DNA of 64,000 nucleotides, from contig CM119371.1 of NCBI GenBank assembly GCA_051294905.1, positions 7,008,001 through 7,072,000 of the forward strand. Reading direction: 5' to 3'. How positions within the stretch are numbered: position 1 is the first letter of the stretch; every line of letters starts with the position of its first letter. Positions 1-64,000 of the stretch are shown in pieces. Below the pieces are notes generated by a model. The model was not told where the DNA came from, did no database searches, and was given only the letters and a program-made list of their open reading frames with translations. Made by a program: the position numbers and the translations under genes. The stretch comes from Botryllus schlosseri (taxonomy: Eukaryota).

Positions 1-369
1 CAAAACGTCAGACACTGCCTGTTTCACGTCATCCAACTGCATCATGATTGCGACATGAAGAAGATTAGTTATCTTCTCGTCAGGAATCTCAAATTTCCCT
101 GAATATATGAAATCGATGCACTTTTTCACACACTGAGAATCGACTTCTTTCAAAACAACTTTTCCTTCATGACTCTCTTTTGTATCGTGTTTTAACATAG
201 CTTTGAAATAAGCACAACCGGCCGACAGTACATTTTTGTGAGTGTAATAGACATCATCTCCTACTTGAATTATAAAATCACAATGATCATTTTCTTGCTT
301 CATTCGATGTAATTCTTCCATCATCTTCACTGAATATTTCTCTACATTTTGACACATAATCTGCACCAT
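1..369 (-). CDS. BTB-BACK-Kelch (KLHL-like) protein, array copy 1; N-terminal BTB part only, continues past the left window edge
   Basis: ATG at 369. Reads MVQIMCQNVEKYSVKMMEELHRMKQENDHCDFIIQVGDDVYYTHKNVLSAGCAYFKAML... with no stops and is near-identical to the intact copies. Confidence 0.9.
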   Translation of the reverse strand, partial: MVQIMCQNVEKYSVKMMEELHRMKQENDHCDFIIQVGDDVYYTHKNVLSAGCAYFKAMLKHDTKESHEGKVVLKEVDSQCVKKCIDFIYSGKFEIPDEKITNLLHVAIMMQLDDVKQAVSDVL

Positions 370-574
370 GATTGCCAATCAAGCACAAAGGATCCTACAA
401 ATATTAGTCAAACACTGCTGTATATTGAAGTAAAGATTATAGTTAACTCAAGTAAAATACCTGTTGAAAGAATCATAAAACTTATTAACGTCACGAGTTG
501 AATGAATGAATTTAAGGAAAGTCAACAACACATAAGTTGAAGACTGAACAGTGCAGTTCTGCAGTCATGAATTT

Positions 575-1560
575 GGTTGCCAGTGAACCCGGCCCTCGGT
601 GAACCCGGCCCAGTGAACCCGGCCCTCGGTGAACCCGGCCCTCGGTGAACCCGGCCCTCGGGAAATTTTGAAAATTAAGTGTATTAACAAGTATTAACAT
701 GAATTATTAAACTAATAATGTTATTATCAACTGATTTGTCGATCTTGTAAGGAGGTCAGTGCATGCGTAGATCACGCAGTCACGGCGTGATCAGATCACG
801 TGATCACGATTGCGTGGTCGGCTCAGTGTTGAATTGACTGCGCAAGGGGCGGACGTGCGAAGTTCGACATCCTCGTATCTGTTCATGACATCGCATTGGG
901 TCTTATCGCATTGTACATTGTGTGTGACTTATTCAGATGGAAAATATATATCAACGATTGTTATTGCTCACATTTCAACCACGCGTGGTCTGCTCGTTAT
1001 TGCAACTGTAGGTTGAGGTGGGGTGTTAGGGTTGGGTTGGGTATAGGGGGAAGGGCGACATCAGGGTTCGGGGAGTGGGACATTAGGGTTGGGGGATATT
1101 AGGGTTCCCGGAGGTGGGATATTAGGGTTGGGGGAGGTGGGATATTAGGGTTGGGGGAGGTGGGATATTAGGGTTGGGGGAGGTGGGATATTAGGGTTGG
1201 GGGAGGTGGGATATTAGGGTTGGGGAGGTGGGATATTAGGGTTAGGGGAGGTGGGATATTAGGGTTGGGGTTAGGGTTAGGGGAGGTGGGATATTAGGGT
1301 TAGGGTTAGGTTAGGGTTATGATTAGGGTTAGGTTAGGATTAGGGTTACTAGGGTTACCGGAGGTGGGATATCAGGGTGGCCGGAGGTGGGATATTAGGG
1401 TTACCGGAGGTGGGATATTGATGTGAGCGTCGCGTTATCTTCCCCGCTTACTCAATCCTGAATACAAAATTTCCCGAGGGCCGGGTTCACCGAGGGCCGG
1501 GTTCACCAAGGGCCGGGTTCACTGGGCCGGGTTCACCGAGGGCCGGGTTCACTGGTAATC
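575..1560. mobile_element. Non-autonomous TIR element with ~95-bp TIRs built of 16-bp repeats and a telomere-like interior
   Basis: GGTTGCCAG(TGAACCCGGCCCTCGG)n at left and its reverse complement at ~1465-1560. Direct repeat ATGAATTT at 567-574 and 1561-1568 (extends to TCATGAATTT). Absent at the paralogous site near 22365-22385. Confidence 0.85.
1010..1420 (+). repeat. G-rich minisatellite (GGGGAGGTGGGATATTAGGGTT-like, ~22 bp) with TTAGGG/TTAGG runs
   Basis: Directly visible tandem units inside the 575-1560 element. Confidence 0.9.
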
Positions 1561-1795
1561 ATGAATTTACCTCTTTCCATAAATTTGTTTTACTTTTTTA
1601 TCCATTGTATATTGACAGTTGACACGATGACACGAACCAAGCGCCCCGTGGATTATCACTAATCTAAATGGTATTTTGGAACCTTGTAGCATAATTTTAT
1701 ACAACGGTTTATTCCAGGAATGGCCATCTCGGTTTCATGCTCGAACGAATTATCACGACGCTTAGTTAATAGCCGCAAGCCGCAACCAGAAAGAT

Positions 1796-1880
1796 CACGC
1801 TGACGCTGGTTTCACTCTGTGTTTGGAAACGAAATCAGCGAAGCATGTGGCATGTCAGCGTCATCTGACGGATAATTAGG
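1796..1880. promoter_or_regulatory. Conserved upstream block of kelch copy 1 (candidate cis-regulatory element)
   Basis: CGCTGGTTTCACTCTGTGTTTGGAAACGAAATCAGCGAAGCATGTGGCATGTCAGCGTCATCTGACGGATAATTAG is retained in three paralogs (also 22625-22705 and 33516-33600). Confidence 0.5.
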
Positions 1881-2090
1881 TATTAGATTTGGAGTTTAGC
1901 GGTTACTGACGGGGTAATTTCAAAACACCCACCACAAAACTGCGATACAGTGAAAAAAAGAGGGTGTCGAAACGACTTGGAGTAGTCTTTCAAATCAGAC
2001 ACCCAACAGGACCTAAGCGATCTAGGGAAGAGGCATACACACTGAATGAAAAGTAAAGCAGAGAATGAAAAAAGGCAAGCTAATCCTACA
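1880..2090 (-). mobile_element. 3' end fragment of a CR1/L2-type non-LTR retrotransposon
   Basis: Its reverse complement resembles the 3' UTRs that follow the RT C-terminal remnants at ~34280-34430 and ~35500-35690. Confidence 0.55.
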
Positions 2091-4828
2091 AATAGGTACA
2101 TGGTACACTTTCAAAATATATGCATTCACGATGATGTAGGAGCTATTCAGTGCAGTTCTTATGACTCATAAACATGTGACAGATTGATCACAAAGCTATA
2201 GTGTTTAGGTTTATTAGTTATGCATAAATAAAAGTCCAAGTCGAAGTGGAAGTATAATTTGAAAATGTCACGACTAGGGTATGTAGTGCAATTAACCAAA
2301 GGCAGTGGCTACTCGTCCGGTCCCGGACGAATAATTTTCTCAGGCTATTCGTCCGGCACCGTGTGACGTAGGCCCGTTACTATGGAGACTGTATGCGTTT
2401 TTGACAGGCTTCGGTTTTGTACATTATTTATTCGCCTTTCTGGTTACTGATTTCAATGGTTACTGTTACTGATTTGTATGCTCATAATTATAGCTCCGAG
2501 GGAAAGTTTACGCCATACTAATAATTGCAAATAGCTGTGGTGAAAGTACGAGAACTTGACGCCCACCTTTACCTTTACAAGAGATGTTTACCTACGCTTA
2601 ATGTAGTAAGAACAAGTAGGATAGTGATTTGTAAGCTCATAATTGGAGCTCCGAGGGAATGTTTGCGCCATACGAAGAGTTCCAAAGTCCTATCGTTAAA
2701 TAACCGGATGCAGTCAGAACACGAACGATTCGCTGAAATTCTTGCTGCCTCCACCTATTTCTGAACTCATGCAAGCGCCATTGACCTAACCAATTGTACG
2801 TGAACTTGCACAGCTAAGACGGAATTGTCACCTCTGCTGTACTACGAGTACTCATACTTGATGTTGCTGCGCAGTAATGATTGGAATACCAACTGAGAGA
2901 GACTGTGCGTCTTTATTTTCATACAACAGAAATACAGAACAAATGGACAGCAGCAATGATCATACAGAAAACATGTGCATGCACAGTATTTGATGTCGGA
3001 TAGAAGAGATCGATACAGCCATGGAAGTCAAGTGGTCTGATAAAACCCGCATGAAACAAGTATGCCTACATTGTCTCTGCATCATCTGACTGTAACAAAT
3101 CGTAGTTGAAAAGATGAAGAAAAATTAAATGATAGCAAATGAATGAATGAAGCAATGTCTGGGCAAAGTAGGGCAACAGTGTTAATACGACTATCAGAGG
3201 TAATCAGGTAGGTCAAGAGTGTTAATAGGACTATCAGAGGTAATTAGGTATGGCAAGAGTGTTATTACGGCGACAAGAGGTAATGAGGTATTTTTTTTTA
3301 TAATCTGCCATACAGCAGTTCACAGATGGTAATCCATTCAAAATGATAGGTCAGTCGACAGATCTCTTGGTTAGGTAACTATTAAATGGGCCCAAGTAGA
3401 TATTTCCCTTCGATGAGGGTCCTGTATTAAGGGAGTGAACAACTTAAGCAGGTATGAAAAAGTCATCGAACACATACGACAAACTGTTCGAAAAATATTT
3501 GTGTACAACTTCAATGTTTATATGATCATTGGGTGTTAATCTGGTATGCATGTTGGCATTTCCGCACATTCCTTATTGCAGGTGACAGTAAATGCTGTGC
3601 ATACAATTTGCTGCTTTCAAGATATTCAAGCATTGATAGCGTGTTTTCACTGGGAACATCAATCATGAAAACTAAGTAGCCTACTTTCAATGTCAAAGTT
3701 GCCGCTACATATTTTTCTAACAGAGGCATCTGTTATTTTTTGCAGCGGCCACAGAACCATTTGTTTTGTTGAGGGTGTTCAGTCCAGCACATAGAAGATG
3801 ATCCCGGTTGAGACAGGAGTCGCAACGAATTGAATTGCTCTTTGTAAGTTGAAGGTCGCATACTCCACAGTACCAGTCTTTCTGACTATATTTACTTTGG
3901 AATGCCTTCATCACAGCAGCCCATCCATCATATGCGAAGTAATTCTTGATGTGGAGTATATTCACAGTCTCATCAAGGCAGCTGTTGGGGTTGAGACGAG
4001 TGTCAGACGTGACAGACTTACTGCCCAATTTCTTTCCATACACTGCTTCATTAGTGTCAGATGGTGATACAAACCATGACAGCATCACTGTGAATAAGGC
4101 AGAAGTGAAATTTGCTGAAGTTCTGCATGAAATAAACTTACATCGGTCTCTGTCTTTAGGATGTATTTTTTTAAATGGAACTGGAGTGTCACATTTCTTC
4201 TTCTTTGGAAGGCCAACCACAGTTTGTTCCAAGCCTTTTGGGCGTCCTCTTTTTTCAGTTTTGATGGCAGATGAATGTTGGAAAGATCTGAAACAGCAAG
4301 ATCAGTTTTACTATAGTGTAGCAAGATAAAGTTTGGATTTATTTGACACCAACCCGTGAACTTGTCTGGTGTCATGGTGATTTTGCTACAGTCTACGGAC
4401 ACTGCTGGGGTGCTATTTTCTGCATCACAGACTTCGGACACTGCTATAACGCAATCTGAAGGTAAACAAACATGCAAACATCATGAAATTGCAACATACA
4501 TCTAAATCCAGTGAGTATAGTGACCTGGCCTGTGATTTAAGATAATTTCTTTATTGTAATGAAATCGCAACAAATATCGGATTTTATTGATACTGATATT
4601 TCCGCGAAAGCAGTCCTAATAACATGATGTCTGGTAGCTTAATTAACCTGGGATGTTGCTTGTGAATAGTGTATGTATGGTTGATTGATTGATTGAATGA
4701 ATGAATGAATGATAGGCCTACATTACTTGGTGATGTAGTGTTGTCTGCAACTAATAGACTAGAATAACATTTTAAGTAAAATGCTAGCTAACCTGACGTC
4801 TCAACAATCACCACCGTCTTTTCCTTCG

Positions 4829-5311
4829 CAGAGGCATGAGATCCATCTTTGTTCGAATCAACACAACCTACCAGAAACGGAGAGGATACCGAAATAAATA
4901 TCAAGTGTTAATGAGTGCACAATAGACGTACCTGCTGTAGTGTTATTGGTCCCAGGTACAGAGGCATGAGATCCATCTTTGTTAGAATCAACACAACCTA
5001 CCAGAAATGGAGAGGATACAGAAATAAATATCAAGTGTTAACGAGTGCACAATAGACGTAGGCCTACCTGCTGTAGTGTTATTGGTCCCAGGTACAGAGG
5101 CATGAGATCCATCTTTGTTAGAATCAACACAACCTACCAGAAATGGAGAGGATACAGAAATAAATATCAAGTGTTAACGAGTGCACAATAGACGTAGGCC
5201 TACCTGCTGTAGTGTTATAGGTCCCATGTACAGAGGCAGTACCTGCTGTAGTGTTATTGGTCCCAGGTACAGAGGCAGTACCTGCTGTAGTGTTATTGGT
5301 CCCAGGTACAG
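4829..5311. repeat. Tandem ~130-136-bp exon+intron repeats and 39-bp repeats inside the MULE gene
   Basis: Three long units followed by 39-bp units are directly visible. Confidence 0.9.
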
Positions 5312-5817
5312 ACTTTCGTTGGAGGTTTATTGATTCAGTTTCTGTTATAAAAGTCGGTGTTATGAATTATAATTTTTTCTAAATTATCTATTAATTGCAT
5401 TAGTTGTCATTTATTGAATCATCAGATCAAAATGAAAAAATATAACGGTGATTATGCATTAGTTGTCATTTATTGATTCAATAGTGATAATCGCATATTA
5501 CCTTGCTCAACCCGTGGTTATGCTGTTCATTAATACTCTTCACTATGAGATACTGCCCATCCTCTGATGTACCAAACCTGATATGAGCTTGGCACTCTTT
5601 ACGGAAAGTGCTGCAATGAAATCGTGATACGTTACCCTGTATTTCAAGCGTAATGCACAGCATGTGTGGCAGTGCCGCTGCTCGTAGTCCAGTAGCGAGC
5701 TAAAAAGGGGGCACTTCTTCGTTATTCTCCACACATCAGGAAGTGGTCTCCATGAAACCAATGCTTCCTATGAACATGTGAGAATTTATAAACGTTAAAA
5801 TAAATTGATTTTCGCGT

Positions 5818-6650
5818 TGGGGTGGGGGATATTAGGGTCGGGTGGGTTAGGATTAGGGTGGAGGGATTGTGGTTGCATGTGTGGGGTTAGGATTGGGGTG
5901 TCAGGGTTGCATGTGTGGGGTTAGGATTGGGGTGTCGGCACGTGTGGGGTTAGGGGTGTCGTAAGATGAAGTGGTGGGGTTGCAGTTGCATGTGTCGGGT
6001 TGCGTATGCGTAAGATGAGGTGGTAGGGTTTCAGTTGCATGTGTGGGGTTAGGATTGGGGGGTCAGCACGCGTGGGTTAGGATTAGGGTGTCGTAAGATG
6101 AGGTTGCATGTGTGGGGTTGCGTATGCGTAAAATGGGGTTACAGTTGCATGTGTGGGGGTTCCGTATGCGGGGTTAGGATAGGGGTGGCAGGGTTGCGTA
6201 TGCGGGGTTAGGATAGGGGTGGCAGGGTTGCGGTTGCACGTGTGGGGTTGCGTATGCGTAAAATGAGGTGGTGGGGCTACAGTTGCATGTGTGGGGTTTG
6301 CATGTGTTGGGTTGCGTATGCGGGGTTAGGATAGGGGTTAGAAGGGTGTCGTAAGATGAGGTTGCATGTGTGGGGTTAGGATTAGGGTGTCGTAAGATGA
6401 GGTGGTGGGGTTGCAGTTGCATGTGTGGGGTGTGGTTGCAGTTGCATGTGCGGGGTTAGGATAGGGGTTGCGGTTGCATGTGTGGGGTGAGGTGGTGGGG
6501 GTGTGGTTGCAGTTGCATGTGCGGGGTTAGGATAGGGGTTGCGGTTGCATGTGTGGGGTTAGGGATTGGGGTGTCAGCACGCGTGGGTTAGGATTAGGGT
6601 GTCGTAAGATGAGGTGGTGGGGTGTCATAGGAATGGGTTGGGGTTTAGGC
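5818..6650 (+). repeat. GT-rich complex minisatellite (GTTGCATGTGTGGGGTTAGGATTAGGG variants) in intron 1 of the MULE gene
   Basis: Degenerate tandem motifs are visible throughout. Confidence 0.85.
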
Positions 6651-7202
6651 TGAGGCTAATTTAACCCTAATTTCACGATACCAAGACTACAAAATGCTCA
6701 TGGGGAACATTGCTTCTTCATGTTCATGTGGTTGTGGACCCGGTGGAAATTCCGTATCATACGTAACGCTTACTTACCGTTGGTTAGGTCGTAGACCCTT
6801 AGATAAGCTCTGAAATCTGCGGCCGCCGTGGATGCAGTGAAAAGATATCTGGCCATACTTGAGCGCATCATTGAAATTTCGCCGAGTGGTTCGCTTTCTT
6901 ACTGCATCGAGCGTACGTGAATCTCTCTTGTAGAGCTGGACGTAATTTTCTTTCTGGTATTTCTCCAAAGCACTTTCTAAGTCTTCATAAGAGGCGAACC
7001 TACTCTCGGAATCCATGCCGCAGTTACGGCCCACAGTTCCGGAAATCCCGGCACCCATTCTGCAGTTGCGGCATGCTTACGCCGGACGAATAGCCTGAGG
7101 AACTTTATTCGTCCGGGACCGGACGAGTAGACACTTCCTTAACCAAAACGTACCCAAGTACTGTAAACGGGTACAATCTTCAGCAATATATTCAGTTACG
7201 AT

Positions 7203-7717
7203 TAGGGCTGGGCACAATGATTCGAGTACTCGAATCTGAATCGAGTATTAATTTTAATGATTCGAGTCGAGTAGTAAAAGACGATTTTTTCGAGTACTGA
7301 AATTGTACGCTCCTCACAACTGAAAGTTAATGAACTAACGATAATTATAGTTTTGATAATCTTTGCCACTGAGGAAGCATTGAAACCTTGATTGGCCGTG
7401 TCGTAGCATGATAGACATAGCACAAAGCTACGAACGTTACTGGAAATAACACATTTCCAAAGTCATAATCGTTCCACAATATTGCCAAGAAATGCAATGA
7501 AGTCAGTATGGTCGAGAACATACCTAAGTATCATTAATGTGACGGGTAACAGGCATTATGTTCTTCGTGGTTGCATAAAAGGTACATATTTAAACTTTGA
7601 CATAGTACATTCTGTTGTGACGTAATAATGAGTGATACTCGAATACTCGACTCGACTCGAAGCATTTTACGTGATTCAGAATCGAATCACTTAGGTACTT
7701 GATTTTGCCCAGCCCTA
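7203..7717. mobile_element. hAT-type MITE (TAGGGCTGGGC TIR)
   Basis: TIRs TAGGGCTGGGCA / TGCCCAGCCCTA. 8-bp TSD GTTACGAT at 7195-7202; the right copy is displaced to 8054-8061 by a SINE. A related inverted copy lies at ~44307-45152. Confidence 0.8.
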
Positions 7718-7720
7718 GTT

Positions 7721-8051
7721 CGACCGACAAGATAGCGTAATGGTTAAGCGTCCTGCTTCTTGATCGGTAGGCCGTGGGTTCGATTCCCGGCCGGGGTCAG
7801 ACCAAAGACCTGATTAGTAACACTGGTATCCATGGCTTCCCTGCTTGGCGCTCATGCATTACTGGGATAGCATGGAGGGGTGGTGCATGACTTAGAAAGC
7901 TGTAAAGGCTATATCTGCACTTCCTTGTCCAGCGGCATATGCACATCATGTACTCATGGTATGCATATGCGCAGATCGCGTGTATGTGTATCATGAGTCG
8001 GTGTATATGCCGCAAAAACATCAAGGACAAAAATAAACTACGTCCTTCCTT
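7721..8051 (+). mobile_element. tRNA-derived SINE
   Basis: A box TAGCGTAATGG and B box GGTTCGATTCC followed by a ~250-bp non-tRNA body. Flanked by TAGTT direct repeats (7716-7720 and 8052-8056). Confidence 0.8.
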
Positions 8052-8209
8052 TAGTTACGATAACCGGCATTTTTACGCGTTTCTTCTACTATTTCATTAC
8101 CAAAACTAATCAATACTTTAATCAATGAAGGTCAGATTATATTTTCATCTGAACTAGACAAGACATACACAATGCGACGTGATGAACAGATACGAAGATG
8201 ACAAAAGAC

Positions 8210-9494
8210 CAGAGGTGGTCAGTAACGAAGTACTTCTACTTTTTTGAAGTACTCAAGTAGTTTTCCACTACTTCTGGTACTTACTCAAGTAGATCTGATT
8301 TTCGCTACTTCTACTTCCTAATATTTTGTGATCTACTTACTTACTTGTCGCTATTTTCAGTTTGTCAAGTAGAAGTAGTTCAACCTTTCAATCAGGAAGA
8401 TAGCCTGAGGAATTTCGGAGCTGTTTTAACGGAGTATTAACATTAAATTTTCATTAAAGTTTAGTAGAGCCCAGAATTTACGTCGCGCTTCGCGCGCAGT
8501 GGATATGGAGTGACCATGCAGTATGATTTCACGAAAGTATCGGTGGGTGAAGGGTTTGCGTGGTTCCGTTCACGCCACATTGTCGCCCTTCGCCCATATG
8601 AAATAATTCATCACAGTATATATGGCTCATCATAACGTTTGAAACTGATGTTTCGCTATGTAGCATTTTCTTGTCATATCGTAATTTAGCATGTCCATTG
8701 TCCATGGCGTGTCCTAATCTGGAAGAGTGGACTATTGACTTTTTTTTAGTTTTAGAGCTCTTTTAGCATACCACCTTTGAAACTTTCTAAACTAAAAACA
8801 TGAAATACATATTCTGCTTTTAGAAGTAGTATTAATATTTCACTTTCTATTCCCAGTATCATATACTTTGAGTTATAATTAATATCAGTTCTTTTGTCTG
8901 GATAACATACATGTTGAAGTATAAACGCAAGTGCAGTAAAGCCTTGTATTTCTGTAAATAAAGCTACGCAATAATATGGCATTTTTACGGTCCACCATAT
9001 TTTTATTAACGTTTAGTAATCACGCAAAGTGTTTACACCGTATCCTATACAACTTCTCCGTATTGCTCTTCGACTAAACTACGGCCTTATAATATGGGGA
9101 TGGCGTCATACCATGCTATTTTCCAAAACGTGCTGTTCGATAAAACATAGGATTTGCATCGCATTTCCTTATCAATACTATCCTTTTCATCCCACGAGGT
9201 GGGCAAATGCTTATGCTATCGAAAATTGGATACCTGCTGCTATGCATCAATATGAATCAAGCTCGTCACCTCACCTATCACATAGCTCAATTTTCACATT
9301 TTTATAATCCATTCAATCAGGATCGTTTTCACAACTACTTACTTACTTGAGTACTTTTAAAGTAAGAAAATTCTACTTCTACTTCAAGTAGTTTCAGGTT
9401 GCTTATGAAAGAAGTACTTCTACTTGTACTTGAGTAGATTTCTTCGTCGCTACTTCTACTTGAGTAGATTTCTTGACTACTTTGACCACCTCTG
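8210..9494. mobile_element. Non-autonomous hAT element (CAGAGGTGGTCA TIR, AAGTA-rich subterminal repeats)
   Basis: TIRs CAGAGGTGGTCA / TGACCACCTCTG. Perfect 8-bp TSD CAAAAGAC at 8202-8209 and 9495-9502. Inverted sister copy at 23232-24481. Confidence 0.92.
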
Positions 9495-11065
9495 CAAAAG
9501 ACCAGTTGTGGTCTTGCCTTGTGTCCGATGTCGCAATTCCCTTTTCAATGTTAGTCGCTATCCCGCAACTCTTTCCATTCTTTGTGGGTATGCACTCTTC
9601 TATCAGGACTGTTTCTGGGCTTTTTTGGTCGCCGTAACATAACATTCATAAGACCAGCGACACGGGAGAAGAGGAGCCAATAATATGCTAATATCCGGCA
9701 CGGAATCGAACACGGGCGCTTATCGCCACCACAACGTAATCTTCCCCCGCTAAATGTGCCAGTTACCCAAAACTACTTTTTACTTCCAAAACCACGGATA
9801 TCTAGAATTAGAACTCTATATATCCCTGTCCAAAACTCTAAGTAATTTGCATATAATCTGTTCAAGTAGTAGATTCTACTAATGGTATAAAAGATAGTCA
9901 GTACTCCCAAAAGTAGAAATACTTTGTCATGGACCCTCTCAGGTAATATTTTACTAACTTTGCACTGGTTGACGAATTTTATGGTCATCATAGCAGTATC
10001 AATTTGAACGAGCTTTCGAGCGGCTATAGCGGGATTACCTCCAGCAAAACGCCAAAGCATCCACGTGGACTCTCTCCCTGACTGCAAAATCTTCATTCAC
10101 TGTGTACTGTTTGATACTCATTTCTTGTTATAGTTTCATGCTTGGTTGTTCTAAAACAGAACCGGACCGTATCCGCACTTATAGGATAATGTCACCCGCG
10201 ACTACAATACATACATTCGCGAGCTAACGTTCTCGACCATGAACATTAGACTAAGACAAAGCGTCCTTCCAATCTAACGCACGTTCACGTGCAGTCTTCA
10301 CGGACGGTTTGCAAGTCCAAAATACAGACAGAGAGTTCGCCAAATAACTTGTTGATAACTTCGAACGAGCACAGATGTCTCATTGACTTTAACGGCTATT
10401 GAAGTACATTACGTTGATAAATCCATTAACTACTGTTCGGTCACTATGCTTTACGCTGAAAGTTTACATTAAATACGATTTATTCCTGGTATAGGTTGAT
10501 AAATACGCGATTGATATATCGATCGAGGATTTCAACATAATAATCAGGTCGAGAACTTGCTGGATTCCCAATTTTATGCTTTCAACACATTTCATTTTTA
10601 CAAACAGTGGAAAAGTAACAAACCAATATGTCTGATTACTTTCGCAGAAGATTATGATAATTTCGGCAGAGAGACATTGGATTTCAAGCCTAACCTGAAC
10701 ACAGTCATGTCTTAAATTTAGCTCCTCCAAAGCGTCAGGTCCAGCAAACAACATCCCAATATTATTCAAAACACTGATACCAAGTGAAGATGTCGAACTA
10801 GCTGTAGTAACTAGAGCGGAAGTATCAAAACTTCTCCACGATCATCTGTAAACAGTAGGGGTCTCTGTACATACTAAATATTAGAATATACAACCTAAAT
10901 TGCTGTTATCCCTAAGTAAAGAAAGAAACAGTATTTTGGCTTTGGGGATAGCGAGGGTTAACATGTCTGCGAAAAGCAGCGCTTCTTGTCCTTTTCATAG
11001 CTGTGGCCCAATTTCCATTTTGCAAATATGCCATGACCCACCTCTCGGCCTCAGTCTCCTTTTAA

Positions 11066-12918
11066 CCGATTGGCGCCGGCTGCAATTTTCGAAAAATTTT
11101 ACTTCAATTTTCAAAGTCGAAAAACTGTACCTTAATGGGATTGGAACACGTCAAATAAGGTGTCGATCGATTCAGAACTTCAACGCGCATCCGATTGCGC
11201 CACTCAAATCATTTCGAGCACTGTGTCTGGCCACTTATATCAAGAGCAAGCCGAGAATTCGTTGATGAGAAACGTATTACATTTACTGTACTCTTTATAA
11301 ACCTTAACATGGATATCTGGTGACATAGGCTTCTTGTGAATCATATCGGCGAGGAAATCATGATCATGGAGATGGCTCAGTCGATCTAATACGCCCTAAT
11401 ATCGCCATTATCCAATAGATACAATACTGACGGTTTGCAGAATAAACACGCGCCAGGCCGCAGAGTGAATGAGTCATCGGCCAGTGAGCGAGTGACGCGC
11501 GTGTATTTATTAGGTAGCGTAGCCTTCCAGGGCATTTACAAAGCTTATAGAGCACGTAAATGGGTCACTTTAGTATTGATAAACGGAGATTGTCAAGACC
11601 TAACCATAAGGACAAACCACAAACGCATATCTTACTACTATGTAAGGTTTATGACGTTAGTTGGTAGCACTTCATACAGACATGATACACACGTTTTGGG
11701 GGGAATACACAGCGTGTAGAATTGGTCTTGTTGCGATATATACATCACTATTAGCTGTTAGTCTGAAGTAGATATAATCTTATGGGCATGTACTCTCCAC
11801 AGAAACAATCTAAGAATGTCTACTACCGATAAAATTCAGGATATAACACACTATGTTACAGGTATTCGTCCCTGCGTTTGACACTAGTGTAGTAGTCTGC
11901 AGGAATTCTCTTCACGATTTTTAGAAGCGGCCTTTTGGTGACATAGGCATAACTAATGTTGTTTATTTTTGGCCTCGAAGGTGGAGATTGGCTAGTTCTA
12001 TTGAAAGAGACAATCCGTAAATGCCTTTCATTACTACAACGAAAGATATATATCGTTATACGACAGCTCTTTGTATATCCAGATGAATACTTTTGCGTAG
12101 GTATATGCGCTGAGTAATATTATATTTATTCCGAATTATACTTGACTATTAGCCATTATTTAGAATCGTATAGGCAGCAACTATTCACAGACACAATCTA
12201 TAAAGGTATATCACTATTAGAACTCGATACATATCCCGTTTTTTGACCAGTATTCATCCATCTGCTTGAAGCTGGTACGGTAGGCTGCGAGAATTCTCTT
12301 CCCGGTTTTCAAATGCAACCTTGAGCGATGCAGACATAACTAGTATAGCTGTTTTAGCAAGAAAATCAGAAGCTGACAAGCACTATTCATAGAAACAAAC
12401 TACAACAACTGGCTATGACGAATAAAACCAAATATACGACAGGGTATATGATGGGTATCGGGAACGCGCGTTTCCGCGAAATGATGCGGTTGGCGGATAT
12501 CTTTGTCACGCGGCCTATCACATAGATTTATAACACCTTATATGTAACTAATATCAGATACGAAGATACGTGTGAACTTGTATGGACACTAGCTTTTCAC
12601 AGAAAGAAACAGCTATGCTCTAAGACGGCTAGAACAAAACATACAGTACGTTATCTGAGAGTGGTCAATGATGCGCGTGTTGCCGAGACAGTGTATTTTG
12701 CAACATATTTATCTACGGTATTTGATATCCGATTTCGACGTCTTAGATATAATATATATCAAATAATATGGTATCAATGAACTTGCACAAACAATATCTA
12801 TCCGCAGACATGAACAGCAGCGACCTAGCACGATTAGAACGGGATATATAGTGGTTCTAATACAGTACGCTGCTCTCTAACGGCAATGGGTAAAAATACC
12901 CACGCCGGCGGGAGACGG
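11066..12918. mobile_element. piggyBac-like non-autonomous element
   Basis: TTAA on both sides (11062-11065 and 12919-12922). Imperfect TIRs CCGATTGGCGCCGGC / GCCGGCGGGAGACGG. Absent from the paralogous block at ~36120-36150. Confidence 0.7.
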
Positions 12919-14834
12919 TTAAGCGGCGGCAATACGGCAGGTTTAGGCCTAGCAGTTCATATCAAATCATAATTCCTTCTTATGAGCACGAGAATGGCAA
13001 ATGTATGTATCGCAAGCTTGGCTCGTTACAAACTATTCACCTCTTCTGTAGCCTTCACAGCAAAACCGGAAATTAGAATGGAACATTTCCAAACTTATAT
13101 CAAAATTAGAGCAAGAAACATTTCACAGATTAAATTAGAGTCAGATTATTAGTATTTTCCTCTATAGTCGAATAAGGCAATTAAAACTCTCCAGTTGTCC
13201 AAGTCTGTCAGGACCGTATAAGCCTTTTTGGGTCAATTGTTTGATTCGGGGGTCCGACTTGGATTATTACTTGGGGCCTGCACTGCGCTTCACCCCGTCA
13301 CTAGATGTCGACAAAGTGAAGTAGGCGTTTTTCGGAATGAGTTTTCCTTCGACAAATTTGAAATTTTGTCGACGTCTGATTCCGTCGTCGTGACAACATG
13401 CGACCCAGGGAGGGGGTCTGGGGTTTGGATTTTACGAATTCTTCGTTTGATTGAGCCGACACATTCCTACTCGCGTTGGAACGTCGCGAAGGGATGGGCC
13501 GGTTCACGTCTTCCTCGATCTGCAAAAATATGGAAGGGGGTCAAGTCAATACTAGCATTGGAATCACGGGATCAACTCTATTGAAATCACGAGATATCGA
13601 GAAAGCATCTATCAGAGCTTTAGTAGCATTTGCTTTGCTCTTAAAGCAGCGTTACAATATCAGCTTACTGTCTTGAACACGCTACATTGCCGGTGACGAT
13701 AATACCAACTATGGCACAACTATGAACTACACCAGTGGTCTTAAATATTTTTTTCAACGGTACAACATTTTAAAGGTCACGCAAAACTTGTGCACCTCAG
13801 TTAACAAAATACATCGAATCCGTGGTAATCCTAGTCGTAAGGCTGCAATTCTTCGGAACACTAATGCTAAAAACTAATGAGCGTTCGAGATTACCACATC
13901 ACGAACTAACAGTGGTTTTCAACGGCGGTCTACGAAACATTTTCAGGAAACCGGAAACCGATTGAATAATATTATTTTTGATATTGCAAGCTAGGGTAGA
14001 TCATGTGAAGCAAGTTTGCTTCTAATTGCTAAAACTTCATGGTTTACATCAGCCGAATGACCGTTTAATACAAGATATCAGACTGCACCAGCTCATTTTA
14101 ATTACCCGCAAACCATTTAGTCAATGGGTAGAACTATTGTTACAAACATTTCGCTGTTTAGAGCTGACATTGAGGTTTGTGTAAAAACAGCAAATTTGGA
14201 ATAGAAAGGTCAAATTTGTGATCATAATCAGAAACCGCTTGAACGACGATATTTTCGGTGCTCTCACGATTTTCAGTCGGTATTACAATAAATGTATGTG
14301 ACTTGCAAGTGTATATTTCTAGATCGCTATTCTCAGGGTTGGGAAGTAAAAATCCCAATCGTGGGGTTTAAATTTCAATCCCGAAATCCCAACCCTTGTG
14401 AGGGATGACATAAAAAAACTCACCATCTTCCGTGGGCCCGCACTTACTCTGGTATCCTATCTTGAAAGAAAGATTGCACGAATGATAGAAATCTTAACTT
14501 CTACTTTACAGAGTTCTTTAAGTGGGTTTTGTTTACATCTACATCTACCTCAAGTGGTCGGTTTTATATTCTTCCACTTCTACTTCTACAGATTTTTAGG
14601 AAAAACTAGTTGCTTGTTACACTATGGATTTCGCAGGAGATTTTTGATGCTCGCAATCTCTCACTTTCGATTTCAAAATTTCCACTAGGCCCACAATACT
14701 TTATTTTTTTACTATTTGAGAATTTTTACTTCTACTTGTACTTGCAAAAGAAATTTACAACACTGCTTAGTGCTTACCCTTTCAGTCGAGTACCAACGAC
14801 GAACGCTTTGACCACATCTGCTACTGAAACATTG

Positions 14835-15125
14835 ATGTAGAATCGCCGCTACCCCAACCTTCACCCACCTTTTTTAATCGGGATCAATCGACTTTTCCTG
14901 TAGGCGTTCGGACCAAGGGTGGGACCTGGGGCTCATTCTGTCGGAACACTCCCGATGGTGGGTGGTCCTTTGACCAATTGGGTGCCATTGCCATGCCGGA
15001 AATCCATCCTGAACGAGGGCGATGCTGGAATGAAAGGGGGTAGTTTTTTTGTTGGCAACACGAAGCAAAATGCGACACTGACTCGATTACAATCATAATT
15101 GTAAATACAAGGTGTCTTCAAAATT
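14835..15125. repeat. Unclassified dispersed repeat (also ~42270-42555 and ~45690-45980)
   Basis: Three similar copies of ...CCCAACCTTCACCCACCTTTTTACATCGGGATCAA...GGGACCTGGGG...CCAATTTGGTGC...TCCATC... Confidence 0.7.
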
Positions 15126-16343
15126 AGATTATAAGTAAAATCATAGCTACATGTTATTTCCGAATGAGTTTAGAATCAGAATTACAGCTATACAGCTAAC
15201 AGATTTACCTCAGTCCGAATTTACTGGAAAACAGTGCACAATATTTTTTGCATTATATCTTTGTCAAATCAGAATGAGTAAATGCTGGATGTAGGCGTAG
15301 GTAGAGTGTAAATATATGATGTGTGCCAATGCGAAGGATAGCAACATCTTACAAGAAATGACATTATGGTATAGAAATCCATTCGATTTGAATTGATTCA
15401 TTTCACACTGATATTGCGATCATTGTGGACAGAATCTTCCTATATCTTACACCGTTGCCAAGGAGATAAAGCCTGAAACAAAATCTCATTATTATGCATC
15501 AGGAAGGATAAGACTAGCACTGCTACTTGAATGTGACTTGAACAAAAACAGTGAAGCTATTGAACAGTTTTCCACCAAATACCTTTAACTGCATAGAGCC
15601 ATAAAATGTGAAAAATGCTCTCTTCTTGGGTAGAAAATCTGTTACTGTGCGCAGGGTGTGTTTCGCTTTGATTTACTCATTCATCTTTATGGCATCACAG
15701 AGCCGTCGTCGTGCGTGTTAAAACCATTATTACACATTCCTCAGTGCTCAATGTACAACGTCGATGTATTTTTCCATAACACATAAGAGCTCAACCACAA
15801 TCGCCTCTAACGAATACAGATCAGTGCATGAATGCAAGCTTTTAAACGGGTTCTCAAGGAGAATGTGCAGTAAGCGCGAGGATAACCCTTAGTTCAAGGA
15901 CTCGTCAATTAGCAAGTAGCCATCGGACAGATTTGTATCATATTCACAAGTGAAATTATTGGCAATTACTAGTGATAAAGAATATCAATTCAAAACTCCT
16001 GCCTATTTGCATCGAAATTATTCAATATGCATTAATTGCAAAATACTATTCATCTTATCAGTGGTAATTGAATAACAAAGCCTGTGACGCTGCTTTGTAA
16101 AACTACTTACTTTGGTTCTTTTATGACCTTGCTCCTGACTTTTACTTCAAGTGGTCTGACAGCTCTCGAGAATTGCTGCTTCTACTTCAAATCGAGTAGA
16201 AATTCGGGGATGGCTTCTTCTTTAACTGATGAGTTAGCGCAATGATAGAGCGTGGGATTCTCGATCGGTAGGCAGAGGTCGTCCACACAGTCAGCGTTGC
16301 TGCCCTAGTAAAAGTAAAATTAATATTGTAAATTGCTACTTAA

Positions 16344-17135
16344 AGGGGCACTGCACTCTCAAAATGATGAGGTCTCAAATTGAAGGGTAAAACGAACGAA
16401 AAATTTTGGCCGCAGCCATTTTCTTCAGAACGCCACCGTGATGGAGCTGCAATTTATTGAAATTTCCAGAAGACCTTCACGGTCCAGCTGCTGCGCGCAT
16501 AATCGTTTCTTAACCCATTGACAAAATTTATGGCGCAATTTCTTCACCGTCGCACTTGCTTGACGCGATTAGGCAATCATTTAGAGAACCAACTTTCGAT
16601 AGTTGTCATCCGATATTATGAAGGAATTATGTCTTACACGCCAGAGCGGTTTAGTTACTTTAAGTATAGGCGTACGGAGCCGGCGCTCAACATACGATGT
16701 TAAGTCAGGAGGATTTGTGTCTGAAGGTTGTCATGACCCTATAACATTTGCCAGTTGACTGATACTGAGATGCCGTTACAGTTGTATATTGATGCAAAGC
16801 TATTCATGCAGCAGTAATTTTCAAGCTGTGATTTTACAGCGTATTAGGCTACTGACTGCACAGTGCACAACCTTTGGAGTATGACATGATCTATTTTTGT
16901 CCTAAAGAAATAGAATACAATAGGCCCGATTTAGACCCAAACCTCTTGACTGAATATCGTCCGTTGAACGTCGAATCCAAACCACCTTGGCGTACCGGTG
17001 TACGACATATTTCCTTCATAACATCGGCAGACAACTATCTTAAGTGCGTACTTTGCGTGACTGCCTAATCGCATCGAACAAGTGCGACAGTGAAGACATC
17101 GTGCCATGTAACGGGTTAAGAAATGATGTGCAACC
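16344..17135. mobile_element. Kolobok-like long-TIR MITE, right arm truncated
   Basis: TTAA|AGGGGCACTGC terminus and internal inverted arms. Same family as 53858-54585. Confidence 0.65.
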
Positions 17136-18396
17136 ACAACTTTCATCAAGTACCGGTATTGTGTAAAATGTAAGAGTGATTTAAATTTGAGGTCAATTAT
17201 GATTTTATGGACGCCTAGGCAAGACTGCAGAAAAATGTGTTTTCCTTATTCCGGCTATTGATTCTGATAAAGCCGCTAACACTGAGTTTTCTTCAATGCC
17301 TTGGATCAAGTTTGCAGACCTAGGGGATTTGAGATGTGACATCTTGACATCTGACTTGTTTTGGAGGGCATTCTTATAGCAGATAATAGGAGGTGGCTAC
17401 TTTAGAAATTGGATGGAGCAGCTTCATGACGAACGGGAAAGGGCTAATGACAATAGAAATAGGTCAGATTTTCAATAATATATTTAGTTATAGCGATCCA
17501 TTGGCTATTTTGCCCATTTTTCTGATGTTTCATTCATGAAAAGGATCAAAATATAAATTCATGGTGTTAAGAGTAAGCAGTTTCACCTAAAAACTTAAGA
17601 GTAACCAAAAAACAAAACCACTCAAGCAAGTCGGCAAAGTATGTAACACCAACTCGTGTATTCTGAAAATTAGAGGAACTTTGCCGTTGAACACAGCCGG
17701 ATATGAGCTGGTAATTGTAACACGTATAGAATGCCGATGTCCATCGTAATTATGGCTTGAAAATACGCAGCCGAATAAAACTCACCTTGAAAGACAATTG
17801 GTAAACTTGCTTGAATCTGATCGAAAGAAAATCCTTGCCTGTGATGATAAACAAATGATACATCAGGTTAGAAAGATCGTTACTAGTGGTTCAGTTAATT
17901 GTTAATAATTTTATCATATCAATACACCCCATTATCGCATAATTTTAGCATTTCAAAACACCCTACCAAATGATATCATCCGAAATCATTGGTTTTATGA
18001 AAACATAAACAAAGAATTACTCACTTTTATCTCCCGGATAGAATTCTCAGACGATGCTGCATGTCAGATTTTGACTGTTATCGGTTGAGATTGTGATGCA
18101 AACTTCTTTTATCCCCGAAGCCAAAGTGATATGAAATATATCGGTTGACCAGTCCATTAAGTCTTAAGTGATATGTTATAAATGATGATTGCAATCCACT
18201 GTAACAAAATCAAGAGTGGGAATAAAAAGTCAAATCAATAAAGCATTGAACATCACATTTTGCTCAAGCCTGGCTATCGTGCCAGCAGATGCGGTAGATA
18301 TCGAGTTGCAGATGGTCGCCTCACATTATCCGAATCGAAATGGTTCATCATACACAGTTCTCATAAAATAGATCGGCTTTATATAAACTCGTAACC

Positions 18397-18701
18397 CAGT
18401 GGTTCCCAACATGGGCGATATCGTCCCCCAGGATGCGATTTGGCGGTCTAGGGGGGAGAAAATAGCGAAGGGGGAGATAGGTGGGTGACGGCGCGGTAAA
18501 ACGGCTATATTGGTGTCGTGACCTTTTTTTTTTGTCAACTCACAAAAATTTTTCTGCAAAAGTGTATAAGTTAGAGGTCGCGCTGGTAAGTTGACCTTTT
18601 ATTTTTGAATGCCGATTTTTCGGTTCACAAAATTTAGGAGGCGTTGATCGGTGTGGAGCTTGAAAAGGGGGCGATGAGTCGAAAAAGGTTGGGAACAACT
18701 G
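18397..18701. mobile_element. hAT (Charlie-like) MITE with GGGGCGA subrepeats
   Basis: CAGTGGTTCCCAAC / GTTGGGAACAACTG termini with a degenerate TSD. Same family as 48934-49282 and 62811-63158. Confidence 0.85.
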
Positions 18702-19373
18702 ATTGTAACCTAAGATATATTGGGAGGCACACACATATGGTGCTATGTGACTTGTGAGTATTCCTTTCGAAGAGGTGAATAACATGAGAGCAAATATCTT
18801 ACGAGGTTCAACAACGAAGAGATGATCATTTGAAATTTTCATGCATTTAGTTATTGAGTGCTGTGGTAGGTTATTTTATCTGATTATAGGATGTGTAAAA
18901 CTGATACCTCTTACAGTAATCAGTAGGTTCCCCACTCATGATATCAGCCATATAACCATTGTGGAGTCAATTGTATAAGTCATCAAAATCATCGACCATA
19001 TCTATATTGAATGAATGATGGACTAAACAGATAATGGGCTGTATCAACTAAAATTGCTTGCAGATTATGCACTGTGGTGCAAATAATGAAGTATATTTCC
19101 ACAAAATTACTGCTTACTACTACTATTACATTCATGAAATGATACGAATCTTACCGTAAAAGTAGTTTACACTTAAATTTGAAAATCCTAACATTCAAAG
19201 TTACGCGGATTTGAATGCACAATTGCACAATTTTCAAGTGCACAATTTTCAAGGCAATTATGATGGATTGAAAATGAAATGAAATTGTGAGCAACTTTAT
19301 TTCAATTCATACCTCAGCTTAAGATTTGTGTAAACTACTAATCTAGATAGTTGACAGTCGAGAGCTTTTCTAG

Positions 19374-20098
19374 TGTAGCGACCCCGTTACGACGTATACC
19401 AGTAGCAATAAAGGGCATCGCGGGTGTGCTACTGGGCTTGGGACCTCGTCTCTTTGCGACTGCCGCCTGCTCAAAAGATACTTACAATCACAGCACAACC
19501 GACAACACACAAGTCTATGCGGTTATAAGATTATATTAATATGACATCACAAACTCACAACAGCGATACTCACGGACACATATAACGGAACCCAGACGAT
19601 CTATAAAACCTATACGATACACACTACGCAGGAAACTCTAACAAAACTCCACACAAGCCTCACACACACATACCTACCACCCTAAACCTATCCCAGCAGT
19701 CTTGCCATCTACAAGCGAGTACGAATTACCAACGGGGCAACATCACTCCCTAGGTCCTCGCGCAGCACCGTCAGTGACTAGGTCGTGCCCCAGCCAACCA
19801 TCCGCGCAGAGACTCCGACCGGTACATCCAACTCAAGCCCGCAAGTACAAGACCAACTACCTACTACTTGACGCCCCAACTGCCTAATACGGAATACCAC
19901 CACTACTTCACGCTGCTGCCCCAAACTACTAACTTCACGCTACCAAACACAGAGACATACTCACTCGCATCCATCTTCAGCCACACTCTCAGCCAACTCC
20001 CCTACTCAACTCACTCAACACGCGGTCTCCAGCCATACCACGCGCAACAATATTCCGAATGGCAATACAGAACATTCTGGAAACCTCGGGTTTCCACA
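19374..20098 (-). mobile_element. Solo LTR (Gypsy-like, 4-bp TSD)
   Basis: TG...CA ends with short inverted termini (TGTAGCGACCCCG / CGGGTTTCCACA). TSD CTAG at 19370-19373 and 20099-20102. Absent from the paralogous flanks. Orientation is inferred only from strand-biased GTAAGT/GTGAGT motifs. Confidence 0.75.
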
Positions 20099-20503
20099 CT
20101 AGTTACTGAACTGACAGTAGTTCTAGTGTCGCCGTTTCCTTGTTTGGTGTGAATAGTGATGCTGGTGCATTGTTGTGTGATGTTTTTGCAGCTATTGCTA
20201 GCTCAGAGTCAACATTACTAACGGTGTCATAGTCAGGGGTGGGTTGGGGTGGTCGGAAACCGCCTCATCCTAACACAGATTCTATCTCCAACGTTTTGTC
20301 GATCATTTCCAATTCAGTAATTAGTTGCTTCAAAGTTGAATCTACATAGTTGCGTTTTAGTTCGCTAGTCATGGATTTTCAAAGCATGTTGATTCTAATT
20401 CTAGAAGACGGTTCTGGGAAAAGTGAGTGGATTTAGTTCTAGCTTGAGTCGTGCATTTCGTTAAATCCAGTAATTTATACGAGTCTGAATAGGTGGGTAC
20501 AAT

Positions 20504-22132
20504 CTATCTCTTCACAAATACGGATGTGAAAATTTGAAAACATCGATCAACTTTTGGTTTCACCGTAGTCCATTTGTCTTGCGATGTATCATACTTTTCA
20601 ATAGCATTAGAGGTTTCAAGATCTGATACTGCAAAAATCCACTTGTCAATGTGATACGCATAAAGTCGACCATGACAAGCATTCATTGATGATAATGAAG
20701 TCCACTGAGCTGAAGTAACATCGTAACATTCTACGTTGTCGACTTCGGATGCTCGCCCCTCCCCACCAATCACAAATATCTTCTGATTAACTACAACAAC
20801 TCCACTCCCACATACAGGATATCTTATTGGTTCAAGATCAACCCACTCCGATGAGGATGGAGTGAATCTGCAGAATGATGAAACTTCAACGCCATGATGT
20901 CCTTTACCTCCGATACAATAGATGGAATCATTTAATGACACAAGACTTGCTGAACGAATCGCCAAAGGTTTGTCTTCGAGTTGAATCCATCGATTCACAA
21001 GTGAAGTAAATACTTCCACATCACGAGTTGCTTTATTATAACTTCCTCCGACAACAAATATTGATCCCAACAAAAAAACTGAGCGAGGACAGTAGCCATG
21101 ATCACAAATCATATCTTTCATCCTTTCCCATTTTGAATTTCTGCGCTGAAAATTGAGTCGATAAACTGATTTATTCCGACATAAAATGTAGATATACGAG
21201 TCTAGAGAAATCGCCGAGAAATCTGTTAAATTTCCAAAATTCTCATCATGAAACTTCTCAACTTTCTCAGTTACTGGATTGAAGGATTTGATACAATCTG
21301 CGTCATCATCAAAAAGAATTATCAATTCATCTTCGTGAATTTCTTCGTTTGTTTTCTGTGATGCTTTTGAAACTTTCAAAAGATGTCCAGTGATCAACTT
21401 GTACAGTCCCAAGTTGTTACTGATGATTAGGTTTGATTCCAAAAGACGCTCTAAAAATGCTGGAGAGACTTTATCAAACTTGACAGGTTCCAGAAATTCG
21501 TGCAAGTAATCTTGATTTTTTCCATTTTTCTCAACCCAATTGAACAATAACGTTAGTTTTTCTTCTTCGCATAAGTTTGATTCGTCTAACATCACAAATT
21601 TGAGGATGTTAGTTTTTTCAATATTTCCAAATTCAGGTTGGTTTGATATCTCTATGATATTTTCATGAAAAAAAGCTCTACATCGCTTAGAGACGGCATC
21701 CAGTCCATACATATCGGCGACATTTCTTGAGGAAAAGTAATTCTCTACATTAACTGATTCCTCCAAAAAGTCAGATACTGACTGTTTTATGTCATCCAAC
21801 TGCATCATGATTGCAACATGAAGAAGATCATTCATCTTTTCATCAGGAATCTCAAATTTTCCCGAATATATGAAATCGATGCAGTTTTTCACACACTGAG
21901 AATCGACCTCTTTCAAAACAACTTTTCCTTCACGACTCTCTTTGGTGTCATGTTTCAACATAGCTTTGAAATAAGCACAACCAGCCGACAATACATTTTT
22001 ATGAGTGTAATAGACATCATTTCCTACTTGAATTATGAAATCACAATGATCGTTTTCTAGCTTCATTCGATGTAATTCTTCCATCATCTTCACTGAATGT
22101 TTCTCTACATTTCGACACACAATCTGCACCAT
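20504..22132 (-). CDS. BTB-BACK-Kelch (KLHL-like) protein, copy 2, 542 aa, intronless CDS
   Basis: First ATG at 22132 (the ORF track starts at an upstream TTG). BTB motifs HCDF, HKNVLSA, YFKAML and IDFIYSG, then a BACK region and six kelch-like blades (IFVVGG, IYCIGG, IFVIGG, VECYD...W). Confidence 0.95.
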   Translation of the reverse strand: MVQIVCRNVEKHSVKMMEELHRMKLENDHCDFIIQVGNDVYYTHKNVLSAGCAYFKAMLKHDTKESREGKVVLKEVDSQCVKNCIDFIYSGKFEIPDEKMNDLLHVAIMMQLDDIKQSVSDFLEESVNVENYFSSRNVADMYGLDAVSKRCRAFFHENIIEISNQPEFGNIEKTNILKFVMLDESNLCEEEKLTLLFNWVEKNGKNQDYLHEFLEPVKFDKVSPAFLERLLESNLIISNNLGLYKLITGHLLKVSKASQKTNEEIHEDELIILFDDDADCIKSFNPVTEKVEKFHDENFGNLTDFSAISLDSYIYILCRNKSVYRLNFQRRNSKWERMKDMICDHGYCPRSVFLLGSIFVVGGSYNKATRDVEVFTSLVNRWIQLEDKPLAIRSASLVSLNDSIYCIGGKGHHGVEVSSFCRFTPSSSEWVDLEPIRYPVCGSGVVVVNQKIFVIGGEGRASEVDNVECYDVTSAQWTSLSSMNACHGRLYAYHIDKWIFAVSDLETSNAIEKYDTSQDKWTTVKPKVDRCFQIFTSVFVKR

Positions 22133-22624
22133 GATTGTCAATCAACTATAATTATCCTACAATTATTATAATATACCGGTAGTCAAGCAGAAGCACTGTT
22201 ATTGAATTAAAGATGATTAGTTTTTAGTTACCGTAACTCTAGTAATGCCTGTTGAAAGAATCATAATCCGTATATCAACGTCACGAGTATGAATTGAAGG
22301 AAATTCAACTGCACACAAAAGTGATCACTGAACAGTGCGAAATCAGAGGCATCCTTGCCATAATGCAGTTATGAAAACTTCTTCCATCGATTTGCCTTAC
22401 TTTCCATTCGTTGTATTGACACGAAGGCGAAACCTATGAGTTAATGCGGTCGATTACCACCACCTCGCGTATGATCAGGTTGATTATCCGTAATTTAAAT
22501 TGTATTTTGGAACATCGTAAAATAATTTTATATTATGGTATATTCTAGGGACGGCCACATCTGTTCCATGCTCCATCCGAATATCACAAAGATTTGTTTT
22601 GAAAGAGCAGCAACACGAAAGCCC

Positions 22625-22705
22625 ACGCTGATTTCACTCCGTGTTTGGAAACGAAATCAGCGAAGCATGTGACTTGTCATTGTCATCTGACGGATATTTA
22701 GTTTT
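22625..22705. promoter_or_regulatory. Conserved upstream block of kelch copy 2
   Basis: Same block as 1796-1880, ~500 bp upstream of the ATG. Contains the inverted repeat CGCTGATTTC...GAAATCAGCG. Confidence 0.5.
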
Positions 22706-23051
22706 TGGATTCGCAGTGTAGCCGTTACAATAGCATGCCCAAAATAATATGTATACCACAAAATAACATTTACCATAATTGAAATTTAATATCACTTTTT
22801 GTTTCCCAAAATAATAATAATCGTCTGCAAAATCGTATATCAACATTCAACAATCGCATTCTCTGCTAGTTGCTGAAGATTAGGCCTACCCCTGACGGGT
22901 GTCAGCCGAAAATATTCGGTTTGATTTCAATATGAATATACTATACAACCGTATATTGAAGTTATGTACCTCCAACAAGCTGCACTGATTGAAAAGTAAA
23001 GCAAGAATATAATACACTTGTAAGCTATCCCTACAAATAGGTACAATCTTT

Positions 23052-24552
23052 GAGCGAGATAGTGTAGTGGTGCGTCCGGCTTCTCGAGCGGTAGGTCGTG
23101 GGTTCGATCCCCGGCTGGGTCATACCAAAGACTCGAAAATTGGTATTCGCAGCCATCCTGCTAGGCCTTCAGCATTCACGTATAGCATGGAGGAGAAAAA
23201 AACGGGGGCGCATACTAGATGACCTCACGGACAGAGGTGGTCAAAGTAGTCAAGAAAGCTACTCAAGTAGAAGTAGCGACGAAAAAATCTACTCAAGTAC
23301 AAGTAGAAGTACTTCTTTCATGAGCAACCTAAAACTACTTGAAGTAGAATTGACCGACTTTAAAAGTACTCAAGTAAGTAAGTAGTTGTGAAAACGATCC
23401 TAATTCGTTCACATGGATTATAAAAAGGTGCAAATTGAGCTATGCGACAGGTGACGGGCTTGATTCATATTAATGCGTACCAAGAGGTATCCAATTTTCG
23501 ATAGCATAAGCATTCGTCCACATCATGGGATGAAAATGATAGTATTGATATGGAAATGCGATACTAATCCTCTGTTACTCAAACAGCACGTTTTAGAAAA
23601 TATCATGGTATTGCGCACTGCCCCATATTATAGGGCCTGTAGTTTAGTCGAAGTGCAATACGGAGATGTTGTGTTGGATGCGGTGTAAACCCTTTCTTCG
23701 ATTAGTAAACGTAAATAAAAAATATGGTTGACCGTAAAAATGCTATATTGTGTAGCTTTATTTCTGGAAATTGAAGGCATTACTACACTTGTTATAATTC
23801 AAGATGTACGTTATCCAGACAAAAGAACTGATATTTAGAAATCAAAATATATGGTACTGGGAATTGAAAGTGAAATATAAATCTAAAAACGGGACATGTA
23901 TTTAATGTCTTTAGTCCAGAAAGTTTCGAAGGTTGGTATGCTAAAACAGCTCTAAAACTTAAAAAAAGTCACGGTCCACTTTTCCAGATTAGGACACGCC
24001 ATGGACAGTTAGATCACGGTATGACAAGTAAATGCTAGATTGCGAAACATCAGTTTCAAACGTTATGATAAGCCATATATACTGTGATGAAATATTTGAT
24101 ATGGCGAAGGGCAACAATGCGGTGTGAACGGAACTACGGCAACCCGCTACCTAAATTATATTCACCGATACTTTGGTGAAATCATACTGGATACTCCGCA
24201 TTCACTGCGCGCTAAGCGCGACGAAAATTCTAGGCTTAACTCAACTTTTATGAAAATTAAATATCGATACTCCGTGAAAACAGCCCCGAAATTTCTCAGG
24301 CTTAAACTACTTCCACTTGACAAACTGAAAATAGCGAAAAGTAAGTAAGTAGATCACAAAATACTATGAAGTAGAAGTAGAAGTTGTGAAATTCAGATCT
24401 ACTTGAGTAAGTACCAGAAGTAGAGGAAAACTACTTGAGTACTTCGAAAAAGTAGAAGTACTTCGTTACTGACCACCTCTGCTCACGGACGTATCGCAAC
24501 TCCGTCGTCAAAGCATCTCGATGGTGCAGATTAAAAAGAATATCATCTCTCT
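23052..24552 (+). mobile_element. tRNA-derived SINE split by a hAT insertion
   Basis: A box TAGTGTAGTGG and B box GGTTCGATCCC. The body resumes at 24490 and ends in (CT)n. An uninterrupted copy lies at 56727-56976 (-). Confidence 0.8.
23232..24481. mobile_element. Non-autonomous hAT element (CAGAGGTGGTCA family)
   Basis: TIRs plus perfect 8-bp TSD CTCACGGA at 23224-23231 and 24482-24489. Confidence 0.92.
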
Positions 24553-27500
24553 CTTTGAAAATATATGCATGCACGTTGACGCACGAGATATTCGGTGCAG
24601 TTGTTAAGACTCTTAAACGTGTGGCAGATATATCAAAAAACTATTTTCTACATGAGGTAGTTGGCCTAAACAACAGTTCAACTAGTAATTGAAGTACAAT
24701 TTTAAAATGTCACCACTAGGGTATGTAGTTCAAATAAGCAAAACATACTCAACTGCTGGGAACATTGAGCTGTAGAAACAGCTAGATACAATCTTCAGCA
24801 ATAAATTCGGTTACGAAAACATGCTATTTTACGCACTCCTAATGATAATTTCACTTCTAAAAATGACGCAAGTTTTCCCAAAACTATTTTTTACTTTCCC
24901 AAACCCAAAGTGCGAAAACTAATTTAACGAGATGCCGATAGTCGTCTCATATAAACATAGGCCTAATTGAAATAGTTGGTTTTGAGTATGAGTAAAAATC
25001 AGGAATCTTGATGATGGATAGCGAAAAATTGACACTTTTTTTATTCGGCGCACCCAAATTCATCAAAAACAACAAGAAATAACAAGATAAACAAAGATTT
25101 CATCCGATTTTATTTCATACATAATTATCATTTTTAATCCACGACTCTCATAAAATAAGATCGACATATAAACTTGTAACTTATAACCCAAACTCATATT
25201 GTTGTGAGTATTCCCTTTTGAAGAGTGAATAGCTTGAGCAAATATGTATGCGGCTGAACAAGGAAGAGATAATACACACTGATTTGACTTTTTTCATATT
25301 GAATCATTGAGTGCTGCTGGTGTTTTCATACTGAATTATGGGAAGTGTAAAACTTATACTGCCGACAGTAATCAGAACGTTCCCAACTATTGATATTGGC
25401 CATGTAACCCTTGTGCAATGAATTTTCCAAGTCATCGAAATCATCGATCATATTTATATTGAGTAAGGAAATACAGTAAATATATGATGGGCTGTATCAA
25501 CTAAAATTGCCGGCAGATTTATACACTTTCGTGTTTCTCCACAAAATTTCTGGTTACTATTGCTATGACATTCATCAAATGGTACAAATCGATCACATGC
25601 CAAAATTTGAAAAACTGGACCTACAAAGTTTTGCCGCTTTGAAACAAAAAATACACAATCTTCAAGGCAATTATGATGGATTGAAAATGAAATGAATTGA
25701 AAATTGTAATTATTTTCATTCATGTCTCAGCTGCAGATTTGTACAAACTACTAATCCAGTTGGTTCATGGTAAAGAGTAGTTCATGATGCAAATTTTTGA
25801 AGCGAGTAGTTTAGCGTGAATAGTGAAACTGGTGTTCTGTTGTGTGACGTTCTTGCAGCTATTGCTAGCTCGGAGTCAACGCTACCAACAATGGCGTGGC
25901 CAGGAAATGGGTTTTGAGGGTCGAAAACCGTCCATTTCAAACTCAAAACCCCGTTCTTTTGAAAGGCAGATTATATTTCCAACTCAGTAATTCACATTAT
26001 AAATACTGCAGTTGCTTCAGAACTGAAAATCCAGTAATTTGTACAAATCTGCTCAGGTGAGTGCAATCTATCTCTTCACAAATACAGATCTGTAAATCAC
26101 AAAACATTCATCTACTTTTGGTGTCACTATAGTCCATTTGTCTTGTGTTATATCATACTTTTCAATTTTATTAGCGGTTTTTCCTTCTGATACTGCAAAA
26201 ATCCACTTGTCATGTTGATAAGCAGAAACTCGATCATGACGAGCATTCATAGATAAAAATGAAGTCCATTGAGCTGAAGTAACATCGTAGCATTCAACGT
26301 TGTTGACTTGAAATCCTCCACTCCATCCACCGATCACAAATATCTTGTGATCAACTGCAACAACACCACTGTCAGTCACAGGATATCTCATTGGGTCGAG
26401 ATCAACCCACTCTGATGAGGATGGAGTGAATCTGCAGAATGATGAAACTATGACATCATCTTGTCCTACACCTCCGATACAATAGATGGAATCGTTCAAT
26501 GATACGAGACTTGTATTACAAATCGCTGTAGGTTTGTCTTCTAGTTGAATCCATTGATTCACAAGGGAAGTAAATATTTCCACGTCACTTGTTGCTTTAG
26601 GATAACTTCCGCCCACGACAAATATCGATCCCGATAAAGAAACTGCACGAGGATAGTTTCCATGATCACAAATCATATCTTTCATCTTTTCCCACGTTGA
26701 TTTTTCGCTCTGAAAATTGAGTCGGTAAACTGATTTTGTCACACATAAAACGTAGATATACGAGTCTAGAGAAATCGCAGAGAAAAGTGGTAAATTCTTA
26801 AACTTCTCATCATGGAACTTGTCTACTTTTTCAGTTATTGGATTGAAGGATCGGATACAACTGCGTCACGATCAAAAAGAATTATCAATTCATCTTTACC
26901 AATTTCTTTGTTTCTTTTTTGTGATGCTTTTAAAAGATGTCCATTGATCAACTTGTACAGTCCTAAGTTGTTACTGATAATTAGGTTCGATTCCAAAAGA
27001 CGTTCCAAAAATGCCGGAGAGACTTTATCAAACTTGATTGCTTCGAGACATTCGTCCAAATGTTCCTGATTTCTGCAATTTTTCTCCACCCAATCGAACA
27101 ATAAAATTAGTTTTTCTTCTTCACATAACTTTGATTTTTCCGACATCACAAATTTGAGGAGGTTAGTTTTTTCAATGTTTCCAAATTCTGGTTGGTTTGA
27201 CATTTTTATGATATTTTCAATAAAAAACGCTTCACATCGCGTAGAGAGGGCATCCAGTCCATAAATATCGGCAACATTTCTTGTGGAAAAGTAGTTCTCT
27301 ACATCAACTGATTCCGCCAAAACGTCAGATACTGCCTGCTTCACATCTTCCAGCTGCATCATGACTGCGACATGTAGAAGATCATTCATCTTTTCATCAG
27401 GAATCTGGGCATCCCTAAAAGACGGAGAAGCGGAGGCAGCGGAGACAGCGGAGGCAGCGGAGAACGGACCCTAAAACGCGGAGACAGCGGAGACAGCGGA

Positions 27501-27616
27501 GAGAGCCAAAATGCCGATTCCTAAAACACGGAGATAGCGGAGGAAGCGGAGAGCGGAGCTTTCAGTCATTGACCTTTATAGACACGCGCATACGCAACTC
27601 TAAAAGGTGTAGACGG

Positions 27617-28813
27617 CGGAGAATAACGGAGAAGTCAGCCATGCGAGTTTCAGGCCAATTTGGTGACTGATTGCCCATCGATGAGACGACATAGCGGACG
27701 GTTATATAATATACTGAAAGCGGAGTTCGGGGCGTAGCGAAATATATTTCGAAACAGCAGAGAATAACGGAGAATTCAGCCATGCGAGTTTCAGGCCAAT
27801 TTGGTGACTGATTGCCTATCGATGAGACGACATAGCGGACGGTTATATAATATACTGAAAGCGGAGTTCGGGGCGTAGCGAAATATATTTCGAAACAGCA
27901 GAGAATAACGGAGAATTCGGCCATGCGAGTTTCAGGCCCATTTGGTGACTGATGGCCCATCGATGAGACGACATAGCGGACGGTTAACTGAAAGCGGAGT
28001 TCGGGGCGTAGCGAAATATATTTCGAAACAGCAGAGAATAACGGAGAATTCAGCCATGCGAGTTTCAGGCCAATTAGGTGACTGATTGCCCATCGATGAG
28101 ACGACATAGCGGACGGTTATATAATATACTGAAAGCGGAGTTCGGGGCGTAGCGAAATATCTATCGAAACAGCAGAGAATAACGGAGAATTCAGCCATGC
28201 GAGTTTCAGGCCAATTTGGTGACTGATTGCCCATCGATGAGATGACATTGCGGACGGTTAACTGAAAGCGGAGTTCGGGGCGTAGCGAAATATATTTCGT
28301 AACAGCAGAGAATAACGGAGAATTCAGCCATGCGAGTTTCAGGCCAATTTGGTGACTGATTGCCCATCGATGAGATGACATAGCCGACGGTTATATTGCC
28401 ATAATATATTGAAAGCGGAGTTCGGGGCGTAGCGATATATATTTCGAAACAGCAGAGAATAACGGAGAAGTCAGCCATACGAGTTTCAGGCCAATTTGGT
28501 GACTGATTGCCCATCGATGAGATGACATTGCGGACGGTTATAATATACTGAAAGCGGAGTTCGGGGAGTAGCGAAATATATTTCGAAACAGCAGAGAATA
28601 ACGGAGAATTCAGCCATGCGAGTTTCAGGCCAATTTGGTGACTGATTGCCCATCGATGAGACGACATAGCGGACGGTTATATAATATACTGAAAGCGGAG
28701 TTCGGGGCGTAGCGAAATATCTATCGAAACAGCAGAGAATAACGGAGAATTCAGCCATGCGAGTTTCAGGCCAATTTGGTGACTGATTGCCCATCAATGA
28801 GATGACATTGCGG
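27617..28813. repeat. Left arm array, about nine 133-147-bp units
   Basis: Repeated unit GCAGAGAATAACGGAGAATTCAGCCATGCGAGTTTCAGGCCAATTTGGTGACTGATTGCCCATCGATGAG... Confidence 0.95.
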
Positions 28814-29971
28814 CCGCGTTTCGTATGACAATTTAACTGATGATAGTTGTGGAATATTATACTGAACTACTTTCTACTTTACAAAAACCTAATTGCAAAT
28901 GTAATTAGTTCATCCAGAATACTGTTCAGGTTGAAGTGATTGCGAAACATTACCACTTCAATAAGTACCGGAAATAGCCCAAATCTACTTGATTACCTCG
29001 AAAAAGTAGAAATATTCAACATATATAATATCTGAACAACTTGATGTGATAAAGCAAAAATAATAGGGATGGTGTGAACCTCTGAAAGGTTCGGGTTCGT
29101 GTGAACGCGAACCATTTTGAAAGGTTCTGTGTGAACACGAACGTGAACCTCGTGACGTCATATTGCTAATTCCAACCGTATCTTTCCTATATTAATGTAC
29201 ACGATACCTAGCGAAGACTCGGGCCACATAATGTCACATAATTGCTGAAGTACATATTGGCGTTTTAAACGTCGCTAAATGTATTAACCGCGGTTATCAA
29301 AGGATATAATAATCTCATAAAATCAATACATTCCGTCGCTTTGCCAACAATTTCGACGAGGACTTACACTAAGGGTGGAGATCATAGACGTAACTTAAGT
29401 TCCGGTTGCCAAGTAACACATGCTTGAGTGATGAGCATTACTCAATTGAGGATCATAAAGTATCCTCAGCCATAAAATGAGTTTTTAACGAGACTCAAAA
29501 CGTCCGAAACTTAAGGTACGTGTAGTGCTAACTTAAGTACGCGACATGTTACTTCGAGAGCTCCGGCGTTACAGTTGGTCGGTCATCCGAGGCCCTATTT
29601 CTCGTCACGCAGCAACGGCGTCAGCATAGTTATACCACAATGACCTACAGTAATGCATAACAATGACCAAGGAGTTGCAGCGGACGACTGAAAACATAAG
29701 CAAACGGCTTCTGAAGTAATGTGCTGGGGATTACTCTGCATCGCAATAGTCATACCGCAATGGTCTAGATTAATGCATAGCAATGGCTTGAAGCTACTGC
29801 GGATGACTGGAAATATAAACAACCAGGTGCTGAAGTGATGTGCCATGGTCAGGCTCGAAATCAATGACTATTGTACGCTATTTAACGTACTGTCATTGTA
29901 ATTTATAACGGGCTAAATTGCTATCAACTATCAAATACAGAATTAGAAGCGATAATCTAACAATTGTAATA

Positions 29972-30644
29972 ATGGCTGATGTTCCAGCAAAGAGGGAGCC
30001 CAATTTCTCTATTCAAGAAAAAAAGTTGTTGTTGGATTTAGTGGCAGAAAATCCCGTTATTGAAAATAAAAAAACAGACAAATATTCCACCAACGCGAAA
30101 GATAAAGAGTGGGAGAGTCTCGCGGAGAAGTTTAATTCCAGCGGCCTTGGGACAATTAGGAGCCAAAAATGTCTAAGAAAACGTTGGATGAACATGAAAG
30201 ATAGGGCGAAAAGTGACGAGGCAAGGCTCAAAAGCGAAAAGCGGAAAACGGGGGGTGGGCCGAAGACGTTTATTCCAGACCCTTTGACGGAAGCAGTATG
30301 CTGTGAGTGTAAAAAAATTGAGCAAATAGTTGCCTACAATCATACGCACTGATTTGTAACAAATGTATTTTTCAGCTGTTGTTCCTGGTCAAATCTACCC
30401 TATCGATCATTGCCTTGATCACGATACAATCGATTGTGAAGAGGAATCTTACGTTATCATGCATTCGGAATCGCCGGTGACGAGTCATTCTTCGTCGACT
30501 CCCGTCCATTTCGGACGGAAATCAAAGAGAAGTGGCAGCTTTCATTTCGAAGAAAGCGTGGAACAACCCCCCAAAAAGTCCAAATTTGAAGTTATCCGTG
30601 ACGAATATTTGGCCGAAAAGATAAATGCTATGAAGAAACAATGA
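29972..30644 (+). CDS. Myb/SANT-like DNA-binding domain protein (Harbinger-ORF2/MSANTD-like), 199 aa, 2 exons (29972-30302, 30376-30644)
   Basis: MADVPAKREPNFSIQEKKLLLDLV...IENKKTD...KDKEWESLAEKFNS...RSQKCLRKRWMNMK...RKTGGGP. A 73-bp GTGAGT...TTTTTCAG intron joins the two ORFs in frame. AATAAA near 30949. Confidence 0.8.
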
Positions 30645-31289
30645 TTCAAAAAAGCCCTACTTGATCACCTCTTGTCGTTACACTAACACTGTTGCCCTAC
30701 CTCGCCCAGACATTGCTTCATTGATCATTTGCTACCATTGTTTAATTTTTTTTCTATTTTCCTTTTCTAACTAAACATTTTTTACAGCCAGACTGTTCTG
30801 AGTCAAGTTTACCTGTTTGATGCTGGTGTGATCAGACTAGATGACCTTCATGGTCTTATCGATCATTCCTATCTAATACCGAATACTGTGCACGCATATT
30901 TTCTGTACCACCATCACTGCCGTTTGTTATGTATTTTGGTTCGATGAAAATAAAGACTCTCTCTCTCTCTCTCACCAGGGAATATAAGCTTACGCCTTAA
31001 CGGTCTTAGCCAGACTGGATAATGTGTTCGGAGTCTGAGTATTGCTACATTTATATTGAGCAGAGTGTAAAACGGGTTTCTATACTCGCTACCGATACCA
31101 TAAACAACAAGTCAGCCAGCACCTTAATCGCACGGATTTGGTTTTAATGATACAGTAAAGATATGAAGTCAGGATTGACCCCGTACGCCGCTGAGCAGTT
31201 TCAGGTTTTTAGAAAAATTTTTGAGTGAATTTGAAGTTCTAAGATCGAAAAAATATGTGCCGGTTATATATTGTCGAATACTTCGAAAT

Positions 31290-32680
31290 ACACCAAATTG
31301 GCCAGGAACTCGCATCGTTGACTTTTCCGTTTCTCACCGCTGTTTCGAAACATCTTCCCCTACGCCCCGATCTCCGCTTTCAATATATTATGTAACCGTC
31401 CGATACGTCGTCTCATTGATCGGTTCCATCGTTCGGTTTATTAGCAATTTTCAGTATATTATAACTGTCCGCAATGTCATCTCATCGATGGGCAATCAGT
31501 CACCAAATTGGCCTGAAACTCGCATGGCTGAATTCTCCGTTATTCTCTGCTGTTTCGAAATATATATCGCTACGCCCCGAACTCCGTTTTCAATATATTA
31601 TGGCAATATAACCGTCGGCTATGTCATCTCATCGATGGGCAATCAGTCACCAAATTGGCCTGAAACTCGCATGGCTGAATTCTCCGTTATTCTCTGCTGT
31701 TTCGAAATATATTTCGCTACGCCCCGAACTCCGCTTTCAGTATATTATAACCTTCCGCAATGTCATCTCATTGATGGGCAATCAGTCACCAAATTGGCCT
31801 GAAACTCGCATGGCTGAATTCTCCGTTATTCTCTGCTGTTTCGATAGATATTTCGCTACGCCCCGAACTCCGCTTTCAATATATTATGGCAATATAACCG
31901 TCGGCTATGTCATCTCATCGATGGGCAATCAGTCACCAAATTGGCCTGAAACTCGCATGGCTGAATTCTCCGTTATTCTCTGCTGTTACGAAATATATTT
32001 CGCTACGCCCCGAACTCCGCTTTCAGTATATTATATAACCGTCCGCTATGTCGTCTCATCGATGGGCAATCAGTCACCAAATTGGCCTGAAACTCGCATG
32101 GCTGAATTCTCCGTTATTCTCTGCTGTTTCGAAATACATTTCGCTACGCCCCGAACTCCGCTTTCAGTATATTATTACCGTCCGCTATGTCGTCTCATCG
32201 ATGGGCAATCAGTCACCAAATTGGCCTGAAACTCGCATGGCTGAATTCTCCGTTATTCTCTGCTGTTTCGAAATATATTTCGCTACGCCCCGAACTCCGC
32301 TTTCAGTTAACCGTCCGCTATGTCGTCTCATCGATGGGCCATCAGTCACCAAATGGGCCTGAAACTCGCATGGCCGAATTCTCCGTTATTCTCTGCTGTT
32401 TCGAAATATATTTCGCTACGCCCCGAACTCCGCTTTCAGTATATTATATAACCGTCCGCTATGTCGTCTCATCGATAGGCAATCAGTCACCAAATTGGCC
32501 TGAAACTCGCATGGCTGAATTCTCCGTTATTCTCTGCTGTTTCGAAATATATTTCGCTACGCCCCGAACTCCGCTTTCAGTATATTATATAACCGTCCGC
32601 TATGTCGTCTCATCGATGGGCAATCAGTCACCAAATTGGCCTGAAACTCGCATGGCTGACTTCTCCGTTATTCTCCGCCG
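31290..32680. repeat. Right arm array, nine units plus one degenerate inner unit (inverted relative to the left arm)
   Basis: Reverse complement of the left-arm units. Confidence 0.95.
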
Positions 32681-33515
32681 TCTACACCTTTTAGAGTTGC
32701 GTATGCGCGTGTCTATAAAGGTCAATGACTGAAAGCTCCGCTCTCCGCTTCCTCCGCTATCTCCGTGTTTTAGGAATCGGCATTTTGGCTCTCTCCGCTG
32801 TCTCCGCTGTCTCCGCGTTTTAGGGTCCGTTCTCCGCTGCCTCCGCTGTCTCCGCTGCCTCCGCTTCTCCGTCTTTTAGGGATGCCCCAGGAATCTCCAA
32901 TTTTCCCGAATATATGAAATCGATGCAGTTTTTCACACACCTTGAATCGACCTCTTTCAAAACAACTTTTCCTTCACGACACTCTTTTGTGTCGTGTTTC
33001 AACATAGCTTTAAAATAATCACAACCAGCCGACAATACATTTCTGTGAGTGTAATAAACATCATCTCCCACTTGAATTGTGAAATCACAATGATCGTTCT
33101 CTCGCTTCATTCGATGTAATTCTTCCATCATCTTCACTGAATGTTTCTCTACATTTTGACACACAATCTGCACCATGATTGTCAATCAACTATAATTATC
33201 CTACGATTATTATAATATAGTCAAGCACTGTTATTGAATTAAAGATGATTAGAAAGTAATGCCTGTTGAAAGAATCATAATACGTACCGGTACATCAACG
33301 TCATGAGTATGAATTGAAGGAACTTCACTTCAACTACACATAGGGTGATCACTGAACAGTGCTAAATCAGAGGCGTCCCTCTCATAATGTTATGAAAACT
33401 TCTTTATATTTTATACTGTGGTATATTCCAGGGGCGACCGCACCTATTTCATGCTCCAACCTAATACCACAAAGATTGGTTTTAACAGAGCAGCATCACG
33501 AATGATCACGGCATC

Positions 33516-33600
33516 ACGCTGATTTCAATCCCCGTGTTTGGAAACGAAACCAGCGAAGCATGCGGCTTGTCAGTGTCATCTGACGGATAATTAGTTTTTG
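33516..33600. promoter_or_regulatory. Conserved upstream block of kelch copy 3
   Basis: Same block as 1796-1880 and 22625-22705. Confidence 0.5.
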
Positions 33601-33807
33601 CATTTGCAGTGCAGACGTTACCAATGATATTTATATATATATATTTATCATTGCGGTTAGTGACGAGGTAAACCTTGTACTATGAGTAACAGTAATTCAG
33701 TTTGTTAATATTTTCATCATTTCAAAACACCACAAGACTGCGATCAGGCGATGTAGAGAAGAGGCATGCGCGCACGAGGGCCTGGATGTGCAACTGATAA
33801 ATCGCTT

Positions 33808-34434
33808 CTCAAAAGATTTGGTGTTCTAAACTTAGAAGATATGAGAAAGCTCGAAATTGCCAAGTTTATGTATCAGTTCCATTGCGGTGATAGAAGAACA
33901 ACTACCATACGATCGGGACTGAATACAAGAAAACGCATTGCTCTATCAAGTAGTCTATGATTCCATTGACAAATCCAAGTCGCTTCGACACCTTCCTGTC
34001 TATTCATTGTATCACATTTTTTGTGGTGTATTGAACTGATAAAATTGCTAATAAACCAATGAAGAAGTATGCCGGACCTCAATTGTGGAACAGCATCTCG
34101 CCGGCTATCCGACAGTCGTCGAGCATGTCCAGTGTCCACATTCAAGTCGAAATACAAGCAATTTCTTCTAAATCAATACTAGCCAGTCTTCAGGATTACC
34201 GGACCACGACCGAACATCTACCTCGCCCTCCGCCACATGCCACCTCATTTTGTCGCTTGTGTCTTATATTCTCGCGGCATTACTTTTCAGTGTGCATGCC
34301 TCTCATTTACTTCGCCTAGGCTAAGGTGGGTGTCTGATCTTAATGGCTACTCCAAGTTGTTTCGACACCTTCCTCTCTTTTCATTGTATCGCAGTTTTGA
34401 AACGATGAAAATATTAATAAACCTGATTGATTGA
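33808..34434 (+). mobile_element. Rearranged 3' fragment of a CR1/L2-type LINE
   Basis: Remnants FGVLNLEDMRKLEIAKFMYQF and KYAGPQLWNSISPAIRQSSSMS, followed by a 3' UTR ending AATAAA...(GATT)n. Confidence 0.75.
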
Positions 34435-34720
34435 AAAGTAATAGAAAACACACTAGCCCTACAAAGGGGTACAATCTTTGAAAATATATTTTCATTTACC
34501 ATAGTTATGGGCCTAAACAACAGTTCAAGTAGTAGTGGAAGTGAAATTTCAACATGTCACCATTAAGCTGGAATACCTCCAGCAAAGAGTAGAGAAGATT
34601 ATCTGTCTGTCGCGTGGATTCTCTCCTTGACTGTAAAATCTGCATTCACTGTGTACCCTTTGATAATAATTTGTTGTTATAGTCTCATGTTTGGTTGTTC
34701 TAAATCAGGGAGGGCCGGGC

Positions 34721-34759
34721 CAACGTCACTCAACTATGAGTCATAGTTGAGTGACTTTG
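34721..34759. mobile_element. 39-bp palindromic remnant with 8-bp TSD (probable P-superfamily excision footprint)
   Basis: GGCCGGGC|CAACGTCACTCAACTATGA G TCATAGTTGAGTGACTTTG|GGCCGGGC. Confidence 0.6.
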
Positions 34760-35141
34760 GGCCGGGCAACATACGGCCCGCAGACAGCTTCCGGTCGCAT
34801 ACGATAATGTGGCCCGCGTCTATATTATTCACTCGCTAGCCAACGTTTTCGACCATGAACATTAGCTTAACAAGACCAAGCTTCGGTTCCAATCAAACTT
34901 ATGTTTACGTGAAGTCTTTACTGAGGATTTGTACGTCCAGCATGCAGCCATAGACTTCGAAGAACTTGTATCGACCACGGATTAACTTTAACTATTTAAG
35001 TACATTACGATACTAAATTGATTGACTACTGTTTTTGGTATTTTGTTTTACGGTCAAAGTTTCATTAAATGCGTTTTGTTCCTTGTATAGGTGGATAAAG
35101 ACGCGATTGACGCATCGATTCAGCAATCCGGCCCGTCGAAT

Positions 35142-35690
35142 GGAGAAGATATGGGGAAGCTAGAAATCGCCAAGTTTATCCATCAGTTCAACTGCGGTCG
35201 TTGCCCCGAATATTTCAATGACTTTTTTACCTCGGAATCAAAAGCGCACAAGTGCAACACAAGCGCGTGCACGTCGTCCAAATATCATATGATCGACCGA
35301 AAATATCATCGCTCCATTAAGTATGCCGGACCTGATGTGTGGAACAGTATCCCGCCGGCTATCCGACAGTCGACGAGCATGTCCACATTCAAGTCGAAAT
35401 ACAAGCAATTACTACTAAATAAATACTAGTTCACCCTCGACTGACCTATCGATCTCGCCTTCCATGACATACCACCCCATTCTTGTTGCTTGCTTTTTCT
35501 ATATTTTCTCTACTTTTCGTTCAGTGTGCATGTGTGCCATGTGCATGCCTCCTCTTTACATCGCCTGGGCGAATGTGGGTGTCCGATTTCATAGACTACT
35601 CCCAAGTCGCTTCGAGACCTTCCTACCTTTCATTGTATCGCATTTATGTGGTGTATTGAACTGATAAAATTGCTAATAAACCAATGATGA
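35142..35690 (+). mobile_element. 5'-truncated CR1/L2-type LINE (ORF2 C-terminus and 3' UTR)
   Basis: EDMGKLEIAKFIHQF...PEYFNDFF...HKCNT...RSIKYAGPDVWNSIPPAIRQSTSMSTFKSKYKQLLL* is a typical post-RT C-terminus. Confidence 0.8.
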
Positions 35691-38565
35691 AGTTGCCCGC
35701 CCCGGTTCTGAATGTTCACGGATAATAATCAGGTCGACAACTTGCTAGATTCCTATTTCATGTTTTCAATACAGTTTACTATTACAAACAGTAGATAAGT
35801 AACAAACCCAATTGTGTCCGATTCATTTCGCAGAAAATGATAAGAATTTATTCTTACGCAGTTGTAAGCAACAGATAGGACAAAGGCAGAGGAAAATGTC
35901 AAACTAGCTGTAGTAACTAGAGTGAAATAATCAAGATTTTTGTACAATAATCTGTACATAGTAAATGTTAGAATGTGTAATCTAAATTGCTGTTTTTCCT
36001 AAGTCAAGAAAGAGTCTATATTTTGGCTTTGAGAATATCTGCGAAACGCAATGCTTCTTGCCCTTTTCAAAGCTGTGGCTCCATTTCCATTTTGCAAATA
36101 TGCTATGACCCACCACTAGGCCTCATCCTCAATATTCTTTCAAGCGGCGGCAATACGGCAGTTGATATCAACTCATAGTTCGTTCTCATGAGCACAAGAA
36201 TGGCAAATGTATGTGTTGCAAGCTTGGCTCGTTTTGAACTGTACAGTTCTTCTGTAGCGAAATCTATCCAGTCGTCCAAGCCTGTCTGGAACGTATCTGC
36301 CTTTTTGGGTCAATTGTTTGATTTGGGGGTCCGACTTGGATTGTTGCTTGGGGCCTACAGCGGGCTTCACCTGGTCACTAGATGTCGACAGAGTGAAGGA
36401 GGCGCTTTTCGTAATGAGTTCTCCCACGTCAAATTTGAAATTTTGTTGGTGTCTGATTCCGTCGTCGTGACAACCTGTGACCCAGGAAGAGGGTCTGGGG
36501 TTTGAATTTGACGAATTCTTTGTTTGATTGAGCCGCCAAATTCTTACTCGCTTCGGAATGTCGCGCAGGACTGGGACGGTTCACGTCCTATTCGACCTGC
36601 AAAAATAGTAGGGGGTCAGTCATTATTAGCATTGGAATCAAGGGATTTTGAGGTATATTTTTCATTGCGATCCCAGGACTGACTCTTTTGTAATCCCGGT
36701 ATTCCGAGGAAGCATCTATCAAAGCTAAAGCAGCGCTTGCTTTGTAATTAAAGCAGCGTTGCAATATCAGAGGACTGTCTTAAAAACTATATATTGCCGT
36801 GACAATAATACCAACTATGGTGAAACAATAAACGAAAACCAGTTGCCAGTTGTCTTCAATCTTTTTTCGTAATGGTACACCATTTTAAAGGTCACTCAAA
36901 ACTTGTACATCCCAGTTCACATATTACATCTAATCTGTAGTAATCCTAATCGGAAGAGGTATGAGTAAAGCTGCAATCAACAGGAAATGCTAATGCTAAA
37001 AACTAATGAGCGTTCGAGATTACCAGATCAGGATCTAACAGTGAATTTCAACGGCGGTCTACGAAAAATTTTCAGGAAACCGGAAACCGGAAAGCGAGGG
37101 TAGATCATGTGAACCAATTTTCTTCTGACTGCTTAAATTTCATGGTTTACATCAGTCGAATGACCGTTTCATACTTATATCAAACGGCACCAGCTCATTT
37201 TAATTACCTGCAAACCTTTAGTCCATGGGTAGAACTATTGTTACAAACATTTTGCTGTTTGGAGCTGTTGAGGTTTGTGTAAAAACTGCAAATTTGGAAT
37301 AGAGAAGTCAAACAGAGTAATCATAATCAGAAACCGCTTAAATGATGATATTCTCAGTGATCTCATGACTTTGAGTCTGTAATTAATGTAGCTTGCAAGA
37401 GTAAATAACTACGTCGCTAGTCTCAGGGTTAGGGAGTAAAAATCGCAATCGCGGGATTCAAATTGTAATCCCGAAAACCCAACCCTAGTGTGCAACAACC
37501 CAAAAAAACTCACCTTCTTCCGTGTGTACCTCACTTATTTTTGTGTCCATAATAAAAGAAAGTTTGCACGGATGATAGGAATCTCAACTTGTAAATTTCG
37601 AAGTACTTTAAGAACATTCGTCTAGTTCTACAACTACCTCATGTGGTTTATTTTTCTACTCTTACATTTCTACTGAACAGATTTTTAGGACAAGCTAGTT
37701 GCTTGTTACACGCCCAGCAAACACAGAATATATTGCAGATATATTTTGTATATGACTCAACTACTTCAAAATATATCTAGTCATATGTACTGTTTATATA
37801 AATCTGTCGACACATTTGCACATATATAGGACATCTTCAAAGATACCTGTATGACATTGTCATGATATCTTGCTTGACCCTAGATGAACCCTGACCCTAG
37901 GTGACCCCTGAACCTGGTTGGGTACCTGGACCTGCCACATCCTGCACTGCCCTTATGAATGAAGACTGACTGATGATTTTACAAATCATGCATGGCTTGT
38001 TCGTGTATTAAATCAGCACAGAACTGCGCAATCACTTCAGCAAATATTGCTGCCTAAGCATAAGTTCGAAATCGTTGTCGGAATTGTCAGACTCTGTGAT
38101 GACAGCCTTGCTCCTGTTATCTTCTTTATCGCCACCCTATAACATAAATGAGTAAATTACTACAATTGATTATTATCACTGTAGAACAGAAGTCGTTATG
38201 TGTTTGGTTGTGGGTAAAATGGGATGGTGATCTGAGTTACATTAACCAAAAGACCTCAAGCCCTCTTTCAAAAGCGACATGACCTTTACTTTATCACTGA
38301 AGATATAATTAACGCAGTTACGCTTTCAAGATGAGAAACCAGAACCTGTTCAAGTTCAATAATGCCTGTCATTATAGAGAAGATTTTCATGCTATTGGCG
38401 TCATGAAGACGTGCTGCTGGGAACGGATTTCAAAACCTATCGTTTGGGCACGGGGTGAAGATTGTTCTTTACATTATCATTTTAATATTAATATGGTAAT
38501 AGTTGCCTGTGAGAGGCTGATGTGATAATGATCGCTCATTCCATGTACGGCATAGTAAATATATG

Positions 38566-38859
38566 CAGTGGTTCGCAAACTGGGGTCTGCGAGACAATTT
38601 TTATGACTGCGAAGTACCTTCCAAAAATTCACACGATCCAGAAATTTTCGAATATTTTAATTCCCAGAGTATAAAATTTTTTAGACAGGTTATTGTCTGA
38701 ACCAAAATCGAAGTTGCTTAAAATTATTTTGTAAATCAACATGAAGTAGAGTTATTCAAATTAAATTTTATTCTCCCCGTGTGAGACAAATGCGACCCGC
38801 GGAGGGAAATTGTCAAAGGCCTGTCTCGTAAATTTTCTCGTGAAGTTTGGGGACCACTG
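38566..38859. mobile_element. Old hAT MITE nested in the EnSpm-like element
   Basis: CAGTGGTTCGCAAACT / AGTTTGGGGACCACTG termini; TSD eroded. Confidence 0.65.
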
Positions 38860-38971
38860 ATATACAATGTACTGAAGATGAGCGGTAAGAACAATTCACT
38901 TACAGTCCACTCATATCATAAAAGACACAACTGTCACACCACCCAATCATCAAACTTAATAACAAAATTAC

Positions 38972-39428
38972 CTTGCAAGATCCAGCAACAGTTAGAGATC
39001 TTGCAACCTGATCTATAGTTCTTTTATCTAGGATCTCGAGGTCAGGATGAGCCGATCTGCATGCTTCTAAAAAGAGATATAATTAGATGAAGATATCCAC
39101 TGTCCAGTCATGGTATATTATACATCAGCCATCAGACAACGAACAAAACTAGAGTACTAAAGTAGATAACTTTGCACATCAGTGACGTCAAACGATTAAA
39201 ATGTTGAAAAATCGAGGCTTTGGCTCAACTTTTTTTTACGTTGATTACGTTCAATTTCCGTCAATAACCGTTGATAACTTACGTCTAATAGTCTTTTCAA
39301 GTGTCACTCTTGCTTTTTTGACCCTTAAGACTAGGATTTCCATATACCTTCTTTACAGCTATGCTGGTCATCATATTTTCGACAGTTTCCGGCAATTGTA
39401 CACCCCGGAATCCCATTAAAGCGGCTAC
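38972..39428 (-). pseudogene. DUF4806-like domain remnant (2 exons)
   Basis: An exon starting at 39428 (VAALMGFRGVQLPETVENMMTSIAVKKVYGNPSLKGQKSK, then stops) can splice in phase 1 to 39066-38972 (EACRSAHPDLEILDKRTIDQVARSLTVAGSCK). Resemblance judged by eye. Confidence 0.5.
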
Positions 39429-41734
39429 CTGTAACAACATTATATTAGTGGTACACAATACAGATGGTACTGCCTTGCATCAATGGTTTGCACCAGAATT
39501 AACAATGACATTTATGGGCATTCTAGATAAAACCATCCACACCATAAATTTCATGGTCACGCTCATCAAAGGCTTGGTTGACTTTGCGATTTCGCAATAA
39601 ATCACATTGGCAATTCAATTTTGGATAATAGAACTAATTTCGAAAAGGACCCCTGCTGTGTCTGAAAATGATTCCTTGGTGTCGGCGGACACCCCTGATT
39701 TAGACTGTCAATCGCTTTGTTCGAATGAGAAACAAAAACATACCAGTTCAGACTTTGCCGTTGTTCAAAGGTGTTCCAGCTGTGACAAGGTTTCACAGGG
39801 ATCTTCAATTATATCTTTCAGCAAAATTGGGGCACTCGATTGAGGTCTTTTGGAGTAATTGCCGATATGATGTCTGAGGAAATCCATCATCTGGTTTTTC
39901 TGCAACTTTATGTCTTTGATGCACAAGCTAAAAAGGATTCGATTGCAAGGAAGTAGGATTGATCTTCATATGTGATAAACTTACCATTACTTTATGACAG
40001 GCCGCGTTGTTGATGGTCCAAATTCTGTAGTTCAGCGATGATTTCAAATGAAGGAGCATCTGAAAAACAGCGAGACTTTATTCTCAAATTCGAGAACGCA
40101 TCAAAGTGCTAGGAACTTACTGCAGGACTTAGATCTCTGGCCGTTACATTCAATGATGGGATTATGCCATTCTTGAACACTCTTTTCGCTAATGATGGCA
40201 AACTTGCATTGCGAGCATCATTGATATCACTCCTGCTTGCCAGAATCATAAGATGACCGCATTCTTGAAATTGGCATGTCTTGTATCTGAATACTTGGAT
40301 TACGTTTCTTCCTTGCAGGAAAAACATCATCTACAAATTATAAACGTTTTACATATATATATACCATATTGCACAGAATAAAAGGGTATACCTTGACCAT
40401 CAGTTGACGCCGAACAATTCAAAAATTGTTTGTTCCGCTGACGTTTTCGTTTTGGCCGCTGCGCTTCATTTTCAGTCCAGACAATGACTAAGATGTGGGC
40501 AAGCCACTACTCTCCGCAACTTTTATTATATCACTAAAAGCTACCTTCCATACATCTAAAACAGATGAATAATGTAGATGGCAAGGTAGGCCCACTTGGA
40601 AAACAGTACGCTAATCTGAGTTTATAACTTACTGGATGAGCATTTCATCTGTATCTTTTATACAGAGACCAATTGCGATTATCATATTATGGTTGCTTTT
40701 TGTTCTTGGCCTTACCGTGCTATTTGCATTCTTACGCAACCACCAGCCATGCAATACTATTATAGATACAAACAATTTCGCACAATTTACAATTCATAAG
40801 ATATAAGCTATGGAATCAATGAGATCAATTCTACATCGGTTTTCCAGCTTTTATGTATTACAGCAACAGCAACCAGTTGTTCTTGTTCAACAAAAAGCAC
40901 AACAGCAAATGATTGCTCGATTTATTGATCGACTAATACCCACCTATATTCATTTGCAGCAAATCCTTAAAGTAAGGTTTGAGTAAGTTGATATCCAGAA
41001 AATGTGCTCATGATAAGCCGCACGAGTTCTATAGTTTATTAGTTGATCTGAAATGAATCACAGAATTATATTCAGACATAGCCGCCTAGTTATGATGTGG
41101 ACATCACATTACCAGAAAGACTAGACTAGTTCTTCTATGAAGTTATATCGTATTACCTCAAGTCCTTAACTATGATTATATAAGAAGCATATATAAATTA
41201 CCTTGCACAGTGCAGTTTTCGGTATTCTTCTATAGAAATATGCTTGGATTAGCGTCAATTAACTGCGATTTCCCTGAATGCTACTAAAACCAAAACGACA
41301 ACGATATCTGCACTGCAAGCCGCCATTATCAGAGCGCTTCTGTCTTTCGTCTGGCGGTTTGAAACCTGCGCGCCGAAACGGGTGTTCGCGTGAGGAGAAA
41401 GTGCCTAAGCCAGTGAGTCACTCGGCTACGACGGCTAGACGGCTACACTACGGAGTACGGATGAGCAGCCGGATGGTTTTCAGCGTAGCCGGAGTAGATC
41501 CGGATTCTGAATTTGCTTTGATAGTCGGATTGTAGCAGGATTTTTCTATTGAACTATCAAATAGTATAGCATTATTTTGGCAGCAGTTTTTCAGATTACC
41601 CAGAATTCATAAGACTTTCAAATTGCCGCCTGAAGCCGTAATGGATTCGGATTCCAAAATTTGGGATGGCCAAGAATCAAAATATCTGCAAAATCACGCG
41701 AAAGCGGCGTGTGACAAAAGGAAAAACATTCGAT

Positions 41735-41766
41735 CATAGCAATTTACAACGATGTAAATTGCTATG
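41735..41766. mobile_element. 32-bp palindromic remnant with 7-bp TSD (probable P-superfamily excision footprint)
   Basis: ATTCGAT|CATAGCAATTTACAAC GATGTAAATTGCTATG|ATTCGAT. Confidence 0.65.
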
Positions 41767-44306
41767 ATTCGATAGTGGCAATTATGGTGACATATCACCC
41801 CATAAGAGTAAGACATCAATAAAATTGATAGTATAGATAAATTATACCATAAAATGAAACAATAATCGAATTTGATTCATCACAAATATATTTCCGGCAT
41901 TTTGACGAAATTTGTTGGATAAGAAAAAGATGTACTCAAGATACGTTTCCGTACAAGATATGCACAAACACAATTTTGAGATAATTAGGATAACAAAAAG
42001 ATATCCGAACATGTCCGAAATATATCTCGTGTTTGCTTTGGATTTTGCAAAGTGGAAACCAGTTTTGTGATACTTGCAATCCTTACTCGAGTGGTAACGA
42101 TTTCAAACTACTTCCATCACATTTTTCTTCGGCAAACTAGGCCTACAATACCTTACTTTTTCACTTATTGGAAATTTATACTTCTACACGCACTTAAGCA
42201 TAAATTCACAACACTACTTTTCCTTTTATTTGAGTAGCAATGATGGACACTTTGACATGTGATCCTGAAACAGCGATGTCGGTTCCTAACCCCAACCTTC
42301 ACCTACCTTTTTACATCGGGATCAACTGACTCTCCCTGTAGGAACCCGAACCAACTGTGGGACCTGGGGAACTATCTTTCGGATCACCCCCAGCTAGTAG
42401 GACGACCTTTGACCAATTTGGTGCCGTGCCAGAAATCCATCCTGTACGACGACGACGCTGGAATAAAAGAGGGTCATTTATTTTTAGCAACATGAAGCAA
42501 ATTGCAACACTGACTCGATTACAATCATAATTGTAAATACACAGTGTCTCCTAAATTAGATTAGAATTAGAGTAGAGTGATAGCTATACATTTTTTTCAA
42601 CTGAAATTAGAATACGACCGAATTTACTGGAAATCAGTGCGCAATATTCATTGCATGATTTATTCGGTAACTCGGAAAGAGTAAATGCTGGATGTAGGCA
42701 TAGGTAGAGTGTAAATAGCTGGTGACCTGGTGTGGCAATGGGAAGGATAGCACAATCGTGTGGAAATCCATTCGATATTCATTGATTCATTTAACACTGA
42801 TATTGTTATCATTGTGAACAGAATGTTTGCCATATATTTGTAACACCATTGCCAATTCTGGATATGTTTCAATTACAATATTTCACAGAAACTCACCAGT
42901 AGTCATTACGATTCCCGAAAATCTTGATATCGAGATTTTGTCTTTTGGCAGTGGTCTGAAAAAAAATCTAATTAATATGCATCAGGAAAAATAAGACTAG
43001 CACTGCTACTTGAAAGTCATGTGGACAAAAGAACAGTAAATTATTATTAAAAACTTTTCACTAGTCCCCTTGGACTGAACAGAGCACAAAAATGTGAAAA
43101 ATCCTCTCTTAACACATAGCCTCTTATATTATATTGCCTTTTATGTACAGCGCCCTAGTGTAGTAATGATATGCTGATATATTCGGCGCTCTATAAATTA
43201 TTATATTATTATTATTATAGAAAATCTGTTACTGTGCACAGGGGCGCGTTTCAGTCCGATTTACTCATTTATCTTCATGGCATCAAATAGACGTTGTCGT
43301 GTGCGTTACTACCATTTACATAGGTTTGCTTGGTCATAACACTTTGCCCAGAGTCAATGGAATTGCCCATCTCACAGAAGAGGTCAACCAAAATCGCCCA
43401 TAAATGATACAGAATAGGCCTGGTGCATGAATGCATGCTTATAAACAAGTTTTCAAGGAGAGCGTGCGGTAAACGCGAGGATTCGTTAATTAGCAAGAAG
43501 CCATTGAACAGATTTGTATCATTTTCTCAAGTGAAATTAGTTGCGCTTACTATAGTGATAAAGAATATCATTTAAAAACTCCCAACTATATTTGCATCGC
43601 TATTATTCATTATGCATTAATTGTAAATATTATTCATGCTATCGCTGGTAATTGGCTAACAAAGCCTGTGACGCAACTTTGTAAAGTTACTTACTCTGGT
43701 TCTTTACTGATCTTGCTCCTTGACTTTTACTTCAAGTAGTTTCGACAGCTCTTGTGAATTTTTATTTTACGTTTCATTGAATATATATTCTGTGGATGAC
43801 TTCATCTTGAACTGATGAGTTAGCGCAATGATGGAATGTCGGATTCTCGATCGGTAGGCAGAGGTTGTCAATGTAGTCTGCGTGACTACTCTACTAAAAG
43901 TAAAAGTAATATTGTAGATTGCCATTGTAGATATCCATATTGAATAAGCAACTAAATGTATGACGGGCTGTATCAACTAGAATTGCAAGCAGTATTATGC
44001 ACTGTCGTACAAGTAATGAAGCATATCTCCACAAAATTATTGGTTACTATTGCTATTTCATTCATAAAATGGTACAAATCTACAGAAACTAGTTTCCACA
44101 AGACAAAATTTGAAAAACTGGAGCAACGAAGTTCTTCCGCTTTGAAACAAAATATGAACAATTTTCAAGGCAGTTATGATGGATTGAAAATGAAATTAAT
44201 CGGAAATTGTAATTGTGGGCGACTTTATTTCATTCATGTCTCAGCTGCAGACTTGTACAAACTACAACGGTAATCTAGTTATTTGATAGTCATTCTGAAG
44301 CATGTA

Positions 44307-45152
44307 TTAGGCTTCGAGTCGAGTAGGGTATCCGAGTATCAGTCATTATGACGCCATAACAGAATGTAATGCGTCAAAGTTCAAATATGTACCTTTTATG
44401 CCACGACAAAGAATATAATGACTGTTATCCATCACATTAAAGATACTTTGGTCTTTTTTCGACCATACCGATTTCATTGCACTTGGAGACAATGTTGTGG
44501 GATAACCATGACTTTGGAAATGTGCCGCGTCCAGTAACCTTCGTAGATTTTGTACTGTATGTATTGCATGCTACGATACCGTCCATAAAGGTTCCAAGGC
44601 TTCAACAGTGAAATTAGGTATCGGCATTATAATTCTTGTTCATAAATTAACTTTCAGTGGCGAGAAGCGTATCATTTCAGTATTCGAAAAAATCCTCTGT
44701 TGCTACTCGACTCGAATCATTAAATTTAATACTCGATTCAGATTCGAGTACTCCAAAGCAGTGTTGGGATCAAGTCACTACCTTCGAGTCACGAGTCATT
44801 TCGAGTCATTGCACATTTTGACTCGAGTCAAGTCAAGTCAATCGATCTTCGAAGATGACTCGAGTCAAGTCAAGTCACTCGATTTTTGTAGGTGACTCGA
44901 GTCAAGTCGAGTCAAGTCAAGTCAAGTCACGAGTCAAGTCACAATTCAAGTCAAGTTGCCTTTTCGAAGTATGTGCCATGATTACGTCATTACATTTTCT
45001 AGATGTCTAAAATACAGATTGAGTGGTCATTGATTCTAAACCGATGAACGAATATAGAGTTGAATATACACCCAATAAAACGTTGTCTCACTCACATTAC
45101 GTGCGAGTCATTCCAACACTGCTCCAAAGTCCAATCATTGTGCCCAGCCCTA
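44307..45152. mobile_element. TAGGGCTGGGC-family hAT MITE (inverted, one end eroded) carrying a nested MITE
   Basis: Reverse-complement similarity to 7203-7717; ends TGCCCAGCCCTA. A more decayed tandem copy follows at ~45153-45570. Confidence 0.7.
44759..45121. mobile_element. hAT MITE with GAGTC/AAGTC subrepeats
   Basis: CAGTGTTGG / CCAACACTG termini. Perfect 8-bp TSD CTCCAAAG at 44751-44758 and 45122-45129. Related fragments at ~54760-54881 and ~63520-63965. Confidence 0.9.
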
Positions 45153-46329
45153 ATTATGACGCCATGAGTGTATAAAAAACGTTAAAGTACATAGATGTAT
45201 CTTTTATGCTGTGACAAATAATATAATGGCGGTTTCACGTCACGTTAAAGATAAATTGGCATATTTTCCAACCATGTTTATTTCATTGCACTTTGTGACA
45301 ATGCTGTGGGTTGATCACGTCTTCACATAAATATTTCATTTCCATTAAAGTGTGTAATTTTGTACTACATGTTTCGTATGCTACGATACGACCAATCTAG
45401 GTTTCTGGGCTGCCACAGTGAGAAATAGTTTTGACATTACAATTCTTGTTGATAAATAACCTGTTAGTGGCTAGAAGAGTATGTATGTAAGCCTATATCA
45501 GTATTCGAAAAATCATCTTCCCACCACTCGACTCCGATAATTAGGATTAATACTCAATTCATTGTGCCCGTATGTACCCAGCGCTACATTTTACGCATTT
45601 GGAAATCGATACTTGTATTTATACCCGAGTAGAGATTTACGACATTAGTTATCATTTTGAGTACCAACGATAAATACTTAGACATATCTGCTCCTGAAAC
45701 AGCGATGTCGAATCACCCCCAACCCCAACCTTCACCAACATTCGTCACCCACCTTTTTACATCGGGATCAACCGGCTTTTCCTACAGGCACCCAAACCAA
45801 CGGTGGGACCTGGGGCACTTTCTGGCGGATCACTCCCGCTGCTGGGCTGATCCTTGGCCAATTTGGTGCTGCGTCAGAAGTCCATCATGAACGAGAGGGA
45901 CACTGGAATAAAAGGGGGTCATTTTTGGGCAACACATAGCAAATTGTATCATAATTGTGACTAAACAGTTTTTTCCAAATTTTGATTAGAATTGCTTCTT
46001 GGAGGTACAGAGCCTCAGAGTAGGCCTACAATTGAATAGCATATTTACATTGAAACGGCTGCATTTCAATACGAATACACTATTCAATTCTAGCTACACT
46101 GTGTTTTTTTGAAATGAGATTAGAATTACAATTTTAGCTACAATTTTTCTCCAAATTAAATTAGAATTATTGAATTTGCGCAAACTTGGGCATGGAATGA
46201 CGTTTAGTTCATCAGAGTTCGTTCTCATGACCATGAGAATGACAAATGTTTGTCCAGTAAGCTTGACTCGTCTCGCACTATACAGTTCCCCTGTAGCATT
46301 TATAGGTATTGGATTAGATTACATTATAG

Positions 46330-47556
46330 CAGTGGTTCCCAACCGGTGTGCCGCGACACACTAGTGTGCCAATTGGACTGCTTAGGTGTGCCGCGAGCAA
46401 ATGTGGTAAACTATGTCGAAGTATAACAAAAATCTCAATTTTGAGTGTGTCATTGTTGGTTTTTGTATTGAATTTACCCGCTCAAGACCCGCGAAGCACA
46501 ATCCGATGCAATGAACAGATAGAAGGATGCCGAGGCGACCGTAGTTACGGTATCTCAATCTAGTATTTCAATCTGGCATCCCCATTAGGTCATGGATTGA
46601 GTCTTTCTCTGGACTTTTTATTGTAAAGACGCTCTGAGCACAGCAACGTATAGGGGCGGATAATCTAATAAATCTGCAGCGCTTTGTTACGTGCTACTGC
46701 ACTTCCATGAATCAAACTGGGGCCTCCACCGTCAATGGGTGTGATATGCTAGTTTGCCCACATAGTAGCATCAGTAGCATTTAGGACGGTGATAACTAAA
46801 CTCGGGTAATTGGACCGTGATATTGAGGTGTGGCCGAAGTGTTCGCCTTTTACTTGTCACCCCCATGACAACCGGAGGCAGAACAGGGACATGACGCATG
46901 TCGATGATGACCTTTTTATGCTTCTATTTGTAGTCGTATTCTTGCCATGTCTGTCATCGATGATCATTTTACACCATGCCGATATTACATATTTTGATTC
47001 CTGAGATGCCAACTTATAGCACGGCCCACTTTTTGTAAGACACTGCTTTTGCAGATCGTAGGACGAGTAGGAGCCTACATAAACCTCGAACACCTAGGAA
47101 GGCATTCTCACCATCGAGAAATGAACTCATTTGAAAGTGATGTTCACCTTTAAAAATTAGAATTGCCAACATTGCCATTCGCATCTCGATTGTTAGGTAG
47201 CGTGCCGGCACTGCAGTTAAAATGAAGGCTCAGTGCGCAATGTTATGTTGCAGGCGACAAATTCGAGAATTGAGAAGTAAAGTTGATCCAATTATATCAG
47301 TTATTACAAATTTCCCCTCCGCTGAGGTTTCTTATCCCGATTTGTTGGAACTACAATTGAACTGCGGATGGCTGCCAGTAAGACTATTGAGGTATACTAT
47401 CCTCACATGTGCTATTACACTATCTGCGTGGAAATGTGTTTGGTAGTTGCCTGTGCCGTATAAGCCAAAAGAGTTCGGAACCACTGTGCTAGTGTGCCGC
47501 GAACTATTTTAAATTTTCGAAGTGTGCCACGAGGTCAAAAAGGTTGGGAACCACTG
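46330..47556. mobile_element. Non-autonomous hAT (Charlie-like) element
   Basis: CAGTGGTTCCCAACC / GGTTGGGAACCACTG termini. TSD CATTATAG at 46322-46329 and 47557-47564. Confidence 0.92.
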
Positions 47557-48933
47557 CATTATAGCATGGGAAAATTACACAAATTAGATTAGAATTTGAG
47601 CAAAATCAGATTAGAATTAGATTACCGGCATTTTACTTTATTTATTCTAGAGGTGATCGCTAACGAGGTTCCGCAAAACGTTTGTAATTCTACGACCTGC
47701 GATATTTTCTGTTTCCTTCCTAATCGTGCAAAACGTCAATGTAGTGTCCGGCACAACCTATCCGCGTAGCATATCCTGTTATTAGCTACAGGCATTGTAA
47801 TACGAGAGAAGGCGTCATACCGCCACGTTTTCTAAGGGGAGCACTGGTGTGAAAATGAGGTCAAGAACCTCTCTGTTCTATAGCAATGGTGTCATTTGTA
47901 GGCTATCACACGATACCTAGGCGCTGAAGTCTAATTTTCTGAAGTTATGCTCCGATCGATGACGTCACAGAATTATGACGTCATAATATACGCCAGAATT
48001 GACAAATGAGACGAATCGCAAGCAGTCAATATCCCCTGTCGCTTGTATATAGTGACAAAATTAAGATAATATTAAGCAGGCGCAGCCAGCCGGTTGCTGA
48101 ATTGATTTCAAATTTACCAAGGTAGCATCAGTTCATTATGGTTAAGTACATGCACTGATACATCGATCAGATCGGCTTCCTTTGCACGTATGATATATAT
48201 ATATATATATATAGTTATACACTTCACATCTCACGTTCTCATGAGATTGCTTGCGAGTCAGACTGTGCACTGTGCAGTCAATTAGTAAGATCACGATTTC
48301 CCGTAAAAAACACACACAACATACTCGTCGACACGCGCGTCGACAACCCTACCTCGAGAACAAACGAATACGCATCTTCAGCGAAGGCTAATAAACATAA
48401 GTCACAGGAATTATTTTCTCAAATGCCAAGTCTGTTCTGGATTCTCTTCAGCAATTGTCAATAGTTTCAGAGGAGTCAGAACTTTTGATATCCAGAGCCT
48501 GCCACCATTTTTTGATCGTTGTTTTTGTTTTGTTTTTATGGTATTCATAGTGTTTGTCGACGACTATGGTCATTTACACCAGGCCGATATTCTTCATTTA
48601 TATTCCGTAACTGCCGACTTATAGCACGGCCCACCTCTAGGCTTTTTGTAAGACACCGCTTACGCGGATGAGGTGGCGAGGAGGAGCCTAGGTAAACCTC
48701 CAACACTTAAGCATCAGAATTCTGAAGTCGACCTCGGCAGGACTCTTACCCGCACCCGTTCAATGTCTGAGCAAGTTGTCGTCATAATCACAGCAGACGC
48801 GTCAGTCCTGGTCGGCGCACCAGATATCATATTTGGACACAGCGGAAGATGACAATCGATCGTTGCATTTCGCGTCGATGGAAATTGACATCTTTGCTAT
48901 CGAGATCTCGGTCTTGTTGCGCTGTGCATAGGC

Positions 48934-49282
48934 CAGTGGTTCCCAACGTGGGCGATTTGGCGGCGTAGGGGGGCGAAAATGGACAAAGGGGGCGACAGGG
49001 GGCGAAAATGACGAAGTGGGCGATAGGGGGGCGATGACGCGTTGAAACGGCTATATTGGAGTCAAGTCGGAGAAATGACCTTTTTTTTAGTCAAGCCACG
49101 GAAATTTGGTTGCAAAAGTGTAAAATTCGAAAACGAGCCGGAAAGTTGACCTTTTTTTTCTATTCAACCCGCCGATGATTACAGATTGTATACCGGATTT
49201 TCGGTTCACAAAATCTGGGGGGCGATGATCGGCGTTGAGCTTGAAAAGGGGGCGATGAGTCGAAAAAGGTTGGGAACCACTG
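48934..49282. mobile_element. hAT MITE (GGGGCGA family)
   Basis: TIRs plus TSD GCATAGGC at 48926-48933 and 49283-49290. Confidence 0.92.
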
Positions 49283-51280
49283 GCATAGGCGCTTGACGTT
49301 GATTTTCCTTAGGTGTAGTATGCGGGTTGCATGACGTCACAAAGAAATAACGTCATAATGCGACAGAATTGATAATTAGGGTTAGTATAGCATCGATTCA
49401 TTATGGTAAAGTGCATGTGTAAATGCCGATCATAAAATCTCCTCGTGATGACGAACTTAGTGGTTTGATAAGCTTGTCAACGAGTCCGGAAGTGCTGTCA
49501 ATTAACGAGTCTCTGATCTCTCACGAACAATTGAATACGGCGCTTATAAAAGTGTATTACGTAACCTCGGTAACGATTTGCGCAAGTCAAAATGTCAGAG
49601 TTGTTACGGAATCTGCTCTATAATGGCACCGCGATTTCAGGCGGTTCAAACCGTTCTCGTCATCTACTACTCAAGCCTCCACACACAACTTCTGATGGTT
49701 ATGTTCAAGTATTAGCGGGATTCAATGATTCAATAATCGCACATGTCTGTGGACATTCGATGTCATTCAGTTTTGCGATATCACTCTCTAATCACAATCG
49801 CTAATCAGCCTATTCTTAACGGCATTGTCACCAAGCCATCGAGAGATAGCAACCAACGCATGCTAGGCCCGAGATGCGATAGTTGGCGAGCGGTGATATC
49901 TTACGTACCAGGCCCATTGCACATGAGTTTGTGTAGGTCAGCGATGCAATCGTGCTCACCAAGCCAATGCAAATGTGACAGTGCAGGCAAGCGATGGCAT
50001 TGTGCCCACCGGGCCTATTGCAGATGCGATTCTTCAAGCCAGTGGAACTATAGTGATATTGGAGACGCAAAAAATCGGGCCAGCGATGATTGCCGAGCGC
50101 ACGACAATCAAAGACCTAATTCCGAGCGATTCGTTCTAAACAGTACAGTAGGCAATCAATCATTTATTTGTCACACCAGTGAAAATCCGGTATTTATGCT
50201 GATACATGCCAAGCGGAATTCTAGGTATGCCGCATGCCTGAAAAAATGCCTAGGTATGCGTGGCATGCCTTGCATAGAATGCATACCCAGGTTTGGCGCC
50301 TATGGCCTTCTGTCGCGTCCTCTAACTACTCGCGTTCGAGCAATGCATTGCTGCTGATTTGCTCACGTGAGCAGCAGCATTACAAAATACATTGCTTAAT
50401 TCTAAATCGCACAATTTGTCAGTTACATGCGCAACGAAATTCTGGGTATGCTGCATACCCAACAAGATTGCTAGTTATGCGTGGCATGATATCTGAGTTG
50501 AGCGCCTATTATGCATGATACGGGCGAATCCTCACGCTCTTAAAATACATATCTCCTGGGATGTGGCAAAACCAACCCAACTGTCTGTACCGTCAGCGTA
50601 TGTAGAATTCCAGGTTTCGAGAGTGTATTTAGTACAGATTTTTACAACCACTTACATGACTCATATCGACCATATCGATATTAAGTAAGGTGCTAAATAT
50701 ATGATGGGGAACATCAAATAGAATTGTCGGCAGTATTACGCACTGCCTTACAAGTAATAAAGTATATTTCTCCCAAATTACTGGTTACTATTGCTAGTAC
50801 ATTCATCAAATGATACGGATCCACCGAAGAGTAGTTTAAACATGACAGAATTTGAAAAATTGAACGTAAAGTTGTGCCGATTTGAAACAAAAGTAAATGC
50901 ACAATCGTCAAGGCAATTATGATGGATATAGCTAGATGAATTGAAAATTGTAATTGTCATCCTCTTTGTTTTTATTCATATCTCAGCTGCAGACTTGTAC
51001 AAACTACTAATTTAGTTGGTTCATGGCCAAGAGTATTTCCATTTGCAAATTTTTGAGGCGTGTAGTTTGGCGTGAATAGTGATACTGGTGTTCTGTTATG
51101 TGACGTTCTCGCAGCTATTGCTAGCTCGAATTCAACACTGCTAACCAGGGCGTAGTTAGGGAGTGGGTTTTTGGGGTCGAAAATTGTCCCATTTCGAACT
51201 CTAAACCTCGTTCTTTTCAAACACAGATTCTGTCTCCAACTCAGAGTAATTGGTGATGTGCTGCACTTGCTGAGTGCAGT

Positions 51281-52909
51281 CTATCTCTTCACAAATATGG
51301 ATCTGTAAATTTGAAAACATTGGTCTGCTTTTGGTTTCACTATAGTCCATTTGCCTTGCGATGTATCATACTTTTCAATTGGATTAGGGGTTTTGAATTC
51401 TGCTACTGCAAAAATCCAATTGCCAATGTGATATGCAGAAACTCGACCATGACAATCATTCATAGAAGATAATGAAGTCCATTGAGATGACGTAACATCG
51501 TAACATTCTACGTTTTCGAGCTGGCGCCCTCCACTCACCCCACCGATCACAAATATCTTTTGATCAGCTGCAACAGCGCCACTTCCCCAAACAGAATATT
51601 TTATTGGTTCGAGATCAACCCACTCTGATGAGGATGGAGTGTATCTGCAGAATGAAGAAACTATGACACCATCTCGTCCTTCACCTCCGATACAATAGAT
51701 TGAATCATTCAATGATACGAGACTTGCATCAGATATTGCGGTAGGTTTATCTTCTAGTTGAATCCATTGATTCACGAGGGAAGTAAATATTTCCACATCA
51801 CTCGTTGCTTTAGGACCGCTTCCTCCAACGACAAATATCGATCCCGACAAAGAAATTGCACATGGATACTGTCCATGGTCACAAAGCATATCTTTCATCC
51901 TTTCCCATTTTGATTTTTGCCTCTGAAAATTGAGTCGGTAAACTGATTTCCCCTGGCATAAAATGTAGATATACGAGTCCAGAGAAATCGCCGAGAATTG
52001 TTTCAAATTCCTAATTTTCTCATCATGAAACTTCTCTACTTTCTCAGTTACTGGATGGAAGGATCGGATCAAATCTGCGTTATCATCAAAAAGAATTAAC
52101 AATTCATCTTTGCCAATTTCGTCGTGTATTTTGTGCGTTGCTTTTAAAGTTTTCAAAAGATGTCCATTGATCAGCTTGTACAGTTCTAAGTCATTGCTGA
52201 TAATTTGGTTTGACTCCATAAGATGTTCTAAAAATGACGGTGAGACTTCATCAAACTTGATTGCTTCGAGACACATTTGCAAATGTTCCTGATTTTTTTG
52301 ATTTTTTTCAACCCAATTAAACAATAATCCTAATTTTTCTTCTCCACATAACTTCGATTTTTCTGACTTCACATAATTGAGGATGTTAGTTTTTTCAGTA
52401 TTTCCAAATTCAGGTTGGTTTGATAGTTCCATGATATTTTCATGAAAAAATGCTCCACATCGGGTAGAGACGGCATCCAGTCCATACATATCGGCGACAT
52501 TTCTTGTGGAAAAGTAATTCTCTACAGTAAGTGATTCCTCCAAAACGTCAGATACTGCCTGTTTCACGTCTTCCAACTGCATCATGATTGCGACATGAAG
52601 AAGATCGTTCATCTTTTCATCAGGAATCTCAAATTTGCCCGAATATATGAAATCGATGCAGTTTTTCACACATTGAGAATCGACCTCTTTCAAAACGACT
52701 TTTCCTTCGCGACTCTCTTTAGTGTCGTGCTTTAACATAGCTTTGAAATAAGCACAACCAGCCGACAATACATTTTTGTGCGTGTAATAGACATCATCTC
52801 CTACTTGAATTATGAAATCACAATGATCGTTTTCTTGCTTCATTCGATGTAATTCTTCCATCATCTTCACTGAATGTTTCTCTACATGTGGACACACAAT
52901 CTGCACCAT
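51281..52909 (-). CDS. BTB-BACK-Kelch (KLHL-like) protein, copy 4, 542 aa, intronless CDS
   Basis: Intact ORF from ATG 52909 with the same domain motifs as copy 2. Confidence 0.95.
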   Translation of the reverse strand: MVQIVCPHVEKHSVKMMEELHRMKQENDHCDFIIQVGDDVYYTHKNVLSAGCAYFKAMLKHDTKESREGKVVLKEVDSQCVKNCIDFIYSGKFEIPDEKMNDLLHVAIMMQLEDVKQAVSDVLEESLTVENYFSTRNVADMYGLDAVSTRCGAFFHENIMELSNQPEFGNTEKTNILNYVKSEKSKLCGEEKLGLLFNWVEKNQKNQEHLQMCLEAIKFDEVSPSFLEHLMESNQIISNDLELYKLINGHLLKTLKATHKIHDEIGKDELLILFDDNADLIRSFHPVTEKVEKFHDEKIRNLKQFSAISLDSYIYILCQGKSVYRLNFQRQKSKWERMKDMLCDHGQYPCAISLSGSIFVVGGSGPKATSDVEIFTSLVNQWIQLEDKPTAISDASLVSLNDSIYCIGGEGRDGVIVSSFCRYTPSSSEWVDLEPIKYSVWGSGAVAADQKIFVIGGVSGGRQLENVECYDVTSSQWTSLSSMNDCHGRVSAYHIGNWIFAVAEFKTPNPIEKYDTSQGKWTIVKPKADQCFQIYRSIFVKR

Positions 52910-53857
52910 GATTGTCAATCATCCACAATAGGCTATATAGAATAATCCTATGATTATTATGATATAGTTAAGCACTGTTATTGAAGTAAAGATGATTAGT
53001 AGGGCGATTTTGTAACATGTCAAAATTGAAGCGTTAGGTTAAAAATTGTCAAAATTGTTCACAAAGTCAAAATTTTTTTGACCTCTGCATTTCGTTTGTA
53101 TCGTAGATTTTGCACTGTCGGTGAACTTATCATCTGGTATTTTACAGCTTGTAGCCTATTTTATAGGCCTACCGTTGTAGACGGCGCATTGTCTGCTCAT
53201 TGTGAATCTTAAACCGTTACAAGCACACTGCACACACACTCTTACTACTATTAAACATTGGTCACTAAAGAAATTTAGGAAGTAGTCAAATAGCATAATT
53301 TTGTCTTGTCTACAACCATTTATTCAAGATTTCATGGACTAGGACTCGCAGTCGTTCATAATCATTTCTTCAACCCAAGCCGCTGAGCTACACTACAAAT
53401 ATTTTTAATTTTGTCCAGTGGGAAGCAGCAAAATCAATTTTACAATTTAACTAAACCAGTCAATGTATAATTCCAAAAATTGAATCAATTTGTGACTGCA
53501 TCGGGAAGATGCATATTGCGATTTTCTTCCTCTATGCAACTGAATTGCAATTTACAAATGATGCCCAATTTTATCAATATTGTTACTAATAACAGGGATT
53601 GATGGTACATAAAAATCCTATTTTAGTTATTATTAGTAATTTCAAGATACTTTTGAAAGCAATAGTTTTCATAATAAAGAAGTTGTCACTCAAACTCTCA
53701 TAGATTTTGCGTTTTACTGAGCCTCCATCGTTCTATCATTAATAAATTGCCCGCAAACAAAGTGATCGGAGCTCGCAAACTAGTAGTATAGTAACCTAAT
53801 GGCACATTATATATCCCTTTTTTATAGAATGCTCATGGTGGTCGGTACCCGTCTTAT

Positions 53858-54585
53858 AGGGACACTGCGCTTTAAACATAATGCGGTCTCAAATTGCAGG
53901 GCAAAACAAAAAATTAATTTTGGTCACAGCTATTTCCTTCAGAACGCCACCGTAATGGAGCTGCAATGTATTGAAATTTCCATAGGACCTTCACGCTGCA
54001 GCTGGCGCGGCTACGCGTCACTTCTTTACCCGTTACATGACGCGATGTCTTCACCGGTGCACTTGCTCGACGCGATTAGGCAGTCACGCAGAAAATGAAC
54101 CTTATATAGTTGTCAATCGATGTTATGAAGGAAATATGTCTTACACGCCAAGGTGGTTTAGATACGACTTTCAACAGATGACGTTCAGTTCATTCAGATT
54201 TATGTCGAAATTGGGTCGAATGTATTATATTTCTTGAGGACAGAAACAGAACATGTCCTATTCTTACGTATAAAACATGATCATCACTAATCAGTGTGAT
54301 GGTGATGTGATCTGGTGGCGGGCTGACAACTATCTAAAGTTCCTTCTTTAAGTGATTGCCTAATCTTGTCGAGCAAGTGCAAAGGTGAAGATGTCGCGCC
54401 ATAAATTTTGTCAACGGCTTAAGAAACGATGTCGCGCTTCCGCGACAGCTGGAGCGTGAAGGTCCCGTGGAAATTTAAATATATTGCAGCTCCATTACGG
54501 AAGCGTTCTAAAGAAAATGGCTGCCACCAAATTTTTTTTCGTTTCACCCTTAAATTTCAGAGCATTTTTAGAGCGCAGTGCCCCT
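53858..54585. mobile_element. Kolobok-like MITE with ~260-bp TIRs
   Basis: TTAT|AGGGACACTGCGC ... GCGCAGTGCCCCT|TTAA, with long inverted arms. Confidence 0.75.
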
Positions 54586-56109
54586 TTAATCAAACCCAGT
54601 GTATGATTTGAATTGGTTTATAATCAGGTTAATAAGTTTATTTTACTCGTCAACCATAGGCGGTGGCTTAATTTGCATCTCACAGATGCGTACGAAGCCA
54701 TTTTCGCATGTGTCTTCAACTCTGTATACGTCCCTCTATTCCAAATAAATGGCAGATTTCATGACTGGACTTGACTCGAGTCACCTTTGAAAATCGATTG
54801 ATTTGACTTGACTGAATTCAAAATGCGCAATGACTCGAGATGACTCGTGACCCGAAGGTAGTGATTTGATCCCAAACACTGATCACACTTAGCAAGAGAG
54901 GTGACCCATTTATGGATGTTACGTCACAATTCCCTTGTCATCCATACAGGTAATTGTTTCAACTCATAGCGGGTTGCGAGTTGAGCATGGGGCGTCAATA
55001 TCATTTACGAGCGGCAAAGTGAAATTTTACGATTCTTGTGGACCTCGACTTGAACAACTAGCCAAACAGTATTTTCCAAAGTAGATTAAAATTGGAAAGA
55101 TAGTTACACTTTTTTTCCAAATTATATCAGAATTGCTGAGTTAACGAAAACTTAGACATCGAATCAGGTTCGGTTCATAGCAAACCATCGTTCCAAGCAC
55201 GAGAAAGGCAAATGTCTGTACCGCAAGATTGGCTCATTACGAACAATACAGTTTTTCTGTAGCAGTTACAGGAAACCGGAAATTAGATTTGAATTAAAAT
55301 TAGAGCATAGAAACATTTCCTAAATAACATTGGAATCCGAGCAAAGAAATATTTCACAAATTAGATTAGAACTAGATTACCGGCATTTCGCTCAAATTAG
55401 TCATATTAGACAACTAGAATTATGTAGTTGTCCAAGTCTGTCTGGACCGTATCGGCCTTTTTGGGACAATTGTTTGATTTGGCGCCCAACTTGGATTGTT
55501 ATTTGGGGCACGCAGTGCGCTTCACCCGGTCACTAGATGTCGACAAAGTGAAAGCGGCTCTTTTCGTAATGAGTTCTCCCTCGACAAATTTGAAATTTTG
55601 TCGGTGTCTGTTTCTGTCGTCGTGACAACCTGTGATCCAGGGAGGTGGTCTGTGGTTTGAATTTCACGAATTCTTCGTTTGATTGCCTGCATCAAAACGC
55701 CACATTCGTACTCCCCTGAAATTTCGCCACGTCCTCCTCAATCTGCAAAAGATATTAAGGGGTTAGTCAATACCAGCATCGGAGTCACAGTATTTTAAGG
55801 TATTCTGGAGGTCCCGAGATTTCCATAAAGTATCTATCAGAGCGAAAGCAGCGCTTACTTCGCTTCTAAAGCAGCGTTACAATATCAGATGACTGTTTTG
55901 TACACTTTACAATGCTGTGATAATAATACTAACTATTGCAGTGGTTCCCAATCGGGGAGGAATTCCCCCCTAGAGGGGAATTTTGAAACATTTAGGAGGG
56001 AATCTGACTTTAGGGTTGCATCGGAAGATAACCCGGGGTTCACAAGGTTTTTTTTACTGCTATTGTAGAACTGTTAAGCATGAAATTGGTTCTTTACAAT
56101 TTTATATAT

Positions 56110-56398
56110 TAGGGATGGTGTCAGCCAATGGAAAGGTTCCGGTTCATGTAAAGACAAACATTTTTGAAAGGTTCTGTGTGTGCTAATTCCAACCCTACAT
56201 TTCAGTGAAGTGATAGCCTATAATAATGTACATGATACCTGGCTACAACTCGGACCACATATTGCCACAATGCTGAAGTACATATTGACGTTTTACACGT
56301 CGCCAAATGTATCAACCGGGGCAATCAAATGATATAATAATGCCGTCGCTTTGCCAACAATTTCGGCGAGGACTGCAAGGAAATATAAGCTTACGCCA
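56110..56398. mobile_element. Fragment of a TAGGGATG-terminated hAT-like MITE
   Basis: Colinear with 29064-29375 joined to 30977-30996 inside the foldback element. Confidence 0.6.
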
Positions 56399-56726
56399 GA
56401 GGTTGGCACCCCCCCCCCCCCCCGGCGCCATTTGTGCGCCTGCTATATTATTTACATCAGACAACGACATCAATTTCATTGATTGGTTGATTAAGCATCA
56501 TTCGTTGACTACTTGCATGTAGTTTATTTCGCTCTTAATGTTGTTACCAAATATGGTAAAATGGCAACCCTATTGGAAAAGCAATACTTTTACCCGTACT
56601 GGAGTGAACTTTGCATTGCTACTTTTACTAGGAGTATCTTTTTCGACCACTTCTGATCATGCATACGGGCTCATGCAATCGCAGATAGTTATTCCTATTT
56701 TTAGTAACTTTTCCGGGACAGCTAGG

Positions 56727-56976
56727 AGATAGAGAGAGATATGATATTCTTTTTCGCCTATACCATCGATATGCTTTGACGACGGTGATGCGATACGGCC
56801 GTGAGGTCATCTAGTCTGCGCCCCTATTTTTTTCCTTCTCCATGCTATCCGTGATTGCTGAGCGCCTAGCAGCGGAAACCAATTTTCGAGTCCTTGGTAT
56901 GACCCGGCCGGGGGTCAAACCCACGACTTACCGACCGAGAAGCCGGACACATAACCATTACACTATCTCGCTCGGT
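56727..56976 (-). mobile_element. tRNA-derived SINE
   Basis: Reverse complement of the SINE at 23052-24552, with A/B-box-like motifs and a (CT)n tail. Confidence 0.8.
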
Positions 56977-57206
56977 GGACTTTTCCTCCATCCAAATTTA
57001 CTGGTATTGGTGTGCAATATTTATTTCATGATTTCTTTGTCAGCTCGGAATGGGTAAATAGATTAAAATTGTAATTATAGCAACAGCTTTGTCCCAATTA
57101 GATTAGATCACCGAATTCGCGCAAACTTGTTTATTGAATCAACTTCCATTAATAGGCCTATAAAATCATGGTTCATTCTTATGAGTATGACTTGATTAGG
57201 CTATAG

Positions 57207-58723
57207 CAGTGGTTCTTAACCTAGCCCCCAGCGCCCCCTAGGGGGCGCTGGTGATTTTGAAGGGGGGCGGAAACGCTCAGGGGGCGATATGGGGGGCGCT
57301 GGGCTCAGGGGGGCGCTGGAGAAAAATGGCTTCGCAGTAGATGATGTGGTGATAGGACATATCCTTAATGAGTATTCAGAGCAAATTAACACCGAAAACT
57401 TTGTTACATATAGCCTTCAAAATACATATAGGTTTAATTGTCAATGGGCGCCTAAATGACTGACACCGAATGTTCCTGTCTTGGCAATATGAACCCCAGA
57501 AGACGAATTCCATCTGGCAGGGAAAAATTATATGTCAGTGAAGAAATACCAATCTGAAATCGTGTGCGTCTTTTAGTTTAGTACGATTGGGCGATAGGGA
57601 TATTCCGGTTGGGCGATATCCCCGTTGAGCGATTCTATATTTTTTGATATTGCAGACAGGGGGTCACGAAATAACATCATGCAACGAAGTCATACCAACG
57701 GGTTCGCCCGCCCGAATATGTTTAATTATTAGTAACGGGCCCTGCAGTTTCCAAGAAACCTCACAATGTTCGCTTTAAGTTTTGATGAGTCTGCGGCCTG
57801 CGCACACTTGACAACAGTGCGTAACGACTAAAAAAGGTAATAACTTCGGATTTGTTGTGCGCAACATAGATTTTCTGTGCGCAGAGACCGTGTCAGCACT
57901 GCGCACGTGCGCAGCTTAGAGGGAACATTGCACCTCACTCAGCTCTACCGGTAAATGTGTTTACGTGAGCAGAGAGAGGATAAAAATTAATCTCAATTTA
58001 CATGCAATTCCCGCTGATATTGACCAATTCAATCATTAATTAGTGAAATTTTTCGCGCTTCGCGCGACTAGGCGAGAATAGCTGCCTCAGTAAATGGACA
58101 CCCAATGCAGATACCTAATAGGCTATCAGCAAATAGCGGACAGCCTAATGGGGGTATCGGAGTGAAGTCCCCCGGAAGTTTGGTTCATCACCCGATGGGG
58201 TCCCAGGACCAACGTTATTTTTTTTTGGGGGGGGGGGGGCTGACGAAGTTCTGTTACGGCCCTGATAACCAATAATTGTACCTGCGGGCACGCCCGAATA
58301 TGTTTAATTAATAATTACGTGCCCTTTATTTTCCTATACAACAACTCACTCAGTGCTACTGGTAAATCTGATTACGTGAGCTGAGAGGATAAAAAGTTTG
58401 TAGCGACTTATATATGTAATAACCATCTATTCATTCATGCATTATAGAAAATTTTGGTACCTAGGGCGACCAGGCCACACAAACTTTGCTGACCATCGAA
58501 ATCACGATATGGGGTTCGTGGGGGCGAAGCCCTCAGAAGTTCGGTTTATCACGCTATGGGTGCGCAAGGCAATCGTTTATAGGGGGGTTGACGAAGTGCT
58601 GTTACGGCCCTCCCTCTTACTCATTGTCTTTATTACATTCCTTACAATATGAAGTTGGGGGGGCGCTGGAGCACGATAATTTTTGAAAGGGGGCGCTGGA
58701 GGAAAAAAGGTTAAGAACCGCTG
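57207..58723. mobile_element. Non-autonomous hAT element (GGGGGCGC subrepeats)
   Basis: CAGTGGTTCTTAACC / GGTTAAGAACCGCTG termini. TSD GGCTATAG at 57199-57206 and 58724-58731. Confidence 0.92.
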
Positions 58724-60484
58724 GGCTATAGCATGCTGCATGAGAATAGCAAATGTCTGTAGAGCAAGCTTGGCTCGTTTCACACTTCCTACAGTTTTCC
58801 TGTTAGCATTTGCATTAGCATTTTACAAATTATACAAGAATTAGATTATTACTGGTAACAGCATTTAGGAAGATTTGTTTGGTTATCAGACTCTACCTTG
58901 TACCCAATGTTACATCAACGATGTAATTACCCATCCAACAGTTCAATCATGGTGATCACTAACGAGTACAGAGGCGTGCTTGAATGAATGCTTTTAGACG
59001 GGATTTTCAGAACATGCAGTTGGGCGGGGTAGTCATCAGCTATACTTCAATTGTTCTATTAGCAACCATTCACGGTTCAATCAGTTCCTACAGACTGGGA
59101 TAATAGCTTCGGCGTTGGAGCAAATTGAAAACTGATACCATTACGTTAACTTCACTAATCAATTCTTAGAAACTTCTGTCTGTTGGGAATAGAATGTCGC
59201 CGTCCATCCTAATTGTGACTTGAAAATACGCAGCCGGATGAAACTCACCTTGAATGAGAATTGGTAAATTCCCTGAAAGTTGCAACTTGCTTGACTCTGA
59301 TCGAAAGAAAATCCTTGCCTGAAAAATACATTGGGTTAGAAACGATTCAAATTTGAACTTTACAGTAACCCAATGTGTTCAGACTTGTTGTTATAGATAT
59401 AAATATGATGGTTACTGGTGTTTGAGTTCAGTTTATTGTGAATAATTTTATCATCTCAAAACACCCCACCATAGCATTGATGGCAGATATTCGAATTCGA
59501 AATCATTGATTTTACAAAAAAGATGAATTCAGAATTACTCACTTTTATCTCCTTGACAGAATTGTCAGACATTGATGCATGTCAGATTCCAACTGATTGA
59601 CATCGGTTGAGATTGTCATGCAAACTTCTTTTATTACCAAAGCCATTTCACATCCGACGAACAGACCGTTAAATGATATGTTATCCTATACGATGACAAT
59701 ATGATTGCAACCCACTGTAACAAATTGAAGACAGGTTATGAAAAGTAAAATCAATGAATCGATATACACCAAAGGTTGCTCAAGCCTGGCCATCGTACCG
59801 GCAGATGTGATGTATAGTTGCCGATAGCCCCTCATATAAACATAATCGAATTGTTAGTTTTGAGTAAAAATCAGGCATCTTGATCATGGATAGCGAAAAA
59901 ATGACACTCTTTTATTTGACACACCCAAATACATCAAAAACAATAAAAATAACAAGATAAACAAAAATTTCATCCGATTTTATTTCGTACGTAATCATTG
60001 TTTATCCACGATTCTCATAAAATAAGATAGGCATATAAACTTGTAATTTGTCACCTAAGCTCAATTTACAACACATACTGTTGTGAGCATGCCTTTTGAA
60101 GAGCGAATAACTTGAGCAAAGATTGTCTGCGACTCAAAAAAGAAATAGATCACCCACACTCATTTGATGTGGGTTATTTCATACAGAATCATGGTATGTG
60201 TACAAGTCATACCGCCTGGCGCCTACAGTAATCAGTATGTTCCTAACTACTGATATCGGCGATATAACCATTGTGCAATGCATAGTCAAAGTTATCAAAA
60301 TCATCAACCATATCTATACTGAATAAGGAACTAAATACACAATGGACAGTATCAACTAGGATTTCTGGCAGGATTATACACTGTACTTCAAGTAATGAAG
60401 TATATTTCCACAAAATTACTGGACACTATATACCCAGCGTCACCAACACGTGGCCCTGTACAAGTCTGCTCAGGTGAGTGCAAT

Positions 60485-62110
60485 CTATCTCTTCACAAAT
60501 ATGGATCTGTAAAATCGAAAACGTTGATCCACTTTTGGTGTCACTTTAGTCCATTTGTTTTGCGATATATCATACTTTTCAATTGAATTAGAGGTTTCTC
60601 CATCTGTTACTGCAAAAATCCACTTGTCAATGTGATACGCAGAAACTCGACCATGAAAAGTATTCATAGAAGATAATGAAGTCCACTGAGCTGAAGTAGC
60701 ATCGTAACATTCTACTTTTTCGACTTTCTTTCCTCCACTCGCCCCACCGATTACGAATATCTTTTGATCAACTGCAACGACACCACTCTGCCACACAGTA
60801 TATCTCACTGGTTCGAGATCAACCCACTCTGATGAGGATGGAGTGAATCTGCAGAATGATGAAACTTCTACACCATCTTGTCCTTCACCTCCAATACAAT
60901 AGATGGAATCATTCAATGATACGAGACTTGTTAAACGAATCGCTGTAGGTTTGTCGTTTAGTTGAATCCATTGATTAACAAGGGAAGTAAACATTTCCAC
61001 ATCACTTGTTGCTTCATTGCTTCCCCCAACAACAAATATCGATCCCGACAAAGTAACCGAGCGAGGATGCCATCCATGACAACAAATCATATCTTTCATC
61101 TTTTCCCATTTTGAATTTTTTCTCTGAATATTGATTCGATGAACTGATTTATTCTTACATAAAATGTAGATATACGAGTCTAAAGAAATCGCTGAAAAAT
61201 TTTTTAAACTCTGAAACGTCTCGTCATGAAACTTCTCTACTTTCTCAGTTACTGGATTGAAGGATTTGATACAATCTGCGTTATCATCGAAAAGAATTAT
61301 CAAATCATCTTTGCAGATTTCTTCGTTTCTTTCTTGTGACGTTTTTGAAGCTTTTAAAAGATGTCCATTGATCAATTTGTACAGTTCTAAGTCGTTACTG
61401 ATGATTAGGTTTGATTCCAAAAGACGTTCTAAAAATGATGGAGGGACTTTATCAAACTTAATTACTTCAAGACATCCATGCAAATGTTCCTGATTTTTTT
61501 GATTTTTCTCGGCCCAATTGAACAATAGCGTAAGTTTTTTTTCTTCGCATAACTTTGATTTTTCCGACTTCACAAAATTGAGGATGTCATTTTTCTCAAT
61601 ATTTCCGAATTCAGATTGGTTTGATATTTCCATGATATTTTCATGAACAAATGCTCCCAATCGCGTAGAGACGGCATACAGTCCATACATATCGGCGACA
61701 GCTCTTGTGGAAAAGTAATTACCTACAGTAAGTGATTCCTCCAAAACGTCAGATACTGCCTGTTTCACATCTTCCAGCTGCATCATGATTGCGACATGAA
61801 GAAGATCATTCATCTTTTCATCAGGAATCTCAAATTTTCCCGAATATATGAAATCGATGCAGTTTTTCACACATTGAGAATCGACCTCTTTCAAAACGAC
61901 TTTTCCTTCACGACTCTCTTTGGTGTCGTGCTTTAACATGGCTTTGAAATAAGCACAACCAGCCGACAGTACATTTTTGTGAGTGTAATAGACATCATCT
62001 CCTACTTGAATTATGAAATCACAGTGATCGTTTTCTTGCTTCATTCGATGTAATTCTTCCATCATCTTCACTGAATGTTTCTCTACATTTGGACACACAA
62101 TCTGCACCAT
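60485..62110 (-). CDS. BTB-BACK-Kelch (KLHL-like) protein, copy 5, 541 aa, intronless CDS
   Basis: Intact ORF from ATG 62110, with a one-codon deletion in a kelch loop (GGS-NEATSD). Confidence 0.95.
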   Translation of the reverse strand: MVQIVCPNVEKHSVKMMEELHRMKQENDHCDFIIQVGDDVYYTHKNVLSAGCAYFKAMLKHDTKESREGKVVLKEVDSQCVKNCIDFIYSGKFEIPDEKMNDLLHVAIMMQLEDVKQAVSDVLEESLTVGNYFSTRAVADMYGLYAVSTRLGAFVHENIMEISNQSEFGNIEKNDILNFVKSEKSKLCEEKKLTLLFNWAEKNQKNQEHLHGCLEVIKFDKVPPSFLERLLESNLIISNDLELYKLINGHLLKASKTSQERNEEICKDDLIILFDDNADCIKSFNPVTEKVEKFHDETFQSLKNFSAISLDSYIYILCKNKSVHRINIQRKNSKWEKMKDMICCHGWHPRSVTLSGSIFVVGGSNEATSDVEMFTSLVNQWIQLNDKPTAIRLTSLVSLNDSIYCIGGEGQDGVEVSSFCRFTPSSSEWVDLEPVRYTVWQSGVVAVDQKIFVIGGASGGKKVEKVECYDATSAQWTSLSSMNTFHGRVSAYHIDKWIFAVTDGETSNSIEKYDISQNKWTKVTPKVDQRFRFYRSIFVKR

Positions 62111-62249
62111 GATTGGCAATAAACCACAATATATAATGTTCCTACGATTATTGTACCACTAATATATAGTCAAGCGCTGTTATTGAAGTAAAGATGAGAT
62201 TAGTTTTAACTCAAGACAAAAGTAAAATACCAACACGGAGATCGCACTG

Positions 62250-62720
62250 GGTTAAAATAGTGCGCAGCTATCAGATCCGGAGCACGTCCGGTTGAAATAG
62301 TGCGCAGCTATCACTGCTGTGGATATACTCAGCTATCGCAGCTATCACCAAAAATCGCAGACATACAGTTTATTTAAAGGTCACGTATCGTTTAGGGCGC
62401 AGCTATCAGCTTCGGAGCACGTCCTGGTTGAAATAGTGCGCAGCTATCAGCTCCGGAGCACGTCTGAGTTGAAATAGTGCGCAGCTATCAGCTCCGGAGC
62501 AAGTCTGTGTTAAAATAGTGCGCAGCTATCAGCTCCGGAGCACGTCTGAGTTGAAATAGTGCGCAGCTATCAGATCCGGAGCACGTCTGAGTTGAAATAG
62601 TGCGCAGCTATCAGCTCCGGAGCAAGTCTGGGTTGAAATAGTGCGCAGCTATCAGTTCCGGAGCACGTCTGAGTTGAAATAGTGCGCAGCTATCAGCTCC
62701 GGAGCACGTCTGGGTTGAAA
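62250..62720. repeat. 41-bp tandem repeat, probably the left arm of a second foldback element
   Basis: Unit GTTGAAATAGTGCGCAGCTATCAGCTCCGGAGCACGTCTGA; its reverse complement reappears at 63972-64000. Confidence 0.9.
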
Positions 62721-62810
62721 CACTGCGAAAAACTTGATGCCAGTACCATTAAAACATAGGGATTATAGAAATATACCAGCTTTTATTATCGTTGGAGCCA
62801 TTGTTTAATG

Positions 62811-63158
62811 CAGTGGTTCCCAACGTGGGCGATATCGCGGGGGCGAAAATGATGAACGGGGCGACAGGGGGCGAAAATGAAAAAAGGGGGCGACGGGGGG
62901 CGAAAATAGCGAAGGGGGAGATAGGAGGGCGATGACGCGTCAAAACGGCGGGCCTTTTTTTTAAGTCAACCCACTGAAATTTAGTTACAAAATTGTGTCA
63001 AACTAGACATCGAGCCGAAAATTTGACCTTTTTTTTTTAGTCAACCCGCCGGTGATTACAGTTTGTATGCTCAATTTTCGGTACACAAAATATGGGGGCG
63101 ATGATCGATGTTGACCTTGAAAAGGGGGCGATGGGTCGAAAAAGGTTGGGAACCACTG
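62811..63158. mobile_element. hAT MITE (GGGGCGA family)
   Basis: TIRs plus near-perfect TSD GTTTAATG / GTTTAAGG. Confidence 0.9.
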
Positions 63159-64000
63159 GTTTAAGGGGTTTATAACTGTAACCGGCCAATTATCGTATTA
63201 TATTGCCGATTCCATTGTTTACGAATAGAGATGTAGCAAGAATAGAACATTTATTAACCGTACTGAAATATAATATAATATTGTGTATGGTAAAATTAAG
63301 ATATTCAAATGGAAAAAGGGGCATGGATTTTGAACTGATATTTTGGAATCATTTGATTGATGCGGCCCGCGACACAAGTTGAGTTTGAGACCCCTGACCT
63401 AGGCGATGTAAAGAGGAGGCATCAACACTGAATGAAAAGCAAGGAAGATAGTATAAAAAAAAATAGTGATTTAATCGACAGCGATTACTTGATGACTTGA
63501 AATTGACACGTAAATTTTGCTCCGAGTCATGACTCGAGTCAGGGTTGTAATGACTCGAGTCACAATTTTCTGATGACTCGACTTGACTCAAGTCATATTC
63601 TCAAAATACGGAAATGACTCGACTCGACTCGAGTCTATATGTGTACATGACTCGAACCAAGTCATATGACTCGACACTCAGACGGCCAAGACCGACATTT
63701 TATTGCAGTTTCGAAGAATAGTAAATTAGTCACCCTATTGTTACTGATACTTGAAAATGCGACCAGAAACTATTAAAAGTGAGGAAAATTAGTATATTAT
63801 AAATGCGAACCATTCGATATCACCAAACAGAGTTATAGAAAGTGGGTTTGACAAGACTATAAATGGAAAATGAGCAGTCAACACAATCACTTGGACTTGG
63901 ACTCGAGTCAAAATACCATGACTCGGACTCGAACCTCTGCTCGATGACTTGGACTCGGACTTGAATCGGTGGCTGCGCACTATTTCAACTCAGACTTGCT

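Follow-up and report, generated by a model that had tools for sequence, protein, structure and literature searches.

A lineage-restricted tandem BTB-BACK-Kelch array in Botryllus schlosseri as a candidate diversifying recognition repertoire of CRL3 type

Diversifying families of Cullin adaptors, the MATH-BTB and F-box proteins among them, are known in nematodes and plants. The nematode families, reportedly first described by Thomas in 2006, are lineage-specific, positively selected substrate adaptors of Cullin-RING ligases. Teleost finTRIM and primate TRIM5-type proteins form germline E3 repertoires that join a constant catalytic or scaffold part to positively selected recognition loops, and vertebrate BTB-Kelch proteins are regarded as housekeeping adaptors, conserved and tied to fixed substrates. 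To our knowledge, the BTB/3-box/BACK module dimerizes and docks on Cullin-3 in every characterized relative of the family described here. Recent work has returned to the nematode families (PMC12951971, PMC8120010); in Caenorhabditis, fast-evolving F-box, BTB and MATH families are reported as enriched in divergent regions (PMC12951971), and one newborn F-box gene as a cause of hybrid incompatibility (PMC12951971; PMC11573670). Vertebrate genomes are credited with 25-50 BTB-BACK-Kelch genes each (PMC1257465), and poxviruses encode BTB-Kelch proteins such as vaccinia A55, C2 and F3, of which A55 binds Cul3 through a phi-x-(D/E) motif (PMC6484134).

The Botryllus schlosseri array that we describe here is probably of the diversifying E3-adaptor type known from nematodes, built on a BTB-Kelch scaffold. 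Like the MATH-BTB and F-box families, it combines a constant, predicted cullin-side domain with a fast-evolving, predicted substrate-binding domain, and a large, tandem, lineage-specific expansion with birth-and-death turnover; the cullin of MATH-BTB proteins is Cul3, which by analogy would also serve the Botryllus array. Unlike the nematode families, its recognition domain is a six-bladed Kelch propeller rather than MATH or FTH/FBA, its genes are single-exon, and the phi position of its Cul3 motif is threonine; unlike both the nematode and the plant families, its host is a tunicate, a chordate relative. Domain order and fold are those of KEAP1, KLHL12 and the other KLHL and KBTBD proteins, but in vertebrates the KLHL genes are conserved, stand singly at scattered loci and have fixed substrates, whereas in Botryllus 52 or more genes with selected pocket residues form an array. 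The poxvirus proteins, which are used in host-virus conflict, share the BTB-BACK-Kelch architecture but are viral and subvert host Cul3; the only relative on a viral contig is 21% identical and thus gives no hint of a recent exchange. The finTRIM and TRIM5 proteins are likewise chordate germline E3-ligase families with a constant part and selected recognition loops, but they are RING-B-box-B30.2 proteins and E3s themselves, whereas the Botryllus protein would serve a separate Cullin-RING core. A comparable BTB-Kelch repertoire was not found described in the literature that we searched.

Domain architecture and proposed role

The window, the whole 64-kb stretch of DNA analyzed, is a small part of an array of about 1 Mb with more than 50 intronless genes. 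It contains five intronless genes on the minus strand: three are intact, the window edge truncates another, and the fifth is a pseudogene. Pfam BTB, BACK and Kelch domains were detected in all three intact ORFs (PF00651, E = 5.9e-22, 3.9e-21 and 1.7e-20; PF07707, E = 8.2e-14 to 2e-12; Kelch_1, E about 1e-26). The AF2 model of copy 2 (mean pLDDT 87.9) is helical across residues 132-257 and arranges 24 strands as six blades with N/C-terminal closure. The best full-length Foldseek matches were the solved CRL3 adaptors KBTBD2, KLHL22 and KBTBD4, and the Kelch domain alone matched KLHL12, KEAP1 and KLHL17 with target-normalized TM scores of 0.81-0.86. Together with a genome scan, these results bear out the original prediction of a tandem BTB-Kelch family. 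No signal peptide or membrane segment was apparent in the model, and the proteins are predicted from their architecture to be cytosolic. One-to-one orthology with a named KLHL protein was considered and rejected: the best named homolog, 'kelch-like protein 12', shares 29% identity, with 20-23% for other named KLHL, IPP and kelch proteins, values too low for such an ortholog. Only three full-length representatives among 1.84 billion, all unnamed proteins, were more than 40% identical.

The best explanation, and in our judgment a probable one, is a lineage-restricted tandem family of single-exon BTB-BACK-Kelch genes that acts as a diversifying recognition repertoire of CRL3 type. The constant N-terminal BTB/3-box/BACK module would provide dimerization and Cullin-3 docking. 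The framework of the six-bladed propeller would stay constant, while on its pocket face the residues right after the strand-B 'GG' (B-C loops) and the two residues directly before strand A (D-A loops) would be driven apart between paralogs. Each paralog would then be a CRL3 receptor for substrates of its own, and the array a germline-encoded recognition-and-degradation repertoire against fast-changing protein ligands, with viral or parasite proteins, transposon proteins and the products of other selfish elements as candidates. In this reading, docking on Cul3, ubiquitylation and the kind of ligand bound are inferred.

A more ambitious form of this reading, which we offer tentatively, is a germline intracellular repertoire of about 150 Cullin-3 receptors with private Kelch pockets for non-self or selfish proteins. 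The near-identical shared BTB would let paralogs heterodimerize, and recombination at the boundary of BTB and BACK would bring modules into new combinations. If this is true, the array would be the cytosolic equivalent of a variable-receptor system, in an invertebrate chordate relative without antibody-type immunity. The array is a concrete candidate for intracellular recognition of non-self or selfish elements in a lineage near the vertebrates, and a testable case in which recognition diversity would arise from recombination and duplication without somatic rearrangement.

The same receptor array may instead serve intragenomic or reproductive conflict rather than pathogen defense. Candidates are adaptors that behave like toxin-antidote systems or cause hybrid incompatibility, conflict in the germline or gametes, and the distinction of self from non-self among individuals. 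We regard this as possible, although not very likely. The signature of selection is silent on the identity of the opponent, the Caenorhabditis F-box, BTB and MATH adaptors offer a precedent (PMC12951971; PMC11573670), and a predicted cytosolic protein lacking signal peptide and membrane segment in its model fits intracellular conflict; none of the results counts against this reading in particular. The 'immune-type' role named in the original prediction would be one of several kinds of conflict, none of which fits better than the others.

C14 carries the one host gene for Cul3, and a peptide from an exon of this gene is 91-94% identical to Cul3 of animals. In the BTB alpha3-beta4 loop lies the phi-x-(D/E) motif that contacts Cul3, and SPOP loses binding when phi is replaced by a charged residue (PMC6484134); the threonine found at phi in the Botryllus family is uncharged, unlike those mutants. 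The family motif reads T-K-E, with threonine at phi in 46 of 48 sequences and serine in two, where the canonical KLHL homologs of the same alignment have methionine or leucine. This substitution, which extends to the more distant relatives P0004-P0007, is what speaks for a Cullin-3-independent function, in which BTB-BACK would serve only for dimerization or as a scaffold and the propeller would sequester ligands, anchor them to the cytoskeleton or signal without ubiquitylation. We consider such a function unlikely: all 48 sequences keep the acidic residue in the motif, dN/dS over the whole BTB is 0.14-0.16, and every one of the nearest solved structures over the full length belongs to a CRL3 adaptor. 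The BACK domain is also present, as are predicted helices at the 3-box position (residues 132-142 and 145-162, with Pfam BACK starting at 137-138), a statement of helix placement only. In CRL3 adaptors the 3-box helices come after the BTB (PMC4668279).

Constant BTB and diverging pocket face

The loop motifs listed in the original prediction for copies 2 to 5 are all present in the four-copy window alignment, as are the two strands that it described as fixed. The contrast that they illustrate, a conserved BTB and variable propeller loops, was confirmed across 45 array paralogs by entropy, identity and loop signatures. Entropy per alignment column runs from 0.17 to 0.31 bits within the BTB and from 0.5 to 1.0 bits outside it, peaking sharply at the loop positions named in the original prediction, and mean pairwise amino-acid identity is 0.909 for BTB versus 0.749 for Kelch. 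At the 18 strongest Kelch sites, the 45 paralogs show 43 different signatures. The BTB is kept constant through purifying selection (dN/dS 0.16; a second estimate over 946 pairs is 0.14, 0.09-0.20). Since BTB dS (0.27-0.30) equals Kelch dS (0.28), gene conversion limited to the BTB is not the cause of its likeness among copies, and that explanation was ruled out.

Positive selection is concentrated on one face of the propeller, on residues that line the predicted substrate pocket. With our own grid codon model on a single tree, a class with omega above 1 improved the fit by 2dlnL of 963 when alpha was fixed and of 278 when it was free. The PHI test detected recombination (z = -8.1, 0/300 permutations); as recombination inflates single-tree site tests and the codon model is of our own making, the lists of individual sites should be read as approximate. 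The signal nonetheless persists, despite real recombination among paralogs, with six segment-specific trees (2dlnL 568 and 133; 41 sites at P>=0.95). The B-C and D-A loops, which make the Kelch substrate pocket (PMC4668279) and here account for 109 of 273 residues, hold 29 of the 34 selected Kelch sites (Fisher p=1.5e-8), as against only one selected among 39 residues in loops of the opposite face. All six B-C loops and five of the six D-A loops have at least one selected site. KEAP1 Arg483, Ser508 and Ser363, which are named as Nrf2 contacts (PMC4668279), align by HMMER with E463, G488 and C441 of the Botryllus family; all three are selected sites, and selection has hit positions that contact substrate in KEAP1.

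A tree-free test gave dN/dS of 1.35 for the B-C loop class (bootstrap 1.01-1.81), with pN above pS in 765 of 946 pairs, compared with 0.29 for strands and 0.34 for the A-B and C-D loops. The D-A loop class averages 0.61 and the two pocket classes combined 0.87 (0.67-1.13), so the excess is carried by a subset of positions. A weaker statistic, the count of distinct residues, placed five of 538 sites above the neutral 99.9th percentile, where 0.54 were expected. The sites selected in the array are also those that vary most in a second, older cluster (C1 14.74-15.15 Mb), with an entropy of 1.91 against 0.74 (p=7e-9); both loop classes there have dN/dS of 0.58-0.59, and eight of 20 sampled copies are broken. 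Three outcomes had been named beforehand as contrary to the original prediction, namely dN/dS of one or less at loop sites, sites scattered off a single face, and BTB likeness produced by conversion; none of them was found.

Neutral birth-and-death, with relaxed surface loops in redundant duplicates and most copies on the way to becoming pseudogenes, would account for the broken copies (copy 3 of the window, eight of 52 in the array and eight of 20 in the second cluster) and for the D-A average below one. It is very improbable in the light of the remaining data. Full open frames are kept by 44 of the 52 listed copies at a mean dS of 0.28, BTB dN/dS is 0.14 over 946 pairs, and the lower bound for the B-C loops is 1.01. 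The models with omega above 1 remain far better even with segment trees, and the opposite-face loops, which are equally exposed, stay at 0.34. We conclude that the family genes encode working proteins, and that pocket residues change faster than neutral, which is the signature of a protein-recognition repertoire in an arms race. In effect, the array is also a natural collection in which one constant propeller framework carries many variant pockets.

Array layout, turnover and copies in the window

The array spans 962 kb (C1 6.59-7.55 Mb) and has at least 52 BTB-BACK-Kelch copies among the matches listed, 49 on the minus and three on the plus strand, with a median distance of 17 kb. Full-length, stop-free frames are present in 44 listed copies, and the other eight have truncations or stops. 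A back-translated BTB motif had 149 genomic matches versus none for the reversed control, which puts the family at 149 members or more, and all 80 candidates scored (of 535 first-look candidates) matched it. With close relatives scarce elsewhere, the array and the genome-wide matches identify a lineage-specific tandem expansion, a repertoire of more than 50 genes in the array and about 150 genome-wide. The tandem set noted in the original prediction stands, but its extent was underestimated, about four of the at least 52 members having been seen.

Birth-and-death turnover, also anticipated, is evident in the broken copies and in recent segmental duplicates. New copies would arise by segmental tandem duplication, be reshuffled by recombination or gene conversion, sometimes precisely at the BTB/BACK border, and be lost through frameshifts, stops and transposon insertions. 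The support for the original prediction is partial, covering its architecture, BTB constraint, loop selection and turnover. Assembly duplication, retrocopying or carriage by a virus or transposon might be suspected from intronless genes, from the identical loci L044 and L045 and from a few other pairs 98-99% identical, but can be dismissed as extremely improbable given 43 distinct pocket signatures among 45 paralogs at a typical dS of 0.28, near-identical pairs whose offsets vary from 99 to 733 kb and so do not fit a duplicated haplotype block, a viral collection whose only relative is 21% identical, and a shared orientation (49/52), collinear patches of intergenic homology and shared flanks that indicate tandem or segmental duplication.

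All copies in the window lie on the minus strand. Copy 1 (1..378) contributes codons 1-126, the BTB, which match residues 1-126 of copy 2 at 88.9% identity in tblastn; the gene continues past the left window edge, and as a whole (G000:C1:7006741-7008378, locus L015) it is intact with a 546-aa open frame. Copy 2 (CDS 20504..22132, ORF 20504-22141) is intact and intronless and encodes 542 aa, with its ATG at 22132 and stop at 20504-20506; it comprises a BTB at residues 22-126 (E = 5.9e-22), BACK at about 135-231 (8.2e-14) and the six-blade propeller at 269-541 (Kelch_1, 9.5e-26). Copy 4 (CDS 51281..52909, ORF 51281-52918; 542 aa) and copy 5 (CDS 60485..62110, ORF 60485-62158; 541 aa, ATG 62110) are intact by translation and Pfam, and copy 5 also by alignment. 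Copy 4 is a mosaic twin of locus L020, 492 kb away, with all 17 nucleotide differences in codons 8-113.

Copy 3, listed among the paralogs in the original prediction, proved to be a pseudogene with both a frameshift and a transposon. Its 3' part (26071..27406, about codons 106-545) is shifted near position 26862, at about codon 282; tblastn matches fall in two frames (residues 283-545 and 97-281), and the C-terminal 265 aa remain alignable to the other copies. The 5' part (32889..33176, about codons 1-105 of the BTB) is 86.7% identical to residues 1-105 by tblastn and carries a BTB motif match at G000:C1:7041067, window position 33067. Between them, at about codon 105, a 5482-bp transposon (27407..32888) is inserted, its junctions defined against the uninterrupted sequence of copy 2. 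It has terminal inverted repeats of about 1.4 kb, 97% identical and made of tandem repeats of about 140 bp (27407-28813 vs 32887-31469 at 97.3% in self-blastn), an 8-bp target-site duplication (27399-27406 and 32889-32896), and a plus-strand ORF (29909..30352) with a Myb/SANT-like DNA-binding domain (Myb_DNA-bind_5, E 2e-16).

In self-blastn, homology between window copies stops 80-250 bp past the ORFs. Almost all matches of RNA reads to family genes were partial. Upstream of copy 2 lies a minus-strand block common to the paralogs (22133..22330), recovered from a MAFFT profile of 45 upstream flanks, in which about 100 nt are about 90% identical to the consensus and similarity extends more weakly to about 190 nt. 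From its sequence, this block is probably a 5' UTR or core promoter, and the pyrimidine-rich stretch ending in CAG within it could be a splice or trans-splice acceptor.

The array and its origin

The evidence assembled here shows that the family encodes working proteins whose scaffold-side module is constant, and that its paralogs have been pushed to differ in the lining of the face that binds substrates in solved relatives. Stop-to-stop ORF listing places long open frames on the minus strand for copy 2 (20504-22141), copy 4 (51281-52918) and copy 5 (60485-62158), which translate to proteins of 541-542 amino acids with a common Met-Val-Gln start. Searching with copy 2 (tblastn) recovered the first 126 codons of copy 1 at 1-378, a gene that continues beyond the window edge and is intact as a whole (locus L015), and three pieces of copy 3, at 26071-26859, 26862-27407 (in a different frame) and 32871-33185. 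Each BTB-BACK-Kelch gene of the window has one exon, and Pfam identifies BTB, BACK and Kelch repeats in every intact window protein. The original prediction described copies 2-5 as four BTB-Kelch genes with kelch loops that differ in every copy next to two neighbouring strands that stay fixed. Alignment of the four copies yields all of the listed loop strings and both strands, and the observation is therefore correct; copy 3, however, is a pseudogene, with a frameshift near codon 282 and a 5482-bp insertion at about codon 105.

The insertion in copy 3 is a young DNA transposon (27407-32888) with a clean 8-bp target-site duplication (27399-27406 and 32889-32896), as judged against the uninterrupted copy 2. 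Its terminal inverted repeats are 1.4 kb long, 97% identical and composed of tandem repeats of about 140 bp; it carries a Myb/SANT-like ORF (29909-30352), and no transposase ORF was recognised within it. Of the 23 other window ORFs of at least 100 amino acids, 20 matched no Pfam family. A 100-amino-acid ORF on the minus strand (6774-7076) matches the ZSWIM3 N-terminal domain (PF21599, E 2.9e-11) and may represent part of a transposase-derived gene. A very high-copy repeat lies at 22653-24619, with an inverted relative at 8207-9494; its summed contig word depth in the DNA run X1 is 10^4-10^5, against 10^2-10^3 nearby. A recurrent internal deletion joint in this repeat (23227 to 24490) is found in RNA and DNA runs alike, so that the deleted copies are present as DNA.

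The family extends far beyond the window. A six-frame search of the 495.5-Mb assembly with copy 2 gave 535 first-look candidates, and all of the 80 that were scored are strong full-length or near-full-length matches. Of these 80, 52 fall within 6.59-7.55 Mb of C1, the contig on which the window occupies 7008001-7072000, in an array spanning 962 kb with a median spacing of 17 kb; 44 of the 52 listed copies are full-length and free of stops. All but three of the 52 lie on the minus strand, the exceptions being consecutive plus-strand members of one inverted block (G000:C1:7172151-7219882). Each of these counts is a minimum; the 80 scored matches do not include the pseudogene of the window. A degenerate pattern for a conserved BTB nonapeptide found 149 matches genome-wide and none with the reversed control, and at least 57 of the listed matches are within the array. 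Further clusters, at 60-72% identity, occur on the same contig at 13.8-15.7 and 35.9-36.2 Mb, on contigs C14 and C16, and elsewhere. Few relatives were found outside this genome. Three unnamed proteins come closest, at 53, 45-46 and 41-43% identity, and among named proteins the top match is 'kelch-like protein 12' of Styela clava (29%), which suggests a host that is a tunicate or near to one.

Strong homology between the window copies stops 25-250 bp past the ORF, and the intergenic DNA repeatedly shows weaker patches of collinear homology (68-80%) with repeats in between. Across 45 paralogs, about 100 nt upstream and 150 nt downstream are still about 90% identical to the consensus. A viral origin is disfavored: one of 100 pattern-matched viral stretches held a relative, at 21% identity, the sole one found in the viral contig collection. 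Retroposition is rejected on the evidence of the shared orientation of the copies, the collinear intergenic homology and the flanks common to the youngest array pairs; this combination instead favors tandem or segmental duplication with later transposon turnover.

Selection on the predicted substrate-binding face

We fetched 47 of the 52 array matches (the remaining five being truncated or containing stops), dropped L035 (premature stop, 350 amino acids) and L047 (no start motif), and codon-aligned the rest; for the models, L045, which is identical to L044, was left out as well. Nei-Gojobori estimates over all pairs gave a dN/dS of 0.16 for the BTB (dS 0.27, dN 0.043), 0.37 for the BACK, 0.39 for the linker and 0.54 for the Kelch region (dS 0.28, dN 0.149), and mean pairwise protein identity is 0.909 in the BTB versus 0.749 in the Kelch region. 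Gene conversion limited to the BTB, an explanation that the original prediction had asked to be tested, would also make the BTB proteins alike, and recombination in the array is real. The maximum-likelihood tree has a star-like shape, in which the tips are long and the internal nodes weak, and the PHI test is strongly significant (z = -8.1, with none of 300 permutations as low). Copy 4 (L017, 51281-52909) and L020 (G000:C1:7551495-7553126), which are 492 kb apart, have 17 nucleotide differences, all in codons 8-113, and none between codon 114 and the stop; the two copies share 98.6% identity in the 3' flank and 85% in the 5' flank. In this mosaic pair the breakpoint, from recombination or conversion, thus falls at the border between BTB and BACK. 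Synonymous divergence, nevertheless, is equal in BTB and Kelch, which rules out BTB-limited conversion as the source of the BTB identity; the near-identity of the BTB proteins is therefore the product of purifying selection.

Site-specific selection was assessed with our own FUBAR-like implementation, built on a GY-type codon model (F3x4 frequencies). Synonymous and non-synonymous rates are placed on a 9 x 17 grid whose weights are fitted by EM, and branch lengths come from a nucleotide maximum-likelihood tree rescaled under M0; the posteriors are empirical-Bayes values without multiple-testing correction. On a single tree, the gain in fit from allowing omega above 1 was 2dlnL = 963 when the synonymous rate was fixed and 278 when it was free, and 48 sites, 38 of them in Kelch, reached P>=0.95. 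Because recombination inflates such tests, we also ran six segments, each with its own tree, and obtained 2dlnL = 568 and 133, with 41 sites at P>=0.95, while 22 sites passed in both variants and had an expected non-synonymous rate of 2 or more. The class with omega above 1 that the original prediction proposed to look for is thus preferred under single and segment trees alike. A coarse neutral simulation on the same tree (5000 sites) gave a 99.9th percentile of 11 distinct residues and a maximum of 13; five of the 538 observed sites exceed 11, with up to 15 residues, against 0.54 expected. This distinct-residue statistic supports positive selection, far less strikingly than the likelihood results. 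Hypermutation of the loop codons is not supported, as estimated synonymous rates at the strict sites are about 0.7 to 3.0.

In an AlphaFold2 model (from an alignment of 38 paralogs and homologs; mean pLDDT 87.9), the BTB is followed by a helical BACK, then a short linker that is disordered (residues 258-266), and last a propeller of six blades, which the C-terminal strand closes. Loop classes were defined from the model strands only, and the pocket face from loop class together with the KEAP1 alignment. The 34 selected Kelch sites from the segment trees are concentrated where the pocket was predicted rather than scattered over the propeller: 29 lie in the B-C loops (16 sites in 47 residues) and D-A loops (13 in 62), with four in 125 strand residues, one in 29 C-D residues and none in 10 A-B residues. 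The enrichment is significant against all other residues (Fisher p = 1.5e-8) and against the opposite-face loops (p = 8e-4). At least one selected site occurs in all six B-C loops and in five of the six D-A loops, while residues 533 and 536, where the last strand begins, stand for the sixth D-A loop. Alignment certainty is lower than elsewhere at sites 458-464, around an indel in the B-C loop of blade IV.

Tree-free dN/dS by structural class is immune to recombination, and its classes are not picked by variability. It gave 1.35 for the B-C loops (bootstrap 1.01-1.81; pN above pS in 765 of 946 pairs), 0.61 for the D-A loops, 0.34 for the A-B plus C-D loops, 0.29 for strands and 0.14 for the BTB. 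The B-C and D-A loops pooled give 0.87 (0.67-1.13), and the excess therefore rests on particular positions, namely the first ones to follow the 'GG' of strand B and the two that immediately precede strand A.

To place these positions on a solved pocket, copy 2 was aligned by HMMER to the full-length KEAP1 chain, whose index is the residue number plus 7, an offset checked on Arg483, Ser508, Ser363 and Asn382. According to PMC4668279, the D-A and B-C loops make the KEAP1 substrate pocket, in which Arg415, Arg483 and Ser508 bind Nrf2 Glu79, and Ser363 and Asn382 bind Glu82. Arg483 corresponds to E463 of copy 2 and Ser508 to G488, both selected sites; Ser363 corresponds, in a blade-shifted register, to the selected site C441, and Asn382 to R460, which is significant in the single-tree run only. 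Arg415 would pair with S394, by ungapped extension of the alignment only. Further contact residues in KEAP1 are Tyr334, Arg380, Phe478, Tyr525 and Tyr572 (first residue after 'GG').

We sampled 20 members of a second cluster at 14.74-15.15 Mb of the same contig, of which 12 are intact and form three subfamilies (57-66% identity between, 73-95% within). Variability there is again highest at the 18 Kelch sites that were strict in the first array (entropy 1.91 versus 0.74 bits; Mann-Whitney p = 7e-9), and the variability pattern therefore replicates. The class average above 1 does not: at a dS of 0.5-0.7, dN/dS is 0.58-0.59 for pocket loops and 0.23 for strands. The subfamilies are interleaved (loci L063-L082, 14.74-15.18 Mb), with several gene pairs just about 3 kb apart, and broken copies are commoner than in the first array (8 of 20 sampled versus 8 of 52 listed).

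Predicted Cul3 docking and possible ligands

By sequence and fold, membership of the family in the BTB-BACK-Kelch superfamily is established, and among full-length structures it best matches KBTBD2, KLHL22 and KBTBD4 in their Cul3 complexes. Cul3 itself is encoded by a single host gene, on C14 at about 12.394-12.408 Mb, with one exon 91-94% identical to animal Cul3. The key BTB contact for Cul3, according to PMC6484134, is a phi-x-(D/E) motif in the alpha3-beta4 loop. This position reads T-K-E here, and the acid is invariant in all 48 sequences. The phi residue is Thr in 46 and Ser in two, likewise in the more distant relatives P0004-P0007, whereas Met or Leu occupies this position in the ordinary KLHL homologs aligned with them. 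Homology makes Cul3 docking a likely prediction, with one atypical contact residue. A single-exon gene of 783 amino acids on C16 (L052, 85-2436) has a cullin-homology region; by its sequence features it would be a putative APC2-type subunit rather than a cullin.

Pocket signatures are nearly all different, with 43 distinct among 45 paralogs. A repertoire of CRL3 receptors that tracks fast-changing protein ligands would be the most economical mechanism. The ligands may be pathogen proteins, products of transposons or other selfish elements, or partners in reproductive conflict. MATH-BTB and F-box adaptors are established cases of positive selection on a recognition domain. For the nematode adaptor families, PMC12951971 keeps immune and incompatibility readings both live. 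Lineage-specific BTB expansions have long been known, BTB-ZF and BBK in vertebrates (25-50 BBK genes per genome) and MATH-BTB in C. elegans, according to PMC1257465. In the openly accessible main papers searched, we found no BTB-Kelch family so expanded and diversified, in tunicates or elsewhere; the BTB papers listed were plant, insect or vertebrate surveys or structural papers, with no such repertoire among them. The BTB-Kelch version of an expanded, diversified adaptor family would be new, the MATH-BTB and F-box kind being already known.

Expression and flanking sequence

In the bulk RNA run X24, examined over 19000-27400, depth across the copy 2 ORF is 0.3-6.4, and 2696 of 2709 reads lie only partly on the stretch. 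Depth is higher over the conserved BTB part, where paralogs cross-map, and the single-cell run X22 is similar. The highest RNA depth in 19000-27400 (14-40 in bulk, 88 in single-cell) is at 19562-20123, 0.4-0.9 kb downstream of copy 2, where many reads run on into unlike sequence; this segment is probably a repeat that is expressed, and not the 3'UTR belonging to copy 2. Upstream, a block of about 100 nt in the flanks of 45 paralogs (22133-22330 in the window) contains a pyrimidine-rich tract with CAG at its end, some 70 nt ahead of the ATG, which could be a putative 5'UTR-intron or trans-splice acceptor.

Follow-up and report, generated by a model that had tools for sequence, protein, structure and literature searches.

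Does an animal foldback transposon carry, and spread, a gene for a DNA-binding protein? The question is raised by a 5,481-bp foldback element at 27407-32887 of the window, the 64,000-nucleotide stretch of the Botryllus schlosseri genome that was analysed (window coordinates are used throughout). A preliminary description, made from the letters alone, had reported here a Mutator-like (MULE) foldback that lacked a transposase and held an intact, spliced Myb/SANT gene, and had proposed a Pack-MULE-like element or a cross-superfamily chimera. The explanation that we consider highly probable is a young, non-autonomous MULE foldback copy whose interior received a one-off patch of PIF/Harbinger and retroposon-like DNA. 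The idea of an animal Pack-MULE with a functional DNA-binding gene as its cargo is not borne out.

The foldback element and its insertion site

The architecture of the element, with its modular arms, perfect target-site duplication (TSD) and near-identical outer arms, agrees with the preliminary description. The outer inverted repeat (27407-28126 and 32168-32887) is 720 nt long and 99% identical, with mismatches at 4 of 720 positions, and the window has just two occurrences of the 21-nt terminus, at 27407 on the forward strand and at 32887 on the reverse strand, with zero expected. The 9-bp TSD, CAGGAATCT, is perfect on both sides. Each arm spans approximately 1.4 kb and is modular, with tips of 9-bp CGGAG-type repeats followed by 141-bp tandem units, of which there are 8.6 in the left arm and 8.7 in the right (Table 1). 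The ORFs of the window element include none that is transposase-like, as had been stated. Interior sequence to the left of the patch is shared with other family loci; 28781-29063 is common to 25 of 40 loci at 88-95% identity (98% in L029), and 29064-29367 is shared mainly with L029 and L034 (98%). As part of the preferred explanation, the window element is very probably a young, transposase-less, non-autonomous and internally deleted member of a Mutator (MULE)-type foldback family.

The element splits a BTB-BACK-Kelch gene, one member of a large tandem array, within its BTB domain. A protein search with a BTB-Kelch paralogue gave six proteins, the best of them at 53% identity. When the element and one TSD copy are removed in silico, the flanking parts join into a single host frame of 286 aa (...GKLEIPDEKMND...). 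The foldback family is locally clustered in this BTB-Kelch array, members of which have been knocked out by insertions.

Table 1. Features of the foldback element, its patch and the interrupted host gene (window coordinates)
Feature	Position	Strand	Details
Host gene, Kelch-repeat part	26071..26865	-	Other frame; frameshift near 26835-26865
Host gene, continuation	26838..27404	-	BTB profile positions 79-108, then BACK domain
TSD, left copy	27398..27406	.	CAGGAATCT
Left foldback arm	27407..28816	+	Terminus GGGCATCCCTAAAAGACGGAG; 9-bp CGGAG-type repeats 27423-27506; 141-bp units 27619-28813
Foldback interior, left of patch	28817..29367	.	From comparison with family loci
ACTAA, 5 nt alien to the foldback empty site	29368..29372	+	TAA is the donor copy's 3-bp Harbinger-type TSD
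PIF/Harbinger left-end fragment	29373..30641	+	TIR 29373-29386, 5' region, Myb gene to codon 199
Myb/SANT ORF, exon 1	29972..30302	+	Myb_DNA-bind_5, PF13873, E = 9.6e-17
Predicted intron, 73 nt	30303..30375	+	GTGAGT...TTTCAG
Myb/SANT ORF, exon 2	30376..30644	+	Stop TGA 30642-30644 straddles the junction with the retroposon-like repeat
3' part (331 bp) of high-copy retroposon-like repeat	30643..30973	+	AATAAA 30949-30954; (TC)n tail 30957-30973
AC at right junction	30974..30975	.	2-bp duplication, or microhomology with AC 29366-29367
Foldback interior, right of patch	30976..31301	.	Joins 29367 directly in L034 (99.5%) and in autonomous L038, L042 and L043
Right foldback arm	31302..32887	-	Degenerate inner unit, 141-bp units 31449-32675, terminal 9-bp repeats, terminus
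TSD, right copy	32888..32896	.	CAGGAATCT
Host gene, N-terminal part	32889..33185	-	BTB profile positions 3-78

The foldback family and its autonomous copies

A genome search with the terminus places the family at approximately 100 copies, with 197 termini at up to two mismatches (109 forward and 88 reverse) and none in either orientation for the reversed control. A perfect 9-bp TSD was found at 30 of the 36 copies examined, a tally made up of 26 of 30 single-locus copies, 3 of 5 split copies and the window copy. The TSDs of L015, L024 and L037/38 are apparently 8-bp duplications with a one-base shift, and the flanks of L023, L053 and L039/40 gave no TSD match. The shortest copy measures 1,035 bp and the longest about 15,000 bp, and arm sequence makes up most of their length. 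Their arms are built of tandem subrepeats and differ in length between copies, as is typical of foldback elements, and the TSD of approximately 9 bp (8-11 bp expected) and long terminal inverted repeats (TIRs) are those of MULEs.

The autonomous partner that the preliminary description had sought was found. Three copies of 11-15 kb (L037, L041 and L044), which have interior sequence in common with the window copy, each encode a 1018-aa ORF, and across the three sites these ORFs exhibit no amino acid differences and 0-3 nucleotide differences over 3,054 nt. The family is apparently active at present or was so very recently. The 1018-aa protein contains matches to Peptidase_C48 (Ulp1; E = 5.7e-16), MULE (PF10551; E = 5.4e-5) and PHD (PF00628; residues 968-1006, E = 6e-4). 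Two of these matches do not reach their curated Pfam cut-offs, MULE with 24.0 bits (cut-off 27.6) and PHD with 20.2 bits (cut-off 24); the assignment to a superfamily relies on homologues and the TSD. MULE was matched at E < 1e-4 in six of seven homologues, and above the Pfam cut-off in three of the seven; one homologue also matches Transposase_mut, and the PHD cut-off is passed by P0004 (28.9 bits) and P0005 (25.4 bits). The closest named homologue is from Ciona, at 42% identity. Because the 9-bp TSD is a trait of the family and its autonomous copies encode an ORF with a MULE match, the assignment to the Mutator superfamily, as first proposed from the window copy, is supported at the level of sequence. 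The 1018-aa MULE-Ulp1-PHD protein would move the window copy in trans, by cut-and-paste.

Foldback-like elements tied to the Mutator superfamily, with long composite TIRs of tandem repeats, include FB and FB4 of Drosophila. The Tm1 elements of root-knot nematodes, as portrayed in the relevant parts of PMC3169594, resemble the present family in their long composite TIRs of tandem repeats that vary in number between copies, in their mostly 9-bp TSDs (8-10 bp in 45 of 53 elements, most commonly 9) and in the many short, coding-free copies that accompany a few transposase-bearing ones. They differ in their repeat unit (approximately 14 bp, in contrast to 141 bp with 9-bp tip repeats), in their asymmetric 7-bp end motifs (the window termini are symmetric) and in their transposase of 496 aa, in contrast to 1018 aa fused to Ulp1 and PHD (PMC3169594). 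Rehavkus, in the passages of PMC6446971 that describe it, likewise exhibits a 9-bp TSD, minisatellite repeats near its end and one transposase ORF; that ORF includes a PHD finger, a domain whose match here is below the Pfam cut-off. However, its reported TIRs measure 26-400 bp, and a lone minisatellite precedes the 3' TIR, whereas both arms here span approximately 1.4 kb, and those passages mention no Ulp1 domain of the kind seen here. The hosts listed for Rehavkus are arthropods and annelids, and few MULEs are reported there in chordates (PMC6446971). An Ulp1 C48 domain inside a Mutator element is a feature shared with the Ulp1-encoding Mutator transposons of hydra, lancelet, Arabidopsis (KI-MULEs), maize, rice and melon; PMC2836005 names hydra and lancelet among the hosts, and it presents alignments of Ulp1 and PHD domains from Ginger1 and from Mutator transposases. 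Our literature search found no description of a foldback element whose protein fuses MULE, Ulp1 and PHD domains, with the Repbase Reports cited in PMC2836005 as possible exceptions.

A patch of nested mobile DNA and its truncated Myb/SANT ORF

The Myb/SANT ORF lies within a 1,608-bp patch (29368-30975) that is unique to the window copy. In L034, L038, L042 and L043 the insertion site is contiguous (CTTAC followed directly by CAGGG), and comparison with these four empty sites gives base-precise junctions for the patch. Sequence 29381-30980 is present in none of 40 family loci, which correspond to the 35 other elements read, of approximately 100 copies. For the remaining copies, the absence of the Myb segment is given by a genome-wide protein search together with the 100 of 197 terminus matches listed, which are complete for contigs bearing close Myb paralogues. 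In the genome-wide search, the exon-1 protein has a 100% locus only at the window, and the next best loci (94-95%) lie outside foldback copies. At least 144 matches to the Myb domain are held by the genome, many of them with open frames.

The larger part of the patch, the fragment 29373-30641, is 93-95% identical to L009, L010, L014 and L011. The closest genomic relatives of the Myb ORF sit in units of approximately 3 kb bounded by GGGTGGAGATCATA TIRs, the same TIR as in the window fragment, and by the 3-bp Harbinger TSDs TTA (L009), TAA (L012) and TAC (L011). Full copies pair the Myb ORF with a DDE_Tnp_4 transposase (E = 3.6e-33 and 9.2e-34); in L012, PF13359 is matched at E = 3.6e-33 and PF13873 at E = 8.2e-17. 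The Myb_DNA-bind_5 ORF and the DDE_Tnp_4 gene are on opposite strands and converge, and with their short TIRs and 3-bp TSDs these copies match PIF/Harbinger elements with a Myb/SANT-like second ORF. The preliminary description was thus right to regard the ORF as the accessory type of PIF/Harbinger, and the expected match to a Myb/SANT profile was obtained (Table 1). Unlike the full copies, which have two TIRs and a 3-bp TWA duplication, the window retains only the left 1.27 kb, with the Myb ORF and no transposase. A search of the window with the TIR at up to two mismatches gave one match in total, with no right TIR, and the right junction of the patch lacks a TWA.

Harbinger homology ends at 30641, and at 30643 the retroposon-like repeat begins. 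The 331-bp repeat has 2,078 candidates in the genome, and the 39 other loci scored are all 98-100% identical to it. In six of six sampled copies, the sequence beyond the tail is unrelated, and five of six reach at least 100 bp further in the 5' direction, indicating that the window repeat is 5'-truncated. No Rfam match was obtained for the 331 bp at E ≤ 0.1, and the 2.3 kb upstream of one copy, which is partly another repeat of approximately 680 bp, contains no ORF longer than 152 aa. A second Harbinger-repeat junction, which would mark a donor, was absent among the candidates scored (40 of 2,078 and 40 of 1,129). Within the preferred explanation, the Myb-bearing patch is, in all likelihood, a one-off nested Harbinger fragment and ordinary nested mobile DNA.

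The gene had been called intact and spliced. Its predicted spliced frame is indeed open, with 199 aa and zero internal stops (the unspliced reading stops at codon 127), but the splice is a prediction, and the ORF is 39 C-terminal residues short relative to the parent family, in which L009 and L012 continue for 39 further residues; the repeat junction at codon 199 supplies the stop codon. The open frame, a plausible promoter region and the downstream AATAAA make a function possible. Zero reads of the raw RNA run X23 fell on 29418-30597, a weak result given that the reads covered were about 3% of the run. The joint from 30302 to 30376 is absent among the joints listed for runs X1, X4, X7 and X23, beyond which 60 further joints exist. 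In contigs from X1 and X4, whose run kind is a guess, the intron is unspliced, and the contigs end at 29369 and 30641 or continue into non-window sequence, which indicates that they derive from other Harbinger copies. One X4 contig begins exactly at 30376, but a contig of the DNA-like run X7 ends there too, which renders the X4 start uninformative for splicing. Read joints that skip about 1608-1615 bases reflect the empty-site form of other foldback copies. Judged from its sequence, the Myb ORF is most plausibly a truncated by-product that keeps the DNA-binding domain and has lost the C-terminal tail. By analogy with Harbinger systems, the targets of such a protein would presumably be Harbinger subterminal sequences, and the binding to the foldback arms that the preliminary description had suggested is not supported.

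Origin of the patch

The patch would have formed, in a single step or in two, as the repair of a break inside the foldback. One option is a retroposon-primed insertion, during which the nascent strand would switch template to a Harbinger copy; the other is gap filling from a donor locus that would now be missing from the assembly. The last joint may have formed through the 2-bp microhomology AC. An RNA template accounts less well than a DNA template for the retained intron and for the 5 nt of donor flank, and the retroposon-primed step is accordingly uncertain. Single-copy Pack-TIRs of animals have a median microhomology of 2 bp and arise mostly by transposition-independent gap filling, in the account given in parts of PMC8277862. 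The patch resembles them in being a single-copy filler inside a TIR transposon with 2-bp microhomology at a breakpoint, but, unlike Pack-TIRs as that source defines them, its filler is transposon-derived and ends on one side in a retroposon-like tail.

A more elaborate account, which we consider unlikely, is that a single retroposon-primed repair loaded the Harbinger Myb gene, its tail lost, into a mobilisable foldback, creating a three-superfamily chimera that possibly acts as a decoy or repressor at Harbinger ends. If this were true, an active MULE family could spread an open, truncated Myb ORF that would bind DNA without the partner-interaction tail. Very unlikely is an ordinary nested transposition, in which Harbinger transposase inserted a non-autonomous Harbinger derivative into the foldback. 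The TAA and left TIR at 29370-29386 are as this account predicts, and Harbinger copies that look complete, their DDE_Tnp_4 ORFs open, occur in the genome. However, besides the missing right TIR and right-hand TWA, the empty site has no duplicated TWA, two extra bases (AC) stand ahead of the TAA, and the patch terminates on the right in the tail of an unrelated repeat.

That the foldback family captured, and now spreads, a DNA-binding gene whose protein acts on the arms of the element, in the manner of a Pack-MULE, is highly improbable. The 199-aa ORF is open with a strong Myb/SANT match, its carrier, with intact termini and an active autonomous partner, is still potentially mobile, and the Ssk-FB4 family of Drosophila offers an animal precedent in the sections of PMC8277862 concerned. 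Against this stand the absence of the Myb segment from all 35 other copies read and its uniqueness at 100% identity, the truncation of the ORF by the repeat and the silence of X23 at the depth given above. Moreover, the captured DNA is itself transposon-derived, from a Harbinger TIR at one end to a retroposon-like repeat at the other, and so falls outside the 'non-TE sequence' by which PMC8277862, in its definition, recognizes Pack-TIRs; nor is it a multicopy cargo with distinct TSDs, as for Pack-MULEs. The word chimera in the preliminary description is therefore literally true, but cargo mobilised by the family is not what was found; the Myb segment is a one-ended, truncated nested fragment, an outcome of the kind that the preliminary description had itself named as refuting its reading.

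There is only a slim chance that the patch, or the entire insertion, is a repeat mis-join in the assembly. The region is repeat-rich, and no contig among the best-supported matches from four runs bridges 29367/29368, 30641/30643 or 30975/30976; a mis-join, however, would not be expected to yield a perfect 9-bp TSD, exact in-frame restoration of the BTB domain and junctions that are base-precise against four empty sites. Least credible is a domesticated, MSANTD-like host gene duplicated into the element, because, although some of the many open Myb-domain matches could be host genes, the homologous unit begins exactly at the Harbinger TIR and the nearest relatives (94-95% and 75-77%) lie in units that TIRs and TSDs delimit and in which a DDE_Tnp_4 gene adjoins the Myb gene.

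The preferred reading, a non-autonomous foldback copy with a one-off patch, leaves two useful results. The first is an apparently active foldback/MULE family of approximately 100 copies, with three identical autonomous MULE-Ulp1-PHD copies. The second is a three-layer nested insertion, resolved to the base, that illustrates how transposon-in-transposon patches with open ORFs arise.

The foldback element and its family

The element at window 27407-32887 (5,481 bp) is bounded by a 720-nt inverted repeat, 27407-28126 against 32168-32887, whose arms are 99% identical (4/720 mismatches), and the target site duplication (TSD) CAGGAATCT is present at both flanks. Its 21-nt terminus occurs in the window only at 27407 (+) and 32887 (-), with 0 sites expected from shuffling. 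The arms, TSD and modular repeats of the preliminary description are thus confirmed, and the autonomous partner that it proposed to search for was found: three large copies of the family (L037/38, L041/42 and L043/44, each pair being two halves of one copy) contain a 1018-aa ORF. All three encode the same protein, and their nucleotide sequences (3054 nt) show 0-3 differences; this near-identity indicates that the family transposed very recently.

The 1018-aa ORF matched Peptidase_C48/Ulp1 (E=5.7e-16), MULE (E=5.4e-5; 24.0 bits, under the cut-off of 27.6) and PHD (E=6e-4, below the Pfam cut-off). Among its seven database homologues, the best being an uncharacterised Ciona intestinalis protein (42% identity), MULE was matched at E<1e-4 in six and above cut-off in three, an Ulp1 domain was present in four and a PHD finger in two. 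Earlier reports place Ulp1 domains in hydra and lancelet Mutator transposons (PMC2836005), characterise Rehavkus by its 9-bp TSD, PHD finger and minisatellite (PMC6446971) and assign Tm1 to a Mutator/Foldback family with 9-bp TSDs (PMC3169594); on these precedents, the foldback family belongs to an already known kind.

With up to two mismatches, the terminus was found 109 times forward and 88 times reverse in the genome (495.5 Mb), and the reversed-terminus control gave 0 and 0. For comparison, a further 35 copies with paired termini, from about 1.0 to 15 kb long, were examined: of the 30 read at a single locus, 26 are flanked by perfect 9-bp TSDs, all different, as are 3 of the 5 read as two halves. 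At L015, L024 and L037/38 the TSDs resemble 8-bp duplications offset by one base; the flanks of L023, L053 and L039/40 have no matching TSD. Some family copies hold other sequences: a reverse-transcriptase-like ORF (L028:4294-5457; RVT_1 E=1.9e-4, below cut-off), ORFs of 288 and 287 aa without a Pfam match (L027:2289-3152 and L030:2446-3306) and another insert (L020:2901-4304). Such nesting or capture of foreign DNA seems to be frequent in the family.

Features of the element, the related Harbinger units and the host array (window coordinates unless a locus or contig is named)
Feature	Location	Strand	Remarks
Arm tips	both arms		9-bp CGGAG-type repeats
Arm body	both arms		141-bp unit, 8.6 or 8.7 copies, inward of tip repeats
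Myb/SANT ORF	29972-30302 + 30376-30644		199-aa predicted spliced product, no internal stop
3' 331 bp of repeat	30643-30973		AATAAA signal, (TC)n tail
Harbinger unit, ~3 kb	L009 2249-5252		matching segment is one end
Harbinger unit, ~3 kb	L012 3536-6557		matching segment is one end
BTB, Pfam positions 3-78	32889-33185	minus	
BTB positions 79-108, then BACK domain	26838-27404	minus	
Intact BTB-BACK-Kelch paralogue	20504-22141	minus	
Array foldback copies	G000:C1:6558564, 6744827, 6916046, 7035407, 7302679		L015-L018 and window copy (7035407)

The Myb/SANT segment

The two-exon Myb/SANT ORF of the preliminary description is borne out as an open frame with a Myb_DNA-bind_5 profile match in exon 1 (Pfam, E=9.6e-17), its splice being predicted; read unspliced, it meets a stop at codon 127. 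BLAST of the window interior gave zero coverage of 29381-30980 in 40/40 family loci. L034, which matches the window copy at 98-99.5% on either side, has flanks that join directly (CTTAC to CAGGG), and the same site is uninterrupted in the autonomous copies L038, L042 and L043; the window copy therefore has a 1,608-bp insertion, 29368-30975. As judged from these alignments, the Myb gene is not cargo of the foldback family. The earlier interpretation is thus partly supported: the MULE-type foldback and the Harbinger-type Myb ORF stand, whereas Myb as family cargo gives way to a one-off nested fragment.

Loci outside any foldback copy match window 29369-30641 at 93-95% identity; there the segment lies in ~3-kb units with TIRs GGGTGGAGATCATA, 3-bp TSDs (TTA, TAA, TAC) and a Myb ORF convergent with a DDE_Tnp_4 transposase (E=3.6e-33); on these features the units are PIF/Harbinger elements. 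The window retains the left Harbinger TIR alone, preceded by TAA and two more foreign bases, and Harbinger homology ends at 30641, beyond which the Myb protein of L009 and L012 runs 39 residues longer. The window's stop TGA (30642-30644) is created at the junction with a 331-bp repeat. A 1533-nt contig from sequencing run X1 aligns to 29369-30641, differing by 4 mismatches and one 13-bp insertion, and continues into non-window sequence beyond both ends, so a near-identical Harbinger copy exists outside this assembly. L012 and L013 (2048-4926) form a second subfamily, 97% identical to each other and 70-88% to the window fragment across aligned segments; with an open 346-aa DDE_Tnp_4 ORF, it may be autonomous.

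In the ~3% of raw RNA run X23 that was read, no reads fell over 29418-30597, a weak negative; X23 reads were numerous on the repeat part of the insertion. No spliced joint for the ORF was among the joints listed from sequencing runs, and contigs covering the Myb gene derive from other Harbinger copies.

Origin of the insertion

The 331-bp repeat has 2078 candidate copies, and the 39 other loci scored are 98-100% identical; the family is very young and high-copy, and putatively retroposon-like. The 3' flanks were unrelated in 6/6 sampled copies (L055-L060), shared 5' sequence extended at least 100 bp further in 5/6, and L060 and the window copy begin at the identical 5' base. No second Harbinger-repeat junction was present among the matches listed from the assembly. 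Another interspersed repeat, of ~680 bp (L061:1475-2151; 1478 candidates, scored copies 85-93% identical), adjoins one copy of the 331-bp repeat family.

Because the right boundary is the exact tail of a 5'-truncated retroposon-like repeat, it points to target-primed insertion, and the retained intron and 5 nt of donor flank suggest that the Harbinger part was copied from DNA. The arrangement could have come about if a retroposon-primed event then switched template, or by gap filling from a donor locus since lost; either route would have made the final joint via the 2-bp AC. According to PMC8277862, gap filling accounts for most single-copy captures in animal TIR transposons, and the median microhomology is 2 bp. 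Ordinary Harbinger transposition is very improbable, given an absent right TIR, no TWA duplication at the insertion and the inclusion of donor flank. Overall, the element is a foldback transposon of MULE type, non-autonomous and carrying a one-off, truncated Harbinger fragment.

The interrupted gene and its array

The element splits the BTB domain (Pfam) of a minus-strand BTB-BACK-Kelch gene, and in-silico removal of the element and one TSD copy yields a single 286-aa frame, ...GKLEIPDEKMND... The Kelch part downstream is in a different frame from BTB-BACK, which places a frameshift near 26835-26865 and makes the interrupted copy a pseudogene even apart from the insertion. The window (1-64000) lies within a ~1-Mb array (contig coordinates G000:C1:6.54-7.59 Mb) in which at least 50 single-exon paralogues (~545 aa) are arranged in tandem. 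These share 86-98% amino acid identity with the interrupted copy across its N-terminal 99 residues; the nearest database protein to an array paralogue is only 53% identical.

This array contains five foldback copies, each with its own TSD, against ~0.2 expected (~98 elements in 495.5 Mb), and two of them, the window copy and L017, disrupt BTB-coding sequence, each at a different codon. The clustering of foldback copies in the array suggests local hopping or target bias.
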